A stretch of DNA of 64,000 nt. It comes from Candidatus Latescibacterota bacterium (lineage in GTDB: Bacteria > Latescibacterota > UBA2968 > GCA-2709665). The position numbers and the translations under genes were made by a program. The stretch is taken from the NCBI GenBank assembly GCA_963667175.2, contig CAXXXF010000010.1, positions 1-64,000 of the forward strand, in the 5' to 3' direction. Shown here piece after piece: positions 1-64,000 of this stretch. The notes under the pieces were generated by a model, which made no database searches, had not been told where the DNA came from, and saw only the letters and a program-made list of their open reading frames with translations. Position 1 is the stretch's first letter; each line of letters begins with the position of its first letter.

Positions 1-2
1 CC

Positions 3-1880
3 GCGACGCTGGGCGTCCTGACGGTGTGGGTCGTATTCGCCATCGGCCGCCATCTGGCGGGCATCCGGACGGGCGTGCTTGGCGCGGCCTTTCTGGCGTT
101 TTGCGCCGGGCATATCCAGCAGTGCCACTTCTATACCGTGGACGTGTCCCTCGCGTTCTGGACGACCCTCGGCGTCTACCTGATCCTGAAACTGCCGTCC
201 CGCCGTACTCCCCTCTACCTGGTGTGCGGGTTGGTCTGCGGCATGGCGGCCGGCACACGGCTGATGGCGGGCATGCTGTGTCTGCCCTTTCTGCTGGCGC
301 ACGTATGGCCCGCGCAGACGCCGTTGGAGACCGGAGGAGATCAACGCGGGAAGCGGAAACGAAGGCTGAATTGGATGGCGGCCGGGGCCCTATGGGTCCG
401 GGACCGTCTGAAACGGACGTTCACCCCGCGAACGCTGCTTTGCGCAGCGGTCGTGGTTGCGGTTGCGGTGGTCTGCGAACCCCTCCTGCTCAAGCCCGGC
501 GAGTTCTTCAGTTCGAAAGACATGCGGAACTTCCTGCCCAGCCTGAAGATCGCGAAAGGCGAGACGGTCCGCATCTGGGCCCTCTACGATTACGCCACCA
601 CGTCTTATCTGTTCTTCGTCACCCACCTGTTCCGGTACGCGCTGGGAACGCCCGTGGAAATTGCGGCCCTGTGCGGGATTGCGCTGGCCCTATGGAAGCG
701 GCAGAGAGGTTGGTGGATTCTGTTGGCCTGGCTTGCGCCGTACTTCTATATGGTGGCCGGGCTACACACCAAACCCCTTCGGTATACCATACCGATGCTA
801 CCCCTTATGGCGGTGATCGGCGCATGGGCCTGCGTCGAGGCAGCCGATTGGATGCGCCGGCGCCGGAAACAGTTCTGGGTCTACGCTCTGCCCGTGGCGC
901 TGGTGGTGATTCCCACGGCCGCCTACGGCATCGCGACGTCGCGCGTCTACCGTTCCAGCAGCCGGTTCGAGGCTGCAGGATGGATTGAGCGGAATATCCC
1001 CGAAGGGGCTGGTGTGCTGACCGAGCGGGGCGGGTATCCGACGGCCTGGATGGCGCCGGCGGACCGGTACAAGCGCAGGCTCGACGAGGCTGCCTGGTTT
1101 CTGTCCGCCGACGGCAACCTGCCCTACGAGGCGCACGTCGAATTCATTGAGAACCGTCTGTCCGGCATCGACTGGATCGTCGTGATCGAGGAAAACCGGA
1201 CGATACCGTTCAGGAACGTGCAGCGGCGATTCCCGATCGCCCACGCCTACTACCGCCGCCTGTCCGAACAGGCCCTGGGTTTCGAACGGGTCGCGGAATT
1301 CAAGGTCGCCCCGGAAGTCCTGGGATTCACCTATTCCGAAGCCGACGCCGAGCCCACGATCACGGGATTCGACCATCCCCGCGTTGTGGTGTACCGGCGT
1401 ACCAGCACGAACCTTCGGGAACTGCTCGATCGGTGGAAGGCGGATATCCGGACGGATCCGGCGCTCCCGGACAAATACGTCATCGACGGCGTAGACGCCT
1501 ACCGCCGCAATGACTGGAAGGAAGCGGAAAGGGCTTTCAAGCGCAGCCTGAGGGTGAAGCCGGAGTTTGCGCTGGGACGCCTTCTACTGCGCGAGGTATA
1601 TCTTGCTGAGGGCAGACAGGCCGACGCAAAGAGGGAACTTCGCAGGATTGCCGAATCGGGGCTGTCGGCCGGCGCGTACGTAGGGCTGATCCGGGTTGGC
1701 CTGACGGAAAGGGGAGCGACGTACCTCGAGAAGTACCTCGAATTGTCAAAAAAGAAGCTGACGGACGATCCCGTTCTGCAGCAATACGGCTGGCTGATCC
1801 ATAAGATCAATGCGGAACAACGTGCGGCGCGCGATGAACCGGCTCAAGTGTCGGAAAGCAAGGCGCCGCCGTCGAACTGA
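3..1880 (+). CDS. Membrane glycosyltransferase, GT39/PMT-2 (ArnT-like), with C-terminal TPR-like region; 5' partial
   Basis: Frame is open from the window edge. Multiple TM helices, HFYTVD and RY.IP motifs, GFDHPRV motif, and a C-terminal TPR-like segment (GVDAYRRNDWKEAERAFKRSL). Confidence 0.7.
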   Translation, partial: ATLGVLTVWVVFAIGRHLAGIRTGVLGAAFLAFCAGHIQQCHFYTVDVSLAFWTTLGVYLILKLPSRRTPLYLVCGLVCGMAAGTRLMAGMLCLPFLLAHVWPAQTPLETGGDQRGKRKRRLNWMAAGALWVRDRLKRTFTPRTLLCAAVVVAVAVVCEPLLLKPGEFFSSKDMRNFLPSLKIAKGETVRIWALYDYATTSYLFFVTHLFRYALGTPVEIAALCGIALALWKRQRGWWILLAWLAPYFYMVAGLHTKPLRYTIPMLPLMAVIGAWACVEAADWMRRRRKQFWVYALPVALVVIPTAAYGIATSRVYRSSSRFEAAGWIERNIPEGAGVLTERGGYPTAWMAPADRYKRRLDEAAWFLSADGNLPYEAHVEFIENRLSGIDWIVVIEENRTIPFRNVQRRFPIAHAYYRRLSEQALGFERVAEFKVAPEVLGFTYSEADAEPTITGFDHPRVVVYRRTSTNLRELLDRWKADIRTDPALPDKYVIDGVDAYRRNDWKEAERAFKRSLRVKPEFALGRLLLREVYLAEGRQADAKRELRRIAESGLSAGAYVGLIRVGLTERGATYLEKYLELSKKKLTDDPVLQQYGWLIHKINAEQRAARDEPAQVSESKAPPSN

Positions 1881-1895
1881 ACGAGGCACGGTGGC

Positions 1896-3765
1896 TTATT
1901 TCGGGAGCGTCACGATTCGCTCGTTCCCGTCCCCAAACACCACGCGGGCTGTCACCCCGGCATCCCCCGCCGACGCCTCGACCTCCGGCCGATCAGAAGC
2001 GTCCCCCGCGTGAATCGCCCACAACACCTCGATTTCCCGGCACGGATGAAACGGCCCGAACCCCCGATATTCAACGCCGACGCGATGCCGGCGGTACTGG
2101 TTGGATTCCGTGTACACGCTGGTCCGTTTTACGTCGCTCATCCGCCAGCATTCCATCTGTTCCGGAATCACTCTGGACAGAGACAACGTCACGCCGTTCC
2201 CGCCGGAATTCGGTCAGCCGTTCGTCGCCGGACACGTCCGCCCGGTGATGAAACAGCCACTCGAGGATCCGGGGTTCCTCCGACGAGACCCGGTCGTAGA
2301 CCAGGACCACGTCCGGTTTCAGAAAAGCAAGCGTGCGAAGGTAACGATCTAATTTCCCACCGTATGCCGCCGTTGCGTCGCCGACGGCTACGTCCACCAC
2401 CCCGCCCGCATCAAAAGAGACGATCCTGCCCGGATACTCGGCGCCGTAGCGCTGACCCTCCCCGTCCACCATCAGCGTATTGTGGCCGATCGTCCCGTTC
2501 CCGTCGAAGTTCCACCGCTGTCCGCCGGCGCTGTCGAAAAATCCCAGGTCGTGGCCGTACGGCCAGATCCCCTCGTCGATCAGCAGCCGTTCGCCGCGCG
2601 AGGAGACGACGAACGAGTTCGCGTCCAGTTGTGAATGGCCGACCGCGCTCGAACCCGATTTCAATCCGACGAACGTGGCCCGATCATCCCACCCGCTGCG
2701 CATGGTCACCACACCGGTCGTCGGATAACTTCGGGACGTCTCCTCCGGAATCGCGTCTGCCAGCGACGGGTCGTCCCAGATTACGCGTTCCACGGTTGCG
2801 TGGTCGCTTGCGCGCGCGGTTCTGGCCCAGTCGCCTCGTCGGCGCAGCCCGGCCAGCAGCAGCAGATAATCCAGACTCGCGCCGAGGGAGATTCCATTGT
2901 CATTGAAATTGTAGACCTGCCCGTCCGGTTCGGTGACGTGTACGATATAATCGCCCGTTATGCGCAACGCCGGATGCTCGAACAGGTCCACCGTGCCGCC
3001 GGTCGCCCGCTTCAGTCCCACGCCGAATTTGACGCCGTGTCCCAGCGTGCCCAGCCAGTATCCGGGGCCCTCTGCCCAGTCGCCTTCAGGCGGCACGAAA
3101 TCCAGGATATCCAGACATCCCGCCAGCGCGGCCGGCAGGACCGCGTCCAGGTCCGAGATCTCCTCGGCGCACGCGAGGGCCGCCGTACCCATTTCCCCGC
3201 AGCACATGATTTTCCAGTTCCAGTGGTAGTCCGGACTGGACCAGTGCGCGTCCTGTTTTTCCCACGTCTCCAGAAACCGCGCGACCGTGTACGCGTTGAT
3301 CCGTTCTGAAATCGACGTTGCCGCATCGTCCGGCCATGCCGACGCGCAGAGATCCGTCGAAATACCGATCGCCGACGCCACGTTCAGCATGGCGTGATCG
3401 CATCGCATGGGCCGGTGGGGCCGCGCCACCCACTCCTCCGGCGGAAACGAGAACATCACCTCCACGCCCTCCAGCGCCCTGGCCGCGAACGCCTCGTCCT
3501 CCAGGATGAAAGCGGCACTCGCCAGGGCCCGCAGCGGCGTCTGGCAGAAGTACGGAAGCTCCGGCTCGGCGCCGAAGAGATCTTCGCTGGCAGACGCTTC
3601 TCTCGCCGCCTCCGCAAGCTTGTCGACAAACCCCGGGGTCGCCCTCGCCCGTTCTCGAGCCCCGTTCACCTCCTCAGCGCCCAGCAGGACTCTCGGCCGC
3701 GTCTCAGGCGGCGCCACCGTCGCATTCGCCAGCTTCGCGAGCAGATCTTCAGAGAATGGTTTCAT
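1896..3765 (-). CDS. Heparinase II/III family protein (apparent +1 frameshift near 2200)
   Basis: NW..CCG, EGPGYW, MRSGW, GHSQLDANSF and GHNTLMVDG motifs. Removing one base of CCC at 2199-2201 joins ORF 2071-3765 to ORF 1896-2192 (…TEFRRNGVTLSLSR…). Confidence 0.75.
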
Positions 3766-3916
3766 TTATTGACTCCTTGATCGAACGTTCGCCACATTTC
3801 GTTTCGCACTTCAGCGATATCTTCAGAAGTTATTGGTTTCGCCTGTTCCCACAGGCCTTCGGGATTGAAGAGTTTCCCTCGATTGTCGTCCTGCGAACCG
3901 GGCGCCTGTCACATAA

Positions 3917-4094
3917 CAGTCCGTTGAAAAAGTCGCTCCGCAGGCGAGGCCAAGTCACTGTGGCCGAAGACAAGGCGCGCGACCGACGCGAATCCCTGGA
4001 TTCGGGGAGGGAGCGCCTGCCTGCTGCAGGCAGGCAACGCCGTATTTCGGTCACAAGGGCCGCACGCAGCCGGATGGACTGTATCAACGGGCTG
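3917..4094. mobile_element. MITE-A copy 1 (IS5/IS1182-like ends, non-autonomous)
   Basis: Ends CAGTCCGTTGA…TCAACGGGCTG, flanked by ATAA on both sides; near-identical to 22566-22774. Confidence 0.8.
4016..4034. repeat. 19-bp CCTGCCTGC-T-GCAGGCAGG palindrome inserted in MITE-A
   Basis: Perfect palindrome; identical copies at 22695 and 49249. Confidence 0.85.
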
Positions 4095-4264
4095 ATAAGG
4101 ACGAGTTTAAATGCCAGGCCGCTTTCTTCGGTAATAATCACTTCCTCGCCATCAGGAAACTTGCTTATGGAACAAGCGTTTAAAATACTACTACTTGACA
4201 AATCATAACTATTTGCACGATGTTCTATGGTTTTTTAAACTGCCCTATCTTACGTGGGGGGTGC

Positions 4265-5112
4265 ATGTCTTTAGCAATTGTATTTAAAGGAACAGATGGA
4301 ATTGTAATGGCAACAGACAGTCGAATTACTATGACAAGTAGTCAAAAATCGGAGACGTTGAAAGGGAAGTATTTTCTACCTATGACAACACAACGAAACT
4401 TTTCGGCCTCAACCATGACCGTAAATACGGATCGGTTGTGGCTGGTGTTGTCACCTATGGTTTAGGTGCAATTGGATTGGAAAAACCAAGAACAGTTTTC
4501 AGCTATGTGTCTGAATTTGAAAAGATCATTTTTGAAGAAAATGAAATGGGTGACGCCTTCACAATGTCATTGTTGGCGATGGGGCTTAGTTTATTTTTTA
4601 GTACTGAATGGCAAAAGACCGGAATGCCAACGGCTGAGAAATATGAAGGACCAGATATTTATTTTAAGATTGCTGGATTTGACAAGGATGAGCCTTATGG
4701 CAAAGTGTTCGGCTTCTCCATACCTTCCAGTCCTGAACCCGAAGAAGAATTCATAGGAGCAAATTTCGGCGTCATTCCTGGTGGACAAACAGAATTTATG
4801 GAAAGGTTGTTAAACGGCTATGATCCCAATCTACCGTCATATCTTAGAGAATCCGGGATGGATGAGAAAACAAGCGAGACTTTTTCAAAAAACCACATTG
4901 GCAAATTAGCGATTCCCATACCCTATCAGTTCCTTACACTTCAAGATAGTGTTGATTTCTCTGCATTTCTAATAAAAACCACGATGCTGCTGCAATCCCG
5001 GAGTATTGGCATTAGAGGAGTTGGTGGCGCTATTGATATTGCTACCATTACCAAAACCCAGGGGTTTGACTACATATCCAGGAAGCAGATCGTTACTCCA
5101 ACCTTTTCATAG
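4265..5112 (+). CDS. Proteasome beta-subunit-like Ntn hydrolase (about 282 aa once a -1 frameshift near 4344-4348 is corrected)
   Basis: N-terminus MSLAIVFKGTDGIVMATDSR, then TTKLF, AGVVTYG, IAGFD and C-terminal GVGGAIDIATITK. G-rich RBS. Adding one A to the A5 run fuses the two ORFs. AT-rich. Confidence 0.7.
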
Positions 5113-5122
5113 GGGGAATAAC

Positions 5123-5383
5123 ATGGGCCCTTACGAACGTTCAATCGAAATCAAGACGCGCACAGTTTATTTTGGTGAGGAACACTGGCAAAAAAGCAAC
5201 AGAGGGACTCACTTTTCTTGGATATCCTTCAGGTATTCAAATACACTGCTGTCCAAGAACCGTCGAATTCCCAGAGATAAGGTTCGAAAAACGGCTTCAA
5301 ATGGGCGATTTTGGACGGGTTTGACCCAGATAATGAAAACCAGGTTGCCATTGTCTGCGCAATGCTGTCCAAGACCAAAGTGA
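5123..5383 (+). CDS. Small hypothetical protein following the proteasome-like gene (3' part uncertain)
   Basis: AGGGGG RBS overlaps the upstream stop; ATG at 5123. The 3' half runs into the TGCTGTCCAAGA repeats. Confidence 0.3.
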   Translation: MGPYERSIEIKTRTVYFGEEHWQKSNRGTHFSWISFRYSNTLLSKNRRIPRDKVRKTASNGRFWTGLTQIMKTRLPLSAQCCPRPK

Positions 5384-5530
5384 CTATTCCAACGGCCATA
5401 ATTGTGCTGTTTCCGTCTCAATAAGCCAGTGAAATAGGCAATTTGTGAGTCTCAGGCGACCTTGGTCAAGGCATTGCTTCTCGAGAGTGAACCAGATGCT
5501 GTCCAAGACTGAAACCGATTTTTGGACAGG
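5247..5530. repeat. Three units beginning TGCTGTCCAAGA and closed by an imperfect inverted TTGGACRG/TTGGTC
   Basis: 12-mer at 5247, 5363 and 5497; partner inverted motifs at about 5311, 5462 and 5522. Confidence 0.55.
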
Positions 5531-5548
5531 TGTGATTCAAATAAGAAG

Positions 5549-5557
5549 TGGTATAAT
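5549..5557 (+). promoter_or_regulatory. Extended -10 promoter element (TGnTATAAT)
   Basis: Exact TGGTATAAT in an AT-rich intergenic region. Confidence 0.4.
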
Positions 5558-5627
5558 GTTTCCAGAAGACACGAGCACAAAGTAAACGGTCAAGACAAAG
5601 GGAAAATTTCATTGAACTATTCCCGCT

Positions 5628-5670
5628 CACAGCAAAACGGCCCGATCAGAGATCGGGCCGTTTTGCTGTG
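5628..5670. terminator. 20-bp perfect inverted repeat, probable bidirectional terminator
   Basis: CACAGCAAAACGGCCCGATC-AGA-GATCGGGCCGTTTTGCTGTG lies between convergent units. Confidence 0.65.
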
Positions 5671-5764
5671 TAATTCGCTCTACGTTGGCGTTTTGGCAAA
5701 CGCCAACCAAACTACAAAACAGACCATCTCTGTCAAGTGAAATCGTCACCCATCTATCACAAAT

Positions 5765-7597
5765 TCAACCGACTTGTGGACTGCGCCCGGACGGAGTTTC
5801 CGGATGCGGCCAGATCTGGCAGACAACATTTGCCATCCACTTACCGCGCTGTTCGATGTGGTTCTCATCCCAACTATCGGTAGACTCTCTTAACAGCCTA
5901 TTGTTCATAAACAAGTTGTCCGAATGCCCTATTAGTTTACGCTTGAAATGCCATGAACGATTGCTCATACGCTTGTTCAGGCCACCCCTGATCAGGGTCA
6001 AATTGCCTAGCGTTTGGATCATGGCGTCTCGACGTGCACCAACCTCATCATCGTCCTCGTCGAGCAGGTTTGGCCATTCTTCGTCTCGCCAACCAAACGG
6101 CATCAAGTGTTCCACTTCGAGACCATCGGGAACCATCTGCTGCCCAGCGTCTTGCGAAATCAGACTTTCCTCTATGGCTTCCAATACGAGCCGCTGGACG
6201 TGCCGCGGTATCTTGCGTGTCACGACCGCGTGGTGGACATCCACATCGTGTGGCCATCGACTGTTGGCCTGTGTGTATAGCATCAGGCGGTCCCTAATTA
6301 TATTCGCCAGTACGTCGTGATTGTGGTCTTCTTCTGAAATCGACCTCAGTATTTCCAACCCAATTCTATCGTAACTGCGGGCTTGGTGACCGACTACCAA
6401 CCGACGAATCAGAAAACTCTCGAGGTGATTGAAACTCTCGGCACGAACATCATCAGGGCACCCGGATTCTTTAAACCTTCTATTCAGTTCGAAGATCAAA
6501 GGCCACCACGCCCCTACATCAAGCCGAAGCCGCCGATTGTGGAAACGCCGTTCGACGGTAGTCGCCGGCTGGATACGTTGCTCGTATTTCTCAAAATATC
6601 CGGCATCGCTAATGAATTCTTCTCCGACATCCACCAGACGTTCTGAACGCCAGTTTACGAAATTCTGGAATTCTCGAAAGACCCGCCTTACGCCGACCAT
6701 CTCTATCGTCTTCGACTCCAGCCAATAATCTGCAAACACGTCAGATCGAGGACGTTTTTGTGCACCCCGCCCGACCTCTTTCCGCCACCACATCTGATCG
6801 AATGTGTCAAGATATCGGTCGAAGAACGAGTCCTGGTCTACGTCGGGTTCGGCATCGGCCTTGAATAGCATGAAGTTTTTGATCTTGTCCCATTCCGTCA
6901 GAGGTGCGCCGCGGGCGTTCAGCGTTTCAAAGATCTTGTGCTCCTCCTCGTGGGGGTCGAGATAAATCGCCACCACCCTCAAACCGTGGAGGATCGCTCT
7001 CCTCAAGGCAATCGCGAGCACCTCGACAGAACCGTTTTGAACAAAGAACCATTGATTGGCCGATTCACGAAAATACCTGTAGCAGTCACCCATCGGACCT
7101 TTGATGTCCATCTTGTCGGCCGCAGGATTCATCGCTTCGATGAACCCGTCGTAGTGTTCGCTGCCATGAGTGATCTTGAGGTATTCTGGTGAAAACGCGT
7201 TAGTTTGGGGTTCATTCGAAGTCAATCGCACTATCGGTCCGGCTTGATTCGCCAATTCTCGTTCACCCAATTCGTCCGATACGGCTGACATCATCAACTG
7301 CAACGTCGTCAAGCGTTGTTGTCCGTCTATAACTCGCCATTTCTTAGCCTCATCTGGCGTATACCCACTTAGCTTTAGCACCAATGTGCCGAAGAAATGG
7401 GACTCCGTTGGCTCGTTCTCATTCGATTCCTGTTTCTTCACCTGGCTGCACAGGTTCTTCGCGATTTCGGTTACATCTTCCCAGAGAGGAGCCCACTGAT
7501 CTTCCTCGGTCCAAACGTACAGACGCTGGTAGCGCGGCACAACATAGATCAGGCTTCCATTGAATACATCTGAAACTGTGCGGTTCATTGGCTCCAC
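5765..7597 (-). CDS. GmrSD-type (DUF262 + DUF1524/HNH) type IV modification-dependent restriction endonuclease
   Basis: VPRYQRLYVW, IDGQQRLTT, FETLNARG, EVEHLMP and LGNLTL…N motifs. GTG start at 7597 follows GGAGGG. Confidence 0.9.
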   Translation of the reverse strand: MEPMNRTVSDVFNGSLIYVVPRYQRLYVWTEEDQWAPLWEDVTEIAKNLCSQVKKQESNENEPTESHFFGTLVLKLSGYTPDEAKKWRVIDGQQRLTTLQLMMSAVSDELGERELANQAGPIVRLTSNEPQTNAFSPEYLKITHGSEHYDGFIEAMNPAADKMDIKGPMGDCYRYFRESANQWFFVQNGSVEVLAIALRRAILHGLRVVAIYLDPHEEEHKIFETLNARGAPLTEWDKIKNFMLFKADAEPDVDQDSFFDRYLDTFDQMWWRKEVGRGAQKRPRSDVFADYWLESKTIEMVGVRRVFREFQNFVNWRSERLVDVGEEFISDAGYFEKYEQRIQPATTVERRFHNRRLRLDVGAWWPLIFELNRRFKESGCPDDVRAESFNHLESFLIRRLVVGHQARSYDRIGLEILRSISEEDHNHDVLANIIRDRLMLYTQANSRWPHDVDVHHAVVTRKIPRHVQRLVLEAIEESLISQDAGQQMVPDGLEVEHLMPFGWRDEEWPNLLDEDDDEVGARRDAMIQTLGNLTLIRGGLNKRMSNRSWHFKRKLIGHSDNLFMNNRLLRESTDSWDENHIEQRGKWMANVVCQIWPHPETPSGRSPQVG

Positions 7598-8346
7598 GAA
7601 CGCCCTCCAAGAGTATCCAACGAAGTTTTCGCCACGACGTCGGCTCGGCTGTTTGTGAAAAAAGGTAAAACCCGTGTCGCAAATTGCGTCAACGTGCCAA
7701 TATAATAAGATTTCGTTGAATAAATGCTGATAAATGAGATGTTGTTGCTGATTTTTTGATGAAATCCAGTGTTTTTTGCCAATGAGACACGGAATTGCGA
7801 CAGTCGAGGGGATCATCGGGGAACCGGCACCGAGGGAAGGAGCGGCGGCGCTGCATGTTCAGTATACTTCGACAGGCAGGCTTGTAGGGCGGGGACGAAT
7901 GACGAACGCGCACGTTCATCCCATGCCGAAGGAAGTCCTTCGTCTGCCGGACGGTTTTCAGGATGACAGTACGGGTGAACGAGTAGCAGACGGGAGAAGG
8001 AGACGATAGCGACCACGTTTCGTCTGATTCAACAGGAACGGACCTTGCAGACATATTGCGCCTGAGTTCACCGTCATGTGTCAATAATTAAGATTGCAAT
8101 TACATTCTACATGTGGTACCTACATTTCCTACGATCTCTTGAAACGGTTCCAGCAGATGAAACGGGAGAGCATGGCCCTGAATGATGCTGGGGATGTTGT
8201 CCGGCGGTATTTTAGGGTGAGGATGCGGGGGGCGAGCAAGAGCCAGAAAGCGGATCGAAAAATCCCGGCGGTTTCTGAAGAAGCAAGGTGTATCTCAGTA
8301 TCAGGTAGTACCGGTCGTTGGGCCTTTTTGTAGCGAGGAGGTTGAT

Positions 8347-8553
8347 ATGGGCGCCACAAGTGGCGCCAGGAAACTGATCAACCGCATTTTTTGGGGCGAG
8401 CGCCCTGAAGACGGGGTTGAAGAGACGACCGAAGACCGCTTTCTGGCTCAGTCATTGCAGATCGATGAGGATATGCGTACTGGCAAGAGCAGGACGTTAT
8501 CGGTTGAGGAGACCAGGAGAGAGTTGGAAAGGATAAAGAGGGGTGGAACTTGA
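8347..8553 (+). CDS. Small hypothetical protein (antitoxin-like C-terminus)
   Basis: Strong GAGGAGG RBS. The C-terminal EDMRTGKSRTLSVEE resembles addiction-module antitoxin tails. Confidence 0.45.
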   Translation: MGATSGARKLINRIFWGERPEDGVEETTEDRFLAQSLQIDEDMRTGKSRTLSVEETRRELERIKRGGT

Positions 8554-8690
8554 GGAAGCTCGCCGCTGGCGACCCTTCAGTTGTGAAATCGTGCAAGGGC
8601 GAGGGATCGAGTCGGTTGTGGTTGCGGTGACTGAAAGGGAGGGAGAAGAGGTCGGAACCGGTGGGCATGTCGCACCCCCGGTTCGTGTCA

Positions 8691-8879
8691 TCAGCCTTTG
8701 ATAAAAGGAATTATAATTGCGCCAACCACAAGAATGATGATTGCCCATAGCTTGCGGTCGATGCTGATATAGAGTTTTTCCATAAACTCGATGCGCTCGT
8801 TTCCTTGCTCGAATAGGCCTTCTAACTTTGCCAATCGTTCGGCGTGATAGACTTGATAGTCCTGCTGACCGGCAGACAT
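8691..8879 (-). CDS. Small coiled-coil plus single-TM membrane protein
   Basis: ERLAKLE coiled coil followed by hydrophobic LWAIIILVVGAIIIPF. Confidence 0.55.
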   Translation of the reverse strand: MSAGQQDYQVYHAERLAKLEGLFEQGNERIEFMEKLYISIDRKLWAIIILVVGAIIIPFIKG

Positions 8880-8935
8880 AGCGCACCTTCCGGGAAAGAT
8901 ATCTGGTTGTCATTTAACTATCTCTTCGGGAAAAA

Positions 8936-9586
8936 TTATGCCAAAGAGCCACAATTTGTCAAGAGAAAATTCAAAACTTCCTTTACTCCTCCGGTGGATT
9001 CTTTTGCTTTTCCGGTGACTTTCTTGTGGTGGGGAAAGAGATGCTGGACGGGCGTTCGGAACCCGGGCAGTAGGTTCCCGCCGTCAAGGGCGTCATCCGT
9101 TCCCAGCACGTCAACCTTCCGGGTCGAACGGTAGACGTGGACCATTCGCGTTTCGGGTTCCACCAGCCAGACCAGGCGGGTTCCGGCGGCGACGTAATCG
9201 ACAATCCTGGCGTGGACGTCGGCGAGGCGGTCCGACGGCGAAACCACTTCGACTGCCAGATCGGGGGCGAATGGCCAGTAGCCTACGGGGACGCCGGCTT
9301 CGGGAATGCGGTTGCTTGCGACGAAGGCGGCGTCCGGGGCGCGAACGACGTCGGGGTCCCGTTGGAGGATGAATCCGGTTTCGGCCCCGCATGAGACGCC
9401 GAGGTCGTGCGCTTCTACGTACTCGTCGAGCAGGCGCCCAATGCGTGCCCTGACGACGCCGTATTCCGCTCCGTTTGGCCTCTGGCGAATGATCTCTCCC
9501 TTTACAAGCTCACAACGTCCACCGCCGTCCGGCATGTGGAACAGTTCTTCGGCTGTCACGGGAGAAAATGGGGCCAGTACTGCCAT
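8936..9586 (-). CDS. Uma2 (DUF820) family PD-(D/E)XK endonuclease
   Basis: ELVKGEI, RAPDAAFV, APDLAVEVVSP and VWLVEP motifs; AGGAGG RBS. Confidence 0.9.
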   Translation of the reverse strand: MAVLAPFSPVTAEELFHMPDGGGRCELVKGEIIRQRPNGAEYGVVRARIGRLLDEYVEAHDLGVSCGAETGFILQRDPDVVRAPDAAFVASNRIPEAGVPVGYWPFAPDLAVEVVSPSDRLADVHARIVDYVAAGTRLVWLVEPETRMVHVYRSTRKVDVLGTDDALDGGNLLPGFRTPVQHLFPHHKKVTGKAKESTGGVKEVLNFLLTNCGSLA

Positions 9587-9767
9587 CCAGGACCTCCTGC
9601 AGTTTGGAGCACGGCGGGCGCCGCACGATTTCCCGGCGCCTTGACCTCATTCTTGTCCTTGTGTATGCAATACACTACTGTTATTTAGACGTTTATCGTT
9701 AACAGAAACTATACAGAAGTGCAACCAACAGGCCGAATAAAATTCGTAGATTTCTTTTTTTGTACAG

Positions 9768-9824
9768 AAAAAACCCGTTCTCGGTACCCTTCACTCTATT
9801 GAAGGGGAACCTGAAGAGCAGGTT
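9768..9824 (-). terminator. Hairpin plus U-tract downstream of the RelE-like gene
   Basis: CCCTTCA-6nt-TGAAGGG core stem with extended imperfect pairing, followed by TTTTTT on the minus strand. Confidence 0.5.
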
Positions 9825-9836
9825 CAGGACAGAGTC

Positions 9837-10133
9837 CTACTTCATGCGATCTAGACGATCATAAAACTTCTCATGCACGTCTATAAGGATTACCCGACCG
9901 GTTCCCTTGTTTTCTGATTGGATTGCCATCCTGTACGAGTCGTTCAAGCGCACTGCATAAACATCACTGAACCCATCCGCTAACTCCACCCGGCGACCGG
10001 GAGGAAGCTCTCCTTCGTAAAATTCCTTCACAACATCTTCGACGTTCTTTATTACCTGCGGAGGGACCTTCTGTAGATTACGTTTTTGCTTTATGGTCAG
10101 TGGATCAAGTTTAACGGGCAGGTCCAGCAGCAA
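9837..10133 (-). CDS. RelE/ParE-superfamily toxin
   Basis: 98 aa, basic; VYAVRLNDSYRM and C-terminal IDVHEKFY fit the RelE-like fold. Overlaps the upstream gene. Confidence 0.6.
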   Translation of the reverse strand: MLLDLPVKLDPLTIKQKRNLQKVPPQVIKNVEDVVKEFYEGELPPGRRVELADGFSDVYAVRLNDSYRMAIQSENKGTGRVILIDVHEKFYDRLDRMK

Positions 10134-10653
10134 CGGAACACCTCATATTCTTGATAAACTCTTCAGCCGTCTCACATGGTTCTTCCGCTCGAGGTTGCAG
10201 CAGCCCTTCATAGATCCCAATATACCAGCGAAGATCCTGACAAACCGACACAAATTCCCCAAGAGACTCTATAAGACGATCAATAGCCTTCCTCGTCTCA
10301 ACATTCGATGCCATCTCTCCCAACAACTCGTATTTTGGGATATTCTCCTTATTTACATCCTCAAGCTTCCTAAAACCTTCAATAGCCGCTTCCAAATCGC
10401 TGAAAAACGACCCGATTCTCTCAGGCTTCTCTTTAACCCGTTTAAACATCTCCCCATAACACCGACACCAAAGATCAGTCTCCTCGCGCAACTCATCGAT
10501 AACTTTCCGGCTCTGTCTCTCAGCATCAACCCAAATCCGGGATCTCAATTCTCTCTCCGTAAAGAAAGACCCCATAGTATTCGAAACCCACTCCTGCTGA
10601 TTCAGAGGAGAAAATGTGAAAATCGCAGGTAATCCAGATAAAGCCGTCGGCAT
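10111..10653 (-). CDS. Hypothetical acidic helical protein, putative antitoxin partner
   Basis: Directly upstream of and overlapping the RelE-like gene; same AT-rich composition; C-terminal ETAEEFIK. Confidence 0.55.
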   Translation of the reverse strand: MPTALSGLPAIFTFSPLNQQEWVSNTMGSFFTERELRSRIWVDAERQSRKVIDELREETDLWCRCYGEMFKRVKEKPERIGSFFSDLEAAIEGFRKLEDVNKENIPKYELLGEMASNVETRKAIDRLIESLGEFVSVCQDLRWYIGIYEGLLQPRAEEPCETAEEFIKNMRCSVAAGPAR

Positions 10654-10846
10654 AATACCCCCGTCTTAGCTCCCCAAACGCAGTCTACTTCGTAAGCTGT
10701 ACATAAGAAAAGGTACAAAAAAGACAACTAAATGACAATGGCAAATTACCCGCTTGCCAACATCCTTATGCAATCCCCTTTACCCAAGTATCCAATTTCT
10801 GATGGGACCACCCTGCCATACCCCTACCTTGCGACCAGCTTCCATC

Positions 10847-10905
10847 TGTAGGGGCCTGCCTGCAGCGCAGTACGCTGCGCAGGCAGGCGACCCTTGTGGT
10901 CGCCC
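10847..10905. repeat. GTAG-type REP interrupted by a 33-bp CCTGCCTG hairpin (10855-10887)
   Basis: TGTAGGGG|insert|CGACCCTTGTGGTCGCCC; removing the insert gives a REP like the one at 58087. Confidence 0.85.
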
Positions 10906-10991
10906 GCTCTTCGGATGTCTCCGTTTTCCCTTTGTGTCTTTGTGTCTTCGTGTGAGCTGATCTTGGAGGGCTGGGGGAGATGTGGCTCTTT

Positions 10992-12623
10992 CTAAAGCGG
11001 ACAAACGAGTTGCCCGTCCAGCAGCTTGTGGTTTCCGGAATAGTCCACGGGCACGTCGATCAGGTGCACGCCGCCTTCTTTGAGGCAGCCTTTGAGCATG
11101 CCAGCCAGCGCGTCTGTCCGTTCCAGCCGGCGCCCCCCGGCGCCATAGCTCTCGGCGTAGCGCACGAAATCGGGATTTCCGAAATCCAGCCCGAAATCAG
11201 CCAGCCCCATGTGCGCCTGCTTCCATTTGATCATGCCGTAGCCGTCGTCCCGCAGCACCAGCGCCACCAGGTTCAGGCCCAGCCGGACGGCGGTTTCCAG
11301 TTCCTGTGAATTCATCATGAAGCCGCCGTCGCCGCAGACCGCCACCACGTCACGATCGGGATAGAGCAGACTGGCCGCCATGGCGGAAGGCAGACCGGCG
11401 CCCATGGTCGCCAGGGCATTGTCCAGCAGCACCGTGTTCGGCTGGTGGGCGCGGTAATTGAGCGCGAACCAGAGCTTGTAGACGCCGTTGTCGAGGGCGA
11501 TCAGGCCGTCGTCTGGCAGCACGCGTCGGACGTCGGCCACAATCCGTTGCGGGAGGACCGGAAAGCGGTCGTCGTCGTCCCCGGCGGCCAGCTTCCCGTC
11601 CGCCCACGCCTTGACCCGGATGAAGTAGTCGAACGACCAGTGGGACTGCGGCTCGATCTTCCGCCAGATCTGCCACAGGCTGTTGCCGATGTCGCCGATC
11701 ACCTCGAGTTGCGGGAAATAGACGGGGTCCACCTCTGCGGAAGAAAAGTTGACGTGGATAACCTGCAGGCCGTTCTCCCGCATCAGGAAAGGCGGCTTCT
11801 CAACCACGTCGTGACCCACGTTGATGATCAGATCGGCCCTTTCGATGGCGCAATGGATGGCGTCGCCCGAAGACAGCGCCGCGTTTCCGAGATACAGCGG
11901 ATGGCGCTCATCCACAACGCCCTTGCCCATCTGCGTATTGAACCAGGGGATGCCGGTCTTGTCGATGAAACGGGCCAACATGTTCGACGTGCGCTTGCGA
12001 TTCGCGCCGGCCCCCACCAGGAGCAAAGGCCGGCGGGCCTCCTGGATCATGGAAACGGCGCGCGCAATCGCCTTGTCCTCCGCCACGGGCCGCCGCACGC
12101 GGTCCCTGGGAAAAAGGCGCCCCTCCGCCTCTTCCGCGGCGACGTCTTCCGGCAACTCCAGGTGCACGGCGCCCGGCCTTTCCTCCTCCGCCACGCGGAA
12201 CGCTTCCCGCACACGCGGCGGAATGGTCGCGCCGCTGACGATTCGGGTGGTGTACTTCGTTAGCGGGCGCATCATCTCCACCACGTCCACAATCTGGAAA
12301 TGGCCCTGTTTGCTCGACTTGATGGGCTTCTGGCCCGTGATCATCAGCAGCGGCATGCCGCCGAGCTGCGCGTACGCCGCCGCGGTGACGAAATTCGTCG
12401 CCCCGGGCCCGAGCGTGGACAGGCACACCCCGGTCTTTCCTGAGAGGCGGCCGTACGTCGCGGCCATGAAGCCCGCAGCCTGTTCGTGCCGGTTGAGAAT
12501 GACCCTGATGCTCGAGTGGCGCAATGACTCCAGCAGGTCCAGATTCTCCTCGCCGGGGATGGCGAAGATGAACTCCACGCCCTCAGCCTCGAGGGCTTTA
12601 ACGAATAGATCCGAGGCTTTCAT
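10992..12623 (-). CDS. Acetolactate synthase large subunit (ThDP enzyme)
   Basis: MKASDLFVKALE start, RHEQAAGFMA, GPGATN and GDGGFMMN ThDP motif. Confidence 0.9.
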   Translation of the reverse strand: MKASDLFVKALEAEGVEFIFAIPGEENLDLLESLRHSSIRVILNRHEQAAGFMAATYGRLSGKTGVCLSTLGPGATNFVTAAAYAQLGGMPLLMITGQKPIKSSKQGHFQIVDVVEMMRPLTKYTTRIVSGATIPPRVREAFRVAEEERPGAVHLELPEDVAAEEAEGRLFPRDRVRRPVAEDKAIARAVSMIQEARRPLLLVGAGANRKRTSNMLARFIDKTGIPWFNTQMGKGVVDERHPLYLGNAALSSGDAIHCAIERADLIINVGHDVVEKPPFLMRENGLQVIHVNFSSAEVDPVYFPQLEVIGDIGNSLWQIWRKIEPQSHWSFDYFIRVKAWADGKLAAGDDDDRFPVLPQRIVADVRRVLPDDGLIALDNGVYKLWFALNYRAHQPNTVLLDNALATMGAGLPSAMAASLLYPDRDVVAVCGDGGFMMNSQELETAVRLGLNLVALVLRDDGYGMIKWKQAHMGLADFGLDFGNPDFVRYAESYGAGGRRLERTDALAGMLKGCLKEGGVHLIDVPVDYSGNHKLLDGQLVCPL

Positions 12624-12785
12624 GGTATCAACTCTCGCGGCAATACGTCTGATTTCCTTTGTTTTTTCGCTGACAAAAATCCGGAAGACGGAGAGCGCGA
12701 GATGGCCACCCAAAACGCCTTCGAGTTCCGCTTTGTCCCGCTTTCGTTCCCAATAGATGAAATGCCCCCTGGGGTCACGCGTATT

Positions 12786-12846
12786 CGAGGGCAGGACCTG
12801 CCTGCAGCGCAGGGCACTGCGCAGGCAGGTGCCCTCGTTCCCAGGG
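12786..12846. repeat. CGAGGGCA..TGCCCTCGTTCCCAGG palindrome interrupted by a 33-bp CCTGCCTG hairpin (12797-12829)
   Basis: Empty version in reverse orientation at 49197-49225; insertion lies between A and T. Confidence 0.8.
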
Positions 12847-12860
12847 AAGAACGCCGTTCG

Positions 12861-13749
12861 TCAGTCGAGGCGGTCCAGAAACTCGTCCAGCCATTCGTCG
12901 GGACCGCCGTGCCCGGCGAAACCCGTCGCCACGTCCTCATCGGTGTGACAGTCGGACCCGCCGGTGGAGAACAGCCCGTGGCGCTCGCAATACTCGCGGT
13001 ACTTCCCCGTAAACTCGGGCGGCACGCCCGGATGGGCGCATTCGATCCCGTCCAGGGAGCACTCCAGGCGCAACGCATCCATCCGTTCCACGCTGTCTTT
13101 CCTGAAATAGCCGAACGGATGCGCGATCGCCACCAGCGCGCCCGCCTCCTTCACGGCCCGGCATCACGTCCTTTACGTGGGGATACGATGGAAATCGTGT
13201 TGCGGAACCCGCTCGCGACATCAGGTCCCCGAAGTCCTCGATCCGGTCGATGAACCCGCGATCCACGCAGTACTGCTGGATCACGCCACCCTTCACGTGG
13301 GTATTTCCCTGCAACTCGATCGTCTTCGACGGTCTGTACGACTTCAACAGTTCGAGACGGTCGCCATCGGAGAAATCCAATCCGAGCGCCTGCAGGCCTT
13401 TCGAAATCGCCGCTCCGTAGTCCCGCTGCCAGTCGTGATACGCGCCGAGAACCTGCACCATCGCCTCCGGCAGTTCCGCCGGAAAGCCGTAACAAAGCAG
13501 ATCCACCGATCCAATCGACGTGGTCATCGTCAGCTCAGCCGACGGCACGACGCGAATCTCCGGACAGCCCTGAGCGATCTCCAGCACCTCCGGCAGAGAA
13601 TCCAGAACGTGGTGGTCCGTCACGGCGAAGCAATCGACGTCGAGTTCCCGGGCGCGCTTGAAATGGCTTTGCGGCTGCGCCAGGGCGTCGTAGCTCCAGT
13701 ACGTGTGCAGATGAAGATCGTAGCGTGCGGTCTTCTGTGTGTCGGTCAT
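12861..13749 (-). CDS. PHP-domain phosphoesterase (apparent +1 frameshift near 13158)
   Basis: DLHLHT, TDHH, AHP and GGSDCH motifs are split over two ORFs; removing one base gives …VMPAVKEAGALVAIAHP. Confidence 0.8.
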
Positions 13750-13765
13750 TGGCCTTTCCTTCGAT

Positions 13766-15088
13766 TCATCGGCGGAGAAACCGATTCAGTACGTTTCTTA
13801 CGGCGCCCTGCAGGAACGGGTCCACGACCAGACTGCCTCCAAAGGCGATCGAACCCACCGAGAACACACCGCCCCCGCCGGGATGGTCGTAATACGTCAT
13901 GTGAGCGCCTCCCGAGCCGTCCCAGTCGAACTCGTCGTTCGGATAGACCGCCGATCGCCCGTCGTTCACATAGTCTTCCGGGTTGATTCCCCTGGCCAGC
14001 ACGGTGACGTTCTCCGGAGACCAACCCTGCCGCACCTGGTCCGCCTCCCAGCCGCTTGCCGCTCCGCCGTTGACGCCCTCTTGGCCGATCAGATCTCCGT
14101 TCTCCAGTCCGAGGCCCTCGAATACCCAGTGCGACGCCGCTTCGACCCGGTACGGCGCGAACGTCATATATCCCGGCCGCAAATAACCCACGCCGAGCAC
14201 GGCGTGCTCCGGCCGGCCGAGGTTCCGCCACAACCCGCCCTCTTCGCCATTCTGGTAATGCGGCTTGCCGTCCTTGCGGATTTCCATGGAACGGCAGGTG
14301 GAATCCCAGGTCACCTTCCAGTAGACACCGTTGCCCGAAAGATACAGCAGACTCCCGCCTGCATCCAGATAGGCCTCCAGATGGTCTCGCATCGGCTCCG
14401 ACCAGTACTCGCTGTGCGTATTGATCACAAGAGCGCCGTAGTCCGCCAGCCACGCCCATTCCCGATGCAAATCGAGGTCGGAATAGACGTCCACCGCGTA
14501 GCCGCAAGCCGCCATCCAGTCCAGGATCCACATCTCGGCCCGCAACAGGTGGCTTCTGCCCTCTCCTTCCGGCGACGCCGTGGGCATGGGGCGGTCCAGG
14601 CTCAGGGTGGTGGGCTGCGGCTCGCTGTATGCCGACCGGCCGCCCCATCCGTTATACGCATGCCAGGTGTTCGTGGATGCCAGCACGGCCACGTCGCCCT
14701 TGAGGTGAAACCGGGGTTTGATCACGAACGGAACGTGAAACCCAACGCCCCTCTCGTCTACGAACTCCGCCGCATAGATCCACGACCGCGTCTCCTCGGG
14801 AACGATCCAATAGAAATCCGACTCCCAGCCGCAGCCGGTCTCCCATGCATTCTCCGGGCATGCCTGCATCCGCCCGCGCAGCCCCTTCACCGTACCGACG
14901 TCGACGCTGGAATTGCCGAGACGCCTGAACGAGACGTCATAGCTCCGGGCGTTCGTTGTCATCCGAAAGGCGATGTTGTCGTCCGGAGACGCGCTCAGGC
15001 GGGAAGCGTAACCCTGCATTCTGGACACGTCGGGCGGAGGGTGCGCCCCTGGCACGATGGCGTGTGAATTCCGTGTGTCCTTCTTCAT
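13766..15088 (-). CDS. N,N-dimethylformamidase beta-subunit family protein
   Basis: TNTWHAYNGWGG, HSEYWS, LSGNGVYW and GGGGVFSVGSI motifs; start at MKKDTRN. Confidence 0.8.
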   Translation of the reverse strand: MKKDTRNSHAIVPGAHPPPDVSRMQGYASRLSASPDDNIAFRMTTNARSYDVSFRRLGNSSVDVGTVKGLRGRMQACPENAWETGCGWESDFYWIVPEETRSWIYAAEFVDERGVGFHVPFVIKPRFHLKGDVAVLASTNTWHAYNGWGGRSAYSEPQPTTLSLDRPMPTASPEGEGRSHLLRAEMWILDWMAACGYAVDVYSDLDLHREWAWLADYGALVINTHSEYWSEPMRDHLEAYLDAGGSLLYLSGNGVYWKVTWDSTCRSMEIRKDGKPHYQNGEEGGLWRNLGRPEHAVLGVGYLRPGYMTFAPYRVEAASHWVFEGLGLENGDLIGQEGVNGGAASGWEADQVRQGWSPENVTVLARGINPEDYVNDGRSAVYPNDEFDWDGSGGAHMTYYDHPGGGGVFSVGSIAFGGSLVVDPFLQGAVRNVLNRFLRR

Positions 15089-15098
15089 CTCGATCCCC

Positions 15099-16134
15099 TC
15101 ATTTGTATTTCGCCCTGATCGCCCGTCCACGCTGCGCGCTCTTCGCCGCAAGATCCAGAATGTGGATCGGCCGCCTGGCCCACTCCGGGGTGATGACCAG
15201 ACCCTTACCGGCCGTCAGGTGTCCTGCGACGTTCTCATAATAGGCTTCCCACCGGCCGGGCATGTTGGCGCCCTTCGTCACGACCTTCTCATCTCCCCGT
15301 TGTCGTATCATCTCGTACGTGCGCCCGTCGAAGACGTAACTGCCCTCGGTTCCCGAGATCTCCAGTTGCCCCGGCCTGGGATTCGACTCGAGCGACGATA
15401 CCGTGAGGCTCAGCCAGGCGCCGTTGTCGAACCTGACCACCGCGCAGGCCACGTCCTCGTTCGTATCGTCCTTCCACGGGGTCTGGTCCCGCCCAGAATC
15501 CGGTCTTTGAAAAGCCCGCGACCTCGACGATATTCTCGGGAATGATCTGGAGCGCGTACTCCAGAAAATGCACCCCCCAGTCGTACATGATGCCCCCGGA
15601 AATGGACCGGCTGCTCCGCCACCAGTCTCCCGGGCGCCCGTATCCGCCGATTCGCGCGTCCACACGGTAGATCTCGCCGATCGCCTTCTCCTCGTGCAGA
15701 TGTTTGAGGGCTTCCAGAACACACCCGTCCCAGTGCCGGTTGTGATACGCCGAGAGCATGAGATCCCGCGCTTCGGCCTCGCGTATCATGGCGTCGCACT
15801 GCGCGGTCGTAATGGCAAAGGGTTTCTCGGTGATCACGTGACGTCCCGCGCGCAGACACTTCAGGGCCAGCCTTGCATGCGTGTTGTGCGGTGTGATCAA
15901 TACCACCAGATTCACGGCCGACTTCCGCAACATCTCCCCGACGGAGCGATACAGCTCAATCCCCGGAAAATCTCTGCCGGCGGCGGCGAGCCGCTCCGGA
16001 TCCATCTCCGCCACGGCGCATGGCGTCATGCCCGCTTTCCGCATATCCGAAAGATGACGCCGCCCCATATCGAAGGCCGCGCCGTACCCGACCACGCCGG
16101 TCCTGACGTCCGCCGCCCGTTCGAATCTCGCCAT
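15099..16134 (-). CDS. Gfo/Idh/MocA oxidoreductase (apparent +1 frameshift near 15489)
   Basis: GVVGYG, EKPF, HNRHWD and GGIMYDWGVH motifs; the C-terminus continues in ORF 15099-15722 (…FWADQTPWKDD…). Confidence 0.8.
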
Positions 16135-16176
16135 CGATCGCTCCTCGACCCCGCTTTCGGGTCACACGTCAAAGAC

Positions 16177-16206
16177 GAGTCCCGGCATCCGAACATGCCG
16201 GGACTC
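16177..16206 (-). terminator. 12-bp hairpin downstream of proA
   Basis: GAGTCCCGGCAT-6nt-ATGCCGGGACTC. Confidence 0.45.
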
Positions 16207-16326
16207 CGCCGATCTTCATCGCGCGAGATTTGTCATCCGAAACCTGTCGAGATTACACGGTCCGGGCGAAACCGGTGTTCGCCGTCAGAGGTCAGGATCC
16301 GTCGGTCGCGTCCGGCGAACCGATCC

Positions 16327-17664
16327 TCAGCTTTCCGGAGTCCACGTCTCGTCAAGGGGTCGATGGGTGAACGCCTTCGCGTCTTCACCAAGATAATCGC
16401 CGGCAATCTGCCCGTTCCCCTCGATGATGTATTTGTAGATGACGAGGCCCTCGAGGCCTACGGGCCCCCGGCTGTGCAGCCGGTTGGTGCTGATGCCCAC
16501 CTCGGCCCCCAGACCGTAGCGGAACCCGTCCGCAAACCGGGTCGACGCGTTGTGCAGCGTGGACGCGGAATCCACCTCGCGCAGAAACCGGGACGCCGCC
16601 TCCCTGTCTTCCGTTATGATCGCATCGGTGTGGTTGCTGCTGTAGCGGTTGATGTGATCCACCGCTTCCTGAACGCCGTCCACCACTTTGACGGAGATCA
16701 CCATGTCGAGGTATTCGGTTCCCCAGTCCTCCTCGGCTGCCGCGGCCAGTGCCCCTCCTCCAGCGAGGCTTCGCGTCGGTTCGTCACCTCGCACCTCAAC
16801 CCCGTTTTTCTGATATAGCCGGACCATTTCCGGGAGAAACTCGCTTGCGATATCACTGTCTACAAGCAGTGTTTCAACCGCGTTGCACCCCGACGGGTAC
16901 TGGGTCTTGGCGTCCAGACAGATCCGCTTCGCCTTCTCAAGGTCCGCCGCCGCGTGCACGTACACGTGACAGATGCCGTCGGCGTGCCCCATCACCGGAA
17001 TCCTGGTATTCCGCATAATGTGCTGGACCAGTTCGTTGCCGCCCCGGGGGATGATGAGGTCGATCAGATGATGCAGATCCAGAATGGCCTGCACGTCCTC
17101 ACGGGCCTCCATCAGATGCATCCAGCCATCCGGAATGCCGGGCAAGCCGCGTGTCGAGGCAATGAGGACGTTCGCCAGCGCGCGGTTGGTATGAAACGCC
17201 TCGCTGCCGCCCTTGAGCAGCACCGCGTTGCCGGACTTGAGGCAGAGCGCGGCGATCTGCACGAGCGCGTCGGGCCGTGACTCGAACACGATCCCAAGGA
17301 CACCGATGGGTACCGATACTTTATACAGTTTCAACCCATGGTCCATCTCCGTCGCCGCCAGCGTCCGGCCGATCGGGTCATCCTGAGCTTGTACGCTGCG
17401 CACACCCCGGATGATTTCACTACGCAGCTTGACCTCATCCACCTTCAGCCGGTCCACCAGCGCGCCCGTCAACCTGCCTTCGGCAAGCAGGACCTCTGCG
17501 GCTTCCAGGTCCCTCCGGTTCGCCTCCAGAATGGCGCCCGCGTTGGCTTCCAGACCCCGCGCGATCGCCTCCAGCGCCGCGTTTCTGTCCTCCCCGGACA
17601 CGTTGTTCAACTGCAATGCCGCGGAACGGGCGCCCTCGGCTCTGGATCTGATTTCGTCGGACAC
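16327..17664 (-). CDS. proA: Gamma-glutamyl phosphate reductase
   Basis: VPIGVLGIVFESRP, KSGNAVLLKGG, IIPRGG, YPSGCNAVE, NASTRFADG and RGPVGL motifs. Confidence 0.95.
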   Translation of the reverse strand: MSDEIRSRAEGARSAALQLNNVSGEDRNAALEAIARGLEANAGAILEANRRDLEAAEVLLAEGRLTGALVDRLKVDEVKLRSEIIRGVRSVQAQDDPIGRTLAATEMDHGLKLYKVSVPIGVLGIVFESRPDALVQIAALCLKSGNAVLLKGGSEAFHTNRALANVLIASTRGLPGIPDGWMHLMEAREDVQAILDLHHLIDLIIPRGGNELVQHIMRNTRIPVMGHADGICHVYVHAAADLEKAKRICLDAKTQYPSGCNAVETLLVDSDIASEFLPEMVRLYQKNGVEVRGDEPTRSLAGGGALAAAAEEDWGTEYLDMVISVKVVDGVQEAVDHINRYSSNHTDAIITEDREAASRFLREVDSASTLHNASTRFADGFRYGLGAEVGISTNRLHSRGPVGLEGLVIYKYIIEGNGQIAGDYLGEDAKAFTHRPLDETWTPES

Positions 17665-17758
17665 TTCCCACAACCTCCTTCGGTACCGATCACAGTGATC
17701 GCACCCGTCGACCGAACGTTACCAGTTGGCGGACCCGACAGTCCAGGGACAGGATGTG

Positions 17759-18802
17759 CTACAGGTCGAGACCGACCTCTCGCCCCGTTTCCACGATTTG
17801 CGCCCACGTCGCGTCCTGGACGGGGATGCCGGACTTCGAACGCTCCTTCCGGGTGCGCCACGATCGCTCTCCGGGCACCAGCACTTCGTCCGACCCCCGC
17901 GCCGGCCTGGCCGACTTCACGTAGTCGATGAACCGTTTGACCTCAGTCTTGAACGCATCCAGCGGCTGAAACGCTTCGATATTGATCGCCTGCACGAAAA
18001 GCGCATTGCCGGTTTCCTTCGAATTCTCGCGGGAACAACCTGCCGGCGACAGGGCGCCCGAGAGGATGTCGATGACGAATGCCAGCCCGTATCCCTTGTG
18101 GGCCACGGGACCGCCGAACGGCAGCAACGCCCCTTTCGGCTCCGTCATATACTCCCGGGGATCGTTCGTAGGATAACCCCGATGGTCGATCATCCAGCCG
18201 TCAGGCATCCGTTCTCCCTTCGCCAGCGCCACGCGAACCTTGCCGCCTGCCGCCACCGCGGTGGTAAAGTCCAGGGCAATCGGGAATTCCCCCGCGGACG
18301 GACACGCCACCGCCAGACAGTTCGCGGGCAGTACCCGGCCGATCCCGCCCGACGGGGGCATCGCCAGATCGGCCCCGTGTCCGTTGTTCGCCAGCATTCC
18401 GATCATGTCCGCTTCGGCGGCCAGCGGCGAAAAAGCGCCAAGCCGGCCGACGTGGTTGCACCGGTGAACCGTGACCAGCCCCACGGAGGCCTCGCGGGCC
18501 TTGCGAATGGCCACGTTCATTGCCGCCACCGCAGTCACGTGTCCGAACCCCCAGTTCCCGTTCAACACGGCCGTTGCGGGCGTCTCCCGCTCCACCTCGA
18601 CCACGGCGCCGGGAACAATCTGCCCGGACGCCACACCCGCCACGTATTGCGGCAGGCGTAGAACGCCATGGGAGTCGTGGCCGGACAGGCTGGACTCCAC
18701 CAGTTGACCCGCGACGGTTTCGGCTTCTTCGGACGTGGCGCCGGCGCGCTCGTAGATGTCCCGCCCTATCCGGCGCAGTTCCTCCGCGGAAAAAACCGGC
18801 AT
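17759..18802 (-). CDS. Ldh_2 family (malate/L-lactate/ureidoglycolate) dehydrogenase
   Basis: GHDSHG, NHVGRLG, GALLPFGG…HKGYGL and VPGE motifs. Confidence 0.9.
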   Translation of the reverse strand: MPVFSAEELRRIGRDIYERAGATSEEAETVAGQLVESSLSGHDSHGVLRLPQYVAGVASGQIVPGAVVEVERETPATAVLNGNWGFGHVTAVAAMNVAIRKAREASVGLVTVHRCNHVGRLGAFSPLAAEADMIGMLANNGHGADLAMPPSGGIGRVLPANCLAVACPSAGEFPIALDFTTAVAAGGKVRVALAKGERMPDGWMIDHRGYPTNDPREYMTEPKGALLPFGGPVAHKGYGLAFVIDILSGALSPAGCSRENSKETGNALFVQAINIEAFQPLDAFKTEVKRFIDYVKSARPARGSDEVLVPGERSWRTRKERSKSGIPVQDATWAQIVETGREVGLDL

Positions 18803-18843
18803 TCTAATACTCCTCTTCACAGATCTACTGCTCGGGAGGCTTC

Positions 18844-20697
18844 CTAGCTTGAATACGCCGCCTCCACGCTGTCGCGGTACTGTTCCAGAATCGCCCCGGG
18901 AACCACCTTCTTCAGACCCCTCGTCAGCGTACCCGCCTCCTCGCTGAGCGCGTCCGGCAGCACCAGCACCCTCTGGGGACGCTCATGTCCGGGCAGGCCG
19001 GCAGCGGTCGCCTCGTTCAGCAGGAGTTCCCGCAGACGATCCGCCACGCCCGAGTGCCTGCGCACCGCGTTGTCGTCGTCAGGAAGGTCCTGGATGTCGG
19101 ACAACGTCCGCGCCTCTTCGACGTTCACGGTGACAACCGGCATGGGAAAGGAACCGCTCTGATCGCCGTAGATGATTACGTGTTCGACCAACGGCACCCT
19201 TGCGTACAGCCGTTCGAGCAACTCGGGATTCACAAACTCCCCGTTGCTCAGTTTGAACTGCCGGCCCAGGCGTCCTCGAAACGTCAGGTACCCGTCACCG
19301 TCGATGCTGAAAAGATCGCCCGTCCGATACCACGTCTTGCCGGCCTCGTCCTTCACCAGCGTCTCCGCGGTACGATCGGGATCGTTGAGATATTCGCGCA
19401 TCACGTGGGACCCGTGCACCCAGAGTTCTCCCTCTCTTCCGTTGCTGTCCCGGTACGTCTGCGTGGCCGGATCTCCGGCTCCGACCTCCTCGCCCTCTTC
19501 AGTGATCAGCTTCACCTCCTGCAGAGGCCTTCCCACGGTACCGGTCTTCTGGGCGTCCAGCGTATTGACCGCGATCAGCGGGCAGCACTCGGTTGTTCCG
19601 TATCCTTCCAGAGAGGTGATATCCAGCACGTCCTGGAAGAAGTCCAGCGCATCGGGGTCAGCCTTGGCAGAGCCCACGATCAGAAGTTCCAGCCGTCCGC
19701 CAACGCGCTGGGACAGCTTCTCCTTGATCGCCGCCACCACCTTCTTCCCGATCAGTCCATACACCGCTTTGTCTGCGACTGACGCCTCGCCCCGCGCGAT
19801 GTTTCGCTTGGCGCGGACCGCGCGCTCAACCAGCCTGCCCTTGACCCCGCCGGCGTCAATTTCCTTCCGGACGTTGCCGTAGACCTTATCCAGAATCAGC
19901 GGCACCGTCAGGAAGCCGTGCGGTTCCGAATACCGGATGTCCACGAGCACCCGGTCGGGGGATCGCGCGAGATCCAACGTCCAGCCCTTGAGCAGGGGAT
20001 AGTAGACGTTCAGGATGCCCATGGTATGGTAATCCGGCGCGGACTTGAACAGAACCGGTTGTTCGCGACGGGAGATCCCGTCCCATACCGACCTGACGTT
20101 ATCAACCAGGTTGCGATGGGTCTGCACCACGCCCTTGGGCAGACCCGACGAACCCGACGTGTAGACCACCTTCGACTCGTCGTCCGGGTAGATTTCCACG
20201 TCGGGCGGAGGCGCCTCGCCGCCGTCCTGCGCCAGGGCGAAAAATGACCGGACGTCATCGGACTGGCCCTCCGTCAGAATCAGTTTAGGGGACTTCACCA
20301 AACCTGGAAGTATCCGGTCCGCCTGTTCCCGGCTCCTGCTGTCCAGGAACAGCACTTCGAGGCCCGAATGTTCGATCATATACTTGAGAATATCGTCCGG
20401 CAGCTTGTTGCAAAGCGGCACGGAAGACAACCCCAGCAGATCCGCCGCCAGGAAGATCAGCACCGACTCCAGACCGCCGTCCGTCAGTATCCCCACGCGC
20501 TCGCCCTTTGCGTAACCGGAACGGGCCAGTCCGGACGCCACCCGGTCCCGCTGTTCCCGGAGCTGCGCGTAGGTCATCGGAACGTAGCGCAACCCCCGTT
20601 CGTCCTGCTGATCGGACTGCCTCAGGACGCGTACCGCTGTCCGTTCCGCGTGTTGTGCAAAGCTCTCGTTCATCAGGTCTTTGAGTGTCCGACTCAT
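18844..20697 (-). CDS. Long-chain fatty acid-CoA ligase (AMP-binding)
   Basis: YTSGSSGLPKG, EGYGTTE, WYRTGD and KLSNGEFV motifs. Confidence 0.9.
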   Translation of the reverse strand: MSRTLKDLMNESFAQHAERTAVRVLRQSDQQDERGLRYVPMTYAQLREQRDRVASGLARSGYAKGERVGILTDGGLESVLIFLAADLLGLSSVPLCNKLPDDILKYMIEHSGLEVLFLDSRSREQADRILPGLVKSPKLILTEGQSDDVRSFFALAQDGGEAPPPDVEIYPDDESKVVYTSGSSGLPKGVVQTHRNLVDNVRSVWDGISRREQPVLFKSAPDYHTMGILNVYYPLLKGWTLDLARSPDRVLVDIRYSEPHGFLTVPLILDKVYGNVRKEIDAGGVKGRLVERAVRAKRNIARGEASVADKAVYGLIGKKVVAAIKEKLSQRVGGRLELLIVGSAKADPDALDFFQDVLDITSLEGYGTTECCPLIAVNTLDAQKTGTVGRPLQEVKLITEEGEEVGAGDPATQTYRDSNGREGELWVHGSHVMREYLNDPDRTAETLVKDEAGKTWYRTGDLFSIDGDGYLTFRGRLGRQFKLSNGEFVNPELLERLYARVPLVEHVIIYGDQSGSFPMPVVTVNVEEARTLSDIQDLPDDDNAVRRHSGVADRLRELLLNEATAAGLPGHERPQRVLVLPDALSEEAGTLTRGLKKVVPGAILEQYRDSVEAAYSS

Positions 20698-21086
20698 ATC
20701 CGCAAGTCTCCTTTTTTGCCGGATCCGGGAGCGGTTCCTTCCACTGGAACCCAGGCGTCATCCGGTCTGACTTCCGCTCCCGGAACCGCGGCATAACACG
20801 TCTATGGATGAATCAATCGACGACTTCTCGGCGAGGACAGCCAGGCGTTCAAATATAACCACGGGAGCCAACCGCCGCAATGCTTTCCCGTTTTTCAATC
20901 GGGAATGGCCGACGGCAGATTCCGTCTGAGGCGACGTTGGGACGCTATTTCAAAACGACACTGAAATGGGTTCACGTTCCGTCCCCGAAATAGATTGCCT
21001 TAATTCGAACTCCCTGTTTTCTTGGATCGTGCAAAACAGGCGTGAGTGGGCGCCGGCAATGGATCTCCGAAAGTACGGAGCCGGTC

Positions 21087-22565
21087 ATGGAAAAACAGGG
21101 AAAAACGCTGATTGTCGCGATTTCCGCCGGTGTTGCAATCGTTCTCGCCACGCTACTTTTGTTTGCGCCTCGCGGTTCCAACCTCACCGTTCAGGCTCCC
21201 GCGCCGCCTCGGGACGTGACGCCGGCGCCGTTGCCGCCGCCGGCGCCCTCAACGATTGCCGTGAGCGCGGGCCTGCCGATACCTGAGATCAGGCAGTTGG
21301 CAGAATCCGCGCTCAGAAATTTTCTCCGCAAACCCATTCATTGGAAAGACGGCGCGACGACCGCTTCCATCAACCTGCACCCCAACGCCATGGAGATGAC
21401 GAGCAACAGTGACGGGACACTGTCGGCGGAAATCTCGCTTCAGATAAGAGGATCGGCTCGCTTTCCCGTCGATCTCTGGATAACTGTACTCGAAAGAGTC
21501 GGGACCATTACGGGGCAGGCGACGGTATGGTTAACCCTTGCGCCAACGCTGCATTCGAACTGGCGGATCACGGCAGAGACCCACGCTGACGCCCGCGTAC
21601 ATAAAGCAGAAGTGAAAACCGAAGGGCTCTTCGGCTTCGGAAATACCTCAATTCGCGGCATCTTCACTCGATTGGCAAAGGAAAAATTCCTGCCCGAATT
21701 GGAAGCAGGCATCACCGAATACGTGTCAAATATAGACCTGAAGACCCACGTTGCCAGCCTGTGGACGAAGCTCTGCGAGCCGATCGTCGTGAACCGGGAG
21801 CCCCCGATCATCCTATTCATGGCGCCGATTGAAATCATCGCGCAACAGCTATCAAGTGACGGCGAAACACTTTCCCTCAACGTCGGTATCAAAACCTATG
21901 TTCAAGCCAATATTGGTGACGTCTCCGCTGATTTTCCATGGCCCGCGGAACCGCGTACCGAATTGCCGGATATCCGCTTTGTGGATTCAATCCAGTCCGG
22001 CTACCACGTCATTGCCCCCATTCAGGCAACGTACGCCGTTCTCGAGACCTTCGGCAGATCACTCGTCGAAAGAGAGCACGAAACAAAGAGTATTGTCCTG
22101 GAGAATCTAACGCTCTACGGCAGTGGCACGCAACTCGCGGCAGGCGTCGGATTCTCGGTCCCGTTCCTACGCGCGAAGGGACATCTCTACCTGCTTGGAA
22201 CACCCATATTTGACGCCACGACGATTTCGCTTTCCGTGACCGAACTCAGCTATTCCTTTGCTTCCAGGAGTCTGCTCGTCGAAATCGCCGAACGCATCGG
22301 CGGGGACCTCATTTTCTCGAATCTCCGAACGACCGTCGAAGAGAAACTTGCCTTCCCGATAGCGCCATTGCGCGAAGAGTTATCAGCAATCATCGCAGAA
22401 CGCGACGTCGGTCCCCACGTCCGTCTGCGCGGCGCCGTAGATACCATGAGGCCGGAGGGATTCCATCTCACGCAGACAGGCGTCCATATTCCATTCCGAT
22501 TACAGGGCGACGTCGCCTGTGAAATAAACCTGAGTGCTTTGCAAGGCCAGCGCCCGACGGATTAG
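21087..22565 (+). CDS. DUF4403-like exported protein
   Basis: N-terminal TM followed by Pro-rich linker and PSTIAV; LYLLGTP.FD motif. Confidence 0.6.
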   Translation: MEKQGKTLIVAISAGVAIVLATLLLFAPRGSNLTVQAPAPPRDVTPAPLPPPAPSTIAVSAGLPIPEIRQLAESALRNFLRKPIHWKDGATTASINLHPNAMEMTSNSDGTLSAEISLQIRGSARFPVDLWITVLERVGTITGQATVWLTLAPTLHSNWRITAETHADARVHKAEVKTEGLFGFGNTSIRGIFTRLAKEKFLPELEAGITEYVSNIDLKTHVASLWTKLCEPIVVNREPPIILFMAPIEIIAQQLSSDGETLSLNVGIKTYVQANIGDVSADFPWPAEPRTELPDIRFVDSIQSGYHVIAPIQATYAVLETFGRSLVEREHETKSIVLENLTLYGSGTQLAAGVGFSVPFLRAKGHLYLLGTPIFDATTISLSVTELSYSFASRSLLVEIAERIGGDLIFSNLRTTVEEKLAFPIAPLREELSAIIAERDVGPHVRLRGAVDTMRPEGFHLTQTGVHIPFRLQGDVACEINLSALQGQRPTD

Positions 22566-22774
22566 CAGTCCGTTGAAAAAGTCGCTCCGCAGGCGAGGCC
22601 GAGCCATTGTGGCCGAAGACAAGGCGCGCCTGTCTGCGTGCGGACACGCACAGGCAGGCGACCGACGCGAATCCCTGGATTCGGGGAGGGAGCGCCTGCC
22701 TGCTGCAGGCAGGCAACGCCGTAGTTCGGTCACAAGGGCCGGACGTAACCCGGATGGACTATTTCAACGGGCTG
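22566..22774. mobile_element. MITE-A copy 2, carrying two nested hairpins (22629-22658, 22695-22713)
   Basis: Same TIRs as copy 1. TTAG on both sides, with the left TTAG containing the upstream gene's stop codon. Confidence 0.85.
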
Positions 22775-22901
22775 TTAGCCTCGATTCGAAATATCCGGGT
22801 AAGGTCGGCATGAATTCGCCCGGGCGAACAAAGGCGATCTGACGTCGCCATTCGGCGATTCCTGTGTTCACGGAACCTGAACGGAGAAACAGTGATCAAC
22901 G

Positions 22902-23333
22902 TCATCGCTCACGACCTCGCACGGAATGAAAGGCCAGTCGCGTCGTGCGATCCTCGCCACCGCCCCGATGCAGGTACATCGCGGTTACGGGCGTTCCGAT
23001 CTCGATGGAATCCGGATTCCGCGCGTCGACGCCTTCTATGCGGGCGACGACTCTGGGGCCATCGTCCAGTTCGACGACACCGGTGCAATACGGATTGTCC
23101 CGATTGTGGCCCTCGGCCTGCATGGCGGGCGGTCCGATGGATATGCTTGTGAATGCGGCGAGTTTGCCGGTTCCGTTCATTCGCGTCCACCGCATTTCCG
23201 TGTTCCGACATTCCACGCACAGAGGTCGAGGCGGTACGTAAACAGCGCCGCATCGATCACACTTCGAACCCATCAGTTTTTCCTCGCCGAGGAACACTTC
23301 GAACCAGTAGTCGCCGATCGGGGGCGTCGTCAC
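22902..23333 (-). CDS. DUF35 Zn-ribbon/OB-fold protein (thiolase partner)
   Basis: CxxC…PPR..CxxC, then PY..GVVELDDG. Confidence 0.9.
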   Translation of the reverse strand: MTTPPIGDYWFEVFLGEEKLMGSKCDRCGAVYVPPRPLCVECRNTEMRWTRMNGTGKLAAFTSISIGPPAMQAEGHNRDNPYCTGVVELDDGPRVVARIEGVDARNPDSIEIGTPVTAMYLHRGGGEDRTTRLAFHSVRGRER

Positions 23334-23336
23334 CTT

Positions 23337-24602
23337 CTATCGCCTTTCCAGGATCGTAAACGTGCAAGTGCCGCCGGTGCCGCCCAGGTTGTGGGCCGCG
23401 CCCAGGCGAAGGTCACCATTCGGCACCTGCCGGTCGCCTGCCTCTTGTCTCAGTTGCTCCCATACCTCGATCAACTGCGCAACGCCTGTCGCTCCGACGG
23501 GATGCCCCTTGCACTTCAGACCGCTCGAGGTGTTGATCGGCTTCGGGCCCTGCAACCGGGTCGCGCCGTCGCCCACGGCAATGAATCCCTCCCCCGGTCC
23601 GAAGAAGCCGAGGTCCTCGACGTGGATGATCTCCGCGATGGAAAAGCAGTCGTGCACCTCCGCGAACTGGACGTCGTCCGGACCGAGATCGGCCATGGTA
23701 TAGGCTTCCCCCGCGGCCTGGCGCGTGGCTTCGAAGCCCGTCAGGTCCGGCGCCGACTGCAGCCCTCTGCCGCTGCCCTGGCCGAGGCCCACCACGTATA
23801 GCGGGTCGTCCGTAAAGCGCCTGGCCATCTCTTCACCGACCAGCAGGATACAGCCCGCCCCGTCGCTGATGGGACAGCAATCGAACAGATGCATGGGCCA
23901 CGCGACCGGCGGGTTGACGCCGGGGTCTCGCAGGAAGTCTTTCTCGTCTGTCCAATCGGGCACGGCCGCACCGCTTTCCCTGGCGCGCGCCACCCTGGAT
24001 TCCATCATGTCGGCGATCGACGCCTGGAACTGCGCTTTCGGGTTCAACGGGGCATTTTCGTGGCTCTTGATGGTCACGTCCATCAGGTGCTCGCGCGTCG
24101 CGCCGTACCTGTGGAAATACGCCGTCGCGATCGCGCCGAATACCCCCGGAAAGGTAAAGCCGGACTTTCTTTCGTAAGGGACCGCCGCCGATGCCAGGCC
24201 CTCCGCCACGTCGGCCGTGGAGCGTTTTGACATATCCTCCACGCCGCCCACCAGGACGATATCGTAGAATCCCGACGCGATGGCAAAAACGCCCTCGCGG
24301 AAGGCGATTGCGCTGGAGGCGCATGCCCCCTCGGTGCGCGTTGCCGGCCGGGGGACCAGACCCAGCGCGTCGGCGAGAACGGCGCCCCAATGGGATTGAC
24401 CCGTGAAGAAATCGTTGGTGAAATTGCCGATGTATAGCGCGTCGATATCGCCGGGATCCAGACCTTTGTCCACCGACGCGATCATGGCGCGAAAGGCGTC
24501 CGTGAACAGATCTTTGGAATCCCTGTCCCGGAACATGCCGAACGGCGACATGCCCGCGCCCACCATGGCCACACCGCGTCCGAGTCTTCGTTTCCTGATC
24601 AT
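23337..24602 (-). CDS. Thiolase (SCP-x/archaeal type)
   Basis: EGACASS, CCPISDGA, EVHDCF, KGHPVGATG and HNLGG motifs. Confidence 0.9.
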   Translation of the reverse strand: MIRKRRLGRGVAMVGAGMSPFGMFRDRDSKDLFTDAFRAMIASVDKGLDPGDIDALYIGNFTNDFFTGQSHWGAVLADALGLVPRPATRTEGACASSAIAFREGVFAIASGFYDIVLVGGVEDMSKRSTADVAEGLASAAVPYERKSGFTFPGVFGAIATAYFHRYGATREHLMDVTIKSHENAPLNPKAQFQASIADMMESRVARARESGAAVPDWTDEKDFLRDPGVNPPVAWPMHLFDCCPISDGAGCILLVGEEMARRFTDDPLYVVGLGQGSGRGLQSAPDLTGFEATRQAAGEAYTMADLGPDDVQFAEVHDCFSIAEIIHVEDLGFFGPGEGFIAVGDGATRLQGPKPINTSSGLKCKGHPVGATGVAQLIEVWEQLRQEAGDRQVPNGDLRLGAAHNLGGTGGTCTFTILERR

Positions 24603-24624
24603 CTCACATCGCCTCGACAACCGG

Positions 24625-26190
24625 TCAGATCACCTTGCTCTGCCTGCCGCCCCAATACGGCGCCCTGATGAGATTCTTCACGATCTTTCCGTAGTTGTTC
24701 TTCGGCAATTCCTCGACGAAATCCACGGACTCCGGTTTCTTGAAACTCGCGATCCGGCCCTTGCAGAAGTCGATCAGCTCCTCGCTTGACACGTCGCGCC
24801 CGGGCTCCTTCACGACAACCGCCTTGACCGCCTCGCCCCACTCCGGGTGGGGCACACCGATAACCGCGACCTCGGATACAGCCGGATGGCGGATGAGCGC
24901 CTCTTCGATTTCGCGCGGGTAGATATTCTCGCCGCCGCTGATGATCAGGTCTTTCGAGCGATCCAGCAGAAAAACGTAGCCTTCCTCGTCCATGTACCCC
25001 ACGTCGCCCGTATGCAGCCAACCGTCTTTCAGGGCGGCCGCGGTGGCGTCGGGATTGCGCCAGTACCCCTTCATGACGATATCCGACCTCGTGACGATCT
25101 GACCGATAACTCCCGCCGGGAGCTGGCGCCCCTCGTCGTCAAGAATCCTGACTTCGACGTCGGTACGCGCGAACCCCGCGGAACTGAGCCGCTTCATCTG
25201 CTGTGTGGCGCCGTCCAGGACGTGGTCGCGGCGGGGCAGGTACGTGATCGTCATCGGAGATTCGCCCAGACCGTACACCTGCACGAGGCAGGGTCCGAGT
25301 TTTCCGATCGCAGTCCGGAGGTCTTCGGCCAGCATCGGGCCGCCGCCGTAGTTGAGGGTCTTCAACGACCGGAGGTCGTACCGGTGCAATGCCGGGCTTT
25401 CCACGAGGCGCTTCACCATGGTGGGCGCGGCGAACATATTGGTGACCCGGTAGGTTTCGATGGCCGCCAGGATCCGGTCGGGATCGAAGGTGACGGTTTC
25501 CGGAATGACGTTGGCCGCCGCCTTGCCGACGTTCGGAAGCGCATAGAGGCCGCTGCCGTGGGACAGCGGCGCCGCGTGCAGCGCCACGTCGTCGGGCCCG
25601 AAGCCCTGGCAGACGTCCGCGTAGAAGTTCATGGTCATCGCCAGCAGATTCCGGTGGGTCAGCAATGCCCCTTTCGGTTGATCCGTGGTGCCGGAAGTGT
25701 AGAACACCCACGCCACGTCGTCCGGCCCTACGGGCACGTCGCCGAACGCGTCACGCTCGGCGCGAATCGTCGTCTCGTAATCCAGCATGCCATCCTGCGC
25801 CTCCGCAACGGTGACGACGTGCCGGACCCGCGGAAGCCGATCCCTGATCCGCGCAAACGGCGCGTTGAATTCGGAGGAGATAATGACCAGTTCGGATGCT
25901 GAATGATCGATAATAAACGCGAATTCGTCGGGATGCAGGCGGAAGTTGATCGGCACGGCCGCGGCGCCCAGCTTGAAACACGCGAACATGGATTCCAGCA
26001 TTTCCGGGAGATTCTGCATGAGGATGGCGACGTGGCCGCCAGGGCGCAGCCCGAGCCTGCAAAACGCGTTCGCCAGCCGGTTCACGCGCCCGTTGAATTC
26101 GGCATAGGTCCATCGCCGGGAGCCGCAAGCCAGCGCCAGATTCTCCGGAAACGTGCGCGCGGATTTCGTCAGCAACGTGCCGATGTTCAT
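24625..26190 (-). CDS. Acyl-CoA synthetase (AMP-forming)
   Basis: YTSGTTDQPKG, YGLGE, GWLHTGD, SGGENIYPREIE and LPKNNYGK motifs. Confidence 0.9.
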   Translation of the reverse strand: MNIGTLLTKSARTFPENLALACGSRRWTYAEFNGRVNRLANAFCRLGLRPGGHVAILMQNLPEMLESMFACFKLGAAAVPINFRLHPDEFAFIIDHSASELVIISSEFNAPFARIRDRLPRVRHVVTVAEAQDGMLDYETTIRAERDAFGDVPVGPDDVAWVFYTSGTTDQPKGALLTHRNLLAMTMNFYADVCQGFGPDDVALHAAPLSHGSGLYALPNVGKAAANVIPETVTFDPDRILAAIETYRVTNMFAAPTMVKRLVESPALHRYDLRSLKTLNYGGGPMLAEDLRTAIGKLGPCLVQVYGLGESPMTITYLPRRDHVLDGATQQMKRLSSAGFARTDVEVRILDDEGRQLPAGVIGQIVTRSDIVMKGYWRNPDATAAALKDGWLHTGDVGYMDEEGYVFLLDRSKDLIISGGENIYPREIEEALIRHPAVSEVAVIGVPHPEWGEAVKAVVVKEPGRDVSSEELIDFCKGRIASFKKPESVDFVEELPKNNYGKIVKNLIRAPYWGGRQSKVI

Positions 26191-26616
26191 GGCCTGCCGT
26201 CGCTTTCGGGAAGACTATCGATAAGGTCGACGCAGAAGTATCTCAATCGTTCGACGGATCAGGCCTGGCGTGAGTTTTTCCGTTATGGAGAAAACGGCGG
26301 TACCCCATATACAGACGATGCCTCAGCCTATACATGTGAATTCAAGGCGTGAGGCATCGGTACGTAAGGCTCTCGGTCGTGAAGTTCGTGAAAGCTCAGA
26401 CCCGACCCGGACGACTTTGAGTCCTTTCGCACACTACCAAAGTGCGAATATTACGAAACACGACGCAAGTTGAACATCCGGCACTTGAATCGTCAAATCA
26501 ACGAAAATTACGGCCGGCGAAGTGTCCGGGATGCCCAAACCGCGGAACTATCGGGCATCGTCGATTCACGTATGGTTGGCAAAAAGCCTGGACATTGAAG
26601 GCCAAGTACGTCAAGA

Positions 26617-26985
26617 CTATTCGTCAACTTGCCCGTTGTTCAGAAGGGGCGGCGGTGACTGAAAAACCGTCCCTTTTTTCTTCTCTGATTCCAACCATTT
26701 CCTGAACTTCTCGTCTTGCTCTTTTCGTCCTTTGTCGCGCTGCTTCTCCCTCAAGACTTTGATCACGCCTGTCGCAAGTCCCATAATATCCCATCCTTCC
26801 ATAGCGAAAAATGCCATTGTAACCGCAAATAACCCAATGGCTGTAATGTCCTTCAGCGCATCGAATTCCAACGCCAACTGATGTGGGCCGTGGTAACGGA
26901 TAACTAAGCCGACAATAAACAGCGCCACGGACATGCATGTAAACCACGCGCGTTCGCTGACACTCCAAATTGGCTCCCGATCCAT
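26617..26985 (-). CDS. Hypothetical membrane protein with charged C-terminal tail
   Basis: Two hydrophobic segments followed by REKQRDKGRKEQDEKF; lower GC than flanks. Confidence 0.5.
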   Translation of the reverse strand: MDREPIWSVSERAWFTCMSVALFIVGLVIRYHGPHQLALEFDALKDITAIGLFAVTMAFFAMEGWDIMGLATGVIKVLREKQRDKGRKEQDEKFRKWLESEKKKGTVFQSPPPLLNNGQVDE

Positions 26986-27434
26986 TGAAGAACTCGTCCT
27001 TTGGTGGTACCGCCATTCGCTATTCAGGTTTGGCTCATCCCGAAACTATGCATTAGCGACGTCTTCAGCCGAATCGGGCATGCGCTCGCGCATCGGTTTC
27101 TCTCCCGGGACGCCCCGTCTTACTTTTCCACACCGGCCTGTAACGCCCGCGATTTAGTAACCTGGGACCACGGATTATTGACGCTAGATGGCATTTCCTC
27201 CTGTACACAAGCCGTACTTGCGATCGCGGGATTTCACGACATTCACTTTTTTAACGAGTCCGTCTTCTCTATTGAAAATCTATCGAACCGGGGGGCCGTC
27301 GTCAACCCGTTTTGTAGCGCGTTTAACCTGGCCTATCGGAAGGAAAACCGTCGTACTTGCTGTTTACCGCTACGGATTTACCGCACAACACTTCCGTCAT
27401 TACGATCTTTTGAACCGCGTGTCTGCCATTGCCG

Positions 27435-28496
27435 CTATGCGGCGGGGATCATGTTGATGCAGACCGGCTGAGGAGTCTCCACCTCCTGCCCGGTTGCCGT
27501 GAGTTTCCCCGTCTGTCCGTCGATTCGATAGGTGACGATGTTGTCCGTATTCTGATTGGCGGCGAACAGGTACCGTCCGGAGGGATCGAGGGCGAAATTG
27601 CGGGGGAACTCGCCGCGGGTGGACTCGTAGTCCACGACCGAGAGTTTCCCCGTATCCGGGTCGACTACAAAAATCACGATACTGTCGTGCCCCCGGTTGG
27701 AGCCGTAGACAAAGCGTCCGTCGGGCGACACGTGAATATCCGCACAATAGCTCGTATCGGTGAAGTCGGAGGGCAACGTGGAAATCACCTGCGCCGTCTC
27801 CAGGATTCCGCGGTCTTCATCGTACACGTACGCCACGGCCGTATTGTCAAGTTCGTTGATCAGATACGCGTGTTTCCGGTTCGGATGGAACGCGAAGTGT
27901 CTGGGCCCGGCGCCCGCCTGAACGTCCACCGACGGGGGATCGTTCGGCGTTATCATCCTGTTTTCCGCGTCCAGGCGGTAGGCCAGCACTTTGTCGATTC
28001 CAAGATCGGCCGAGACGGCGTATCGATTGCCCGGATCGATGGTGATGGAATGCGCGTGCGGCCCCTGCTGTCTGCCCGGATTTACGCTGGAACCCTCGTG
28101 CTGAAAAACGGAAGCGGCCTCGCCGAGGCTGCCGTCGTCCAGTATGGGCAGCGCCGCCACACCGCCGCTGGAATAATTGGCCACCAGCACCACGCGACCG
28201 GTTGCGTCCACGCTCACGTGGCAGGGACCGGCGCCCATGCTGGACTGATGATTCAGCGACCGCAATCCGCCCGTGGCCGGATCGATCTCGAACGCGTGCA
28301 CCGCCCCGCCGTCATTGACTTCAGCTACGGAATAAAGGAACCGGTTTGAAGGATGGATGGCCTGGAATGACGGGTTCTTTACTTCCGAAACCGTACTCTG
28401 GAGTGTCAAGTCGCCGTCAACAAGGTCCAGACGGTAGACCGCAATCCCGGCGCCGCCCACGTAAAACCACATTGATTCCGGCTGCTGTTGTGCCAT
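27435..28496 (-). CDS. pgl: 6-phosphogluconolactonase (lactonase beta-propeller)
   Basis: GPCHV, VANY, PHAHS, DLGID, GAGPRH, SNRGHDS and FPRNF motifs. Confidence 0.88.
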   Translation of the reverse strand: MAQQQPESMWFYVGGAGIAVYRLDLVDGDLTLQSTVSEVKNPSFQAIHPSNRFLYSVAEVNDGGAVHAFEIDPATGGLRSLNHQSSMGAGPCHVSVDATGRVVLVANYSSGGVAALPILDDGSLGEAASVFQHEGSSVNPGRQQGPHAHSITIDPGNRYAVSADLGIDKVLAYRLDAENRMITPNDPPSVDVQAGAGPRHFAFHPNRKHAYLINELDNTAVAYVYDEDRGILETAQVISTLPSDFTDTSYCADIHVSPDGRFVYGSNRGHDSIVIFVVDPDTGKLSVVDYESTRGEFPRNFALDPSGRYLFAANQNTDNIVTYRIDGQTGKLTATGQEVETPQPVCINMIPAA

Positions 28497-28566
28497 ATCC
28501 CGAACCTCCTGTCAGGTCTATCCCGTCCGTTCCCGCGAAATCACCCGACGTTGTTTTCCCGCCCGA

Positions 28567-29169
28567 TCAGGGTCTCGAGGCAAGGTACCCGGCTTGCTCC
28601 GCCCGGTCAATCAGCCCCCGGACGTACGTCCACAGGCCGGGCGCCCCCGCTTCGATGTGTCGATTCCGCGCAATCACCTGTTCCGAATTGATATTGTGCT
28701 CCCGCCACGCGATCCCGCCCGATCCGTAATTCAGCAGGATCGGCTGAAGCCGGTCCATCGCTTCCGCGTATTTCGCCTCGGGAGTCTCGCCCGCTTCAAA
28801 TTCCTCCCACAGTGCGGATACCTCCCCGGCCAAATCGCCTGGAAGCAGGTTGAATATCCGTTCAGCGGCCAGCCGTTCCCTTTCCTCCTTGTCGGCGCGG
28901 GCCGCCTCGTCGTAGAATATTGTATCTCCAGCGTCGATCTCCACGACGTCGTGAAACAGCAGCATCTTCACGACTCTCATCAAATCCACTTCTTCCCGGG
29001 CGTATTCCGCAAGCAGCACGGCCATGACGGCGAGATGCCAGGAATGCTCCGCATCGTTCTCCCGTCGTTCTCCGTCGATCAGGTACGTCTGCCGGAGCAC
29101 ATGCTTCAGCTTGTCGATCTCGGTAATGAAGGCGATCTGTCGTTCAATCCTGCCGGCATCCAGCGACAT
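28567..29169 (-). CDS. HD-domain phosphohydrolase (HD_3)
   Basis: EIDKLK, ENDAEHSWH, HDVVEIDAGD and DRLQP motifs. Confidence 0.9.
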   Translation of the reverse strand: MSLDAGRIERQIAFITEIDKLKHVLRQTYLIDGERRENDAEHSWHLAVMAVLLAEYAREEVDLMRVVKMLLFHDVVEIDAGDTIFYDEAARADKEERERLAAERIFNLLPGDLAGEVSALWEEFEAGETPEAKYAEAMDRLQPILLNYGSGGIAWREHNINSEQVIARNRHIEAGAPGLWTYVRGLIDRAEQAGYLASRP

Positions 29170-29174
29170 GAGCC

Positions 29175-29438
29175 CTACTGACCCCCTTTCGGGGGCAACG
29201 GCCACTTCTCCCCGGCCATGAATCCGCCGTCGACGTAGATGTGCTGTCCCGTGACGTAGTTCGACGCCCGGGACGCCGCCGCGGTTTCGTCGAGCTGGGA
29301 ACGGGTCCTGGCCGCGCATACACACCTGGCGCCGTGGGCCGCAAGACCCTTTGCGACGCCCTGCCCGATCCCGCGTCCGGCGCCCGTCACCAGCGCGACC
29401 CGTCCTTCAAGCGAAAACAGATTCAACTCATCCTCCAC
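29175..29438 (-). pseudogene. SDR oxidoreductase with large in-frame internal deletion
   Basis: TGAGRGIG Rossmann motif is joined directly to the SDR C-terminal ASNYVTGQHIYVDGG; the catalytic YxxxK region is absent. Confidence 0.85.
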
Positions 29439-29472
29439 GTTGCTTCACGCCTGCACTTCCCCTAATCGGGAC

Positions 29473-29511
29473 ATCCTTCCGATTTCAATCGGTCGAGAGC
29501 ACCGCCTGCAT
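29473..29511. repeat. 39-bp direct repeat, copy A (duplicate of the uxuA 3' end)
   Basis: 37/39 identical to 30402-30440. Confidence 0.9.
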
Positions 29512-29526
29512 GCAGCGCGTATACGC

Positions 29527-29988
29527 CTATGCCGTCAACTGCCTTATGAAATCGTCCAAATCCCGCCGATGGATCTGTCGCAGGCGTTCGGCGTTGATGA
29601 GATGATCCTCCAGCAACTGTGGATTCAATTCGGCCGTATAAGCGTGTCGGAAGAAGTGCCGGAACCTGCGCAATTGATCCAGCAGATCAAAGGCTTCTCC
29701 GGAAACCAGGGCCGGCCTGATGCCATCGATTTCCACCCGCATCCGGCGCAAGAGGTCTACGTGATACCGCTCCTCTTCAAGCCGGTTCTCAAAGAATCGA
29801 ACGACGGTTTCAAAGAGTTGCTCGAAAGCGGAATAGAGGTTATGGATCTGATAGGCCATACTGTCCATGCCTTCGGGCGTATCGCTGAACGACTCACGCC
29901 GCTTCTCGATCCGATGGTAGACACCGTTGATGTCACGTTCACGCGAATCGATTTCGGCTTTCAGGATGGCCACCCTGGTTTCATCCAT
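29527..29988 (-). CDS. HEPN (HepT-like) ribonuclease toxin
   Basis: HNLYSAFE, YHVDLL and FRHFFRHAY (R-X4-H) motifs; overlaps the MNT gene. Confidence 0.85.
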   Translation of the reverse strand: MDETRVAILKAEIDSRERDINGVYHRIEKRRESFSDTPEGMDSMAYQIHNLYSAFEQLFETVVRFFENRLEEERYHVDLLRRMRVEIDGIRPALVSGEAFDLLDQLRRFRHFFRHAYTAELNPQLLEDHLINAERLRQIHRRDLDDFIRQLTA

Positions 29989-30325
29989 ATACTCTCAATC
30001 CCCCGTTCCTGACCTCATCGGGATGTGGATGCATTTCCAGATCGATGACGTCCACGGTCCTGCCGGTAGCATCTTCCAGCGCTTTCATCACGTCGAGAAC
30101 CGATCGGGAGCACCCACTGACTGCCACGTCGACGTCGGACGCTTTGTTCCATCTGAACGCTACCAGCAGCGAACCTGTGACGTAGGCTTCACAGATGTCG
30201 TACTCGTCACGGATCCGCTTCAGAGTTGCCGTAACCGAACGCAGACATTCCGTTCTCTCGCGGTCTTGCTTCTCTCTTCGTCTCTTCAGAGCCCGGTCGA
30301 AACTGCTCGTATCGAACATCGTCAC
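29981..30325 (-). CDS. Minimal nucleotidyltransferase (MntA-like antitoxin)
   Basis: YVTGSL…SDVDVAV…VDVIDL. Confidence 0.85.
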   Translation of the reverse strand: MTMFDTSSFDRALKRRREKQDRERTECLRSVTATLKRIRDEYDICEAYVTGSLLVAFRWNKASDVDVAVSGCSRSVLDVMKALEDATGRTVDVIDLEMHPHPDEVRNGGLRVYG

Positions 30326-30401
30326 GACTCCGGGGATACGCGTGTTCCCTCGAAAGAATATCGCCTTGCCGACGCCGGATCGACGGTGAGGGTATGCTGT
30401 T

Positions 30402-30440
30402 ATCCTTCCGATTTCAACCGGCCGAGAGCACCGCCTGCAT
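30402..30440. repeat. 39-bp direct repeat, copy B (includes the uxuA stop codon)
   Basis: See copy A. Confidence 0.9.
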
Positions 30441-31469
30441 CATCGCCTTGATGTAGCCGAACTGGAAGGCGAAGGCCTGTTCGAAACTCCCGGGCGCGCT
30501 GTGACCCGGAGCGTGGTCGGGCACGACCATGTGGGGATAGCCTACGTCTTTCAGCGCCTGCATCAACGTATACATATTCATGTCGCCTTCATCGGGCCAG
30601 ACTTCCTGGAATTTGTTGCGGCCGCCGAAGATATTTCGATAGTGGATCAAGTGAATCTTCTTTCGCTCCCCGAAGTAGCGGATGATATCCGGCACCTCCG
30701 CGGCGGGATTTTCCACGCTCTCGGCCATGCAGCCCAGGCAGAGATTCAGTCCGTGATAGGGACTGGGGCAGATCTCGATAAACCGCTTGAATCCCTCCGC
30801 TCCGCCCAGAACGCGGTCCACGCCCTTGTAGCCCGGGGGCAACCAGGGGTCGCACGGGTGGCAGGCCATGCGGACTTTACATTCTTCCGCGACGGGGATC
30901 ACCCGCTCCAGAAAGAAGGTTACCCGCTTCCAGTTTTCTTCGGCGGTCACGGGTTGATCGTACCTGGGCGTACCGGAATCGGCCTTCGAGAGATCCCAGG
31001 TGGAATACCGCACGCCCCCGCGCCCGAGCGGCACGCTTTCCGTCCGCTGGTTTTCCATCTCGCAGAGAAAATACTTGATGGCGGGAATGCCGGCATCGGA
31101 CGTGGCGCGCACCATCCGGCACACGCGTTCGATCTCTTTCTCTCCCTTTTTCCAGTTGCCCAGCATGTAGTTCGGCACCGAACCACCGTCCTCGTTGAAC
31201 TGGTGGAGAGGCAGCGCCACCATCTCGAGGTCCACGCCGTAACGAGCGCACTTATCACGTTTCGCCGCAAGTTCCTCGGCATCCCAGCCCCGATCGCGGT
31301 GAAACGTGATGTCGTTCGCGGCCATACTGTTCACGCCGTGGCGCGCGAGAAAGGACAGGTGTTCATCCGTTGTGTCGAACCGCTGCGTACCCACGTGCAT
31401 GCGGGGACTTTCCGTGTTCCAGAGTCCGTGAGGATCCGACCGGCCGTTATCAACTGATTCCGTTGCCAT
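30414..31469 (-). CDS. uxuA: Mannonate dehydratase family protein
   Basis: FFLERVIPVAEE, ACHPCDP, GLNLCLG, IHYRN, PDH.P and AFQFGYIKA motifs. Confidence 0.8.
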   Translation of the reverse strand: MATESVDNGRSDPHGLWNTESPRMHVGTQRFDTTDEHLSFLARHGVNSMAANDITFHRDRGWDAEELAAKRDKCARYGVDLEMVALPLHQFNEDGGSVPNYMLGNWKKGEKEIERVCRMVRATSDAGIPAIKYFLCEMENQRTESVPLGRGGVRYSTWDLSKADSGTPRYDQPVTAEENWKRVTFFLERVIPVAEECKVRMACHPCDPWLPPGYKGVDRVLGGAEGFKRFIEICPSPYHGLNLCLGCMAESVENPAAEVPDIIRYFGERKKIHLIHYRNIFGGRNKFQEVWPDEGDMNMYTLMQALKDVGYPHMVVPDHAPGHSAPGSFEQAFAFQFGYIKAMMQAVLSAG

Positions 31470-31557
31470 CAGAAATTCGCCTCCCTTCGGCCTGCCGAGC
31501 ATGCCTCGCAGGCCTCCAAGACCGCGCCGCCGGTCTCTTTCGGCCGGCCGCGGTACG

Positions 31558-32349
31558 TTATGCGCCTTCCAGTACCCGCCGCATTTCCTCTCCCTGAGTG
31601 CGGAACCAGTCCATCAGGATGCTGACGTCCGTACCGATGCAGAAGTGTTTCACCCCCATATCCAGATAGCGCTTCGCCTGGTCCGGACTGCTGATTTCCG
31701 CGCGCGGCGCGACGCCCATCTTCAGTGACGTTTCGACGACGAACGTCTCCGCCTCCCTGACTCGCTCGCTTCCGTACTCGCCCGGGTGGCCGATGCTCAT
31801 GGAATAGTCTCCAGGGCCGAACTGCACCATATCAATGCCGCCCACGGACAGGATTGCCTCCAGGGTTTCCACCGCCGGCGCTTTTTCGATCATTAGGGCG
31901 ATGACGACGTCTTCCATGGCGTCGACAAACTCCGGCAGTCCTCCGGCCATTCCGAACCCCATGGTCCGGCGCATGCTCGCCCCGTGCTGCCCGCCCGTCT
32001 TCGGCGTTTCGGCGCGCACCGCATTCACGCACTCGCGGGCATCGGAAACGGACCGCACGTCGGCGAACAGCACGTTCTGAATGCCCGCGCCGACGGCGCG
32101 CGAAGCCAGATGCGATCTCGGTTCCTGCTCCACCTTGATCATGGACGACATGTCGTAGAGCTCAATCGCCCTGGCGAGGTTCTCGAACGTATGCAGGTCG
32201 TACGGCGCGTATTCCGAAACGTATTCCACGTAGTCGAACATTCCGGAAAGACCCACCAGTTCCATCACGGTCGGCCACGGACTGTGGACGTGGGTGCCCA
32301 CGCTCGGCTTATCCGCCTTCAACAATTCACTCAGTCGATTTGCGCGCAT
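31558..32349 (-). CDS. HpcH/HpaI aldolase family protein
   Basis: ALMIEK and VQFGPGDYSMSIG motifs. Confidence 0.85.
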   Translation of the reverse strand: MRANRLSELLKADKPSVGTHVHSPWPTVMELVGLSGMFDYVEYVSEYAPYDLHTFENLARAIELYDMSSMIKVEQEPRSHLASRAVGAGIQNVLFADVRSVSDARECVNAVRAETPKTGGQHGASMRRTMGFGMAGGLPEFVDAMEDVVIALMIEKAPAVETLEAILSVGGIDMVQFGPGDYSMSIGHPGEYGSERVREAETFVVETSLKMGVAPRAEISSPDQAKRYLDMGVKHFCIGTDVSILMDWFRTQGEEMRRVLEGA

Positions 32350-32530
32350 GCAGTCTCCTCTGAATATCGTTTCAGCCTTCCGATCTCACTGGATCGTGTC
32401 GCTTGCCGCCAAACCGGTTTGTTCTTTCCCTTCTTTCCCTTTTGTGCTTTTTGTGGCTATGCAGTCGGTTCTGATACGTAAAGGCAATCGCCCTGGAAGC
32501 GACCTGCAGAGCGGCTCTTTCAACGGACGG

Positions 32531-33286
32531 TTAACCGAACGGCTTCAGGGCCCGTATCTGCCGCACGTCCTCCGCCACCTCGTCGGCGGAAGCATCCAGC
32601 ATCTGCTCCCCATGCTCCGCAGTGGCGGGGCGCGGATCGCCGACCCCGCCGTGTTTCGTGCGCTGATCGAACCGGTAGTAGGAAGCCACGCCCGGCGCCC
32701 GCATGCCCTCCCGCTCGCCGTCCGCGTCCAGACGGTCCATACGCACCAGTTCGGGCCGGATGGCCAGAATCATGGATGTCTCCGTCTCGCCGGCATGGCC
32801 GGACCCGCCCGAGCCGAGTTGCCGTATCCTGTCGAGGGTCTCGCCGGAGGCCCACGCCCAGCGTGAGTAGAACTCCACGTCGCCCTCGGGGTACCGTTCC
32901 ATCAGCCGCTGCAGCAACACGGAAACATTCGCGCCGTTGCCGCCGTGGCTGTTCTGGATCAGGATCTTCCGGAATCCGTGCCCCACCATCGACGCCACGA
33001 CGTCCATCATAAGCAACAGGTGCGTATCGGAGACTGCGCTCACCGTACCCGGATAACGGACGTGGTGCTGGGAGTATCCCAGCCACTGCACGGGCAGCAC
33101 CAGCACGTCGTCCGGACATCGTTCGTGCACGCGCCTGGCCACCTCGCCGCCGATCAGGCTGTCGGTAAACACGGGCAGATGCAGGCTGTGCTGTTCGCAG
33201 GAGGCCACCGGAATCAGCACGACGATATCGCGGGGGAGGGCGTCGATTTCCGGGGATGTCATTTCAGCGAGAATCATGGCTTCCAC
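32531..33286 (-). CDS. Creatininase family amidohydrolase
   Basis: EQH..HLP..TD, NSHGGN, HAGETETS and GGVGDP motifs. Confidence 0.9.
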   Translation of the reverse strand: MEAMILAEMTSPEIDALPRDIVVLIPVASCEQHSLHLPVFTDSLIGGEVARRVHERCPDDVLVLPVQWLGYSQHHVRYPGTVSAVSDTHLLLMMDVVASMVGHGFRKILIQNSHGGNGANVSVLLQRLMERYPEGDVEFYSRWAWASGETLDRIRQLGSGGSGHAGETETSMILAIRPELVRMDRLDADGEREGMRAPGVASYYRFDQRTKHGGVGDPRPATAEHGEQMLDASADEVAEDVRQIRALKPFG

Positions 33287-33373
33287 CTTTCGCCGGCCAA
33301 CACGGGCGCCAGCAGGGCTTTGGCGCCGAAACCGCCAGTTTTCGTGCGGGGTGTCCGAACCGACAATTAACGC

Positions 33374-34390
33374 CTATCGCCCAAATCCATCAAGCACATT
33401 CTGCACACAGGGGCCAATGGTTTCGAGGTCGTAACCTCCTTCCTGCACAAGCAGCGTGGGCACGCCGAGCGAGGCAAGGCGACGTCCGATCGCCTCAAAC
33501 GAAGAGACCGGCAGTTCGAACTCGCCCAGCGGGTCGTCCCGGCAGACGTCCACGCCCAGCGAAACCACGAGAAAGGCAGGGGCAAACCGGTCCGCTTCGT
33601 CCAGGGCCCGGTCCAGCGTCTTCAGGTACAGCGCGTCGCCCGTGCCTATGGAAAGCGGCAGATTCACGTTCAGCCCCCGCCCGGCGCCCGCGCCCGATTC
33701 GTCCGCGTACCCGCTGAAGTAGGGGTATTCGACCTCCGGGTCCGCGTGGATTGAAAGGAACAGGACGGCGTCCGATCCGTAGAAGATGGACTGCGTCCCG
33801 TTCCCGTGGTGATAGTCCACGTCAAGCACGGCCACGCGTCCGGCGGCGCCTAGAAATTTCGCTGCGACCGCGGCGTTATTCAGGTAGCAATAGCCGCCGT
33901 AAAGGTCGCCCGCCGCGTGATGGCCCGGCGGACGGCAGAGCGCGTAGACCGATGCCTCTCCCTCCAGCAGCATCGCGGCGCCGGTCAGCGCGCAGAACGC
34001 GGCGTCGCGGGCGGCCTCGAATGTGTGCGCCATGATCGGCGACTGTGTCTCGAAGCCGTAGTAACCCGCCTGATGTGTGACGTCGCGCGGAAGGCGGGCC
34101 GACGCGCGGGCTGCGAAGGTATCGGGGATCAGTCCGGTGTCGCCCCCTCCACCTCGGTCCGTCCACGCCGCGTGGACGTGCTCCAGGAAGCGCAGATATC
34201 CCGCGTCGTGAACCGCGCCAATGGCATCCATCGAAAACGTCCGCGGCGGCAGCACGTCATGGGCCACTTCGATCGCGCGCAGAATCGCCTCCGCCCGCGC
34301 CGGAACTTCGGGATAGGGCTTCAGCCCGCCTTCGATTAACTGAAATGGAGGCGCGTGGCGTCTGTGGCTGGGCGAATAGATGACTCTCAT
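33374..34390 (-). CDS. Histone deacetylase family (acetylpolyamine amidohydrolase-like)
   Basis: RPPGHHA, GGYCYLNN, DVDYHHGNGTQ and QEGGY motifs. Confidence 0.92.
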   Translation of the reverse strand: MRVIYSPSHRRHAPPFQLIEGGLKPYPEVPARAEAILRAIEVAHDVLPPRTFSMDAIGAVHDAGYLRFLEHVHAAWTDRGGGGDTGLIPDTFAARASARLPRDVTHQAGYYGFETQSPIMAHTFEAARDAAFCALTGAAMLLEGEASVYALCRPPGHHAAGDLYGGYCYLNNAAVAAKFLGAAGRVAVLDVDYHHGNGTQSIFYGSDAVLFLSIHADPEVEYPYFSGYADESGAGAGRGLNVNLPLSIGTGDALYLKTLDRALDEADRFAPAFLVVSLGVDVCRDDPLGEFELPVSSFEAIGRRLASLGVPTLLVQEGGYDLETIGPCVQNVLDGFGR

Positions 34391-34445
34391 TGCGACTCCG
34401 TACGGGTTCCGGATGTGCCTGCGGTACAATCCATCGCGTCCGGCA

Positions 34446-36002
34446 TTACAGCCTTTCCAGCTTTCCGTTTTCCAGCATATAGATTTCATCAGCCACGCGG
34501 GAAACCAGACGCCGGTCGTGGCTGACTACGACGAATCCGCCGGGAAAACCCTCGAGCAGCTTTTCCAGCACCTCTACGGACTCGACGTCCAGATGCGTCG
34601 TGGGCTCATCCAGCACCAGAAACTCCATCCGCTTCAGGATCATCTTCACAATGGCGCCGCGCATCCGCTCGCCGTAACTCAACGTGTGCACCGGCCGGAC
34701 CACCTTATCGGCGCGCAGTTTGGCCCCTCCCAGAAACTGGCGCGCCTCGCTTTCATCTCGATCGACGTCCCGGAAGTTATCGAGGAAGATTTCCCGGTCG
34801 TAAAATCCGTCCAGGCCCTGGGTTACATATCCCGTCCTCACGTTGGCGTTATAGTAAACAGAGCCGCAATCCGGCGGCAGTTTCCCCGTCATCACGTTCA
34901 GGAGCGTTGTCTTGCCGGCCCCGTTCGGCCCCATGACTGCAATCCGGTCTCTGGTCTCTACAACCAGGTTCAATGCCTCGAGGACCGTGATGCCATCCCA
35001 CTGCTTCCCCGCCGACTCCATCCGCCCCACCAGGCGCCGGTCCACCTCGTAGGGAGGAAAATTCATCCTGACTTTCTTTTCGATCCAGGGCTTCTCCGCT
35101 TCCAGATGAGACGTGTGCCGTTCGAGACGGCGCTCCATCGCCTTCGCGCCCTTCATCACCTTTGCGGCCAGACGACGGCTTGACGAGTCCGTCGTCTCGT
35201 TCTCCCGGCTCACCCCCCACGCCATCCGCCGCCGCATCGCATCCTGTAGTGCGGAAATCTTCTTTCTGAGCGTCCTCGCCCTGTCCATCCTGCCCTGAAA
35301 GTCCTGCTCCTTGTGCTCCAGCGCCGTCGAATAGCCGCCCTGGACCGAGAACATGCTCCCCCGTTCAAGGTAGACCGTCCGGTCCGCCACGTTGTCGATC
35401 ATCTCCCGATCGTGGCTTACGATCAGCACCGCGCGTCCCCGTCGCTTGACCAGGCGGATGGCCTCCTCGAACGCGGTGATGCCCCTGATATCCAGGTAGT
35501 TCAGCGGCTCGTCGAACAACATCATGTCCGCGTCCAGCGCCAGCGCTCCCGTCAGGTCCACCTTTCGCTGCTGTCCGCGGGACATGCTCCCGTACGGCGT
35601 TTCCAGATCCACGCCGAAATTTGCCGCAAAGGCTCGAACCCGGTCCTCGCGTTCGAACCCGCCACGCTCGTAGTAGTCCTGATAGAAATCGTGCCGCCCC
35701 GCCTGAATACCGGTGTACAGCCGCGCCAACTCCGCGTCGAAAGACAGCGCGCGCGCCAGCGCCGACCCCTCGAACCCGGCCGGGCTCTCCTGCGGAACAC
35801 AGGCCCATCTTGCGGACCGCTGCAGGGAGACGCCGCCTTCGAAATCCGCGTTCTCGCCCGTGAGGCATTTCAGCAGCGTGGTCTTTCCGCACCCGTTCGC
35901 TCCCACGACCGCGACCACCTCGCCGCCGTGAAGGCTGAACGAAATGCCGTCCAGCACGGATACCGCGCCGTAGGAAACGCGTAAATTATGTACCTGAAGC
36001 AC
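34446..36002 (-). CDS. ABC-F family ATPase (possible ribosome-protection type)
   Basis: Two ABC domains (GANGCGKTT/DEPLNYLD; GPNGAGKTT/DEPTTHLD), no TM segments, long basic helical linker. GTG start at 36002 assumed. Confidence 0.85.
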   Translation of the reverse strand: MLQVHNLRVSYGAVSVLDGISFSLHGGEVVAVVGANGCGKTTLLKCLTGENADFEGGVSLQRSARWACVPQESPAGFEGSALARALSFDAELARLYTGIQAGRHDFYQDYYERGGFEREDRVRAFAANFGVDLETPYGSMSRGQQRKVDLTGALALDADMMLFDEPLNYLDIRGITAFEEAIRLVKRRGRAVLIVSHDREMIDNVADRTVYLERGSMFSVQGGYSTALEHKEQDFQGRMDRARTLRKKISALQDAMRRRMAWGVSRENETTDSSSRRLAAKVMKGAKAMERRLERHTSHLEAEKPWIEKKVRMNFPPYEVDRRLVGRMESAGKQWDGITVLEALNLVVETRDRIAVMGPNGAGKTTLLNVMTGKLPPDCGSVYYNANVRTGYVTQGLDGFYDREIFLDNFRDVDRDESEARQFLGGAKLRADKVVRPVHTLSYGERMRGAIVKMILKRMEFLVLDEPTTHLDVESVEVLEKLLEGFPGGFVVVSHDRRLVSRVADEIYMLENGKLERL

Positions 36003-36062
36003 CGCCTCACCCCCTTCCGCCAACCTTGGCACAACCCGGGAAGACAAACCCCCCCCGTACCG

Positions 36063-36080
36063 TCACTGCGATGGATGCAT
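36063..36080 (-). promoter_or_regulatory. Candidate leader uORF (MHPSQ*) upstream of ABC-F
   Basis: GGAGG about 11 nt before the ATG; stop about 60 nt before the ABC-F start. Confidence 0.3.
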
Positions 36081-36547
36081 CGGACGTGCGTCCTCCCGTG
36101 CCACCCTCACCCCATCAACGTCGCCGCAACCGGAATCGGAGTCGTTCTCGCTCGTCTCGCCGATCCCTGCCGGCAGCGGCCCTGGCTCCGGCACGTACCG
36201 GTTTTCCCCCCCCCTCTCCCCCCGGGAGAGGGGGGGGAGAGGTCTGCGCCGTCGCTGATTCTGCAGGGACAACCGGCCGTTCGCCCCTGCAAGATACCAT
36301 CAATACGGGAACCGATATCGCCGGGCCTTTTCGTGGTTGCGCCAGTTCCAAAGACCCGTGTATATTGCCGGAATCCCGTATTATGACTGGTATACATGCG
36401 GCGCCCAGGCGAACGAAGCCGCGCCAGGACGAATTGCGCCTGCGTCCCGCTTATTCCGTTAATCCTCACGATCCTGATTGATCCCATTCATGCTGCTTTA
36501 TCCTGATCTATCCTGTTCATCCTGAAAATCCTGATCCGGGGTTGCAT

Positions 36548-37633
36548 ATGGCCGATGTCACGTTCGACGATCTGCTGGAAATCCGAAGAGGCGGAGCCGG
36601 CCTTACCATGGGCGGCGGGCCGTCACGTATCGCAAAAATCGAGACGGTGGAAGAGTGGGAAACAAAAGCGGATGCGCTGCGGTCGATATTCCGCCAGACT
36701 CTGGGTCGAGGCCCCTCGGAGGTGTGTCCGTTGGACGCTGAGGTTGTCTCGGAAACGAACCACGGAGACCACGTCAAGCGAAGCATTGCCTACAACGTGG
36801 AGCCGGATGAACGCATTGTCGCGGACGTGCTCATCCCCGACGGGCTGAACCGCAGGGCTCCGGCCGTGCTCTGCATCCACCCCACCACGCCGTTCGGGCG
36901 AGAGCAGGTCATCGGGAACGACCGGACCGAAAAGGGCCAGGACCGCGCATACGCGCTTCACCTCGTCAGGCGCGGTTTCATCACCCTGGCGTACGACCTG
37001 TTGAGCGCCAACGAACGCAAATACGAAGGGCTTCGCGACTTCGACACCGCGCCCTTTTATGAAAAATTCCCGGAATGGTCCGTCCGCGGGAAAGACCTGT
37101 GGGACCTGAGCCGGGCGATCGACCTGCTCGAAACCATCCCGGAGGCCGACGCGCAACGCGTCGGATCCATCGGACATTCGCAGGGGGGCGGCATCACGAT
37201 CCACGCGGTGGCGCTCGAGCCGCGCGTCTCGGCCGGCGTCGCCAGCTGCGGCGACTGGCCCGCGCGGTTCTCGAAGAATCCCTTCAATCATGCGCGGACG
37301 GGCTGGTGGGTGGGGCGCCCCTTTCTCAGGCCGTACTGTCAGGCCGGCAAACCCTTTCCGATCGAACTCCACGAAACCCTTGCCCTCGCCGCGCCCCGCG
37401 CCATCATGCACGTCACCGCGCTCAATGACTTTCAGTACAGCAAGGAGGAAACCCGTCTCACGCGCCCGGTCCTCGAGCGCATGGCCGAATCGGTCTCCGC
37501 CGTTTTTTCGCTCTACGGCGCGGCGGACAACTTCCGCCACGTCCTTCACGAAGAGGGACATGGCTTCGCCCAGGCGCACCGCGAATTGGCGTATGCGTTC
37601 CTGGAAGAGCAGCTGTCAGCGATCAGCCATTAG
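36548..37633 (+). CDS. Alpha/beta hydrolase (dienelactone hydrolase/acetyl xylan esterase-like)
   Basis: PAVLCIH, GHSQGG nucleophile elbow, LAAPR and GHGF motifs. Confidence 0.85.
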   Translation: MADVTFDDLLEIRRGGAGLTMGGGPSRIAKIETVEEWETKADALRSIFRQTLGRGPSEVCPLDAEVVSETNHGDHVKRSIAYNVEPDERIVADVLIPDGLNRRAPAVLCIHPTTPFGREQVIGNDRTEKGQDRAYALHLVRRGFITLAYDLLSANERKYEGLRDFDTAPFYEKFPEWSVRGKDLWDLSRAIDLLETIPEADAQRVGSIGHSQGGGITIHAVALEPRVSAGVASCGDWPARFSKNPFNHARTGWWVGRPFLRPYCQAGKPFPIELHETLALAAPRAIMHVTALNDFQYSKEETRLTRPVLERMAESVSAVFSLYGAADNFRHVLHEEGHGFAQAHRELAYAFLEEQLSAISH

Positions 37634-37694
37634 CGATCAGCCAGAAGCGGTAAGCGATACGGACACGCGATGTCAACTCAGGAATGTCCGACTA

Positions 37695-37727
37695 ATGTAG
37701 GGGCAGGTTTGAAACCTGCCCCTACAT
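37695..37727. repeat. GTAG-type REP palindrome
   Basis: ATGTAGGGGCAGGTTT-G-AAACCTGCCCCTACAT; sister copy at 49097-49121. Confidence 0.85.
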
Positions 37728-37746
37728 CAACGAAAACCTCGCTTAA

Positions 37747-38032
37747 CAGTCCGTTGGAAAAGTCGCTCTGCAGGCGAGGCATGGTGTCCCGTCCCGGAAA
37801 TATGTCACCATTCATCCGCCGATCCATCCCGTCTGGCGGCGTTGCCTTCGCTCGGTGACCTTGGACAGGTCGCCTCGCTCAGGCGTCTTGCCAGCCGGGC
37901 GACTCGGCGGTCGAATTTCGGTAATCTATTTCCGGGACAGAACACTTGCCATTGTGGCCGAAGACAAGGCGCGCCTGTCTGCGTGCGGACACGCACAGGC
38001 AGGCAGACCGGATGGACGTTTTCAACGGGCTG
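37747..38032. mobile_element. MITE-A copy 3, containing nested MITE-B and a 30-bp hairpin (37974-38003)
   Basis: Same termini as copies 1 and 2; TTAA on the left, TTTAA on the right. Confidence 0.8.
37784..37945. mobile_element. MITE-B (162 bp) with 19-bp imperfect TIRs
   Basis: GTGTCCCGTCCCGGAAATA … TATTTCCGGGACAGAACAC; absent from MITE-A copies 1 and 2. Confidence 0.7.
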
Positions 38033-38316
38033 TTTAACGCGCAGCCAACAGGGATACGAAACGGTCCGAAAGTCGTCTTCCTATAAATCGCAAAATGACA
38101 GGCAGCCTTCACTGCCTGTCATTTATTCGTTCCCAACCGGACGGGGCGGAACATCCTGACCGGCGAGTCGCGGGCTAACCGGAAATCTGGAAGAGACCGT
38201 CGCCGGATATCGGTACAGTTGATTCGTCAAACGCGTTATAAATGGCGCAGAAAGACCGCCGGGCGACAGCGGGGTCGCGCCCGTTACACGATCTCAGCAG
38301 GGGTCTATAGATTGGC

Positions 38317-39453
38317 TTACTTGAAGACTTCAAAGGCGCCGTTCCGCACCCTCAGCACAATGGGATTGTAAACCGCGTCGCCATCGGGATTGAACGAGAA
38401 ACGCCCCAGAATCGTATCGACCTCCCGGGTATTGATCATCTCGCGTTTGATCGCACTCGCGTCCATCGATCCGGTTTCCGCTATTGATTTGGCGAGAACA
38501 AGCAGCGAGACGTAAGAAATCGCGCCCCATGGATGCGGTTCATAGCCGTACCTGGCGACGTAATTTTCAACGAAGGCCTGGTTCCCAGGCGTGGAAGCGT
38601 TGCTTGCCCAACTCAATACGGAAATCGCGCCTTCGGCGGCGTCGCCCGCTTTCTTAACTTCGGCCAGGGACAGTTCAGGTATGATCATAGGAATCATTGA
38701 AGTGATGCCAACCTCACGGGCATTGACCAGAACTTGAATCATCTCCGCCGCCAGACACGAGACAAACACGGCTTGTGGCTTCAAAGCCATTATTCTGCTC
38801 AACTGGTTGGCAAACGAGGTGTCGCCCGTTGCGAAAGTCTCCCTTGTCAGAATCTGGACCTCGTTCTCGGCCAGGGCCTTGCGCAATTCCTCGTCCAGGC
38901 TGAGGGAATACACGTCGGTCGAATCGACCATAATCGCCACTCTTCGATACCTCAGTTTCTCCTTCGTACCCTTGACGGCGCCTGGAGCGAGCGTGCCAAC
39001 GTTGAGGCCTGTGCGGAAGATATAGTCGCCGATCGCGCTCAGGCCGACGGCGGTCGACGTCGAACTTAAAGCCAGAACCTCGCTCTGTTGAGCGATCGGA
39101 AACACCTCCTTCGCCACGGTGGAAATACCGGGACCCAGGATGACGGACACACCGTCCTCTTTGATAAGTTTATTGAACGCTTTCGTGGCGGCATCAACCG
39201 TGCCTCGGGAATCCTCCCTGATGAACTCGATGTTTGAGCCCCCGAGTATCGATGAACCGTTGATTTCTTCAAGTGCGAACTGGAAGCCTTCCCACGCCGG
39301 CGCGCCGTATAAAATCTGCGGGCCGGTCAGCGGGAGCGCGACGCCGATCTCGATCTTTTCGGGCAGACCATCTGCAACGCAACCCCAGCTCACGGCAGCG
39401 ACGAGCGAGAAAACGAACAGACTGCGAATCCTGGTAAACAAGGCTGACTCCAT
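38317..39453 (-). CDS. ABC transporter substrate-binding protein (branched-chain amino acid/LivJ-like), orphan
   Basis: IGVALPLTG, EEIN..G, GPGIS and YIFRT motifs; signal peptide. Confidence 0.85.
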   Translation of the reverse strand: MESALFTRIRSLFVFSLVAAVSWGCVADGLPEKIEIGVALPLTGPQILYGAPAWEGFQFALEEINGSSILGGSNIEFIREDSRGTVDAATKAFNKLIKEDGVSVILGPGISTVAKEVFPIAQQSEVLALSSTSTAVGLSAIGDYIFRTGLNVGTLAPGAVKGTKEKLRYRRVAIMVDSTDVYSLSLDEELRKALAENEVQILTRETFATGDTSFANQLSRIMALKPQAVFVSCLAAEMIQVLVNAREVGITSMIPMIIPELSLAEVKKAGDAAEGAISVLSWASNASTPGNQAFVENYVARYGYEPHPWGAISYVSLLVLAKSIAETGSMDASAIKREMINTREVDTILGRFSFNPDGDAVYNPIVLRVRNGAFEVFK

Positions 39454-39732
39454 GGGTTACGTTTGCAATTGTGAACCTGAGGAATCTCTGATGAAGCTGT
39501 CGGTTGTCTCTGCTGGAAAGAAGAGTTATCATTGAGAGGGACGGCAAGGTGAATTCATTCTCGGGACGCCACACTCAATCACCGAATGTAACGGATTTTC
39601 CGCCATATTGCAATGACAAAAAATCACGCCTTCGTGCCCTGTTTCGCCCTTTTTCTTGGCGAAACAAGAAAAAGGGCAAAGAGACAAGGGAAGTATGGGT
39701 ATGGGGAGATTCTAAGATAGAATAGTCCTGAA

Positions 39733-39770
39733 CATACGACGGGCTCCGGTTTTTCCGGAGCCCGTCGTAT
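39733..39770. terminator. Hairpin downstream of tonB
   Basis: ATACGACGGGCTCCGG-loop-CCGGAGCCCGTCGTAT. Confidence 0.6.
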
Positions 39771-39795
39771 GTTCGGATCGGCGGACGCGCCGCTC

Positions 39796-40566
39796 TCATT
39801 CCTCAAGCTTGAAGTGTATCGGAATCACGAGCCACACCTTGACGGGCCGATCGCTCTGGCGCGCCGGCTCGAAACGGAACTTGCCAACGGCTTCTTTGGC
39901 CGAATTCCGGAAGATCTGCTCCCCTTTCAAGACCTGGATCGACTCCGCCTTGCCGTCCTTGCCAAGAAGCACTTTCAACATCACCGATCCTTGCAGGCCG
40001 GCACGCAGCGCAAACTCCGGATATACAGGGATCGCCCGCCTGATCAGCCTGGGCTTCTGCTCCACCTTCCAGACTTCCAGGATTTCCTCCTCTTCGATGA
40101 GAATGGCTTCATTCTCTGCCGTCGGAGGCGGCGGCAGATCCACCGGGACGTCTTCCAATTCGAGATCGGTCGTCTCGATGGTCACGTCGTCCGGTACGTC
40201 TTCGCTTTCCGTCTCAATCGGGATAGCCGGACGGGGCGGCGGCGGCGGACGCGTGAGCTGCCGGGTCTCCGGAAGGTCCTCGACCTGAATCACGATCTGT
40301 TCCTGTCTGGCAGTTGTGGCCTGAATGTCCAGGGTTGGAAACAGAACGGCAATTCCGGCATGAATCGCCGCGGACAACACAAAGGAAAAGCCCAGAACCT
40401 GCCGATATCGTCGCTTCAGATCCGCCTCCGGTTCCTTTTCCCGCTTTTCCACCTGGATCCCGGTTCTCCGGTCCGCCAGAAGCAACTGAAAACGCTTGCG
40501 TTTATCCCGCTGGGCAGCCAGAGTCGACAGGATGGATCCGTCGAACCGATGCAGCACGAACTTCAT
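39796..40566 (-). CDS. tonB: Energy transducer TonB
   Basis: TM with S…H motif, Pro-rich linker, YPEFA…G.V, F.PARQ..RPV C-terminal domain. Confidence 0.88.
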   Translation of the reverse strand: MKFVLHRFDGSILSTLAAQRDKRKRFQLLLADRRTGIQVEKREKEPEADLKRRYRQVLGFSFVLSAAIHAGIAVLFPTLDIQATTARQEQIVIQVEDLPETRQLTRPPPPPRPAIPIETESEDVPDDVTIETTDLELEDVPVDLPPPPTAENEAILIEEEEILEVWKVEQKPRLIRRAIPVYPEFALRAGLQGSVMLKVLLGKDGKAESIQVLKGEQIFRNSAKEAVGKFRFEPARQSDRPVKVWLVIPIHFKLEE

Positions 40567-40931
40567 CTCTCCCCCCTCAAGGTATTTCCTCTTTCAACGG
40601 TAAAAGCGATTAGAATCACAACGTATATCTATCGTGTTACGGATCGGTTACGTGAAGGTTGTGAATCTGTGACCTGTGGAGACGAACCGACGACGAGGCG
40701 TGGTTCCTTCAATGCATTTCGACTTCGCAACTCGCTTCTTCGTTCCAAAAATCCGACGTTGAGTCTGAAAGCGGACGAGGCGAAGCATTCCGGGCGCCGG
40801 CCGACGAAGAGCAGATCCTCGGAACCTGCCCCCGGCTTATTTTCGTTTTAATTGACGGCCCTCGACCTTATACTTCTAACACTATACCTGTACCAATACC
40901 TGGCATCGATGATTATCCGGAGGCGAAGGCC

Positions 40932-44011
<3,080 letters not shown>

Positions 44012-44091
44012 ATTGCGGCCGGTAACCTGCACAGACGGCAAACACCTGTTCACGATCGGGGTCGAACAGGCCAGGGAGGATCCTGTTTGCG

Positions 44092-45843
44092 ATGGCAAAG
44101 AGAATATCTCGCAGGAATGGACCGACCCGGGACAACGAATCCGCCGGCGTCGCGGAAATCTGTAAGGCGGCGCGCGAGGGCGACGTGGACCGCGTCCGGT
44201 CCATCCTGGAGAAGAAACCCGAGCTTGCGCGTCGGGACGGTCCACAGGGCTATCAGGCCATCCACCTTGCGGCGAGGGAGGGGCGCCTGGAGGTGGTCAG
44301 GCTGCTCCTGGCGGCCGGGGCCAGCCCGACCCGGATGACCTACCGGGAGCGCGTGTCGGCGATTGAGATGGCCCGGCGCCACGGACATGCCGAAGTGGCC
44401 GACGTGATGGAGGCGTGGCGGTCCCGGCACTCGGGAGAGACGGAATCGGGAATCCTCCTTTGCCAGGCCGCCGGCAGGCGGGACGTCGATGCGATGCGGG
44501 AACTGCTTGACGCCGACCCGCCCGGGATACACTCGGTCGACAGGAGCGGGGATACGGCGCTCCATGTGGCCGTGGAGAACCACCACGTGGACGGGGTCGT
44601 AGAGTTGCTGGATCGAGGCGCCGACCCGAATCGGGCGAACGCGCGCGGGAAGAAGCCCATCCACCTTGCGCTCGGACCGCGGCCCAAACGCGGATGGGAC
44701 CCGCCGCCGAGCCCCCTGTGGCCGGTAATCGGCGGAATTCTGCTGGGACACGGCGCCGAATACGACCTGTGGATTGCCTGCGCCATCGGCGACGTCGACG
44801 GGGCGCGGAGGATCCTGGATGCCGATCCAGATTCCGTGAACGACTGGGCCCGGAACTATCCCGGGATGGACGCGTATCCGATCTCGATTGCCGCCGACAA
44901 GGGACACCGCGAGGTGGTGCGCCTCCTCCTGGAACGGGGCGCCGATCCGGACACGCCGTATGACAAGCACGAAGGATACCCCGTGGCCGAGCGAGGCGCG
45001 CCATTGCACGCGGCGGCCCTCAACGACGATCTGGAGATGGCAACGCTGCTGCTGGAACACGGGGCATCGGCGCATACCGTAATGGATGCATCCGGCAACG
45101 CCCTGAACTGGGCGATCGCGAACGGGAACGACGCGTTGGAAAAACTGCTCTTGCGACATGGTGCGTTCCCAGGGTTCGACGACGAGGCATCTCCTGGATT
45201 CTACGCCGCGAACAGCGATAATATCTCCGTCGACGCCGCGCTCGTCAACTCCGATCCATCGTGTGCGAAGGAGGTCCTGAAGGGCGCCGTCCATGGCGGG
45301 CATCCGGACCTCGTGGCAGTCTGCCTCTCGCAGAATCCGGATTTTTCCGAGCCCGAAATGCACGACGTGATGTGCCTGGCCATGCGCATGTGGCGGCTGC
45401 GGTGCCCGGGCAATCCTGGAGGTGCCCGGGCCGAGCACTTCTACACCTGCTTCGAGCTTCTCCTGGATCACGGATTCGACCCGAACGCCCGCGAGAAGAA
45501 GGACGGCCTCACGCCGCTACACTGGACCGCGGAGATCACCTGGCACGTCAGTGAGCAGGATCGAATCGTGTTCGCGGAAAAGCTGATCGACCGCGGCGCG
45601 GAGCTGAACGTGCTGGGCGGAGAAAGACGATCGTCGCCGCTCGCAATGGCGGTGCGTTTCGAGTGGCCCGAACTCGCCGGGTTCATGCTGGAGAAGGGCG
45701 CCGACCCGAATCTGGCGGGCGCCCCCTGGGCGACGCCTCTGGCCTGGAGCGAAAACCCGCAGGGCTACAAAGAATATGCTCGACTCGACACGGAGATAAC
45801 AGACCTGGGCGCACTGCTCAGGCGATACGGCGCGAAGGAATAG
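44092..45843 (+). CDS. Ankyrin repeat protein
   Basis: Many G.T(A/P)LH.A…LL..GADPN units. Confidence 0.92.
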   Translation: MAKRISRRNGPTRDNESAGVAEICKAAREGDVDRVRSILEKKPELARRDGPQGYQAIHLAAREGRLEVVRLLLAAGASPTRMTYRERVSAIEMARRHGHAEVADVMEAWRSRHSGETESGILLCQAAGRRDVDAMRELLDADPPGIHSVDRSGDTALHVAVENHHVDGVVELLDRGADPNRANARGKKPIHLALGPRPKRGWDPPPSPLWPVIGGILLGHGAEYDLWIACAIGDVDGARRILDADPDSVNDWARNYPGMDAYPISIAADKGHREVVRLLLERGADPDTPYDKHEGYPVAERGAPLHAAALNDDLEMATLLLEHGASAHTVMDASGNALNWAIANGNDALEKLLLRHGAFPGFDDEASPGFYAANSDNISVDAALVNSDPSCAKEVLKGAVHGGHPDLVAVCLSQNPDFSEPEMHDVMCLAMRMWRLRCPGNPGGARAEHFYTCFELLLDHGFDPNAREKKDGLTPLHWTAEITWHVSEQDRIVFAEKLIDRGAELNVLGGERRSSPLAMAVRFEWPELAGFMLEKGADPNLAGAPWATPLAWSENPQGYKEYARLDTEITDLGALLRRYGAKE

Positions 45844-45897
45844 ACCGGAGCCGGCGGACACGCAGTCGTCGGCCGAATAGAGCGAAAGGATTAACGC

Positions 45898-46707
45898 ATG
45901 ATCTACCAGCTCAGGATCACCATGCAGGACATCAAGCCGCCGATATGGCGCCGCGTCCTCGTTGACGGCGAGAGTTCGCTGGGCGACCTCCATTTGATTT
46001 TTCAAATCGCGATGGGGTGGACAAATTCCCATCTCCACGAGTTTCGCATCGGCAACTCCCGCTACGGAACGTGCGACCCGGCGTTGGACGATTTCGACGA
46101 AGACGTGCAGGACGAAGATCTGATCACGCTCGAGCAGGCGGCGCCGTTCGTCGGCGTTGAGTTTCTCTACGAATACGATTTCGGAGACAGCTGGGTTCAT
46201 CTGGTGAAAGTCGAGGCAATCACCGAACCCGAGTCGAAAGCGTTCAAGCCCGCGTGTCTCGCGGGTGAGCGGTCGTGTCCGCCCGAGAACGTCGGCGGAA
46301 TCACGGGATACGCGGAATTCCTGGAGGCCCTGGCGGACGGCGACCATCCGGAGTATTCCTCGATCATCGAATGGATTGGCGGCGAATTCGACCCTGAGCA
46401 CTACCCGATCGCCCTTGTCAATGAAATCCTCTCCCGATTCGAATTGGACGCGCTCTTCGATACCATGGAGGAGGTCTCCTATACCTATCGGCAGGGACAA
46501 TACCTTTCGTACATCCATTACTACACGAAGGTGAACGGCATCCCGCCGGCCCATGCCGACATTCAGCGCTACTTTGGCGTCACGCCGCCAACCGTAAACA
46601 GCATGCTCAAACGACTGGATGAGGCGGGCCTTATCGCGAGAATCCCTCGTCAGGCTCGCTCGATAAGGGTTCTCCTGCACCCGGAGGACATTCCGGAACT
46701 GGATTAG
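45898..46707 (+). CDS. pRiA4b ORF-3 family protein fused to a LexA/MarR-like winged HTH
   Basis: PPIWRR, LH..FQIAMGW…HLHEF, YEYDFGDSW and CPPE..GG motifs, then RQGQYL.YI…PP..ADIQRYF.VTPPTV. Confidence 0.85.
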   Translation: MIYQLRITMQDIKPPIWRRVLVDGESSLGDLHLIFQIAMGWTNSHLHEFRIGNSRYGTCDPALDDFDEDVQDEDLITLEQAAPFVGVEFLYEYDFGDSWVHLVKVEAITEPESKAFKPACLAGERSCPPENVGGITGYAEFLEALADGDHPEYSSIIEWIGGEFDPEHYPIALVNEILSRFELDALFDTMEEVSYTYRQGQYLSYIHYYTKVNGIPPAHADIQRYFGVTPPTVNSMLKRLDEAGLIARIPRQARSIRVLLHPEDIPELD

Positions 46708-46759
46708 CGTCGAGCAGCTGACGAACACATTCTGCAATTGAGAATCGGGATAATGATCG

Positions 46760-47596
46760 ATGACGACGCTCAGCGGGATAGACGTCGAAGCGTTCCGTGA
46801 ACTGGGGTACCACGTGGCGCGGGGCGTATTCGGGCGGGATGAGATCGCACGACTGCGCGAGGGTTACGACTACATCCTCGACCTGGCGACCAGGACGGAC
46901 CTGCCGGATGAAGTCCTCAACGGCAGACGGCGCGACGTGCATATTCACCTGCAGACACCCCGCCCGATGGCCGGCCCGGACGCGGTACGATATCTGCGCA
47001 AGGTCCAATGGCCCGCGCTGATTCATCCGGCGTTCGAGGAGATCCGCAACAGTCCGAATTTTCCCGCACTCCTGGCGCCGCTGATCGGCACGACGTTGAA
47101 GCAGTTTATCAATCAGATCAACTTCAAGATGCCGGGCGGGAACATCGAATTCCCGTGGCACCAGGACGTCCGTCCCACGCCCGCGTTTCGCGATCAGGTA
47201 AACAATTACGTGCAGACGATCGTCGTGGTGGACGAGGCGACCGTCGCGAGCGGATGTCTGTACGTCGTCCCGGGCAGCCATAAGCTGGGAAACCTGAAGG
47301 TGAAACGGTACGCGAAAGGAAGCGTCGAGTCGCAATTGGACGTCTCCTCCGCGGCGCCCTGCGAGGCCCTGCCGGGCGACGTGCTGATGTTCACGTCGTA
47401 CACGGTCCACGGATCGTCGCCGAATATGACGGACCGGCCCCGGAGATCGTACATCAACGGATTCGTCCGCGCATCCGCTTGCGACGTAGGGCGATGGGCG
47501 TTCCTGGACGGGAAGCCCGTGCCCATCACGAGCGACTACGACCACCACGCGATACGGTACAGACCAACAACTGCTACAGGAGGAAGGGCACGTTGA
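46760..47596 (+). CDS. Phytanoyl-CoA dioxygenase (PhyH) family Fe(II)/2OG enzyme
   Basis: PWHQD, GCLYVVPGSH and HGSSPN…RR motifs. Confidence 0.9.
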   Translation: MTTLSGIDVEAFRELGYHVARGVFGRDEIARLREGYDYILDLATRTDLPDEVLNGRRRDVHIHLQTPRPMAGPDAVRYLRKVQWPALIHPAFEEIRNSPNFPALLAPLIGTTLKQFINQINFKMPGGNIEFPWHQDVRPTPAFRDQVNNYVQTIVVVDEATVASGCLYVVPGSHKLGNLKVKRYAKGSVESQLDVSSAAPCEALPGDVLMFTSYTVHGSSPNMTDRPRRSYINGFVRASACDVGRWAFLDGKPVPITSDYDHHAIRYRPTTATGGRAR

Positions 47597-47600
47597 AGAG

Positions 47601-48344
47601 ATGCAAAGCCACGATTTCGACCGATTGACACGACGTCTGGAGGCGCTGGATCTGGTGGATATGGAGATGGAGACGGCCGGATACGCGGACGACTATCCCA
47701 TCTATTGCATCCGATTGGGCGGCGACCCGGCTGGCAGGAAACGGGTGCTTCTCTCCGGCGGAGTCCACGGTGACGAACCTGCGGGACCGGAGTCGGTCCT
47801 TGCATTCCTCGAGCGAGATCCGGTAGACCTGCTGGAGGATTTCGTATTCCTGATTCTGCCGTGTGTCAATCCCTGGGGGTACGTCAATAACAAGCGGGAA
47901 AACAGCAGGGGTCAGGATATCAACCGATCGTTCTCCGAGTCCGGTGTTTCCGAAGGCGAAATCGGCCGGCGAACGTTGAAGGGAGAGCGGTTCGACCTTT
48001 ACGTGGATCTTCACGAAGACTGGGAGGCCGCCGGTTTCTACATGTACGAAGTCAGGCGCGATGGACAATACGCGGGGCCGGACGTCGTTCGCAAGGTCGA
48101 GAAGGTGGGCCCCATCGATCCGGATTCAGAGGACGACAATGACATCCCGGTTTCCCGCGGAGTCTACAAAGTCGATCCCGCGTGGGGGATCGGCGGGATC
48201 GTCCCGTACGTATATCATTATCATGCGGACCACGCGCTCATCTTCGAGACGCCCACGGGCTGGCCGATGGCGCAGCGAACCGCGGCGCATCTCGCCGGCC
48301 TCGATTCCGTCCTCGAATGGACCCTCGACAATCCCGCCGGCTGA
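47601..48344 (+). CDS. M14 family metallocarboxypeptidase (succinylglutamate desuccinylase-like)
   Basis: GGVHGDEPAG, NPWG…REN..GQDINR, DLHED and FETP motifs. Confidence 0.88.
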   Translation: MQSHDFDRLTRRLEALDLVDMEMETAGYADDYPIYCIRLGGDPAGRKRVLLSGGVHGDEPAGPESVLAFLERDPVDLLEDFVFLILPCVNPWGYVNNKRENSRGQDINRSFSESGVSEGEIGRRTLKGERFDLYVDLHEDWEAAGFYMYEVRRDGQYAGPDVVRKVEKVGPIDPDSEDDNDIPVSRGVYKVDPAWGIGGIVPYVYHYHADHALIFETPTGWPMAQRTAAHLAGLDSVLEWTLDNPAG

Positions 48345-48377
48345 TGCCGATCCCTCGCAATTGCCCTCGATGATCCC

Positions 48378-49094
48378 ATGTCCGACCGCACGCCCACGTG
48401 GATCTTCTTCGACTGCTTCAATACCCTTCTCGATGATTTCGACGAAACCGGAGACGAGTCCGGATTGAGTTCGATTCTCGACCTGCCGGTCCGGGAGGGA
48501 TACTTCGCCACAACGCACGACTTCGTGAACGCGTATTCGCGCTGGCGGCACAACCGGTTGACCGGCGAATCGCGGGAGGTGTTGCTTGCGGATCGTCTGA
48601 CTGAGGTGCTCGCGGCTTCGGGAAAGACCGGTCGAGTGTCCGTACACCGGCTCGTTCAGGAAATGGTCGATGAATTCGAGAGGTCCTATCCGAAGCAGGT
48701 CCGTCGAACCCCGGGCGTCGCGGGCATGCTGGCGTCGTGGCGCGGCAGGGTTCGAATGGGCGTCGTCTCGAATTTCTACCTGACCGGTTGGCCGGAGCGA
48801 CTCCTGGCGGCTCACGGACTGTCGCGTTATTTCGAATTCGTCATCGACAGCGCGGCGATCGGATTCAGAAAACCGGGTTCTGAAATCTATCGCGAAGCCC
48901 TCCGCCAGGCCGGCCTCAGTGTTGACCAGGCAGGCGACGTCCTGTTCATCGGGGACAATCTGCGCAACGACGTTTTGGCACCGAAGTCGACGGGCATGGA
49001 CGCGATCTTTTTCGATCGGTCTCACGACCGGCCTACGGCGAACCCCCAGACCTGGCCTGACTCGATCACCCGCTGGGACGAATTCAGGCCGTGA
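48378..49094 (+). CDS. HAD family hydrolase
   Basis: FDCFNTL, VVSN, RKP and IGDN..ND motifs. Confidence 0.88.
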   Translation: MSDRTPTWIFFDCFNTLLDDFDETGDESGLSSILDLPVREGYFATTHDFVNAYSRWRHNRLTGESREVLLADRLTEVLAASGKTGRVSVHRLVQEMVDEFERSYPKQVRRTPGVAGMLASWRGRVRMGVVSNFYLTGWPERLLAAHGLSRYFEFVIDSAAIGFRKPGSEIYREALRQAGLSVDQAGDVLFIGDNLRNDVLAPKSTGMDAIFFDRSHDRPTANPQTWPDSITRWDEFRP

Positions 49095-49096
49095 GC

Positions 49097-49545
49097 AGGG
49101 GCAGGTTTGAAACCTGCCCCTACGATAATCAAAGACGCGATGAATTGATTTCGTCAGCCGATTGCGGCCGATGGCTGATCCCCGTCTTCTGCCTCACCTG
49201 GGAACGAGGGCATCTTGCCCTCGTTGGCTTTGATTTGACCTGTAGGGGCCTGCCTGCTGCAGGCAGGCAATCCTTGTGGTTGCCCGCCTTCCCCTTCGTC
49301 ATTTCAATCGGGCGGTTCCCGAACCGCCCCTACAAGAAACAGGCGTCCGGGAATTCGTGCCGCCGGTCCCAATCGCAAACGGTATTGGCAGACGGTTGAT
49401 AGCTGACGCCAGGTTTTCCTCCCCCTTTCCCCCCGGGAGAGGGGGCCTGCCTGCCGAGCAGAACTCGGCGCAGGCAGGCCGGGGGGAGAGGTTTGCGGGG
49501 CGGAGGGTGGTCCGCTGACGGCTGAGAGCCGACCGCTGATCGCTG
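49097..49545. repeat. Composite intergenic cluster of several palindromic and short-period repeat families, including CCTGCCTG hairpins at 49249-49267 and 49446-49478
   Basis: REPs at 49097, 49241 and 49310; palindrome at 49197; CCCC..GGGAGAGGGG element at about 49420-49491; GCTGA heptamer-like tracts. Confidence 0.8.
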
Positions 49546-49654
49546 CCTTGCATTTGAGGTTGTCGTTCATTATATTAGTGAACGGATGTTCCCCTTTCCA
49601 TCGTGGTCAACTCATCTCGTCGCCGCGTCGACGGACACCGGATGAGGAACGCGC

Positions 49655-52600
49655 ATGTCTGTAGAAAACTTCCATCCCGCTGTCGGGCAGTGGTTTAACC
49701 AGAATTTCAGCGGTCCGTCCGAAATCCAGTCGCTGGCCTGGCCTGAAATAGGAAACAGGCGGGACGTCCTGTTGTCCGCGCCGACCGGATCCGGGAAAAC
49801 GCTCGCGGCATTTCTGGCGGTCCTGAACGACCTCTTCGAGCGCTGCCTGGACGGCACGCTGGAGGACCGGACCCAGGTCGTCTACGTGTCGCCGCTGAAA
49901 GCGCTCAGCAACGATATCCATCGCAATCTGCAGCTTCCGCTCAAGGGCATAAAGGCGCTCCTGGAGCAGAACGGCTGTCCCGACGTCGACGTGCGGGCGA
50001 TGGTCCGAACCGGAGACACCCCGAGCGCCGAGCGGGCGAAGATGGTCAGGACGCCGCCCCACGTTCTGGTGACCACGCCGGAGTCCCTCTACCTTCTCCT
50101 CACAAGCAACGGCGGGCGTGAAATGCTCAGCGACGCGGGCACCCTCATCGTCGACGAGATCCACGCCGTTGCCGGAAACAAACGCGGGGCCCACCTGTCC
50201 ATTTCGATGGAGCGTCTGGCGCGCCTGAGCCGGAACCCGCTGCACCGGATCGGCATCTCCGCCACCCAGAAGCCCATCGACCGGATGGCGCGTTATCTGA
50301 CCGGCGGCGCGGAATCCTGCGCGGTCCTCAATATCGGACATAAACGCGAGCTGGAACTCGAGATCGAACTGCCCGAATCCCCGCTCACCGCAGTGATGGC
50401 CAACGAGGTCTGGGAAGAAATCCATCAGTCCCTCGAGTCCACCATCGCACAGCACCAGACCACCCTGATCTTCGTGCCCACCCGCGCGATGACCGAACGC
50501 CTGTCGCATCACCTGTCCGAACGTCTGGGCCCCGAGGTCGTCTCCGCCCACCACGGGAGCATGTCCAGGGAAAAACGTCTCGACGCCGAAACGAGACTCA
50601 AGGCCGGCGCCCTCAGGGCCCTGGTGGCCACCGGATCTCTCGAGCTGGGCATCGACGTGGGGTCCATCGATCTGGTCGTCCAGATCGGATCCCCCAAGGC
50701 CATCGCCACGCTGCTCCAGCGCGTCGGCCGTTCCGGCCACACCCTCGAGGGCACGCCGAGGGGGAAGCTGGTTCCGCTCACCAGAGACGAACTGGTCGAA
50801 GCCGTGGCGCTGCTGGACAGCGTCCGCCGGGGCGAACTGGACAGCCTTCCCCTTCCCCGCAAGCCGCTGGACGTGCTTGCGCAGCAGGTCGTGGCGGAAG
50901 TCGCCTGCGAGGACAACACGGCGGACGCGCTCTACGACCTCGTCCGCAAGTCGTTCATCTATCGTGACCTGAGCCGGGAGGAGTTCAACGGCGTTATCCA
51001 GATGCTCGTTGACGGATTCACGTTCAGAAGAGGCACGAGACGGTCGTATCTCCACTTCAATCCCGTCACACAGACGTTGAGGGCCAAAAAAGGCGCCCGC
51101 CTCAACGCGACGGTCTCCGGAGGAACCATTCCCGACCAGTTCGACTACGACGTTCGGCTCGAACCCTCGGGAGTTCAGATCGGCTCGGTCCACGAGGATT
51201 TCGCCGTCGAGAGCCTTCCAGGGGACATCTTCCAGCTTGGCACGGCATCCTGGCGAATCCTCAAAGTGGAGACCGGCAAGGTTCGCGTCGAAGACGCCGA
51301 CGGCCTCCCCCCCACGATGCCGTTCTGGATCGGCGAAGCCCCGGGCAGGTCAGCGGAACTGTCAACCGCGGTTTCCCGAATCCGCGAGGAAGTGTCTGCG
51401 CGAATCGACCTCGATGAACTCGATGACGACGGGTCGGGCGAGTGGAAACGGGATGCCGCCGCATGGCTCACGGACGACGTCGGCACGACCTCGGAGGCAG
51501 CCGATCAGGTGGTCACGTACCTGGCGGCAACAAAGGCATCCCTGGACCTGGTCCCGTCCCAGAAACACATCGTTCTCGAGCGTTTCTTCGACGAAGTGGG
51601 CGACCAGCATCTCGTCATTCATTCGGTCTTCGGAAACCGGCTGAACCGGGCGTGGGGGCTCGCGCTTCGAAAACGGTTCTGCCGCAAGTTCAACTTCGAA
51701 CTCCAGGCGGCGGCCAATGAGGAGAGTCTCGTGCTCTCGCTCGGCCCCACGCACAGTTTCCCTCTCAAGGAAGTGGTCGACTATCTGAACGACCGGACGG
51801 TCCGCGAGGTGCTCGTGCAGGCCCTGCTGGACGCGCCCATGTTCCAGGCGCGATGGCGGTGGAACGCCTCCACCGCGCTGGCCGTGCTCAGACGAAGGGG
51901 CGGGGAACGGGTTCCGCCCCAGATCCAGCGTTCCGACGCCGAAGACCTGCTGGCGCTCATTTTTCCCGACCAGCTCGCCTGCCTGGAGAACATCCCGGGC
52001 GACCGCGAGGCGCCGGACCATCCCCTCGTCTATCAGACCATTCACGATTGTCTCCACGAGGCGATGGACGTGGACGCCCTGGAAGGCCTCCTCCAGCGGA
52101 TACACACCGGCGAAATCGACGTGTCGGCACGAGACCTGCGCGAACCTTCGCCGATGTCCGAAAGCATCCTCAACGCGCGGCCGTACGCGTTTCTGGACGA
52201 CGCCCCTCTGGAGGAAAGGCGGGTACAGGCGGTCAGGACGCGCAGAAGGCTGGAGCCCGAAGACGCCAGGAAGTTGGGCAAGCTCGAGAAGGGCGCTATC
52301 GAGGCGGTTCAGGCGGAGGCCTGGCCCGCGGTAACGGACGCCGACGAGTTGTACGACGTCCTGGTGATGCATGGGTTTCTGACCGATAGGGAAATATCGG
52401 AAGGCGGCGACCGAACGTGGCGCCCGTTCCTGTCGTCCCTGGTCGAATCGGGCCAGGCGGCGCCCGTCGAGCGCGCGAACGGCCCGAAACTCTGGATTGC
52501 CGTCGAACGGATTCCGCAATTAAAGGTCCTGTACGCGGAAGCCGTCAAAGGCAGCGAGACCGCGGTCCACGACTCCATCCGAGAGTTTTCGTCGGAAGAT

Positions 52601-53986
52601 CCGGAGCAGGTGCTCACGGATGTAATCCGGGGCAGGATCGAACTGCTGGGGCCCACAACCGCGTCCGCAATCGCATGCGATATGGGCCTGCCCATACAGA
52701 GGATCGACCAGGCGCTCGCCGCGCTCGAGACCGAGGGCTTCGCGATCAGGGGCCACTTCTCGCCGGACCTGCCACCCGACGCGGAAACGGAATGGTGCGA
52801 GCGCCGCCTGCTCGCGCGAATCCACAGATATACGCTCGAAAAGCTGCGCCGGGCAATCAAGCCCATTTCTTCCGCCGATTACGTGCGATTTCTGCTCCGC
52901 TGGCACGGCCTGACGGAAGGCACGCGGAAAGAGGGCGCCGAAGCGCTCAACGACGTTCTGGACCAGCTCGACGGATTTTCCTGCCCGGCCATCGCGTGGG
53001 AGAGCGACGTCCTGCCTTCGCGCATCAAGGACTATGACCATCAATGGCTGGACGCTTGTTGTCTGTCGGGAAAAACCACGTGGGGCCGGTATCTGAGGAC
53101 GCAAAGCGTCAGGGCCGGGAACACCCCCATTCGCACCACGCCGATCACCCTGGTCAACCGGGCCACGTTCGCGGCCTGGCCGTTCCGCCCTTCGGAGTCC
53201 TGTGATCCTGTGCTGACGCCGTCCGCGCAACGGGTGCTCGAATGTCTGGAGGCCGGCGGCGCCCTGTTCTACAGCGACGTCATAGCCCGGTCGAAAATGC
53301 TAAAGAGCGAAGTAGAGAGCGCCATTGCCGAGCTGGTGGCGGCCGGATTGCTCACGTGCGACAGCTTTGCAGGATTACGGGCGCTTCTGATACCCGAGAA
53401 ATTCAAGGTGCGGTCCCGTCGGAACCGGGGGCCCGTCTTCGGCATGGAGCAGGCCGGCCGGTGGTCCGTGATCCGGGCTGAAACCGAAGACCCCGCCGAT
53501 ATCGAACAGTGCGCGCGGATTCTGCTGAAACGTTACGGGGTTGTGTTCCGCCGGGTACTGGCACGGGAGAATGGTATACCGCCGTGGCGCGACCTGGTGC
53601 GGGTATTGAGGCGAATGGAGGACCGGGGGGAGGTACGGGGAGGCCGATTCGTGGAACGATGGGGAGAGCAGTACGCGCTCCCGGAGGCGGTCACCGTCAT
53701 CCGGTCGCTCAAGCGGGAAAAGAAGCGGGGCGAACTCGTGTCGGTCAGCGCCTGCGATCCGGTCAATCTGGTCGGAATCGTGACGCCGGGCAAGCGACTC
53801 CCGGCCACGCCGGGAAACCGGATCCTGTACCGTGACGGGGAACCCGTTGCCAGGTACGAAGGCAAAACTGTTCACTTTGAGACCAAGCTTGACGCCGAAA
53901 CGGCCTGGACGCTGGAGAAGAGCCTGATACGAAAACACGTTCCGCCCAAACTCAGGGAATACCTGGGCAAAATCGCGGTACCTTAA
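49655..53986 (+). CDS. lhr: Lhr-family DEAD/DEAH-box helicase
   Basis: APTGSGKT, SPLKALSND, DEIH, SAT, HHGS and QRVGRSGH motifs; C-terminal HTH_42-like region (RRMEDRGEVRGGRF). Confidence 0.92.
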   Translation: MSVENFHPAVGQWFNQNFSGPSEIQSLAWPEIGNRRDVLLSAPTGSGKTLAAFLAVLNDLFERCLDGTLEDRTQVVYVSPLKALSNDIHRNLQLPLKGIKALLEQNGCPDVDVRAMVRTGDTPSAERAKMVRTPPHVLVTTPESLYLLLTSNGGREMLSDAGTLIVDEIHAVAGNKRGAHLSISMERLARLSRNPLHRIGISATQKPIDRMARYLTGGAESCAVLNIGHKRELELEIELPESPLTAVMANEVWEEIHQSLESTIAQHQTTLIFVPTRAMTERLSHHLSERLGPEVVSAHHGSMSREKRLDAETRLKAGALRALVATGSLELGIDVGSIDLVVQIGSPKAIATLLQRVGRSGHTLEGTPRGKLVPLTRDELVEAVALLDSVRRGELDSLPLPRKPLDVLAQQVVAEVACEDNTADALYDLVRKSFIYRDLSREEFNGVIQMLVDGFTFRRGTRRSYLHFNPVTQTLRAKKGARLNATVSGGTIPDQFDYDVRLEPSGVQIGSVHEDFAVESLPGDIFQLGTASWRILKVETGKVRVEDADGLPPTMPFWIGEAPGRSAELSTAVSRIREEVSARIDLDELDDDGSGEWKRDAAAWLTDDVGTTSEAADQVVTYLAATKASLDLVPSQKHIVLERFFDEVGDQHLVIHSVFGNRLNRAWGLALRKRFCRKFNFELQAAANEESLVLSLGPTHSFPLKEVVDYLNDRTVREVLVQALLDAPMFQARWRWNASTALAVLRRRGGERVPPQIQRSDAEDLLALIFPDQLACLENIPGDREAPDHPLVYQTIHDCLHEAMDVDALEGLLQRIHTGEIDVSARDLREPSPMSESILNARPYAFLDDAPLEERRVQAVRTRRRLEPEDARKLGKLEKGAIEAVQAEAWPAVTDADELYDVLVMHGFLTDREISEGGDRTWRPFLSSLVESGQAAPVERANGPKLWIAVERIPQLKVLYAEAVKGSETAVHDSIREFSSEDPEQVLTDVIRGRIELLGPTTASAIACDMGLPIQRIDQALAALETEGFAIRGHFSPDLPPDAETEWCERRLLARIHRYTLEKLRRAIKPISSADYVRFLLRWHGLTEGTRKEGAEALNDVLDQLDGFSCPAIAWESDVLPSRIKDYDHQWLDACCLSGKTTWGRYLRTQSVRAGNTPIRTTPITLVNRATFAAWPFRPSESCDPVLTPSAQRVLECLEAGGALFYSDVIARSKMLKSEVESAIAELVAAGLLTCDSFAGLRALLIPEKFKVRSRRNRGPVFGMEQAGRWSVIRAETEDPADIEQCARILLKRYGVVFRRVLARENGIPPWRDLVRVLRRMEDRGEVRGGRFVERWGEQYALPEAVTVIRSLKREKKRGELVSVSACDPVNLVGIVTPGKRLPATPGNRILYRDGEPVARYEGKTVHFETKLDAETAWTLEKSLIRKHVPPKLREYLGKIAVP

Positions 53987-54317
53987 GGCGCTATCGTCTA
54001 CTCGGAAAACAACGTTACAAACCACGAAACTCGCGAAAAATAACGAATAAACCGTGGCTGAAATCAACTGCCACAAGAGGCGCAAAACCACATTATTGTA
54101 CGTCAGCCTGGCAATGCGACGATTTTCATCACGATGTGCGCCCCAAAGGGGCAATGACAACTGTATTTCGATCTTCCGTAAGACGCCCTCGAGCGAATCG
54201 TTGGTTCAGACGTCATGCCGCGGGCGGATTGCGAAAAGTCGATTTCTTTGGGCGGAAAACAACAAATCCCTTATATTAAGAAAAATATGTGTGGCAATTC
54301 ACGATACTTGAGCCTAC

Positions 54318-54860
54318 ATGCGAAACCGTAAACCGAGGGCTGCCGATTTCGTTCGTCTCCGGGGCTGTGTACGACCCGCAACCGCACATGAGACGCGCGA
54401 GCGCGCGGAACGCGGTCGCGAGTGGAAGCGGCTCAGAGAACAGGGCGTTTGCCATACCTGTCACTACATCGCCGGAGGAGAAGCAACGTCGAACTCGGAC
54501 GGCGCACTGTTGTTCGAAAACGACCGCTGTTTCGCGATCCTCGAGCAATACCCGCGTGGACTTGGCCACACGATCCTCATCGCCAAACCCCACGTCCCGG
54601 ACATCGCCGGGCTCTCGGACGAGTTCGGGTCGGAATTGATGACGGTCATGCTCCAACTGACCCGTGCTCTGAAATCGGTTACCGGCTGCGACAAGGTCTA
54701 TCAGGTCACCATGTGTTCCGGGCCGCTGTCCCATCTCCACTTTCAGCTGATACCGAGGCTCCCCGGCGAACCGATCGGCGGCGGCGTCTTCTCGAGCGAA
54801 CGCAAATATCTGGCTTCTCCGGGACCGCTGGCGGACGCCGTCAGGGCGGCGTTCGACTGA
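54318..54860 (+). CDS. HIT family protein
   Basis: CxxC, P…GHT and SHLHFQLIPR motifs. Confidence 0.85.
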   Translation: MRNRKPRAADFVRLRGCVRPATAHETRERAERGREWKRLREQGVCHTCHYIAGGEATSNSDGALLFENDRCFAILEQYPRGLGHTILIAKPHVPDIAGLSDEFGSELMTVMLQLTRALKSVTGCDKVYQVTMCSGPLSHLHFQLIPRLPGEPIGGGVFSSERKYLASPGPLADAVRAAFD

Positions 54861-55049
54861 GCGGAGGGTCGTGAACGTAACGTGACGCAAGTATAATCAG
54901 CAAGCCCGACGGCGGGAGATTTCAAGAAAACAGCGCGCCGCTGACTCCCACGGAACCGGGTCAAAATTGAGACTCGCAGGATTTTCCCATTATCGTCCAT
55001 TCTCCACGTACAAGCCGCAGAACCGCCTTCAAACGCAAGGAGTGAACGT

Positions 55050-57932
55050 ATGTCATCCGTAAGATCCGCATTGACCCTTCTGCTATGCTTCGTCACGCCT
55101 GCCTTCGCCCAGGGCGCGGGTTCCATCAAGGGAGAGATCACCGGTGACGACGGGGCCCCTCTTTTCGGCGCCAACGTCATCGTCCAGGGTTCCGCGCTTT
55201 CCGGTCCACTGACCGTGGTGTCGGACGAGAACGGGAAGTACGAGGCCGGGAATCTCCCGGACGGCGTCTATGAAGTTTCGGTATCATTTGTCGGATACGA
55301 GACCGCCACCCGAAGCAACGTTCGCATTTCCGACGGCGGCGAGGTCAATCTGGACGTCAGCCTCGCGGTCGAGGTCCTCCACGGTGACCAGATCGTTGTC
55401 TCCGCGTCCCGCCGGCCCGAGAAAGTCCTGGATGCGCCGGCATCGGTCTCGGTTGTCGGGACCGATGACGTCAACGCTCAGCGCGGATTGAGCACCGCGA
55501 ATTACATCGTGGGGCTTGCGGGCGTGGACAACGCGCAGACCGGACTGTTCCAGGGCAATACCGTGGCGCGCGGCTTCAACAACGTCTTCTCCGGCACGCT
55601 GCTTACCCTGGTGGACAACCGAATTTCACGCGTGCCTTCCCTGCGATTCAACGCGCATCACTTCATTCCCATTACGAACCACGACGTCGACCGGGTCGAG
55701 GTCGTCCTTGGCCCCGGGTCCGCGCTTTACGGTCCCAACAGCGCAAACGGCGTGATGCACGTCATCACCCGGTCGCCCTTCGGCTCCGAAGGCACCTCCG
55801 TGAGCGTCATGGGCGGCGAACGCGACCTGCGGAAACTCTCCTTCCGCCACGCCGCCACGACGGACAAAGTGGGCGTCAAACTCTCCGGTCAGTACTTTTC
55901 CGGAACGGACTGGGAATTCGAAGACCCGGAAGAGGTGCGGCTGCGCGGCAGGAATCCCAGAGACTACGACACGAACCGCATCAGCGGGGAACTGCGACTC
56001 GACGTTCGTCCAACCGAGGAGTTCACGGCCATTTTTTCCACCGGCTTCGCCCGGATCAACAGCATTGAAATGACCGGCATCGGCGCGGGTCAGGCCGACG
56101 GGTGGACCAATTTCTCCCTCCAGGGTCGGCTGCTCTTCAAGGACGTCTTCATTCAGGCCTTTCACAACGGCAGCGACGCCCGGGACACCAAGCTTCTGCG
56201 GACCAATGAACCCATCGTGGACAAGTCCTCCTTTACGGTCCTTCAGGCCCAGCACAGCCTGAGCTTCGGCGGCCGAAACCGGATTACCTACGGCGTAGAC
56301 GGTCTGTTCACCCGCCCGAATACCGGAGGGACCATAACCGGTTCCAATGAAACCCGAGACAATATCGACGAATACGGGGTTTACGCGCAAGGGGAGAGCA
56401 CGCTTAACGAGTATCTGACCCTGGTGGCGGCCGCCCGGTACGACGACCACAACCACGTTGACGAGCGCGTTTTCTCGCCAAGGGCCGCCGTCGTTGTCAA
56501 ACCCCACCCTCTGCAGACCTTCCGGCTGACGTATAACCGGGCGTTCAGCACGCCTTCCACAAGCAACTTCTTTCTGGACATTGCCCAGGCCAGAGACGCG
56601 TTCGGCACCGGTCGTGGCTTTCAACCGGTTCTGGGATTCAGCCCCAGTTTCGACGTCCGTGCGCAGGGCACTGAGGATGGATTTACATGGAGCCGGGACG
56701 CCGGGGGCGTTCCCACTTTCCGTTCGCCATTCGCCCAGGTCACCGGCCTGTCGCCTTCACACCAGATCGGGATGAACGACGCGAGGTTCAGCAACGTCAT
56801 GTGGGGAATCGGTCGAAGCGCCGTCATGGCCGCCGCGCTTCCATCCCTGAAGCAACTTGCAGCGGCAGTGATTTCGGGACAGCTCGCTGCCGCAGGGGTT
56901 CCGGCGGAACAGATTCCGGCCATGGCGGCCCAGCAGGCGGAGGGACTGGCAGTCGCGTTTCAGAATCTCATACCGAAGACCCTGCCGGGCCTCCGGAATA
57001 CCCTCCGGGTTCTGAATCCATCGACGGGCGCCTTCGATCCGGTACCCGACCTGGGCGCTTCGACCATACGCGATATTGACAAAATCAGACCCACGATTAC
57101 GGAAACCTACGAGGTGGGCTACAAGGGCGTCTTCGGCAACCGGTTCGCCATTTCGGCGGACGTGTACCGTACCCGCACCCACGACTTCGTGGCGCCATTG
57201 CGCGTGGAAACGCCGAACGTCTTCCTGGATCCGGACGCGCTCGCGGCCTCGCTGTCCGCCGCTCTCACCCAGGCCCTGCAGGACCCCTCAGCGGCGCTTC
57301 TGGCCGCAGCCCTCGGCGTCCTCGACGCGCCGGAACAGGGCGGCAACGGCAATAACACGCCGATAGATGAAATCACCCGACTCTTCGTGGCCGGCACAAA
57401 TGACAACGGCGCGTCCTTCATCCCCTTCGGCACCGTTTCACCCCTGCAAGCTTCCGACCCCCACGCGGTCATGTTGACCTATCGTAACTTCGGCGACGTG
57501 GATTTCTACGGCTTCGACGTCAGCTTTGCATACTACGCCGACGAAACGTGGACCTTCTCGGGCAGTTACTCACACGTCAACAAGGACCTCTTCAAGAATC
57601 TGGCCGGCATTGCGGATATCGCGCTCAACGCGCCTCGAAACAAATTCACCCTGGGCGCGAAGGCCAATATGCAGGATGCCGGGGTCCGGATCGGATTCCG
57701 CCTGCGCGGACGCAGCGGATTCCCGATGAACTCCGGCGTCTACATCGGCGACGTCAAGTCCTCCCTGATCTTCGATGCCAACGTGAGGTACGAACTGCCG
57801 TCCATGATCACGGACGGGACCGTCGCGCTCGTCGTGAACGCTACCAATATGTTCAACCAGAAGCATCGCGAATTCGTCGGCGCTCCCGAGATCGGCCGCC
57901 TCCTTTCGGTCGGCCTGACGGCCGATTTTTAG
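55050..57932 (+). CDS. TonB-dependent receptor with N-terminal carboxypeptidase-regulatory-like domain
   Basis: Signal peptide, VVSASR plug, RVEVVLGPGSALYG motif, C-terminal Phe; AAGGAG RBS. Confidence 0.92.
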   Translation: MSSVRSALTLLLCFVTPAFAQGAGSIKGEITGDDGAPLFGANVIVQGSALSGPLTVVSDENGKYEAGNLPDGVYEVSVSFVGYETATRSNVRISDGGEVNLDVSLAVEVLHGDQIVVSASRRPEKVLDAPASVSVVGTDDVNAQRGLSTANYIVGLAGVDNAQTGLFQGNTVARGFNNVFSGTLLTLVDNRISRVPSLRFNAHHFIPITNHDVDRVEVVLGPGSALYGPNSANGVMHVITRSPFGSEGTSVSVMGGERDLRKLSFRHAATTDKVGVKLSGQYFSGTDWEFEDPEEVRLRGRNPRDYDTNRISGELRLDVRPTEEFTAIFSTGFARINSIEMTGIGAGQADGWTNFSLQGRLLFKDVFIQAFHNGSDARDTKLLRTNEPIVDKSSFTVLQAQHSLSFGGRNRITYGVDGLFTRPNTGGTITGSNETRDNIDEYGVYAQGESTLNEYLTLVAAARYDDHNHVDERVFSPRAAVVVKPHPLQTFRLTYNRAFSTPSTSNFFLDIAQARDAFGTGRGFQPVLGFSPSFDVRAQGTEDGFTWSRDAGGVPTFRSPFAQVTGLSPSHQIGMNDARFSNVMWGIGRSAVMAAALPSLKQLAAAVISGQLAAAGVPAEQIPAMAAQQAEGLAVAFQNLIPKTLPGLRNTLRVLNPSTGAFDPVPDLGASTIRDIDKIRPTITETYEVGYKGVFGNRFAISADVYRTRTHDFVAPLRVETPNVFLDPDALAASLSAALTQALQDPSAALLAAALGVLDAPEQGGNGNNTPIDEITRLFVAGTNDNGASFIPFGTVSPLQASDPHAVMLTYRNFGDVDFYGFDVSFAYYADETWTFSGSYSHVNKDLFKNLAGIADIALNAPRNKFTLGAKANMQDAGVRIGFRLRGRSGFPMNSGVYIGDVKSSLIFDANVRYELPSMITDGTVALVVNATNMFNQKHREFVGAPEIGRLLSVGLTADF

Positions 57933-58007
57933 GCGATAGGGATTCAGCTCTCATCAGGCGGTTAGCGATACGGCCAGGCGAGATCGTTCAGAGATGGTTT
58001 TTTCAAC

Positions 58008-58116
58008 GTAGGGGCGACCGGCCGGTCGCCCCTACAAATTTAACCGCGGCGATGTCAGGCGTTTTTTACACGCTCGATCCGCATTCGTAGGGGGCGACCC
58101 TTTTGGTCGCCCCCAC
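58008..58116. repeat. Pair of GTAG-type REPs
   Basis: GTAGGGGCGACCGGCCGGTCGCCCCTAC (58008-58035) and GTAGGGGGCGACC..GGTCGCCCCCAC (58087-58116). Confidence 0.85.
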
Positions 58117-58141
58117 GCAGTTCGGAAGGGTTCACGCGCTC

Positions 58142-59422
58142 TTGAACAGAATTGACAAAAAGACCATCGCGTCCTGGGCAATGTACGATTTTGCCAACTC
58201 CGCCTTCACCACCCTCGTGGTTACCTTCATCTATTCCACGTACTTTGTAAAATCCGTCGCGCCAGACGAAATCATCGGTACCACGCTTTGGTCCCGAGGC
58301 ATTACGTTCTCCGCGCTGGCCGTTGCTTTGTTCTCGCCTTTTGCGGGCGCCCTGGCGGACCGGGGCGGGTACCGGAAGGGTTTCCTTCTCATCGCTACGG
58401 TGACTGCAGTCACCGCTACCGCCGGTCTCTACACGGCCCTCCCGGGACAGGTTGTCAAGGCTCTGATCTGGTTCGTCGTGGCGAATTTCGCCTTTGATAT
58501 GGGAGGCGTCTTCTATAACGCGTTTCTTCCTGACGTCGCGCCGCGGAAATACATCGGTCGTGTCTCGGGGTACGGCTGGGGCCTGGGGTATATCGGCGGC
58601 CTGATGGCCATGGGCGTCGCCATGGTCGGATTCGTCAGTCCCGAAACCCCGTGGTTCGGTTTCACAAAGGAGGCCGGCGTCAACATCCGCGCAACCAATC
58701 TGCTGGTTGCCGCGTGGTTCGCCGTATTCAGCATTCCCATCTTCCTCTGGGTCAGAGAAAAGAAGGCCCCCGTCACTCAAGTACGGGGACTCCTGGCTTC
58801 CACCTATCGCCAGCTCGTCCGGACGTTCCGGGAGGCCAGGCAATATAAGGAAATCCTCAAGTTGCTTATCGCCCGCCTGGTTTATAACGACGGACTCATC
58901 ACCATCTTCGCGTTCGGCGGCATTTACGCGGCGAGCGTCTTCGGTTTCACCTTTACCGAAATCATGGTCTTCGGAATTGTCCTGAACGTCGCGGCTGGAA
59001 TCGGCGCTTTTGCAATGGGTTTCATGGACGATCTATTGGGCGGCAAACGCACCATTCAGGTCAGCCTCGTGTTTCTCTTCCTCGCGACGCTGCTGGCCGT
59101 ATTCACCCACAGCAAGACCGTCTTCTGGATTTCCGGCATCATGGCCGGGTTTTTTGCGGGTCCGAACCAGTCGGCCAGCCGTTCGCTACTGGGTCGATTC
59201 GTTCCGAGGGAGAAGGAAAACGAGTTTTTCGGTCTATTCGCATTTTCGGGAAAAGCCACGGCCTTCCTCGGTCCTCTCGCCCTGGGCGAACTCACTCGCG
59301 TCTTTCAGTCCCAGCGCGCGGGCATCTCGATCGTCGCCGTGCTTTTCGCGGCCGGCGGCGTGATTCTGAGGTGGGTCGACGAAAAGGAAGGCGTCCGCGC
59401 CGCCGGCCGGCCCGACCATTGA
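58142..59422 (+). CDS. MFS transporter (ATG22/UMF1-like)
   Basis: WAMYDFANS, FYNAFLP, SGYGWGLGYIGG and QSASRS motifs. Confidence 0.88.
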   Translation: MNRIDKKTIASWAMYDFANSAFTTLVVTFIYSTYFVKSVAPDEIIGTTLWSRGITFSALAVALFSPFAGALADRGGYRKGFLLIATVTAVTATAGLYTALPGQVVKALIWFVVANFAFDMGGVFYNAFLPDVAPRKYIGRVSGYGWGLGYIGGLMAMGVAMVGFVSPETPWFGFTKEAGVNIRATNLLVAAWFAVFSIPIFLWVREKKAPVTQVRGLLASTYRQLVRTFREARQYKEILKLLIARLVYNDGLITIFAFGGIYAASVFGFTFTEIMVFGIVLNVAAGIGAFAMGFMDDLLGGKRTIQVSLVFLFLATLLAVFTHSKTVFWISGIMAGFFAGPNQSASRSLLGRFVPREKENEFFGLFAFSGKATAFLGPLALGELTRVFQSQRAGISIVAVLFAAGGVILRWVDEKEGVRAAGRPDH

Positions 59423-59434
59423 ATCGAAATCAAA

Positions 59435-59458
59435 AGGGGCAACGCGTGCGTTGCCCCT
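59435..59458. repeat. REP-like palindrome between convergent genes
   Basis: AGGGGCAACGC-GT-GCGTTGCCCCT. Confidence 0.7.
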
Positions 59459-59533
59459 GCGAAGCAGAGGGCAATCCATCTGACGCGATACGCGGCGCTT
59501 CCCATCGCCAATGACGAATCCGTCGGGGAACCC

Positions 59534-60364
59534 TTATTCCGGCGCCACCGCCCATGCCGTCACGTGGGGCGGGAGCATGAACGCGCGTTTTGTCGCCACC
59601 ACCTCGTTTCGCAGCCTGTCTGACAGCGTATCCAGATCGACCTTCTCGGCGGTTGCGATCCCGAACTCTTCGATCAGCGGAACAAGGCTGCGAAATGCTT
59701 CCACGACGAACTGGTACCCCGGCCAGTCCTCCGGCCCTCCAACCGGCGCAGCGAGATCCATCGCCGGCGCCGGCAGTCCCGCGTCTACAAACGCGCCGTA
59801 CAGGTTGAGTCCCATCTCAGTGTGGGCGCCGGATCGTTCGAATACCGCGATGGCCCATTCGATCAGGTCGTTCGCCACCGGCGTGTCGGACCGCTTGTGA
59901 TAGTAGCTGAAATCGGCCTCCTGGAACGCCACGATCCCACCCGGGCGCAGCCGGGTTGTCAACTGTCTCAGGGCTTCCGCGGGGTCGCCCATATACATCA
60001 GCACCAGCCTGCCGACAAGCGCGTCAAAGTCGCTTCCCACGTCCAGGGTCCGCGCGTCGCCCGTCCTGAATTCGACGTTCGAGAAGCCCGCGCCGCGCGC
60101 CCGTTCCCGCGCGGTGTCGATAATGGCCGGATTGACGTCCACGCCCACGACTTTTCCAGCGGGTCCGACCAGATCGGCCGCCGTCATGGAGACGTCGCCG
60201 GGGCCGCAGCCGATATCGAGCACCTTCATCCCCGTCCCTACGCCCGCTTCATTCAAGAAACGTCGGGTGATGGCGTCGTACAGCTGCGACTGATGAATCA
60301 ACCGCTCCTCTTCCCCCTTGCTGCGCCCCATCGTGTATCTCGGGTCGCTGTTACGTTCGGTCAT
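59534..60364 (-). CDS. Class I SAM-dependent methyltransferase
   Basis: VLDIGCGPG, FDALVGR and LRPGG motifs. Confidence 0.9.
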   Translation of the reverse strand: MTERNSDPRYTMGRSKGEEERLIHQSQLYDAITRRFLNEAGVGTGMKVLDIGCGPGDVSMTAADLVGPAGKVVGVDVNPAIIDTARERARGAGFSNVEFRTGDARTLDVGSDFDALVGRLVLMYMGDPAEALRQLTTRLRPGGIVAFQEADFSYYHKRSDTPVANDLIEWAIAVFERSGAHTEMGLNLYGAFVDAGLPAPAMDLAAPVGGPEDWPGYQFVVEAFRSLVPLIEEFGIATAEKVDLDTLSDRLRNEVVATKRAFMLPPHVTAWAVAPE

Positions 60365-61302
60365 AAGGCTCCTCCATAGGCGGGTTTTCTGGTTTTTTCG
60401 ACCGGATTTTGCGGTTTCCGTAAATTGCGGTCCGGGAGTTCCACGTATTCGATTTCGAGCGGCTGCTTGATGCGTCGCTTCAGTTCCAGGAGATCCGGCC
60501 GTCCATCCGGAAGATCCTTGATCATCTCGCCATCCGGATAAATGGTGGCGGTTGTGGTCTTTCCCATGAACCCCTTCTTCGACGTCGCGCGGACAATCTG
60601 AAGACCGTCGTTCGACGTCGTCATGCGTGTGTGAACGAACCGCGCATTGCCGATGATGCGAAAAATAAACCCCAACAAGCCTGTGGTCGGGCGCCCCCGG
60701 ATTCCGCTAATCCTGTCGCATGCAAACCAATCTCCAAGATCCAACAATCGATAGGACATCGATCGATGATTGGTCACCTTGAGATGGGGCGTCGAGAGCG
60801 TATCCAGGAAGGTATACCGGTCAGGCGCTCCAGGCTGGTTCTCCCACCAGATGCGGACGTTCAACGCAAACCTGGGCTCCGGACCCTCGATTACTTTTCT
60901 TATAATCCGGTCCCTTCGATATTCCACTTCCATATTCTGTTTGTGTTCAAAGGCCAGCCGCGCGTACAGCGGCATTTCGTCGTCCGTGAGTCCGGTCGCC
61001 GCCATAAACGCCCGAAACCAATCCTCCGAATCGATAAACAGCGGCCCTCCACGCGGGTCACGCTCCCACGCCAGACGCGAAAGACGGAAGATCACCTCCC
61101 ATTGGAACCGGGCGCCGTTCGTCGTCGCCGTCGGGTCGTAATCGCCAGCCTGGCGCATCGCGTCCAGTATTTCCTTCCGGCTTACGATCTGGTACGCCGG
61201 TCCGGAAGCGCGCACTTCGCCACGCGTCGGCTGATTCGGCGAAAATAAACAGACGAGGACGGTTGCCAGGTTCAGTCCCCGAATGTACCGGCGTCTCGTC
61301 AT
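60361..61302 (-). CDS. Hypothetical exported protein
   Basis: Long ORF with signal-peptide-like start; its stop overlaps the methyltransferase start. True start uncertain (61302 or 61335). Confidence 0.6.
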   Translation of the reverse strand: MTRRRYIRGLNLATVLVCLFSPNQPTRGEVRASGPAYQIVSRKEILDAMRQAGDYDPTATTNGARFQWEVIFRLSRLAWERDPRGGPLFIDSEDWFRAFMAATGLTDDEMPLYARLAFEHKQNMEVEYRRDRIIRKVIEGPEPRFALNVRIWWENQPGAPDRYTFLDTLSTPHLKVTNHRSMSYRLLDLGDWFACDRISGIRGRPTTGLLGFIFRIIGNARFVHTRMTTSNDGLQIVRATSKKGFMGKTTTATIYPDGEMIKDLPDGRPDLLELKRRIKQPLEIEYVELPDRNLRKPQNPVEKTRKPAYGGAL

Positions 61303-61777
61303 ATCGACAATGGATTGGCCTGACGGTCCGATCAAGTGCTCGCCCGCGCTACTTTGACCCGTGTTCGACCGTCACGGGACGTGGACGCGCGAGGACGATT
61401 CGCAGGATTCGGTGGCCCTGCTCCACCTCGCAATTTGACGGCGTCCTGGCGCGACGAGGCTCTTCGTGTGCTATCTTGCAATATAAAGGGCGTCTGAAAT
61501 GTTGTCAAGGTGTGGCAAGCTTAACGACCGCTGACCTTACCGGCGGCGGCCGACTGGTTCCGGCTTCCCGAAAAACCGTTGACAAGACTGTTGCCGAGGC
61601 GCAATTTGCCGTCGTATATTTCCTGCGGATAGCGCGGGTCTGGCAGCCGGGGGCGCTGTCAGTGTGTTCGTGGATCCTCCGCCGCCAAACCCGTCGTTAA
61701 ACCGGACGTTATTGCAGTTCTACGGTCATTCGTCAGACATTCGACGTAATCGAATCTTCTGAAGGGACAGAAACGAA

Positions 61778-62722
61778 ATGACGGAACTCGTGAGGTACCC
61801 GGACAGCCGGGTCGAAGTGCTCGACGAAAGGTTTGCGAAGTACAAACTTTCAACCGCCGCCATCGAAATGCTCTGGACCGGAGGCCGGTGGCTGGAAGGA
61901 CCGGTGTGGTTCGGGGACGGGCGCTATCTGCTGTTCAGCGATATTCCCAACAACCGCATTCTCAGGTGGGAAGAAGAGACGGGAGACGTCTCGGTGTTCC
62001 GCAAGCCGTCGAACAATACGAACGGCAATACGCGCGACCGACAGGGCCGGCTGGTTTCGTGCGAACACGACGCGCGGCGGGTCACCCGGACGGAATACGA
62101 CGGTTCGATCACGGTTCTGATGGACCGTTTCGAGGGAAAGCCGCTGAACGCGCCGAACGACGTCGCTGTCAGATCGGACGGTTCGATCTGGTTCACGGAC
62201 CCCGGTTACGGCATTCTGATGAACTATGAGGGGCACCGGGCCGAATTCGAGAACGACACCAACGTGTACCGGCTCGATCCGGAAACCGGCGAAGCCACCG
62301 TCGTGGCTTCAGACTTCCAGCGTCCCAACGGCCTGTGCTTCAGCCCCGACGAATCGCTGCTCTACATCGTGGACACCGGACGGTCGGACGGACCCGAATA
62401 CCCCGCCCACGTCCGCGTGTTCGACGTGGATGGCGACCGGATCACGAACGGCCGCGTGTTCGTCAACATGGAACCCGCCTCCGCGGACGGCATCCGAACC
62501 GACGTGGACGGCAACCTGTGGGCCGGCGCCTGCTGGGCGGGCGATGGCGCCGACGGCGTGCACTGCTTCGCGCCCGACGGCGCCCTCATCGGCAAGATCC
62601 ACCTCCCCGCCCCCTGCGCGAACCTCTGCTTCGGCGGGGAAAAGAAGAACAGGCTGTTCATGACCTGCTCCCAATCGCTGTTCTCGGTCTACGTGGAAAC
62701 GGTCGGGGCGCAGGCGCCGTGA
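61778..62722 (+). CDS. SMP-30/gluconolactonase/LRE family protein
   Basis: EGPVW, SDIP, NG, LNAPND, PNGLCFSPD and DG…D..GN motifs. Confidence 0.92.
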   Translation: MTELVRYPDSRVEVLDERFAKYKLSTAAIEMLWTGGRWLEGPVWFGDGRYLLFSDIPNNRILRWEEETGDVSVFRKPSNNTNGNTRDRQGRLVSCEHDARRVTRTEYDGSITVLMDRFEGKPLNAPNDVAVRSDGSIWFTDPGYGILMNYEGHRAEFENDTNVYRLDPETGEATVVASDFQRPNGLCFSPDESLLYIVDTGRSDGPEYPAHVRVFDVDGDRITNGRVFVNMEPASADGIRTDVDGNLWAGACWAGDGADGVHCFAPDGALIGKIHLPAPCANLCFGGEKKNRLFMTCSQSLFSVYVETVGAQAP

Positions 62723-63035
62723 GGCGGGGGAAGCACGGAGAAAGGATAGGGAAATCAGCGAGGGAGATGTGGCGAGAACGACCGAAGATTGCGCACCACC
62801 AAAAAAGGAGCCGTCCATTGAGGAAATGGGCGGCTGTTTGAGTTGGACAATGACACTGGATTGCCGAAACGCCGACAACTTGCGTGAATTAAAATCCGTA
62901 CCTTCAATCGCAGTCGGCAAACAAAGGTCCTTACCAGACCAACAGAAGTTCCACTCGCCAATTGGCGGCTTGCTGGCATGTAAAATGTGGACTCAGCGAA
63001 GCAATGGAATAATTCGTACTTGAAGCGAGGTGAAT

Positions 63036-64000
63036 CTATGGATCGCTCGATGGCGGTTGCGGCGCGACGTCTGAAGGCGTGGGAATTGTAATCTGCTGTT
63101 TATGCTTAGCCCACATTTTTCCTTTATTGGACGCGATAAACTTGACAGTGGATGAATTTTCAAAAATCAATGTCATTAGATGATAGGCAGTAAGGACGTA
63201 ATCTTGTAGAACCTGATCGTCTTCCAGGAATTCCAGATTCAACCCGAGTTCCTTCAATTTATCGGTGCCAATCCTCTGGCCATGAACATGGATCTGACCG
63301 TGGTCCGATGTATCCTCTGCGTTGAAATATGCGGCGACGATCTCGGCCTTCTTTGTTCTGCTGCTTTCATCTCTTATGTTATTGAACATTCGGCTCTGTA
63401 GCCAATCAATCACCAACTCCTTGCTGTATGTTAACGCCTTGTGGGCTTCCAGAACAAGCGAAGGTCCCATATTTTGCAAAATCGGCGCCCAAAGATGGGC
63501 TAATTTAGTATCCTCTTGGATGTCCTCGCGCGCGCGATTAAATCCTTCTTGAATTGCCCTCGCTGAATGGGTCTTGTTTCCTATTCCAAAATGCGGATCG
63601 ATCGGTCCAAGCTGGCTCTGTTTGCCAAGTACCAACAAATCACAAGCGAGACATATCATCGCACCGCCCGACATTGCAAGATACGGTACGGCCACATCAA
63701 TCCGATCAAATTTTGCATGTAGATATTCAACAATACTCTCGACCGCGTTAGGGTCTCCACCAGGAGTATGCAGTATCAAGAGAAGGCCCTTGTCCGTGCG
63801 CGCTTCGTAAAGCGCGTTCATGAATCCATTGACATCCTCTCGAGTTATACTTGCATCGTCGTCCGTCTTTTGTAGAAAAGCGGATGCGTAATAGATGACT
63901 GAGGTCCCGCCACGATTCCTTGAGATCGCATCCAGGCACTCGATCAGCTTCTTAACAAGCCAATTGGGATCTTGGGCCTTAGATAGCTCTTGCTGAAAAC
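63036..64000 (-). CDS. ClpP-class serine protease, SDH/SppA-like (5' partial)
   Basis: LILHTPGG, AMSGGAMI and LGPIDP motifs; frame stays open to the window end; AT-rich. Confidence 0.85.
   Translation of the reverse strand, partial: FQQELSKAQDPNWLVKKLIECLDAISRNRGGTSVIYYASAFLQKTDDDASITREDVNGFMNALYEARTDKGLLLILHTPGGDPNAVESIVEYLHAKFDRIDVAVPYLAMSGGAMICLACDLLVLGKQSQLGPIDPHFGIGNKTHSARAIQEGFNRAREDIQEDTKLAHLWAPILQNMGPSLVLEAHKALTYSKELVIDWLQSRMFNNIRDESSRTKKAEIVAAYFNAEDTSDHGQIHVHGQRIGTDKLKELGLNLEFLEDDQVLQDYVLTAYHLMTLIFENSSTVKFIASNKGKMWAKHKQQITIPTPSDVAPQPPSSDP

Follow-up and report, generated by a model that had tools for sequence, protein, structure and literature searches.

How the same short hairpin has come to be located, copy after copy, inside other repeats, and whether it moves as an element in its own right, is the question raised by a stretch of 64,000 nucleotides from a Candidatus Latescibacterota bacterium (contig CAXXXF010000010.1), which we refer to as "the window".

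Copies and anatomy of the hairpin unit

The eight hairpin copies that a sequence-only reading had listed in the window have all been recovered at the coordinates listed, and none arose in 100 dinucleotide-preserving shuffles (chance expectation 0). As had been claimed, seven of them are flanked by G|C and one, the copy at 12797, by A|T, and each is located within another repeat: MITE-A, the GTAGGGG REPs, the CGAGGGCA palindrome or the GGGAGAGGGGG element (Table 1).

Table 1. Hairpin copies and related repeats of the window; the strand of 10855..10887 is that of the canonical reading, which has the GC bulge on the 5' side.
Feature	Position	Strand	Setting
MITE-A copy 1, inverted ends CAGTCCGTTGA…TCAACGGGCTG	3917..4094	+	slot 1 (3978|3979, AAGGCGCG|CGACC) empty
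19-mer hairpin CCTGCCTGC-T-GCAGGCAGG	4016..4034	.	slot 2 of MITE-A copy 1
33-mer hairpin in GTAGGGG REP	10855..10887	-	host 10848-10854 + 10888-10905
33-mer hairpin, A|T junction, host palindrome CGAGGGCAGGA|TGCCCTCG	12797..12829	-	host 12786-12796 + 12830-12837
MITE-A copy 2	22566..22774	+	slots 1 and 2 both filled
30-mer hairpin CCTGTCT GC GTGCG GACA CGCAC AGGCAGG	22629..22658	+	slot 1 of MITE-A copy 2
19-mer hairpin	22695..22713	.	slot 2 of MITE-A copy 2
30-mer hairpin at internal-deletion junction	37974..38003	+	MITE-A remnant ending 38032
Uninterrupted palindrome CGAGGGCA-TCT-TGCCCTCG	49205..49223	.	arms as 12786-12837 host, different loop
19-mer hairpin in GTAGGGG REP	49249..49267	.	host 49242-49248 + 49268-49285
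33-mer hairpin between GGGAGAGGGGG and CCGGGGGGAGAGG	49446..49478	-	host about 49435-49491

The empty slot of MITE-A copy 1 is genuine; positions 3913-4094, which include this MITE copy, are skipped by contigs of three runs. At the MITE-A remnant, the left flank of slot 1 is fused to the right flank of slot 3, and this type of join is found again in context clusters 7 and 9. The 19-mer at 49249 has an empty paralog at C1:10992-11027, while the 33-mer at 49446 is part of context cluster 2, with 14 filled copies and, for one member, up to 36 empty-like paralogs. The stretch 49197-49225 had been proposed as the uninterrupted form of 12786-12846, which is correct for the arms, as they are identical, but not for the loop, which is TCT and not GGA; the exact empty form of this host, CGAGGGCAGGATGCCCTCG, occurs elsewhere in the genome and at the orthologous site in relatives.

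The core of the unit is a 9-bp inverted repeat, CCTGYCTGC…GCAGRCAGG, and the shortest form (19-20 bp) consists of the two arms plus one or two bases. In the lineage of the window genome, longer forms of 28, 30 and 33 bp are also found, where a variable inner stem-loop would have grown onto this core: a 7-bp outer stem is followed by a 2-nt GC bulge, an inner stem of 5-6 bp and a loop of 2-5 nt. The 33-mers have a common bulged hairpin with compensatory changes: across 20 distinct 33-mers, 93.8% of the cells are paired and five of the 13 pairs have changed on both sides, which none of 500 shuffles matched, the alignment being oriented by the same structure that the pairing analysis then tests. 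As single strands, the units fold at -8 to -14.5 kcal/mol (z -2.6 to -4.4). Those inner hairpins that were tested are nearly confined to the shell; for the shortest string, one of 17 copies lies outside it.

Two inverted 9-mers whose centre varies (T, A, C, G or CG) could also be scars or empty shells, i.e. the terminal inverted repeats that remain after a larger DDE-type transposon or MITE has been excised imprecisely or deleted internally, and short forms can derive from long ones, since, reading the strings, 19-mers are obtained from 33-mers by deletions of 13-14 nt at 2-nt repeats. Nevertheless, the search of this genome for a larger repeated element bounded by the 9-mers returned 33 orphan pairs against 24.6 expected, with all enclosed segments unrepeated; moreover, the units are without flanking target duplication, are nested in one another, and include identical 33-mers, with conserved, covarying interiors, in many unrelated contexts, so we regard a scar origin as highly improbable. 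Compared with a MITE of a DDE transposon, the unit has the inverted ends, but there is no target-site duplication and no parent element in this genome.

Across the 5.5 Mb genome, the hairpin occurs in 274 copies with a spacer of 0-60 (269 with a spacer of 1-30), and the reversed-pattern control has no match. Crude ORF calls contain 56 of the 274, the majority close to the ORF ends. The observation that no copy lies in coding sequence is valid within the window, but not genome-wide: in-frame copies of 30, 33 and 54 nt are located in genes elsewhere, i.e. in two transposase genes, in a fused N6-methylase/specificity gene and in a 12-copy ORF that has no Pfam match. Across one genus, the count ranges from 0 to 292 copies per genome.

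Presence and absence at base-pair precision

When the copies are cut out exactly at CCTG…CAGG, a strict empty paralog is found for 136 of the 274 copies and for 36 of the 115 flank contexts. The junctions of these 36 contexts are G|C (21), A|T (five), G|T (five) and others (five); the boundary cannot slide in the five A|T contexts, and therefore the ends of the unit are fixed and a target-site duplication is ruled out. Duplication is absent at A|T, A|C and C|G junctions. In a gammaproteobacterial genome, strict empties are found in 37 of 227 contexts, and two IS copies that are about 99% alike outside two gaps differ there by exactly two 19-mers, with junctions A|C and A|T.

The comparison of filled and empty alleles in related genomes, suggested by the sequence-only reading, has yielded orthologous empty, filled and nested sites. 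The host palindrome of the copy at 12797 is empty in G011, G014, G003 and G010, filled and nested in G009, and present as an empty allele on one contig of an independent metagenome (run X20; alleles of independent runs were compared on contigs, which caught no fresh insertion or excision). The REP at 10855 is empty in G012 and G006, and in G009 it is filled with a 33-mer that holds a nested second 33-mer; both orthologous 33-mers of G009 contain the identical nested insert at the identical inner position. A syntenic site is filled in G007 and empty in G013, and G012, the nearest relative by flanking-gene identity, shows empty states. Across the relatives, a series is formed: host palindrome absent, empty host, filled, filled and nested.

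These empties and the IS pair substantiate the claim of a discrete unit, CCTGYCTG…CAGRCAGG, that is present or absent to the base pair without target-site duplication. The unit, which is non-coding, inserts whole and precisely at its CCTG and CAGG ends, with insertion (and not precise deletion) as the direction of change resting on parsimony over an unrooted tree of relatives; the target bases are neither duplicated nor deleted, and the unit also inserts into copies of itself, as is seen in the context clusters of this genome and at the orthologous sites.

A functional site under selection (a protein operator or an RNA hairpin), or a sequencing or assembly artefact, would be another explanation, in favour of which are the conservation of the sequence across phyla and the location of some copies directly downstream of genes. 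Copies, however, disrupt IS genes, are polymorphic among paralogs and orthologs, and have no recurrent gene family nearby (120 copies); Rfam returned no family match at the copies tested. Units are also found at orthologous sites of separately assembled species, in isolates and in complete chromosomes. We give this pair of explanations very little credence.

Host repeats, spread and the search for an enzyme

Among the genome copies of MITE-A, slot 1 is empty in 51 and filled in 13, while for slot 2 there are 26 empty copies, 38 with a 19-mer and three with a 33-mer. Each slot shows one orientation only, which indicates that the MITE-A hairpins have been inherited along with the MITE; many present-day copies owe their number to the copying of the MITE, REP or IS that hosts them, i.e. 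to passive multiplication. The proposal that the unit parasitises other palindromes needs qualification: the copies are mostly within other repeats, but true targeting is only one possible cause. Repeated flank contexts number 77 of 115 against 290 of 1500 random non-coding positions in this genome, and 120 of 227 against 437 of 1000 in the gammaproteobacterium; with this background, tolerance and hitchhiking may account for much of the association with repeats.

The insertion point is usually between a purine and a pyrimidine, with such flanks in 0.77, 0.71, 0.42 and 0.56 of the contexts of four data sets, compared with 0.23-0.25 in the background. In 62 oriented contexts, position -1 is G in 49 and position +1 is C in 51, with no position further out being fixed; both flanks are equally constrained, and a one-sided conserved tetranucleotide is not seen.

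Flank microhomology of at least 3 nt on both sides is found in 12.6% of the context pairs of the same element and in 0.9% of the other pairs, an excess that could reflect hidden host homology or hint at templated copying. The units may accordingly have been copied in by template switching or break repair, without transposition, and spread among repeats by gene conversion, in line with the majority of copies being in repeated DNA and with the nested insert that the two G009 33-mers have in common, down to its inner position. Against this, 87% of the same-element context pairs share less than 3 nt on both sides, and the boundaries are identical in more than 100 unrelated contexts and in other phyla; in addition, RecA-type conversion would require longer units than these. 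We consider copying of this kind very unlikely.

Similar 20-mers do occur in other genomes, as the sequence-only reading had stated: the 19/20-mer core is present in many phyla, including isolates and complete chromosomes, and is identical in Latescibacterota, Gammaproteobacteria, Bacteroidota isolates, candidate-phyla bacteria and viral contigs (114 viral stretches), with 681 copies in the gammaproteobacterial genome G044. This identity points to a horizontally travelling element or to a very widespread enzyme. In the 1.6-8 kb stretches surrounding 120 copies from other genomes, no recurrent protein family is seen, in agreement with the earlier suggestion of a non-autonomous element that depends on a trans-acting enzyme.

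The sequence-only reading had pointed to a single-strand mechanism, in which an HUH Y1 transposase (a RAYT or an IS200/IS605 TnpA) with its gene in another part of the genome would move the unit as a REP-like hairpin. The lack of target duplication agrees with this, as do the bulge and the REP-like size of the hairpin, and the window genome has three weak Y1_Tnp loci. In addition, a Y1-type gene that stands between repeats, the C3 type, occurs in G000, G007, G009, G011 and G013, with 292, 89, 258, 106 and 66 copies of the hairpin, respectively; its occurrence in five of the six highest-count genomes of the genus keeps the RAYT idea alive. Across genomes, however, hairpin load and RAYT/Y1 genes do not go together throughout: G044 has its 681 copies with no PF01797 hit and G042 likewise has none, G024 (133 copies) has a Y1 gene only as fragments with stops, and G006 (139 copies) has no Y1 gene, though its assembly consists of 100 contigs; conversely, G017 has 32 Y1 hits and no strict copy, and G020 five hits and three loose copies. 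In the window genome, it is not CCTG hairpins that border the RAYT-like genes: the C3 gene stands between CGAGGGCA-GGGA-TGCCCTCG palindromes, and the C7 genes stand between GTAGGGG…CCCCTAC REPs. The conserved tetranucleotide on one flank is missing, as the constraint is equal on both, and orientation relative to the sign of the GC skew is 60:49 (p 0.34; 18:13 for single contexts). Furthermore, in the REPIN work, the doublet of REPs is the moving unit and excision of singlets was not found (PMC3116915). A single-strand mechanism of the HUH/RAYT/IS200 type is hence weakened by the 681-copy genome without PF01797, by RAYT-like genes standing beside other REPs and by the missing orientation bias, and we judge it unlikely, while still leaving it some weight.

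Interpretation and comparison with known systems

In our main reading, to which we assign a probability of roughly 0.6, the CCTG hairpins represent a minimal, palindromic mobile element that is mobilised in trans and recognised by its structure. A folded hairpin or cruciform would be recognised by an enzyme supplied in trans; with both ends of the unit adjacent at the base of the stem, the DNA could be broken and rejoined there. Because no enzyme has been found, this mechanism is inference only; the enzyme would probably be something other than a classical RAYT/IS200 Y1 transposase. Precise pasting at hundreds of sites, together with the occurrence in many phyla and viral contigs, means that the unit may rank among the smallest mobile DNA elements. 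More speculatively, and at distinctly less than even odds, CCTGCCTGC(N1-2)GCAGGCAGG might be a pan-bacterial micro-transposon and the smallest piece of mobile DNA known, moved by an enzyme, near-universal or itself highly mobile, that works where the extruded hairpin has its base. The unit would cross phyla partly on phages, burst in some lineages to hundreds of copies that riddle IS and other selfish DNA, and evolve structured derivatives of 28-33 bp.

If the apparent mobility of the units is real, 19 bp suffices for a mobile element, which is shorter than a REP, REPIN or MITE and no longer than the cyanobacterial SDRs. Hundreds of natural insertion sites are resolved to the base, which is seldom feasible with REP-like repeats, and a clear biochemical target is thus offered, namely the activity that cleaves purine|pyrimidine and, with no stagger, joins a hairpin there. 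The identical core across phyla poses a choice between the horizontal spread of a non-coding 20-mer and a very widespread enzyme, and the existence of cultured carriers (isolate records among the core matches) makes the question testable at the bench. For annotators, the units have practical effects, as they break assemblies, frameshift or lengthen genes and mediate deletions between copies.

The mobile GC clusters of yeast mitochondria, the 'byp' hairpins and the Rickettsia palindromic elements are short GC-rich hairpins that invade sequence, genes included, at times in frame; they differ from the CCTG units in genome, size and sequence. IS110/IS1111 elements likewise insert with no duplication, their targets being REPs, attC sites and transposon ends, and are 1.2-1.5 kb long, encoding their own enzyme and a guide RNA; the flanks of the seven IS110 copies of the window genome are unrelated. 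Integron attC sites have a conserved outer inverted repeat, a variable interior and extrahelical bases, and recombine as folded strands; the CCTG units end in CCTG/CAGG instead and are without the GTTRRRY core, and the integron integrase TIGR02249 is above cut-off in none of five high-copy genomes.

IS200/IS605 elements and their short palindrome-bearing derivatives (reportedly the subject of Barabas 2008 and Ton-Hoang 2010) insert without target duplication, a trait shared by the CCTG units, through hairpin-dependent single-strand chemistry. Their insertion is 3' of a fixed target of 4-5 nt and their orientation follows replication, whereas the CCTG units have neither a fixed tetra- or pentanucleotide target nor a replication-linked orientation.

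The small dispersed repeats SDR1-8 of Nostoc and its relatives (21-27 nt), said to have been described by Elhai et al. in 2008, are reportedly self-nested, with a common secondary structure that shows compensatory changes, and reportedly confined to one cyanobacterial group; we know of no enzyme for them. The likeness to the CCTG hairpins is one of kind only: both are shorter than 35 nt, insert precisely in other repeats, nest in themselves and have a compensatory fold. The sequences appear to differ, and the CCTG units are palindromes, either perfect or bulged, that have defined inverted ends and enter at purine|pyrimidine, their core being identical in many phyla and viral contigs. SDR5 is placed between the third and fourth base of HIP1 (PMC4390886).

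REPs and REPINs are imperfect palindromes of 20-40 nt, high in copy number, mainly extragenic and lineage-limited, and are thought to move as folded single strands (PMC3116915; further REP/REPIN-RAYT literature: PMC3337134 and the RAREFAN preprint). The CCTG units are likewise short palindromes in high copy number and mostly intergenic (274 copies of 19-33 nt, 56 of them in crude ORFs), but they lack a GTAG-type head, ending in CCTG/CAGG with variable flanks; no RAYT gene is flanked by them, and the Y1 hit is absent from a high-copy genome. Finally, while REPINs move as doublets (PMC3116915), it is single CCTG hairpins that insert, at sites that are resolved to the base.

Copies of the hairpin in the window and in the genome

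All eight copies of the pattern CCTGYCTG-N(1-20)-CAGRCAGG that the sequence-only reading had placed in the window are present, and the pattern is found 0 times in 100 dinucleotide-preserving shuffles. Their flanks (G|C in seven cases, A|T in one) and their hosts are likewise as that reading described them: MITE-A, a repeat of about 180-210 bp (two complete copies and a deleted one), GTAGGGG REPs (two), the CGAGGGCA palindrome and the GGGAGAGGGGG element. The search of the genome that contains the window (G000; 5.52 Mb in 18 contigs, the window lying on contig 10) has confirmed that the observation holds and reaches well beyond the window: the unit occurs 269 times with a spacer of 1-30 nt and 274 times with a spacer of 0-60 nt, while a reversed control pattern has 0 matches. 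The main length classes are 19 nt (51 copies), 20 nt (15), 28 nt (32), 30 nt (22) and 33 nt (67), besides longer nested forms.

The 33-mers are built as CCTGCCT-GC, a 6-bp stem around a 5-nt loop, and AGGCAGG; the 28- and 30-mers as CCTGTCT-GC-GTGCG, AA or GACA, and CGCAC-AGGCAGG; the 19- and 20-mers consist of two 9-nt arms and 1-2 bases. Nearly all copies of eight inner-hairpin strings lie within the CCTG shell, the exception being one of the 17 copies of the shortest string. Folded as single-stranded DNA, the units reach -8 to -14.5 kcal/mol (z -2.6 to -4.4). In an alignment of 20 distinct 33-mers, hand-picked and oriented from 31 oriented forms, 93.8% of the cells are paired and both sides have changed in 5 of 13 pairs, a covariation result that is biased toward structure because the fold itself decided the orientation; this pairing is reached by 0 of 500 shuffles, and slid partners pair at 23-47%.

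Coordinates of individual features in the window, in the genome that contains it (G000) and in other genomes (L, extracted stretches; C, contigs)
Feature	Location	Observation
Rfam group II intron parts, minus strand	window 42755-43486	D1-D4 at 43349-43486, domains 5/6 at 42755-42901; spacing of only ~730 nt suggests that the intron is ORF-less or degraded
Low-G+C stretch	window 4001-8000	G+C 0.48 vs ~0.60 elsewhere; may be an acquired island
MITE-A copy 1	window 3913-4094	missing whole from contigs of three metagenome runs
20-mer in tRNA-like 5' fragment, two candidate-phyla genomes	L046 4041-4060; L078 2127-2146	equal position, …GGT(T)AGA|GC…; an intact tRNA gene follows the fragment, 30 and 260 nt downstream respectively
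Five-gene cluster	G044:C1 ~2,520,000-2,530,000; G000 C11, C12, C16	protein identity 64-84%; nitrogen-assimilation look, judged by first residues
IS110-family DEDD domain	G000 C2:257678, C2:259328, C4:83802, C4:341883, C6:444547, C9:15763, C14:379838	scores identical; short internal tandem repeat in five copies, absent from the other two
548-aa ORF	L288 (G000:C11:38500-40300), ORF 94-1740	no Pfam match; at least 8 full copies in G000, 11 in G007
RAYT-like gene, 201 aa	L001 (G000:C3:191305-194526), ORF 1201-1806	weak Y1_Tnp match; flanked on either side by CGAGGGCA-GGGA-TGCCCTCG palindromes that form inverted pairs ~100 nt apart
Two RAYT-like genes	G000:C7:59585-59755 and 62956-63120	3.4 kb apart, each adjoining GTAGGGG…CCCCTAC REPs
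Open frames of 1200-1440 aa with Y1_Tnp-like stretch	G011:C2:164316 and 170050; G007:C1:1912863; G009:C1:4547970; G016:C1:3072165	in G007, G009 and G011 ~10-15 kb from a RAYT-like gene of the type on G000 contig C3

Empty and filled host sites

For the comparison of paralogs within G000, each unit has been excised exactly at CCTG…CAGG and the joined flanks have been searched, a paralog being strictly empty where each 12-nt flank has at most one mismatch and the joint bases are identical. Such a paralog exists for 136 of the 274 copies, i.e. for 36 of the 115 flank contexts and 24 of the 91 single contexts. The junctions of the 36 contexts are G|C (21), A|T (5), G|T (5), C|C (2), G|A (1), G|G (1) and A|C (1). 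At G|C the boundary is ambiguous, with either a one-base slide or a 2-bp GC repeat around CTG…CAG being possible; the five A|T contexts permit neither reading, and therefore the unit is CCTG…CAGG, placed with no target duplication, which upholds the boundaries proposed from the window. Purine|pyrimidine flanks account for 0.77 of the contexts in G000 (one copy per context), 0.71 in the gammaproteobacterial genome G044, 0.42 in other genomes and 0.56 in viral contigs, against a background of 0.23-0.25. Both flanks are constrained alike: in 62 oriented G000 contexts, position -1 is G in 49 and position +1 is C in 51.

Empty orthologous sites, which the sequence-only reading had proposed to look for, have been found in relatives with 81-92% identity in the flanking genes. 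At site 12797, the host palindrome is present and empty (CGAGGGCAGGATGCCCTCG) in G011, G014, G003 and G010, and absent from G012, G006, G002 and G013; G009 carries the identical 33-mer with a second 33-mer nested at AGCG|CAG. At site 10855, the REP is empty in G012 and G006, where the downstream sequence is conserved, and G009 has the 33-mer with a nested insert identical to that at site 12797. A further syntenic palindrome is filled in G007 and empty in G013. The polarity of the empty, filled and nested series rests on parsimony, because the tree of the relatives is unrooted. In Flagellimonas, where an empty orthologous site was also sought, the insertion was common to the closest relative and the spacers of the other relatives were unalignable.

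Independent assemblies have been compared at contig level, using Logan contigs from four runs; the runs at the head of the search list are labelled sponge metagenome. A contig of X20 carries the empty allele, with 12781 joined to 12830 and ATTCGAGGGCAGGA between them. The hairpins at 10855 and 12797 are reached by contigs of X1 and X19. Polymorphism also affects MITE-A copy 1 as a whole: the contigs of three runs join 3912 to 4095, with 3-4 letters shared at the joint. Taken as a whole, the interpretation of the units as a mobile element is well supported.

Placement in repeats and spread beyond the lineage

The copies in the three slots of MITE-A are inherited together with the MITE, each slot being occupied in a single orientation.

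Occupancy of the three unit slots of MITE-A
Slot	Empty	Filled
1	51	30-mer 8; nested 5
2	26	19-mer(T) 25; 19-mer(C) 13; 33-mer 3
3	68	28-mer 24

By our reading of the strings, a loss of 14 nt from the 33-mer would yield the 19-mers of slot 2. The slot flanks are joined across a hairpin in the window's MITE-A copy 3 and in context clusters 7 and 9, which suggests deletions between hairpins.

The unit may target other repeats. In G000, with self matches removed, the surrounding sequence recurs elsewhere for 233 of 274 copies and 77 of 115 contexts, compared to 167 of 1500 positions drawn at random and 290 of 1500 drawn from non-coding DNA (genes by our own crude calling, coding fraction 0.82); in G044, the excess is small, at 120 of 227 contexts versus 437 of 1000 non-coding positions drawn at random. 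Copies that are in frame within repeated genes occur in a Mutator-family (IS256-type) transposase, a DDE_Tnp_1_4 transposase, a 12-copy ORF with no Pfam match and a fused N6-methylase/specificity gene. In other phyla, 12 of 120 copies have a flank stem of at least 6 bp, versus 3.25% of controls, so that the effect of a host stem is minor.

Similar 20-mers in other genomes, which the sequence-only reading had mentioned, are indeed widespread: when each species was represented by one genome, at least 120 stretches carrying the unit were returned, across several phyla. Patescibacteria, Bacteroidota (isolates included), Omnitrophota, Gammaproteobacteria, Planctomycetota and Acidobacteriota, with others, are among the matches listed, many of the carriers among these having a G+C of 32-45%; in 80 loci examined from them, the 20-mer CCTGCCTGCCGGCAGGCAGG accounts for 50 matches. 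Five genomes that were counted hold 681, 248, 8, 2 and 3 copies, and 114 stretches of viral contigs carry the unit, with at least six copies in one contig of 29.5 kb. Within the phylum, members of the genus have between 0 and 292 copies, and most other families have 0-4; two sister genera show bursts (248 and 164), as does one next-family genome (133). The idea that tRNA genes are invaded in candidate-phyla bacteria has been rejected, as the hairpins occupy tRNA-like fragments next to intact tRNAs and not the working genes. Three genomes of the same phylum (G130, G047 and G053) yield 55, 9 and 9 matches to the reversed control pattern (GGACRGAC…GTCYGTCC), hinting at another palindromic repeat family there.

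In the 2.8 of 3.66 Mb of G044 that were analysed in detail, 460 copies occur, 418 of them 19-mers. Between two IS copies, the differences amount to about a dozen substitutions and exactly two 19-mers, at GCAGCA|CGTAG and CTCAA|TCAGAG. Strict empties exist for 37 of 227 contexts, with junctions A|T (11), G|C (7), C|G (5), A|C (5) and G|T (4) among them. The IS-like ORFs of G044 are riddled by hairpins and read through after in-silico removal of these; removal at the RNA level, as a mini-intron, has been rejected, since the restorable ORFs are IS-like genes or have the hairpin near the ORF end, and are not clear single-copy genes. Separately, the five-gene cluster that G044 shares with G000 has an identity exceeding the ribosomal-protein level, which suggests cross-phylum transfer.

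Search for an enzyme and comparison with known systems

In a folded hairpin or cruciform, both ends of the unit would meet at the base of the stem, and one enzyme could thus excise or insert the unit without a stagger. The enzyme class proposed from the window, i.e. an HUH transposase of RAYT or IS200 type, is not well supported. A RAYT-like gene of the type on contig C3 does occur in five of the six genus members richest in copies; against this, a match to PF01797 is absent in G044 and G042, Y1 domains are only broken fragments in the next-family genome G024 and are absent in the relative G006, and the Y1-rich genomes G017 and G020 have no copies under the strict pattern. Moreover, other REPs, rather than the units, flank the RAYT-like genes of G000, and the insertions have no fixed one-sided target and no strand bias. 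The gene on L001, with its palindromes, looks like a REPIN/RAYT unit.

Among other enzymes, IS110 has been rejected as driver or hairpin-seeker: its seven identical copies have unrelated, AT-richer flanks. The 548-aa multi-copy ORF, which probably encodes the transposase of a previously undescribed IS, has been rejected as the enzyme, its distribution among 41 relatives being unrelated to hairpin load. The IS91/Y2 profile PF04986 has no match in G000, and likewise none in any control genome, so that its absence carries no weight; TnpB is present at a single locus in G000, no integron integrase exceeds the cut-off, and the LOOT RNA motif gave no Rfam match at the tested copies. Clustering of the ORFs around 120 copies from other genomes has revealed no recurrent linked family (best cluster 9/120 loci), and no larger element carrying the unit ends was found in G000. 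The best 70 proteins shared by G000 and 2.8 Mb of G044 include no nuclease or transposase candidate; judged by first residues only, the best are seemingly housekeeping proteins, the nitrogen-assimilation cluster and type I restriction-modification proteins.

Lastly, our literature search, which covered main article texts, returned only SDR, HIP1 and REPIN work on small mobile palindromes, and no paper printing the exact 19- or 20-mer strings. Cyanobacterial SDR elements are among the closest described things. One of them, SDR5, sits in HIP1 (PMC4390886). REPINs are also among the closest, with the difference that their mobile unit is the doublet and not the single hairpin (PMC3116915).
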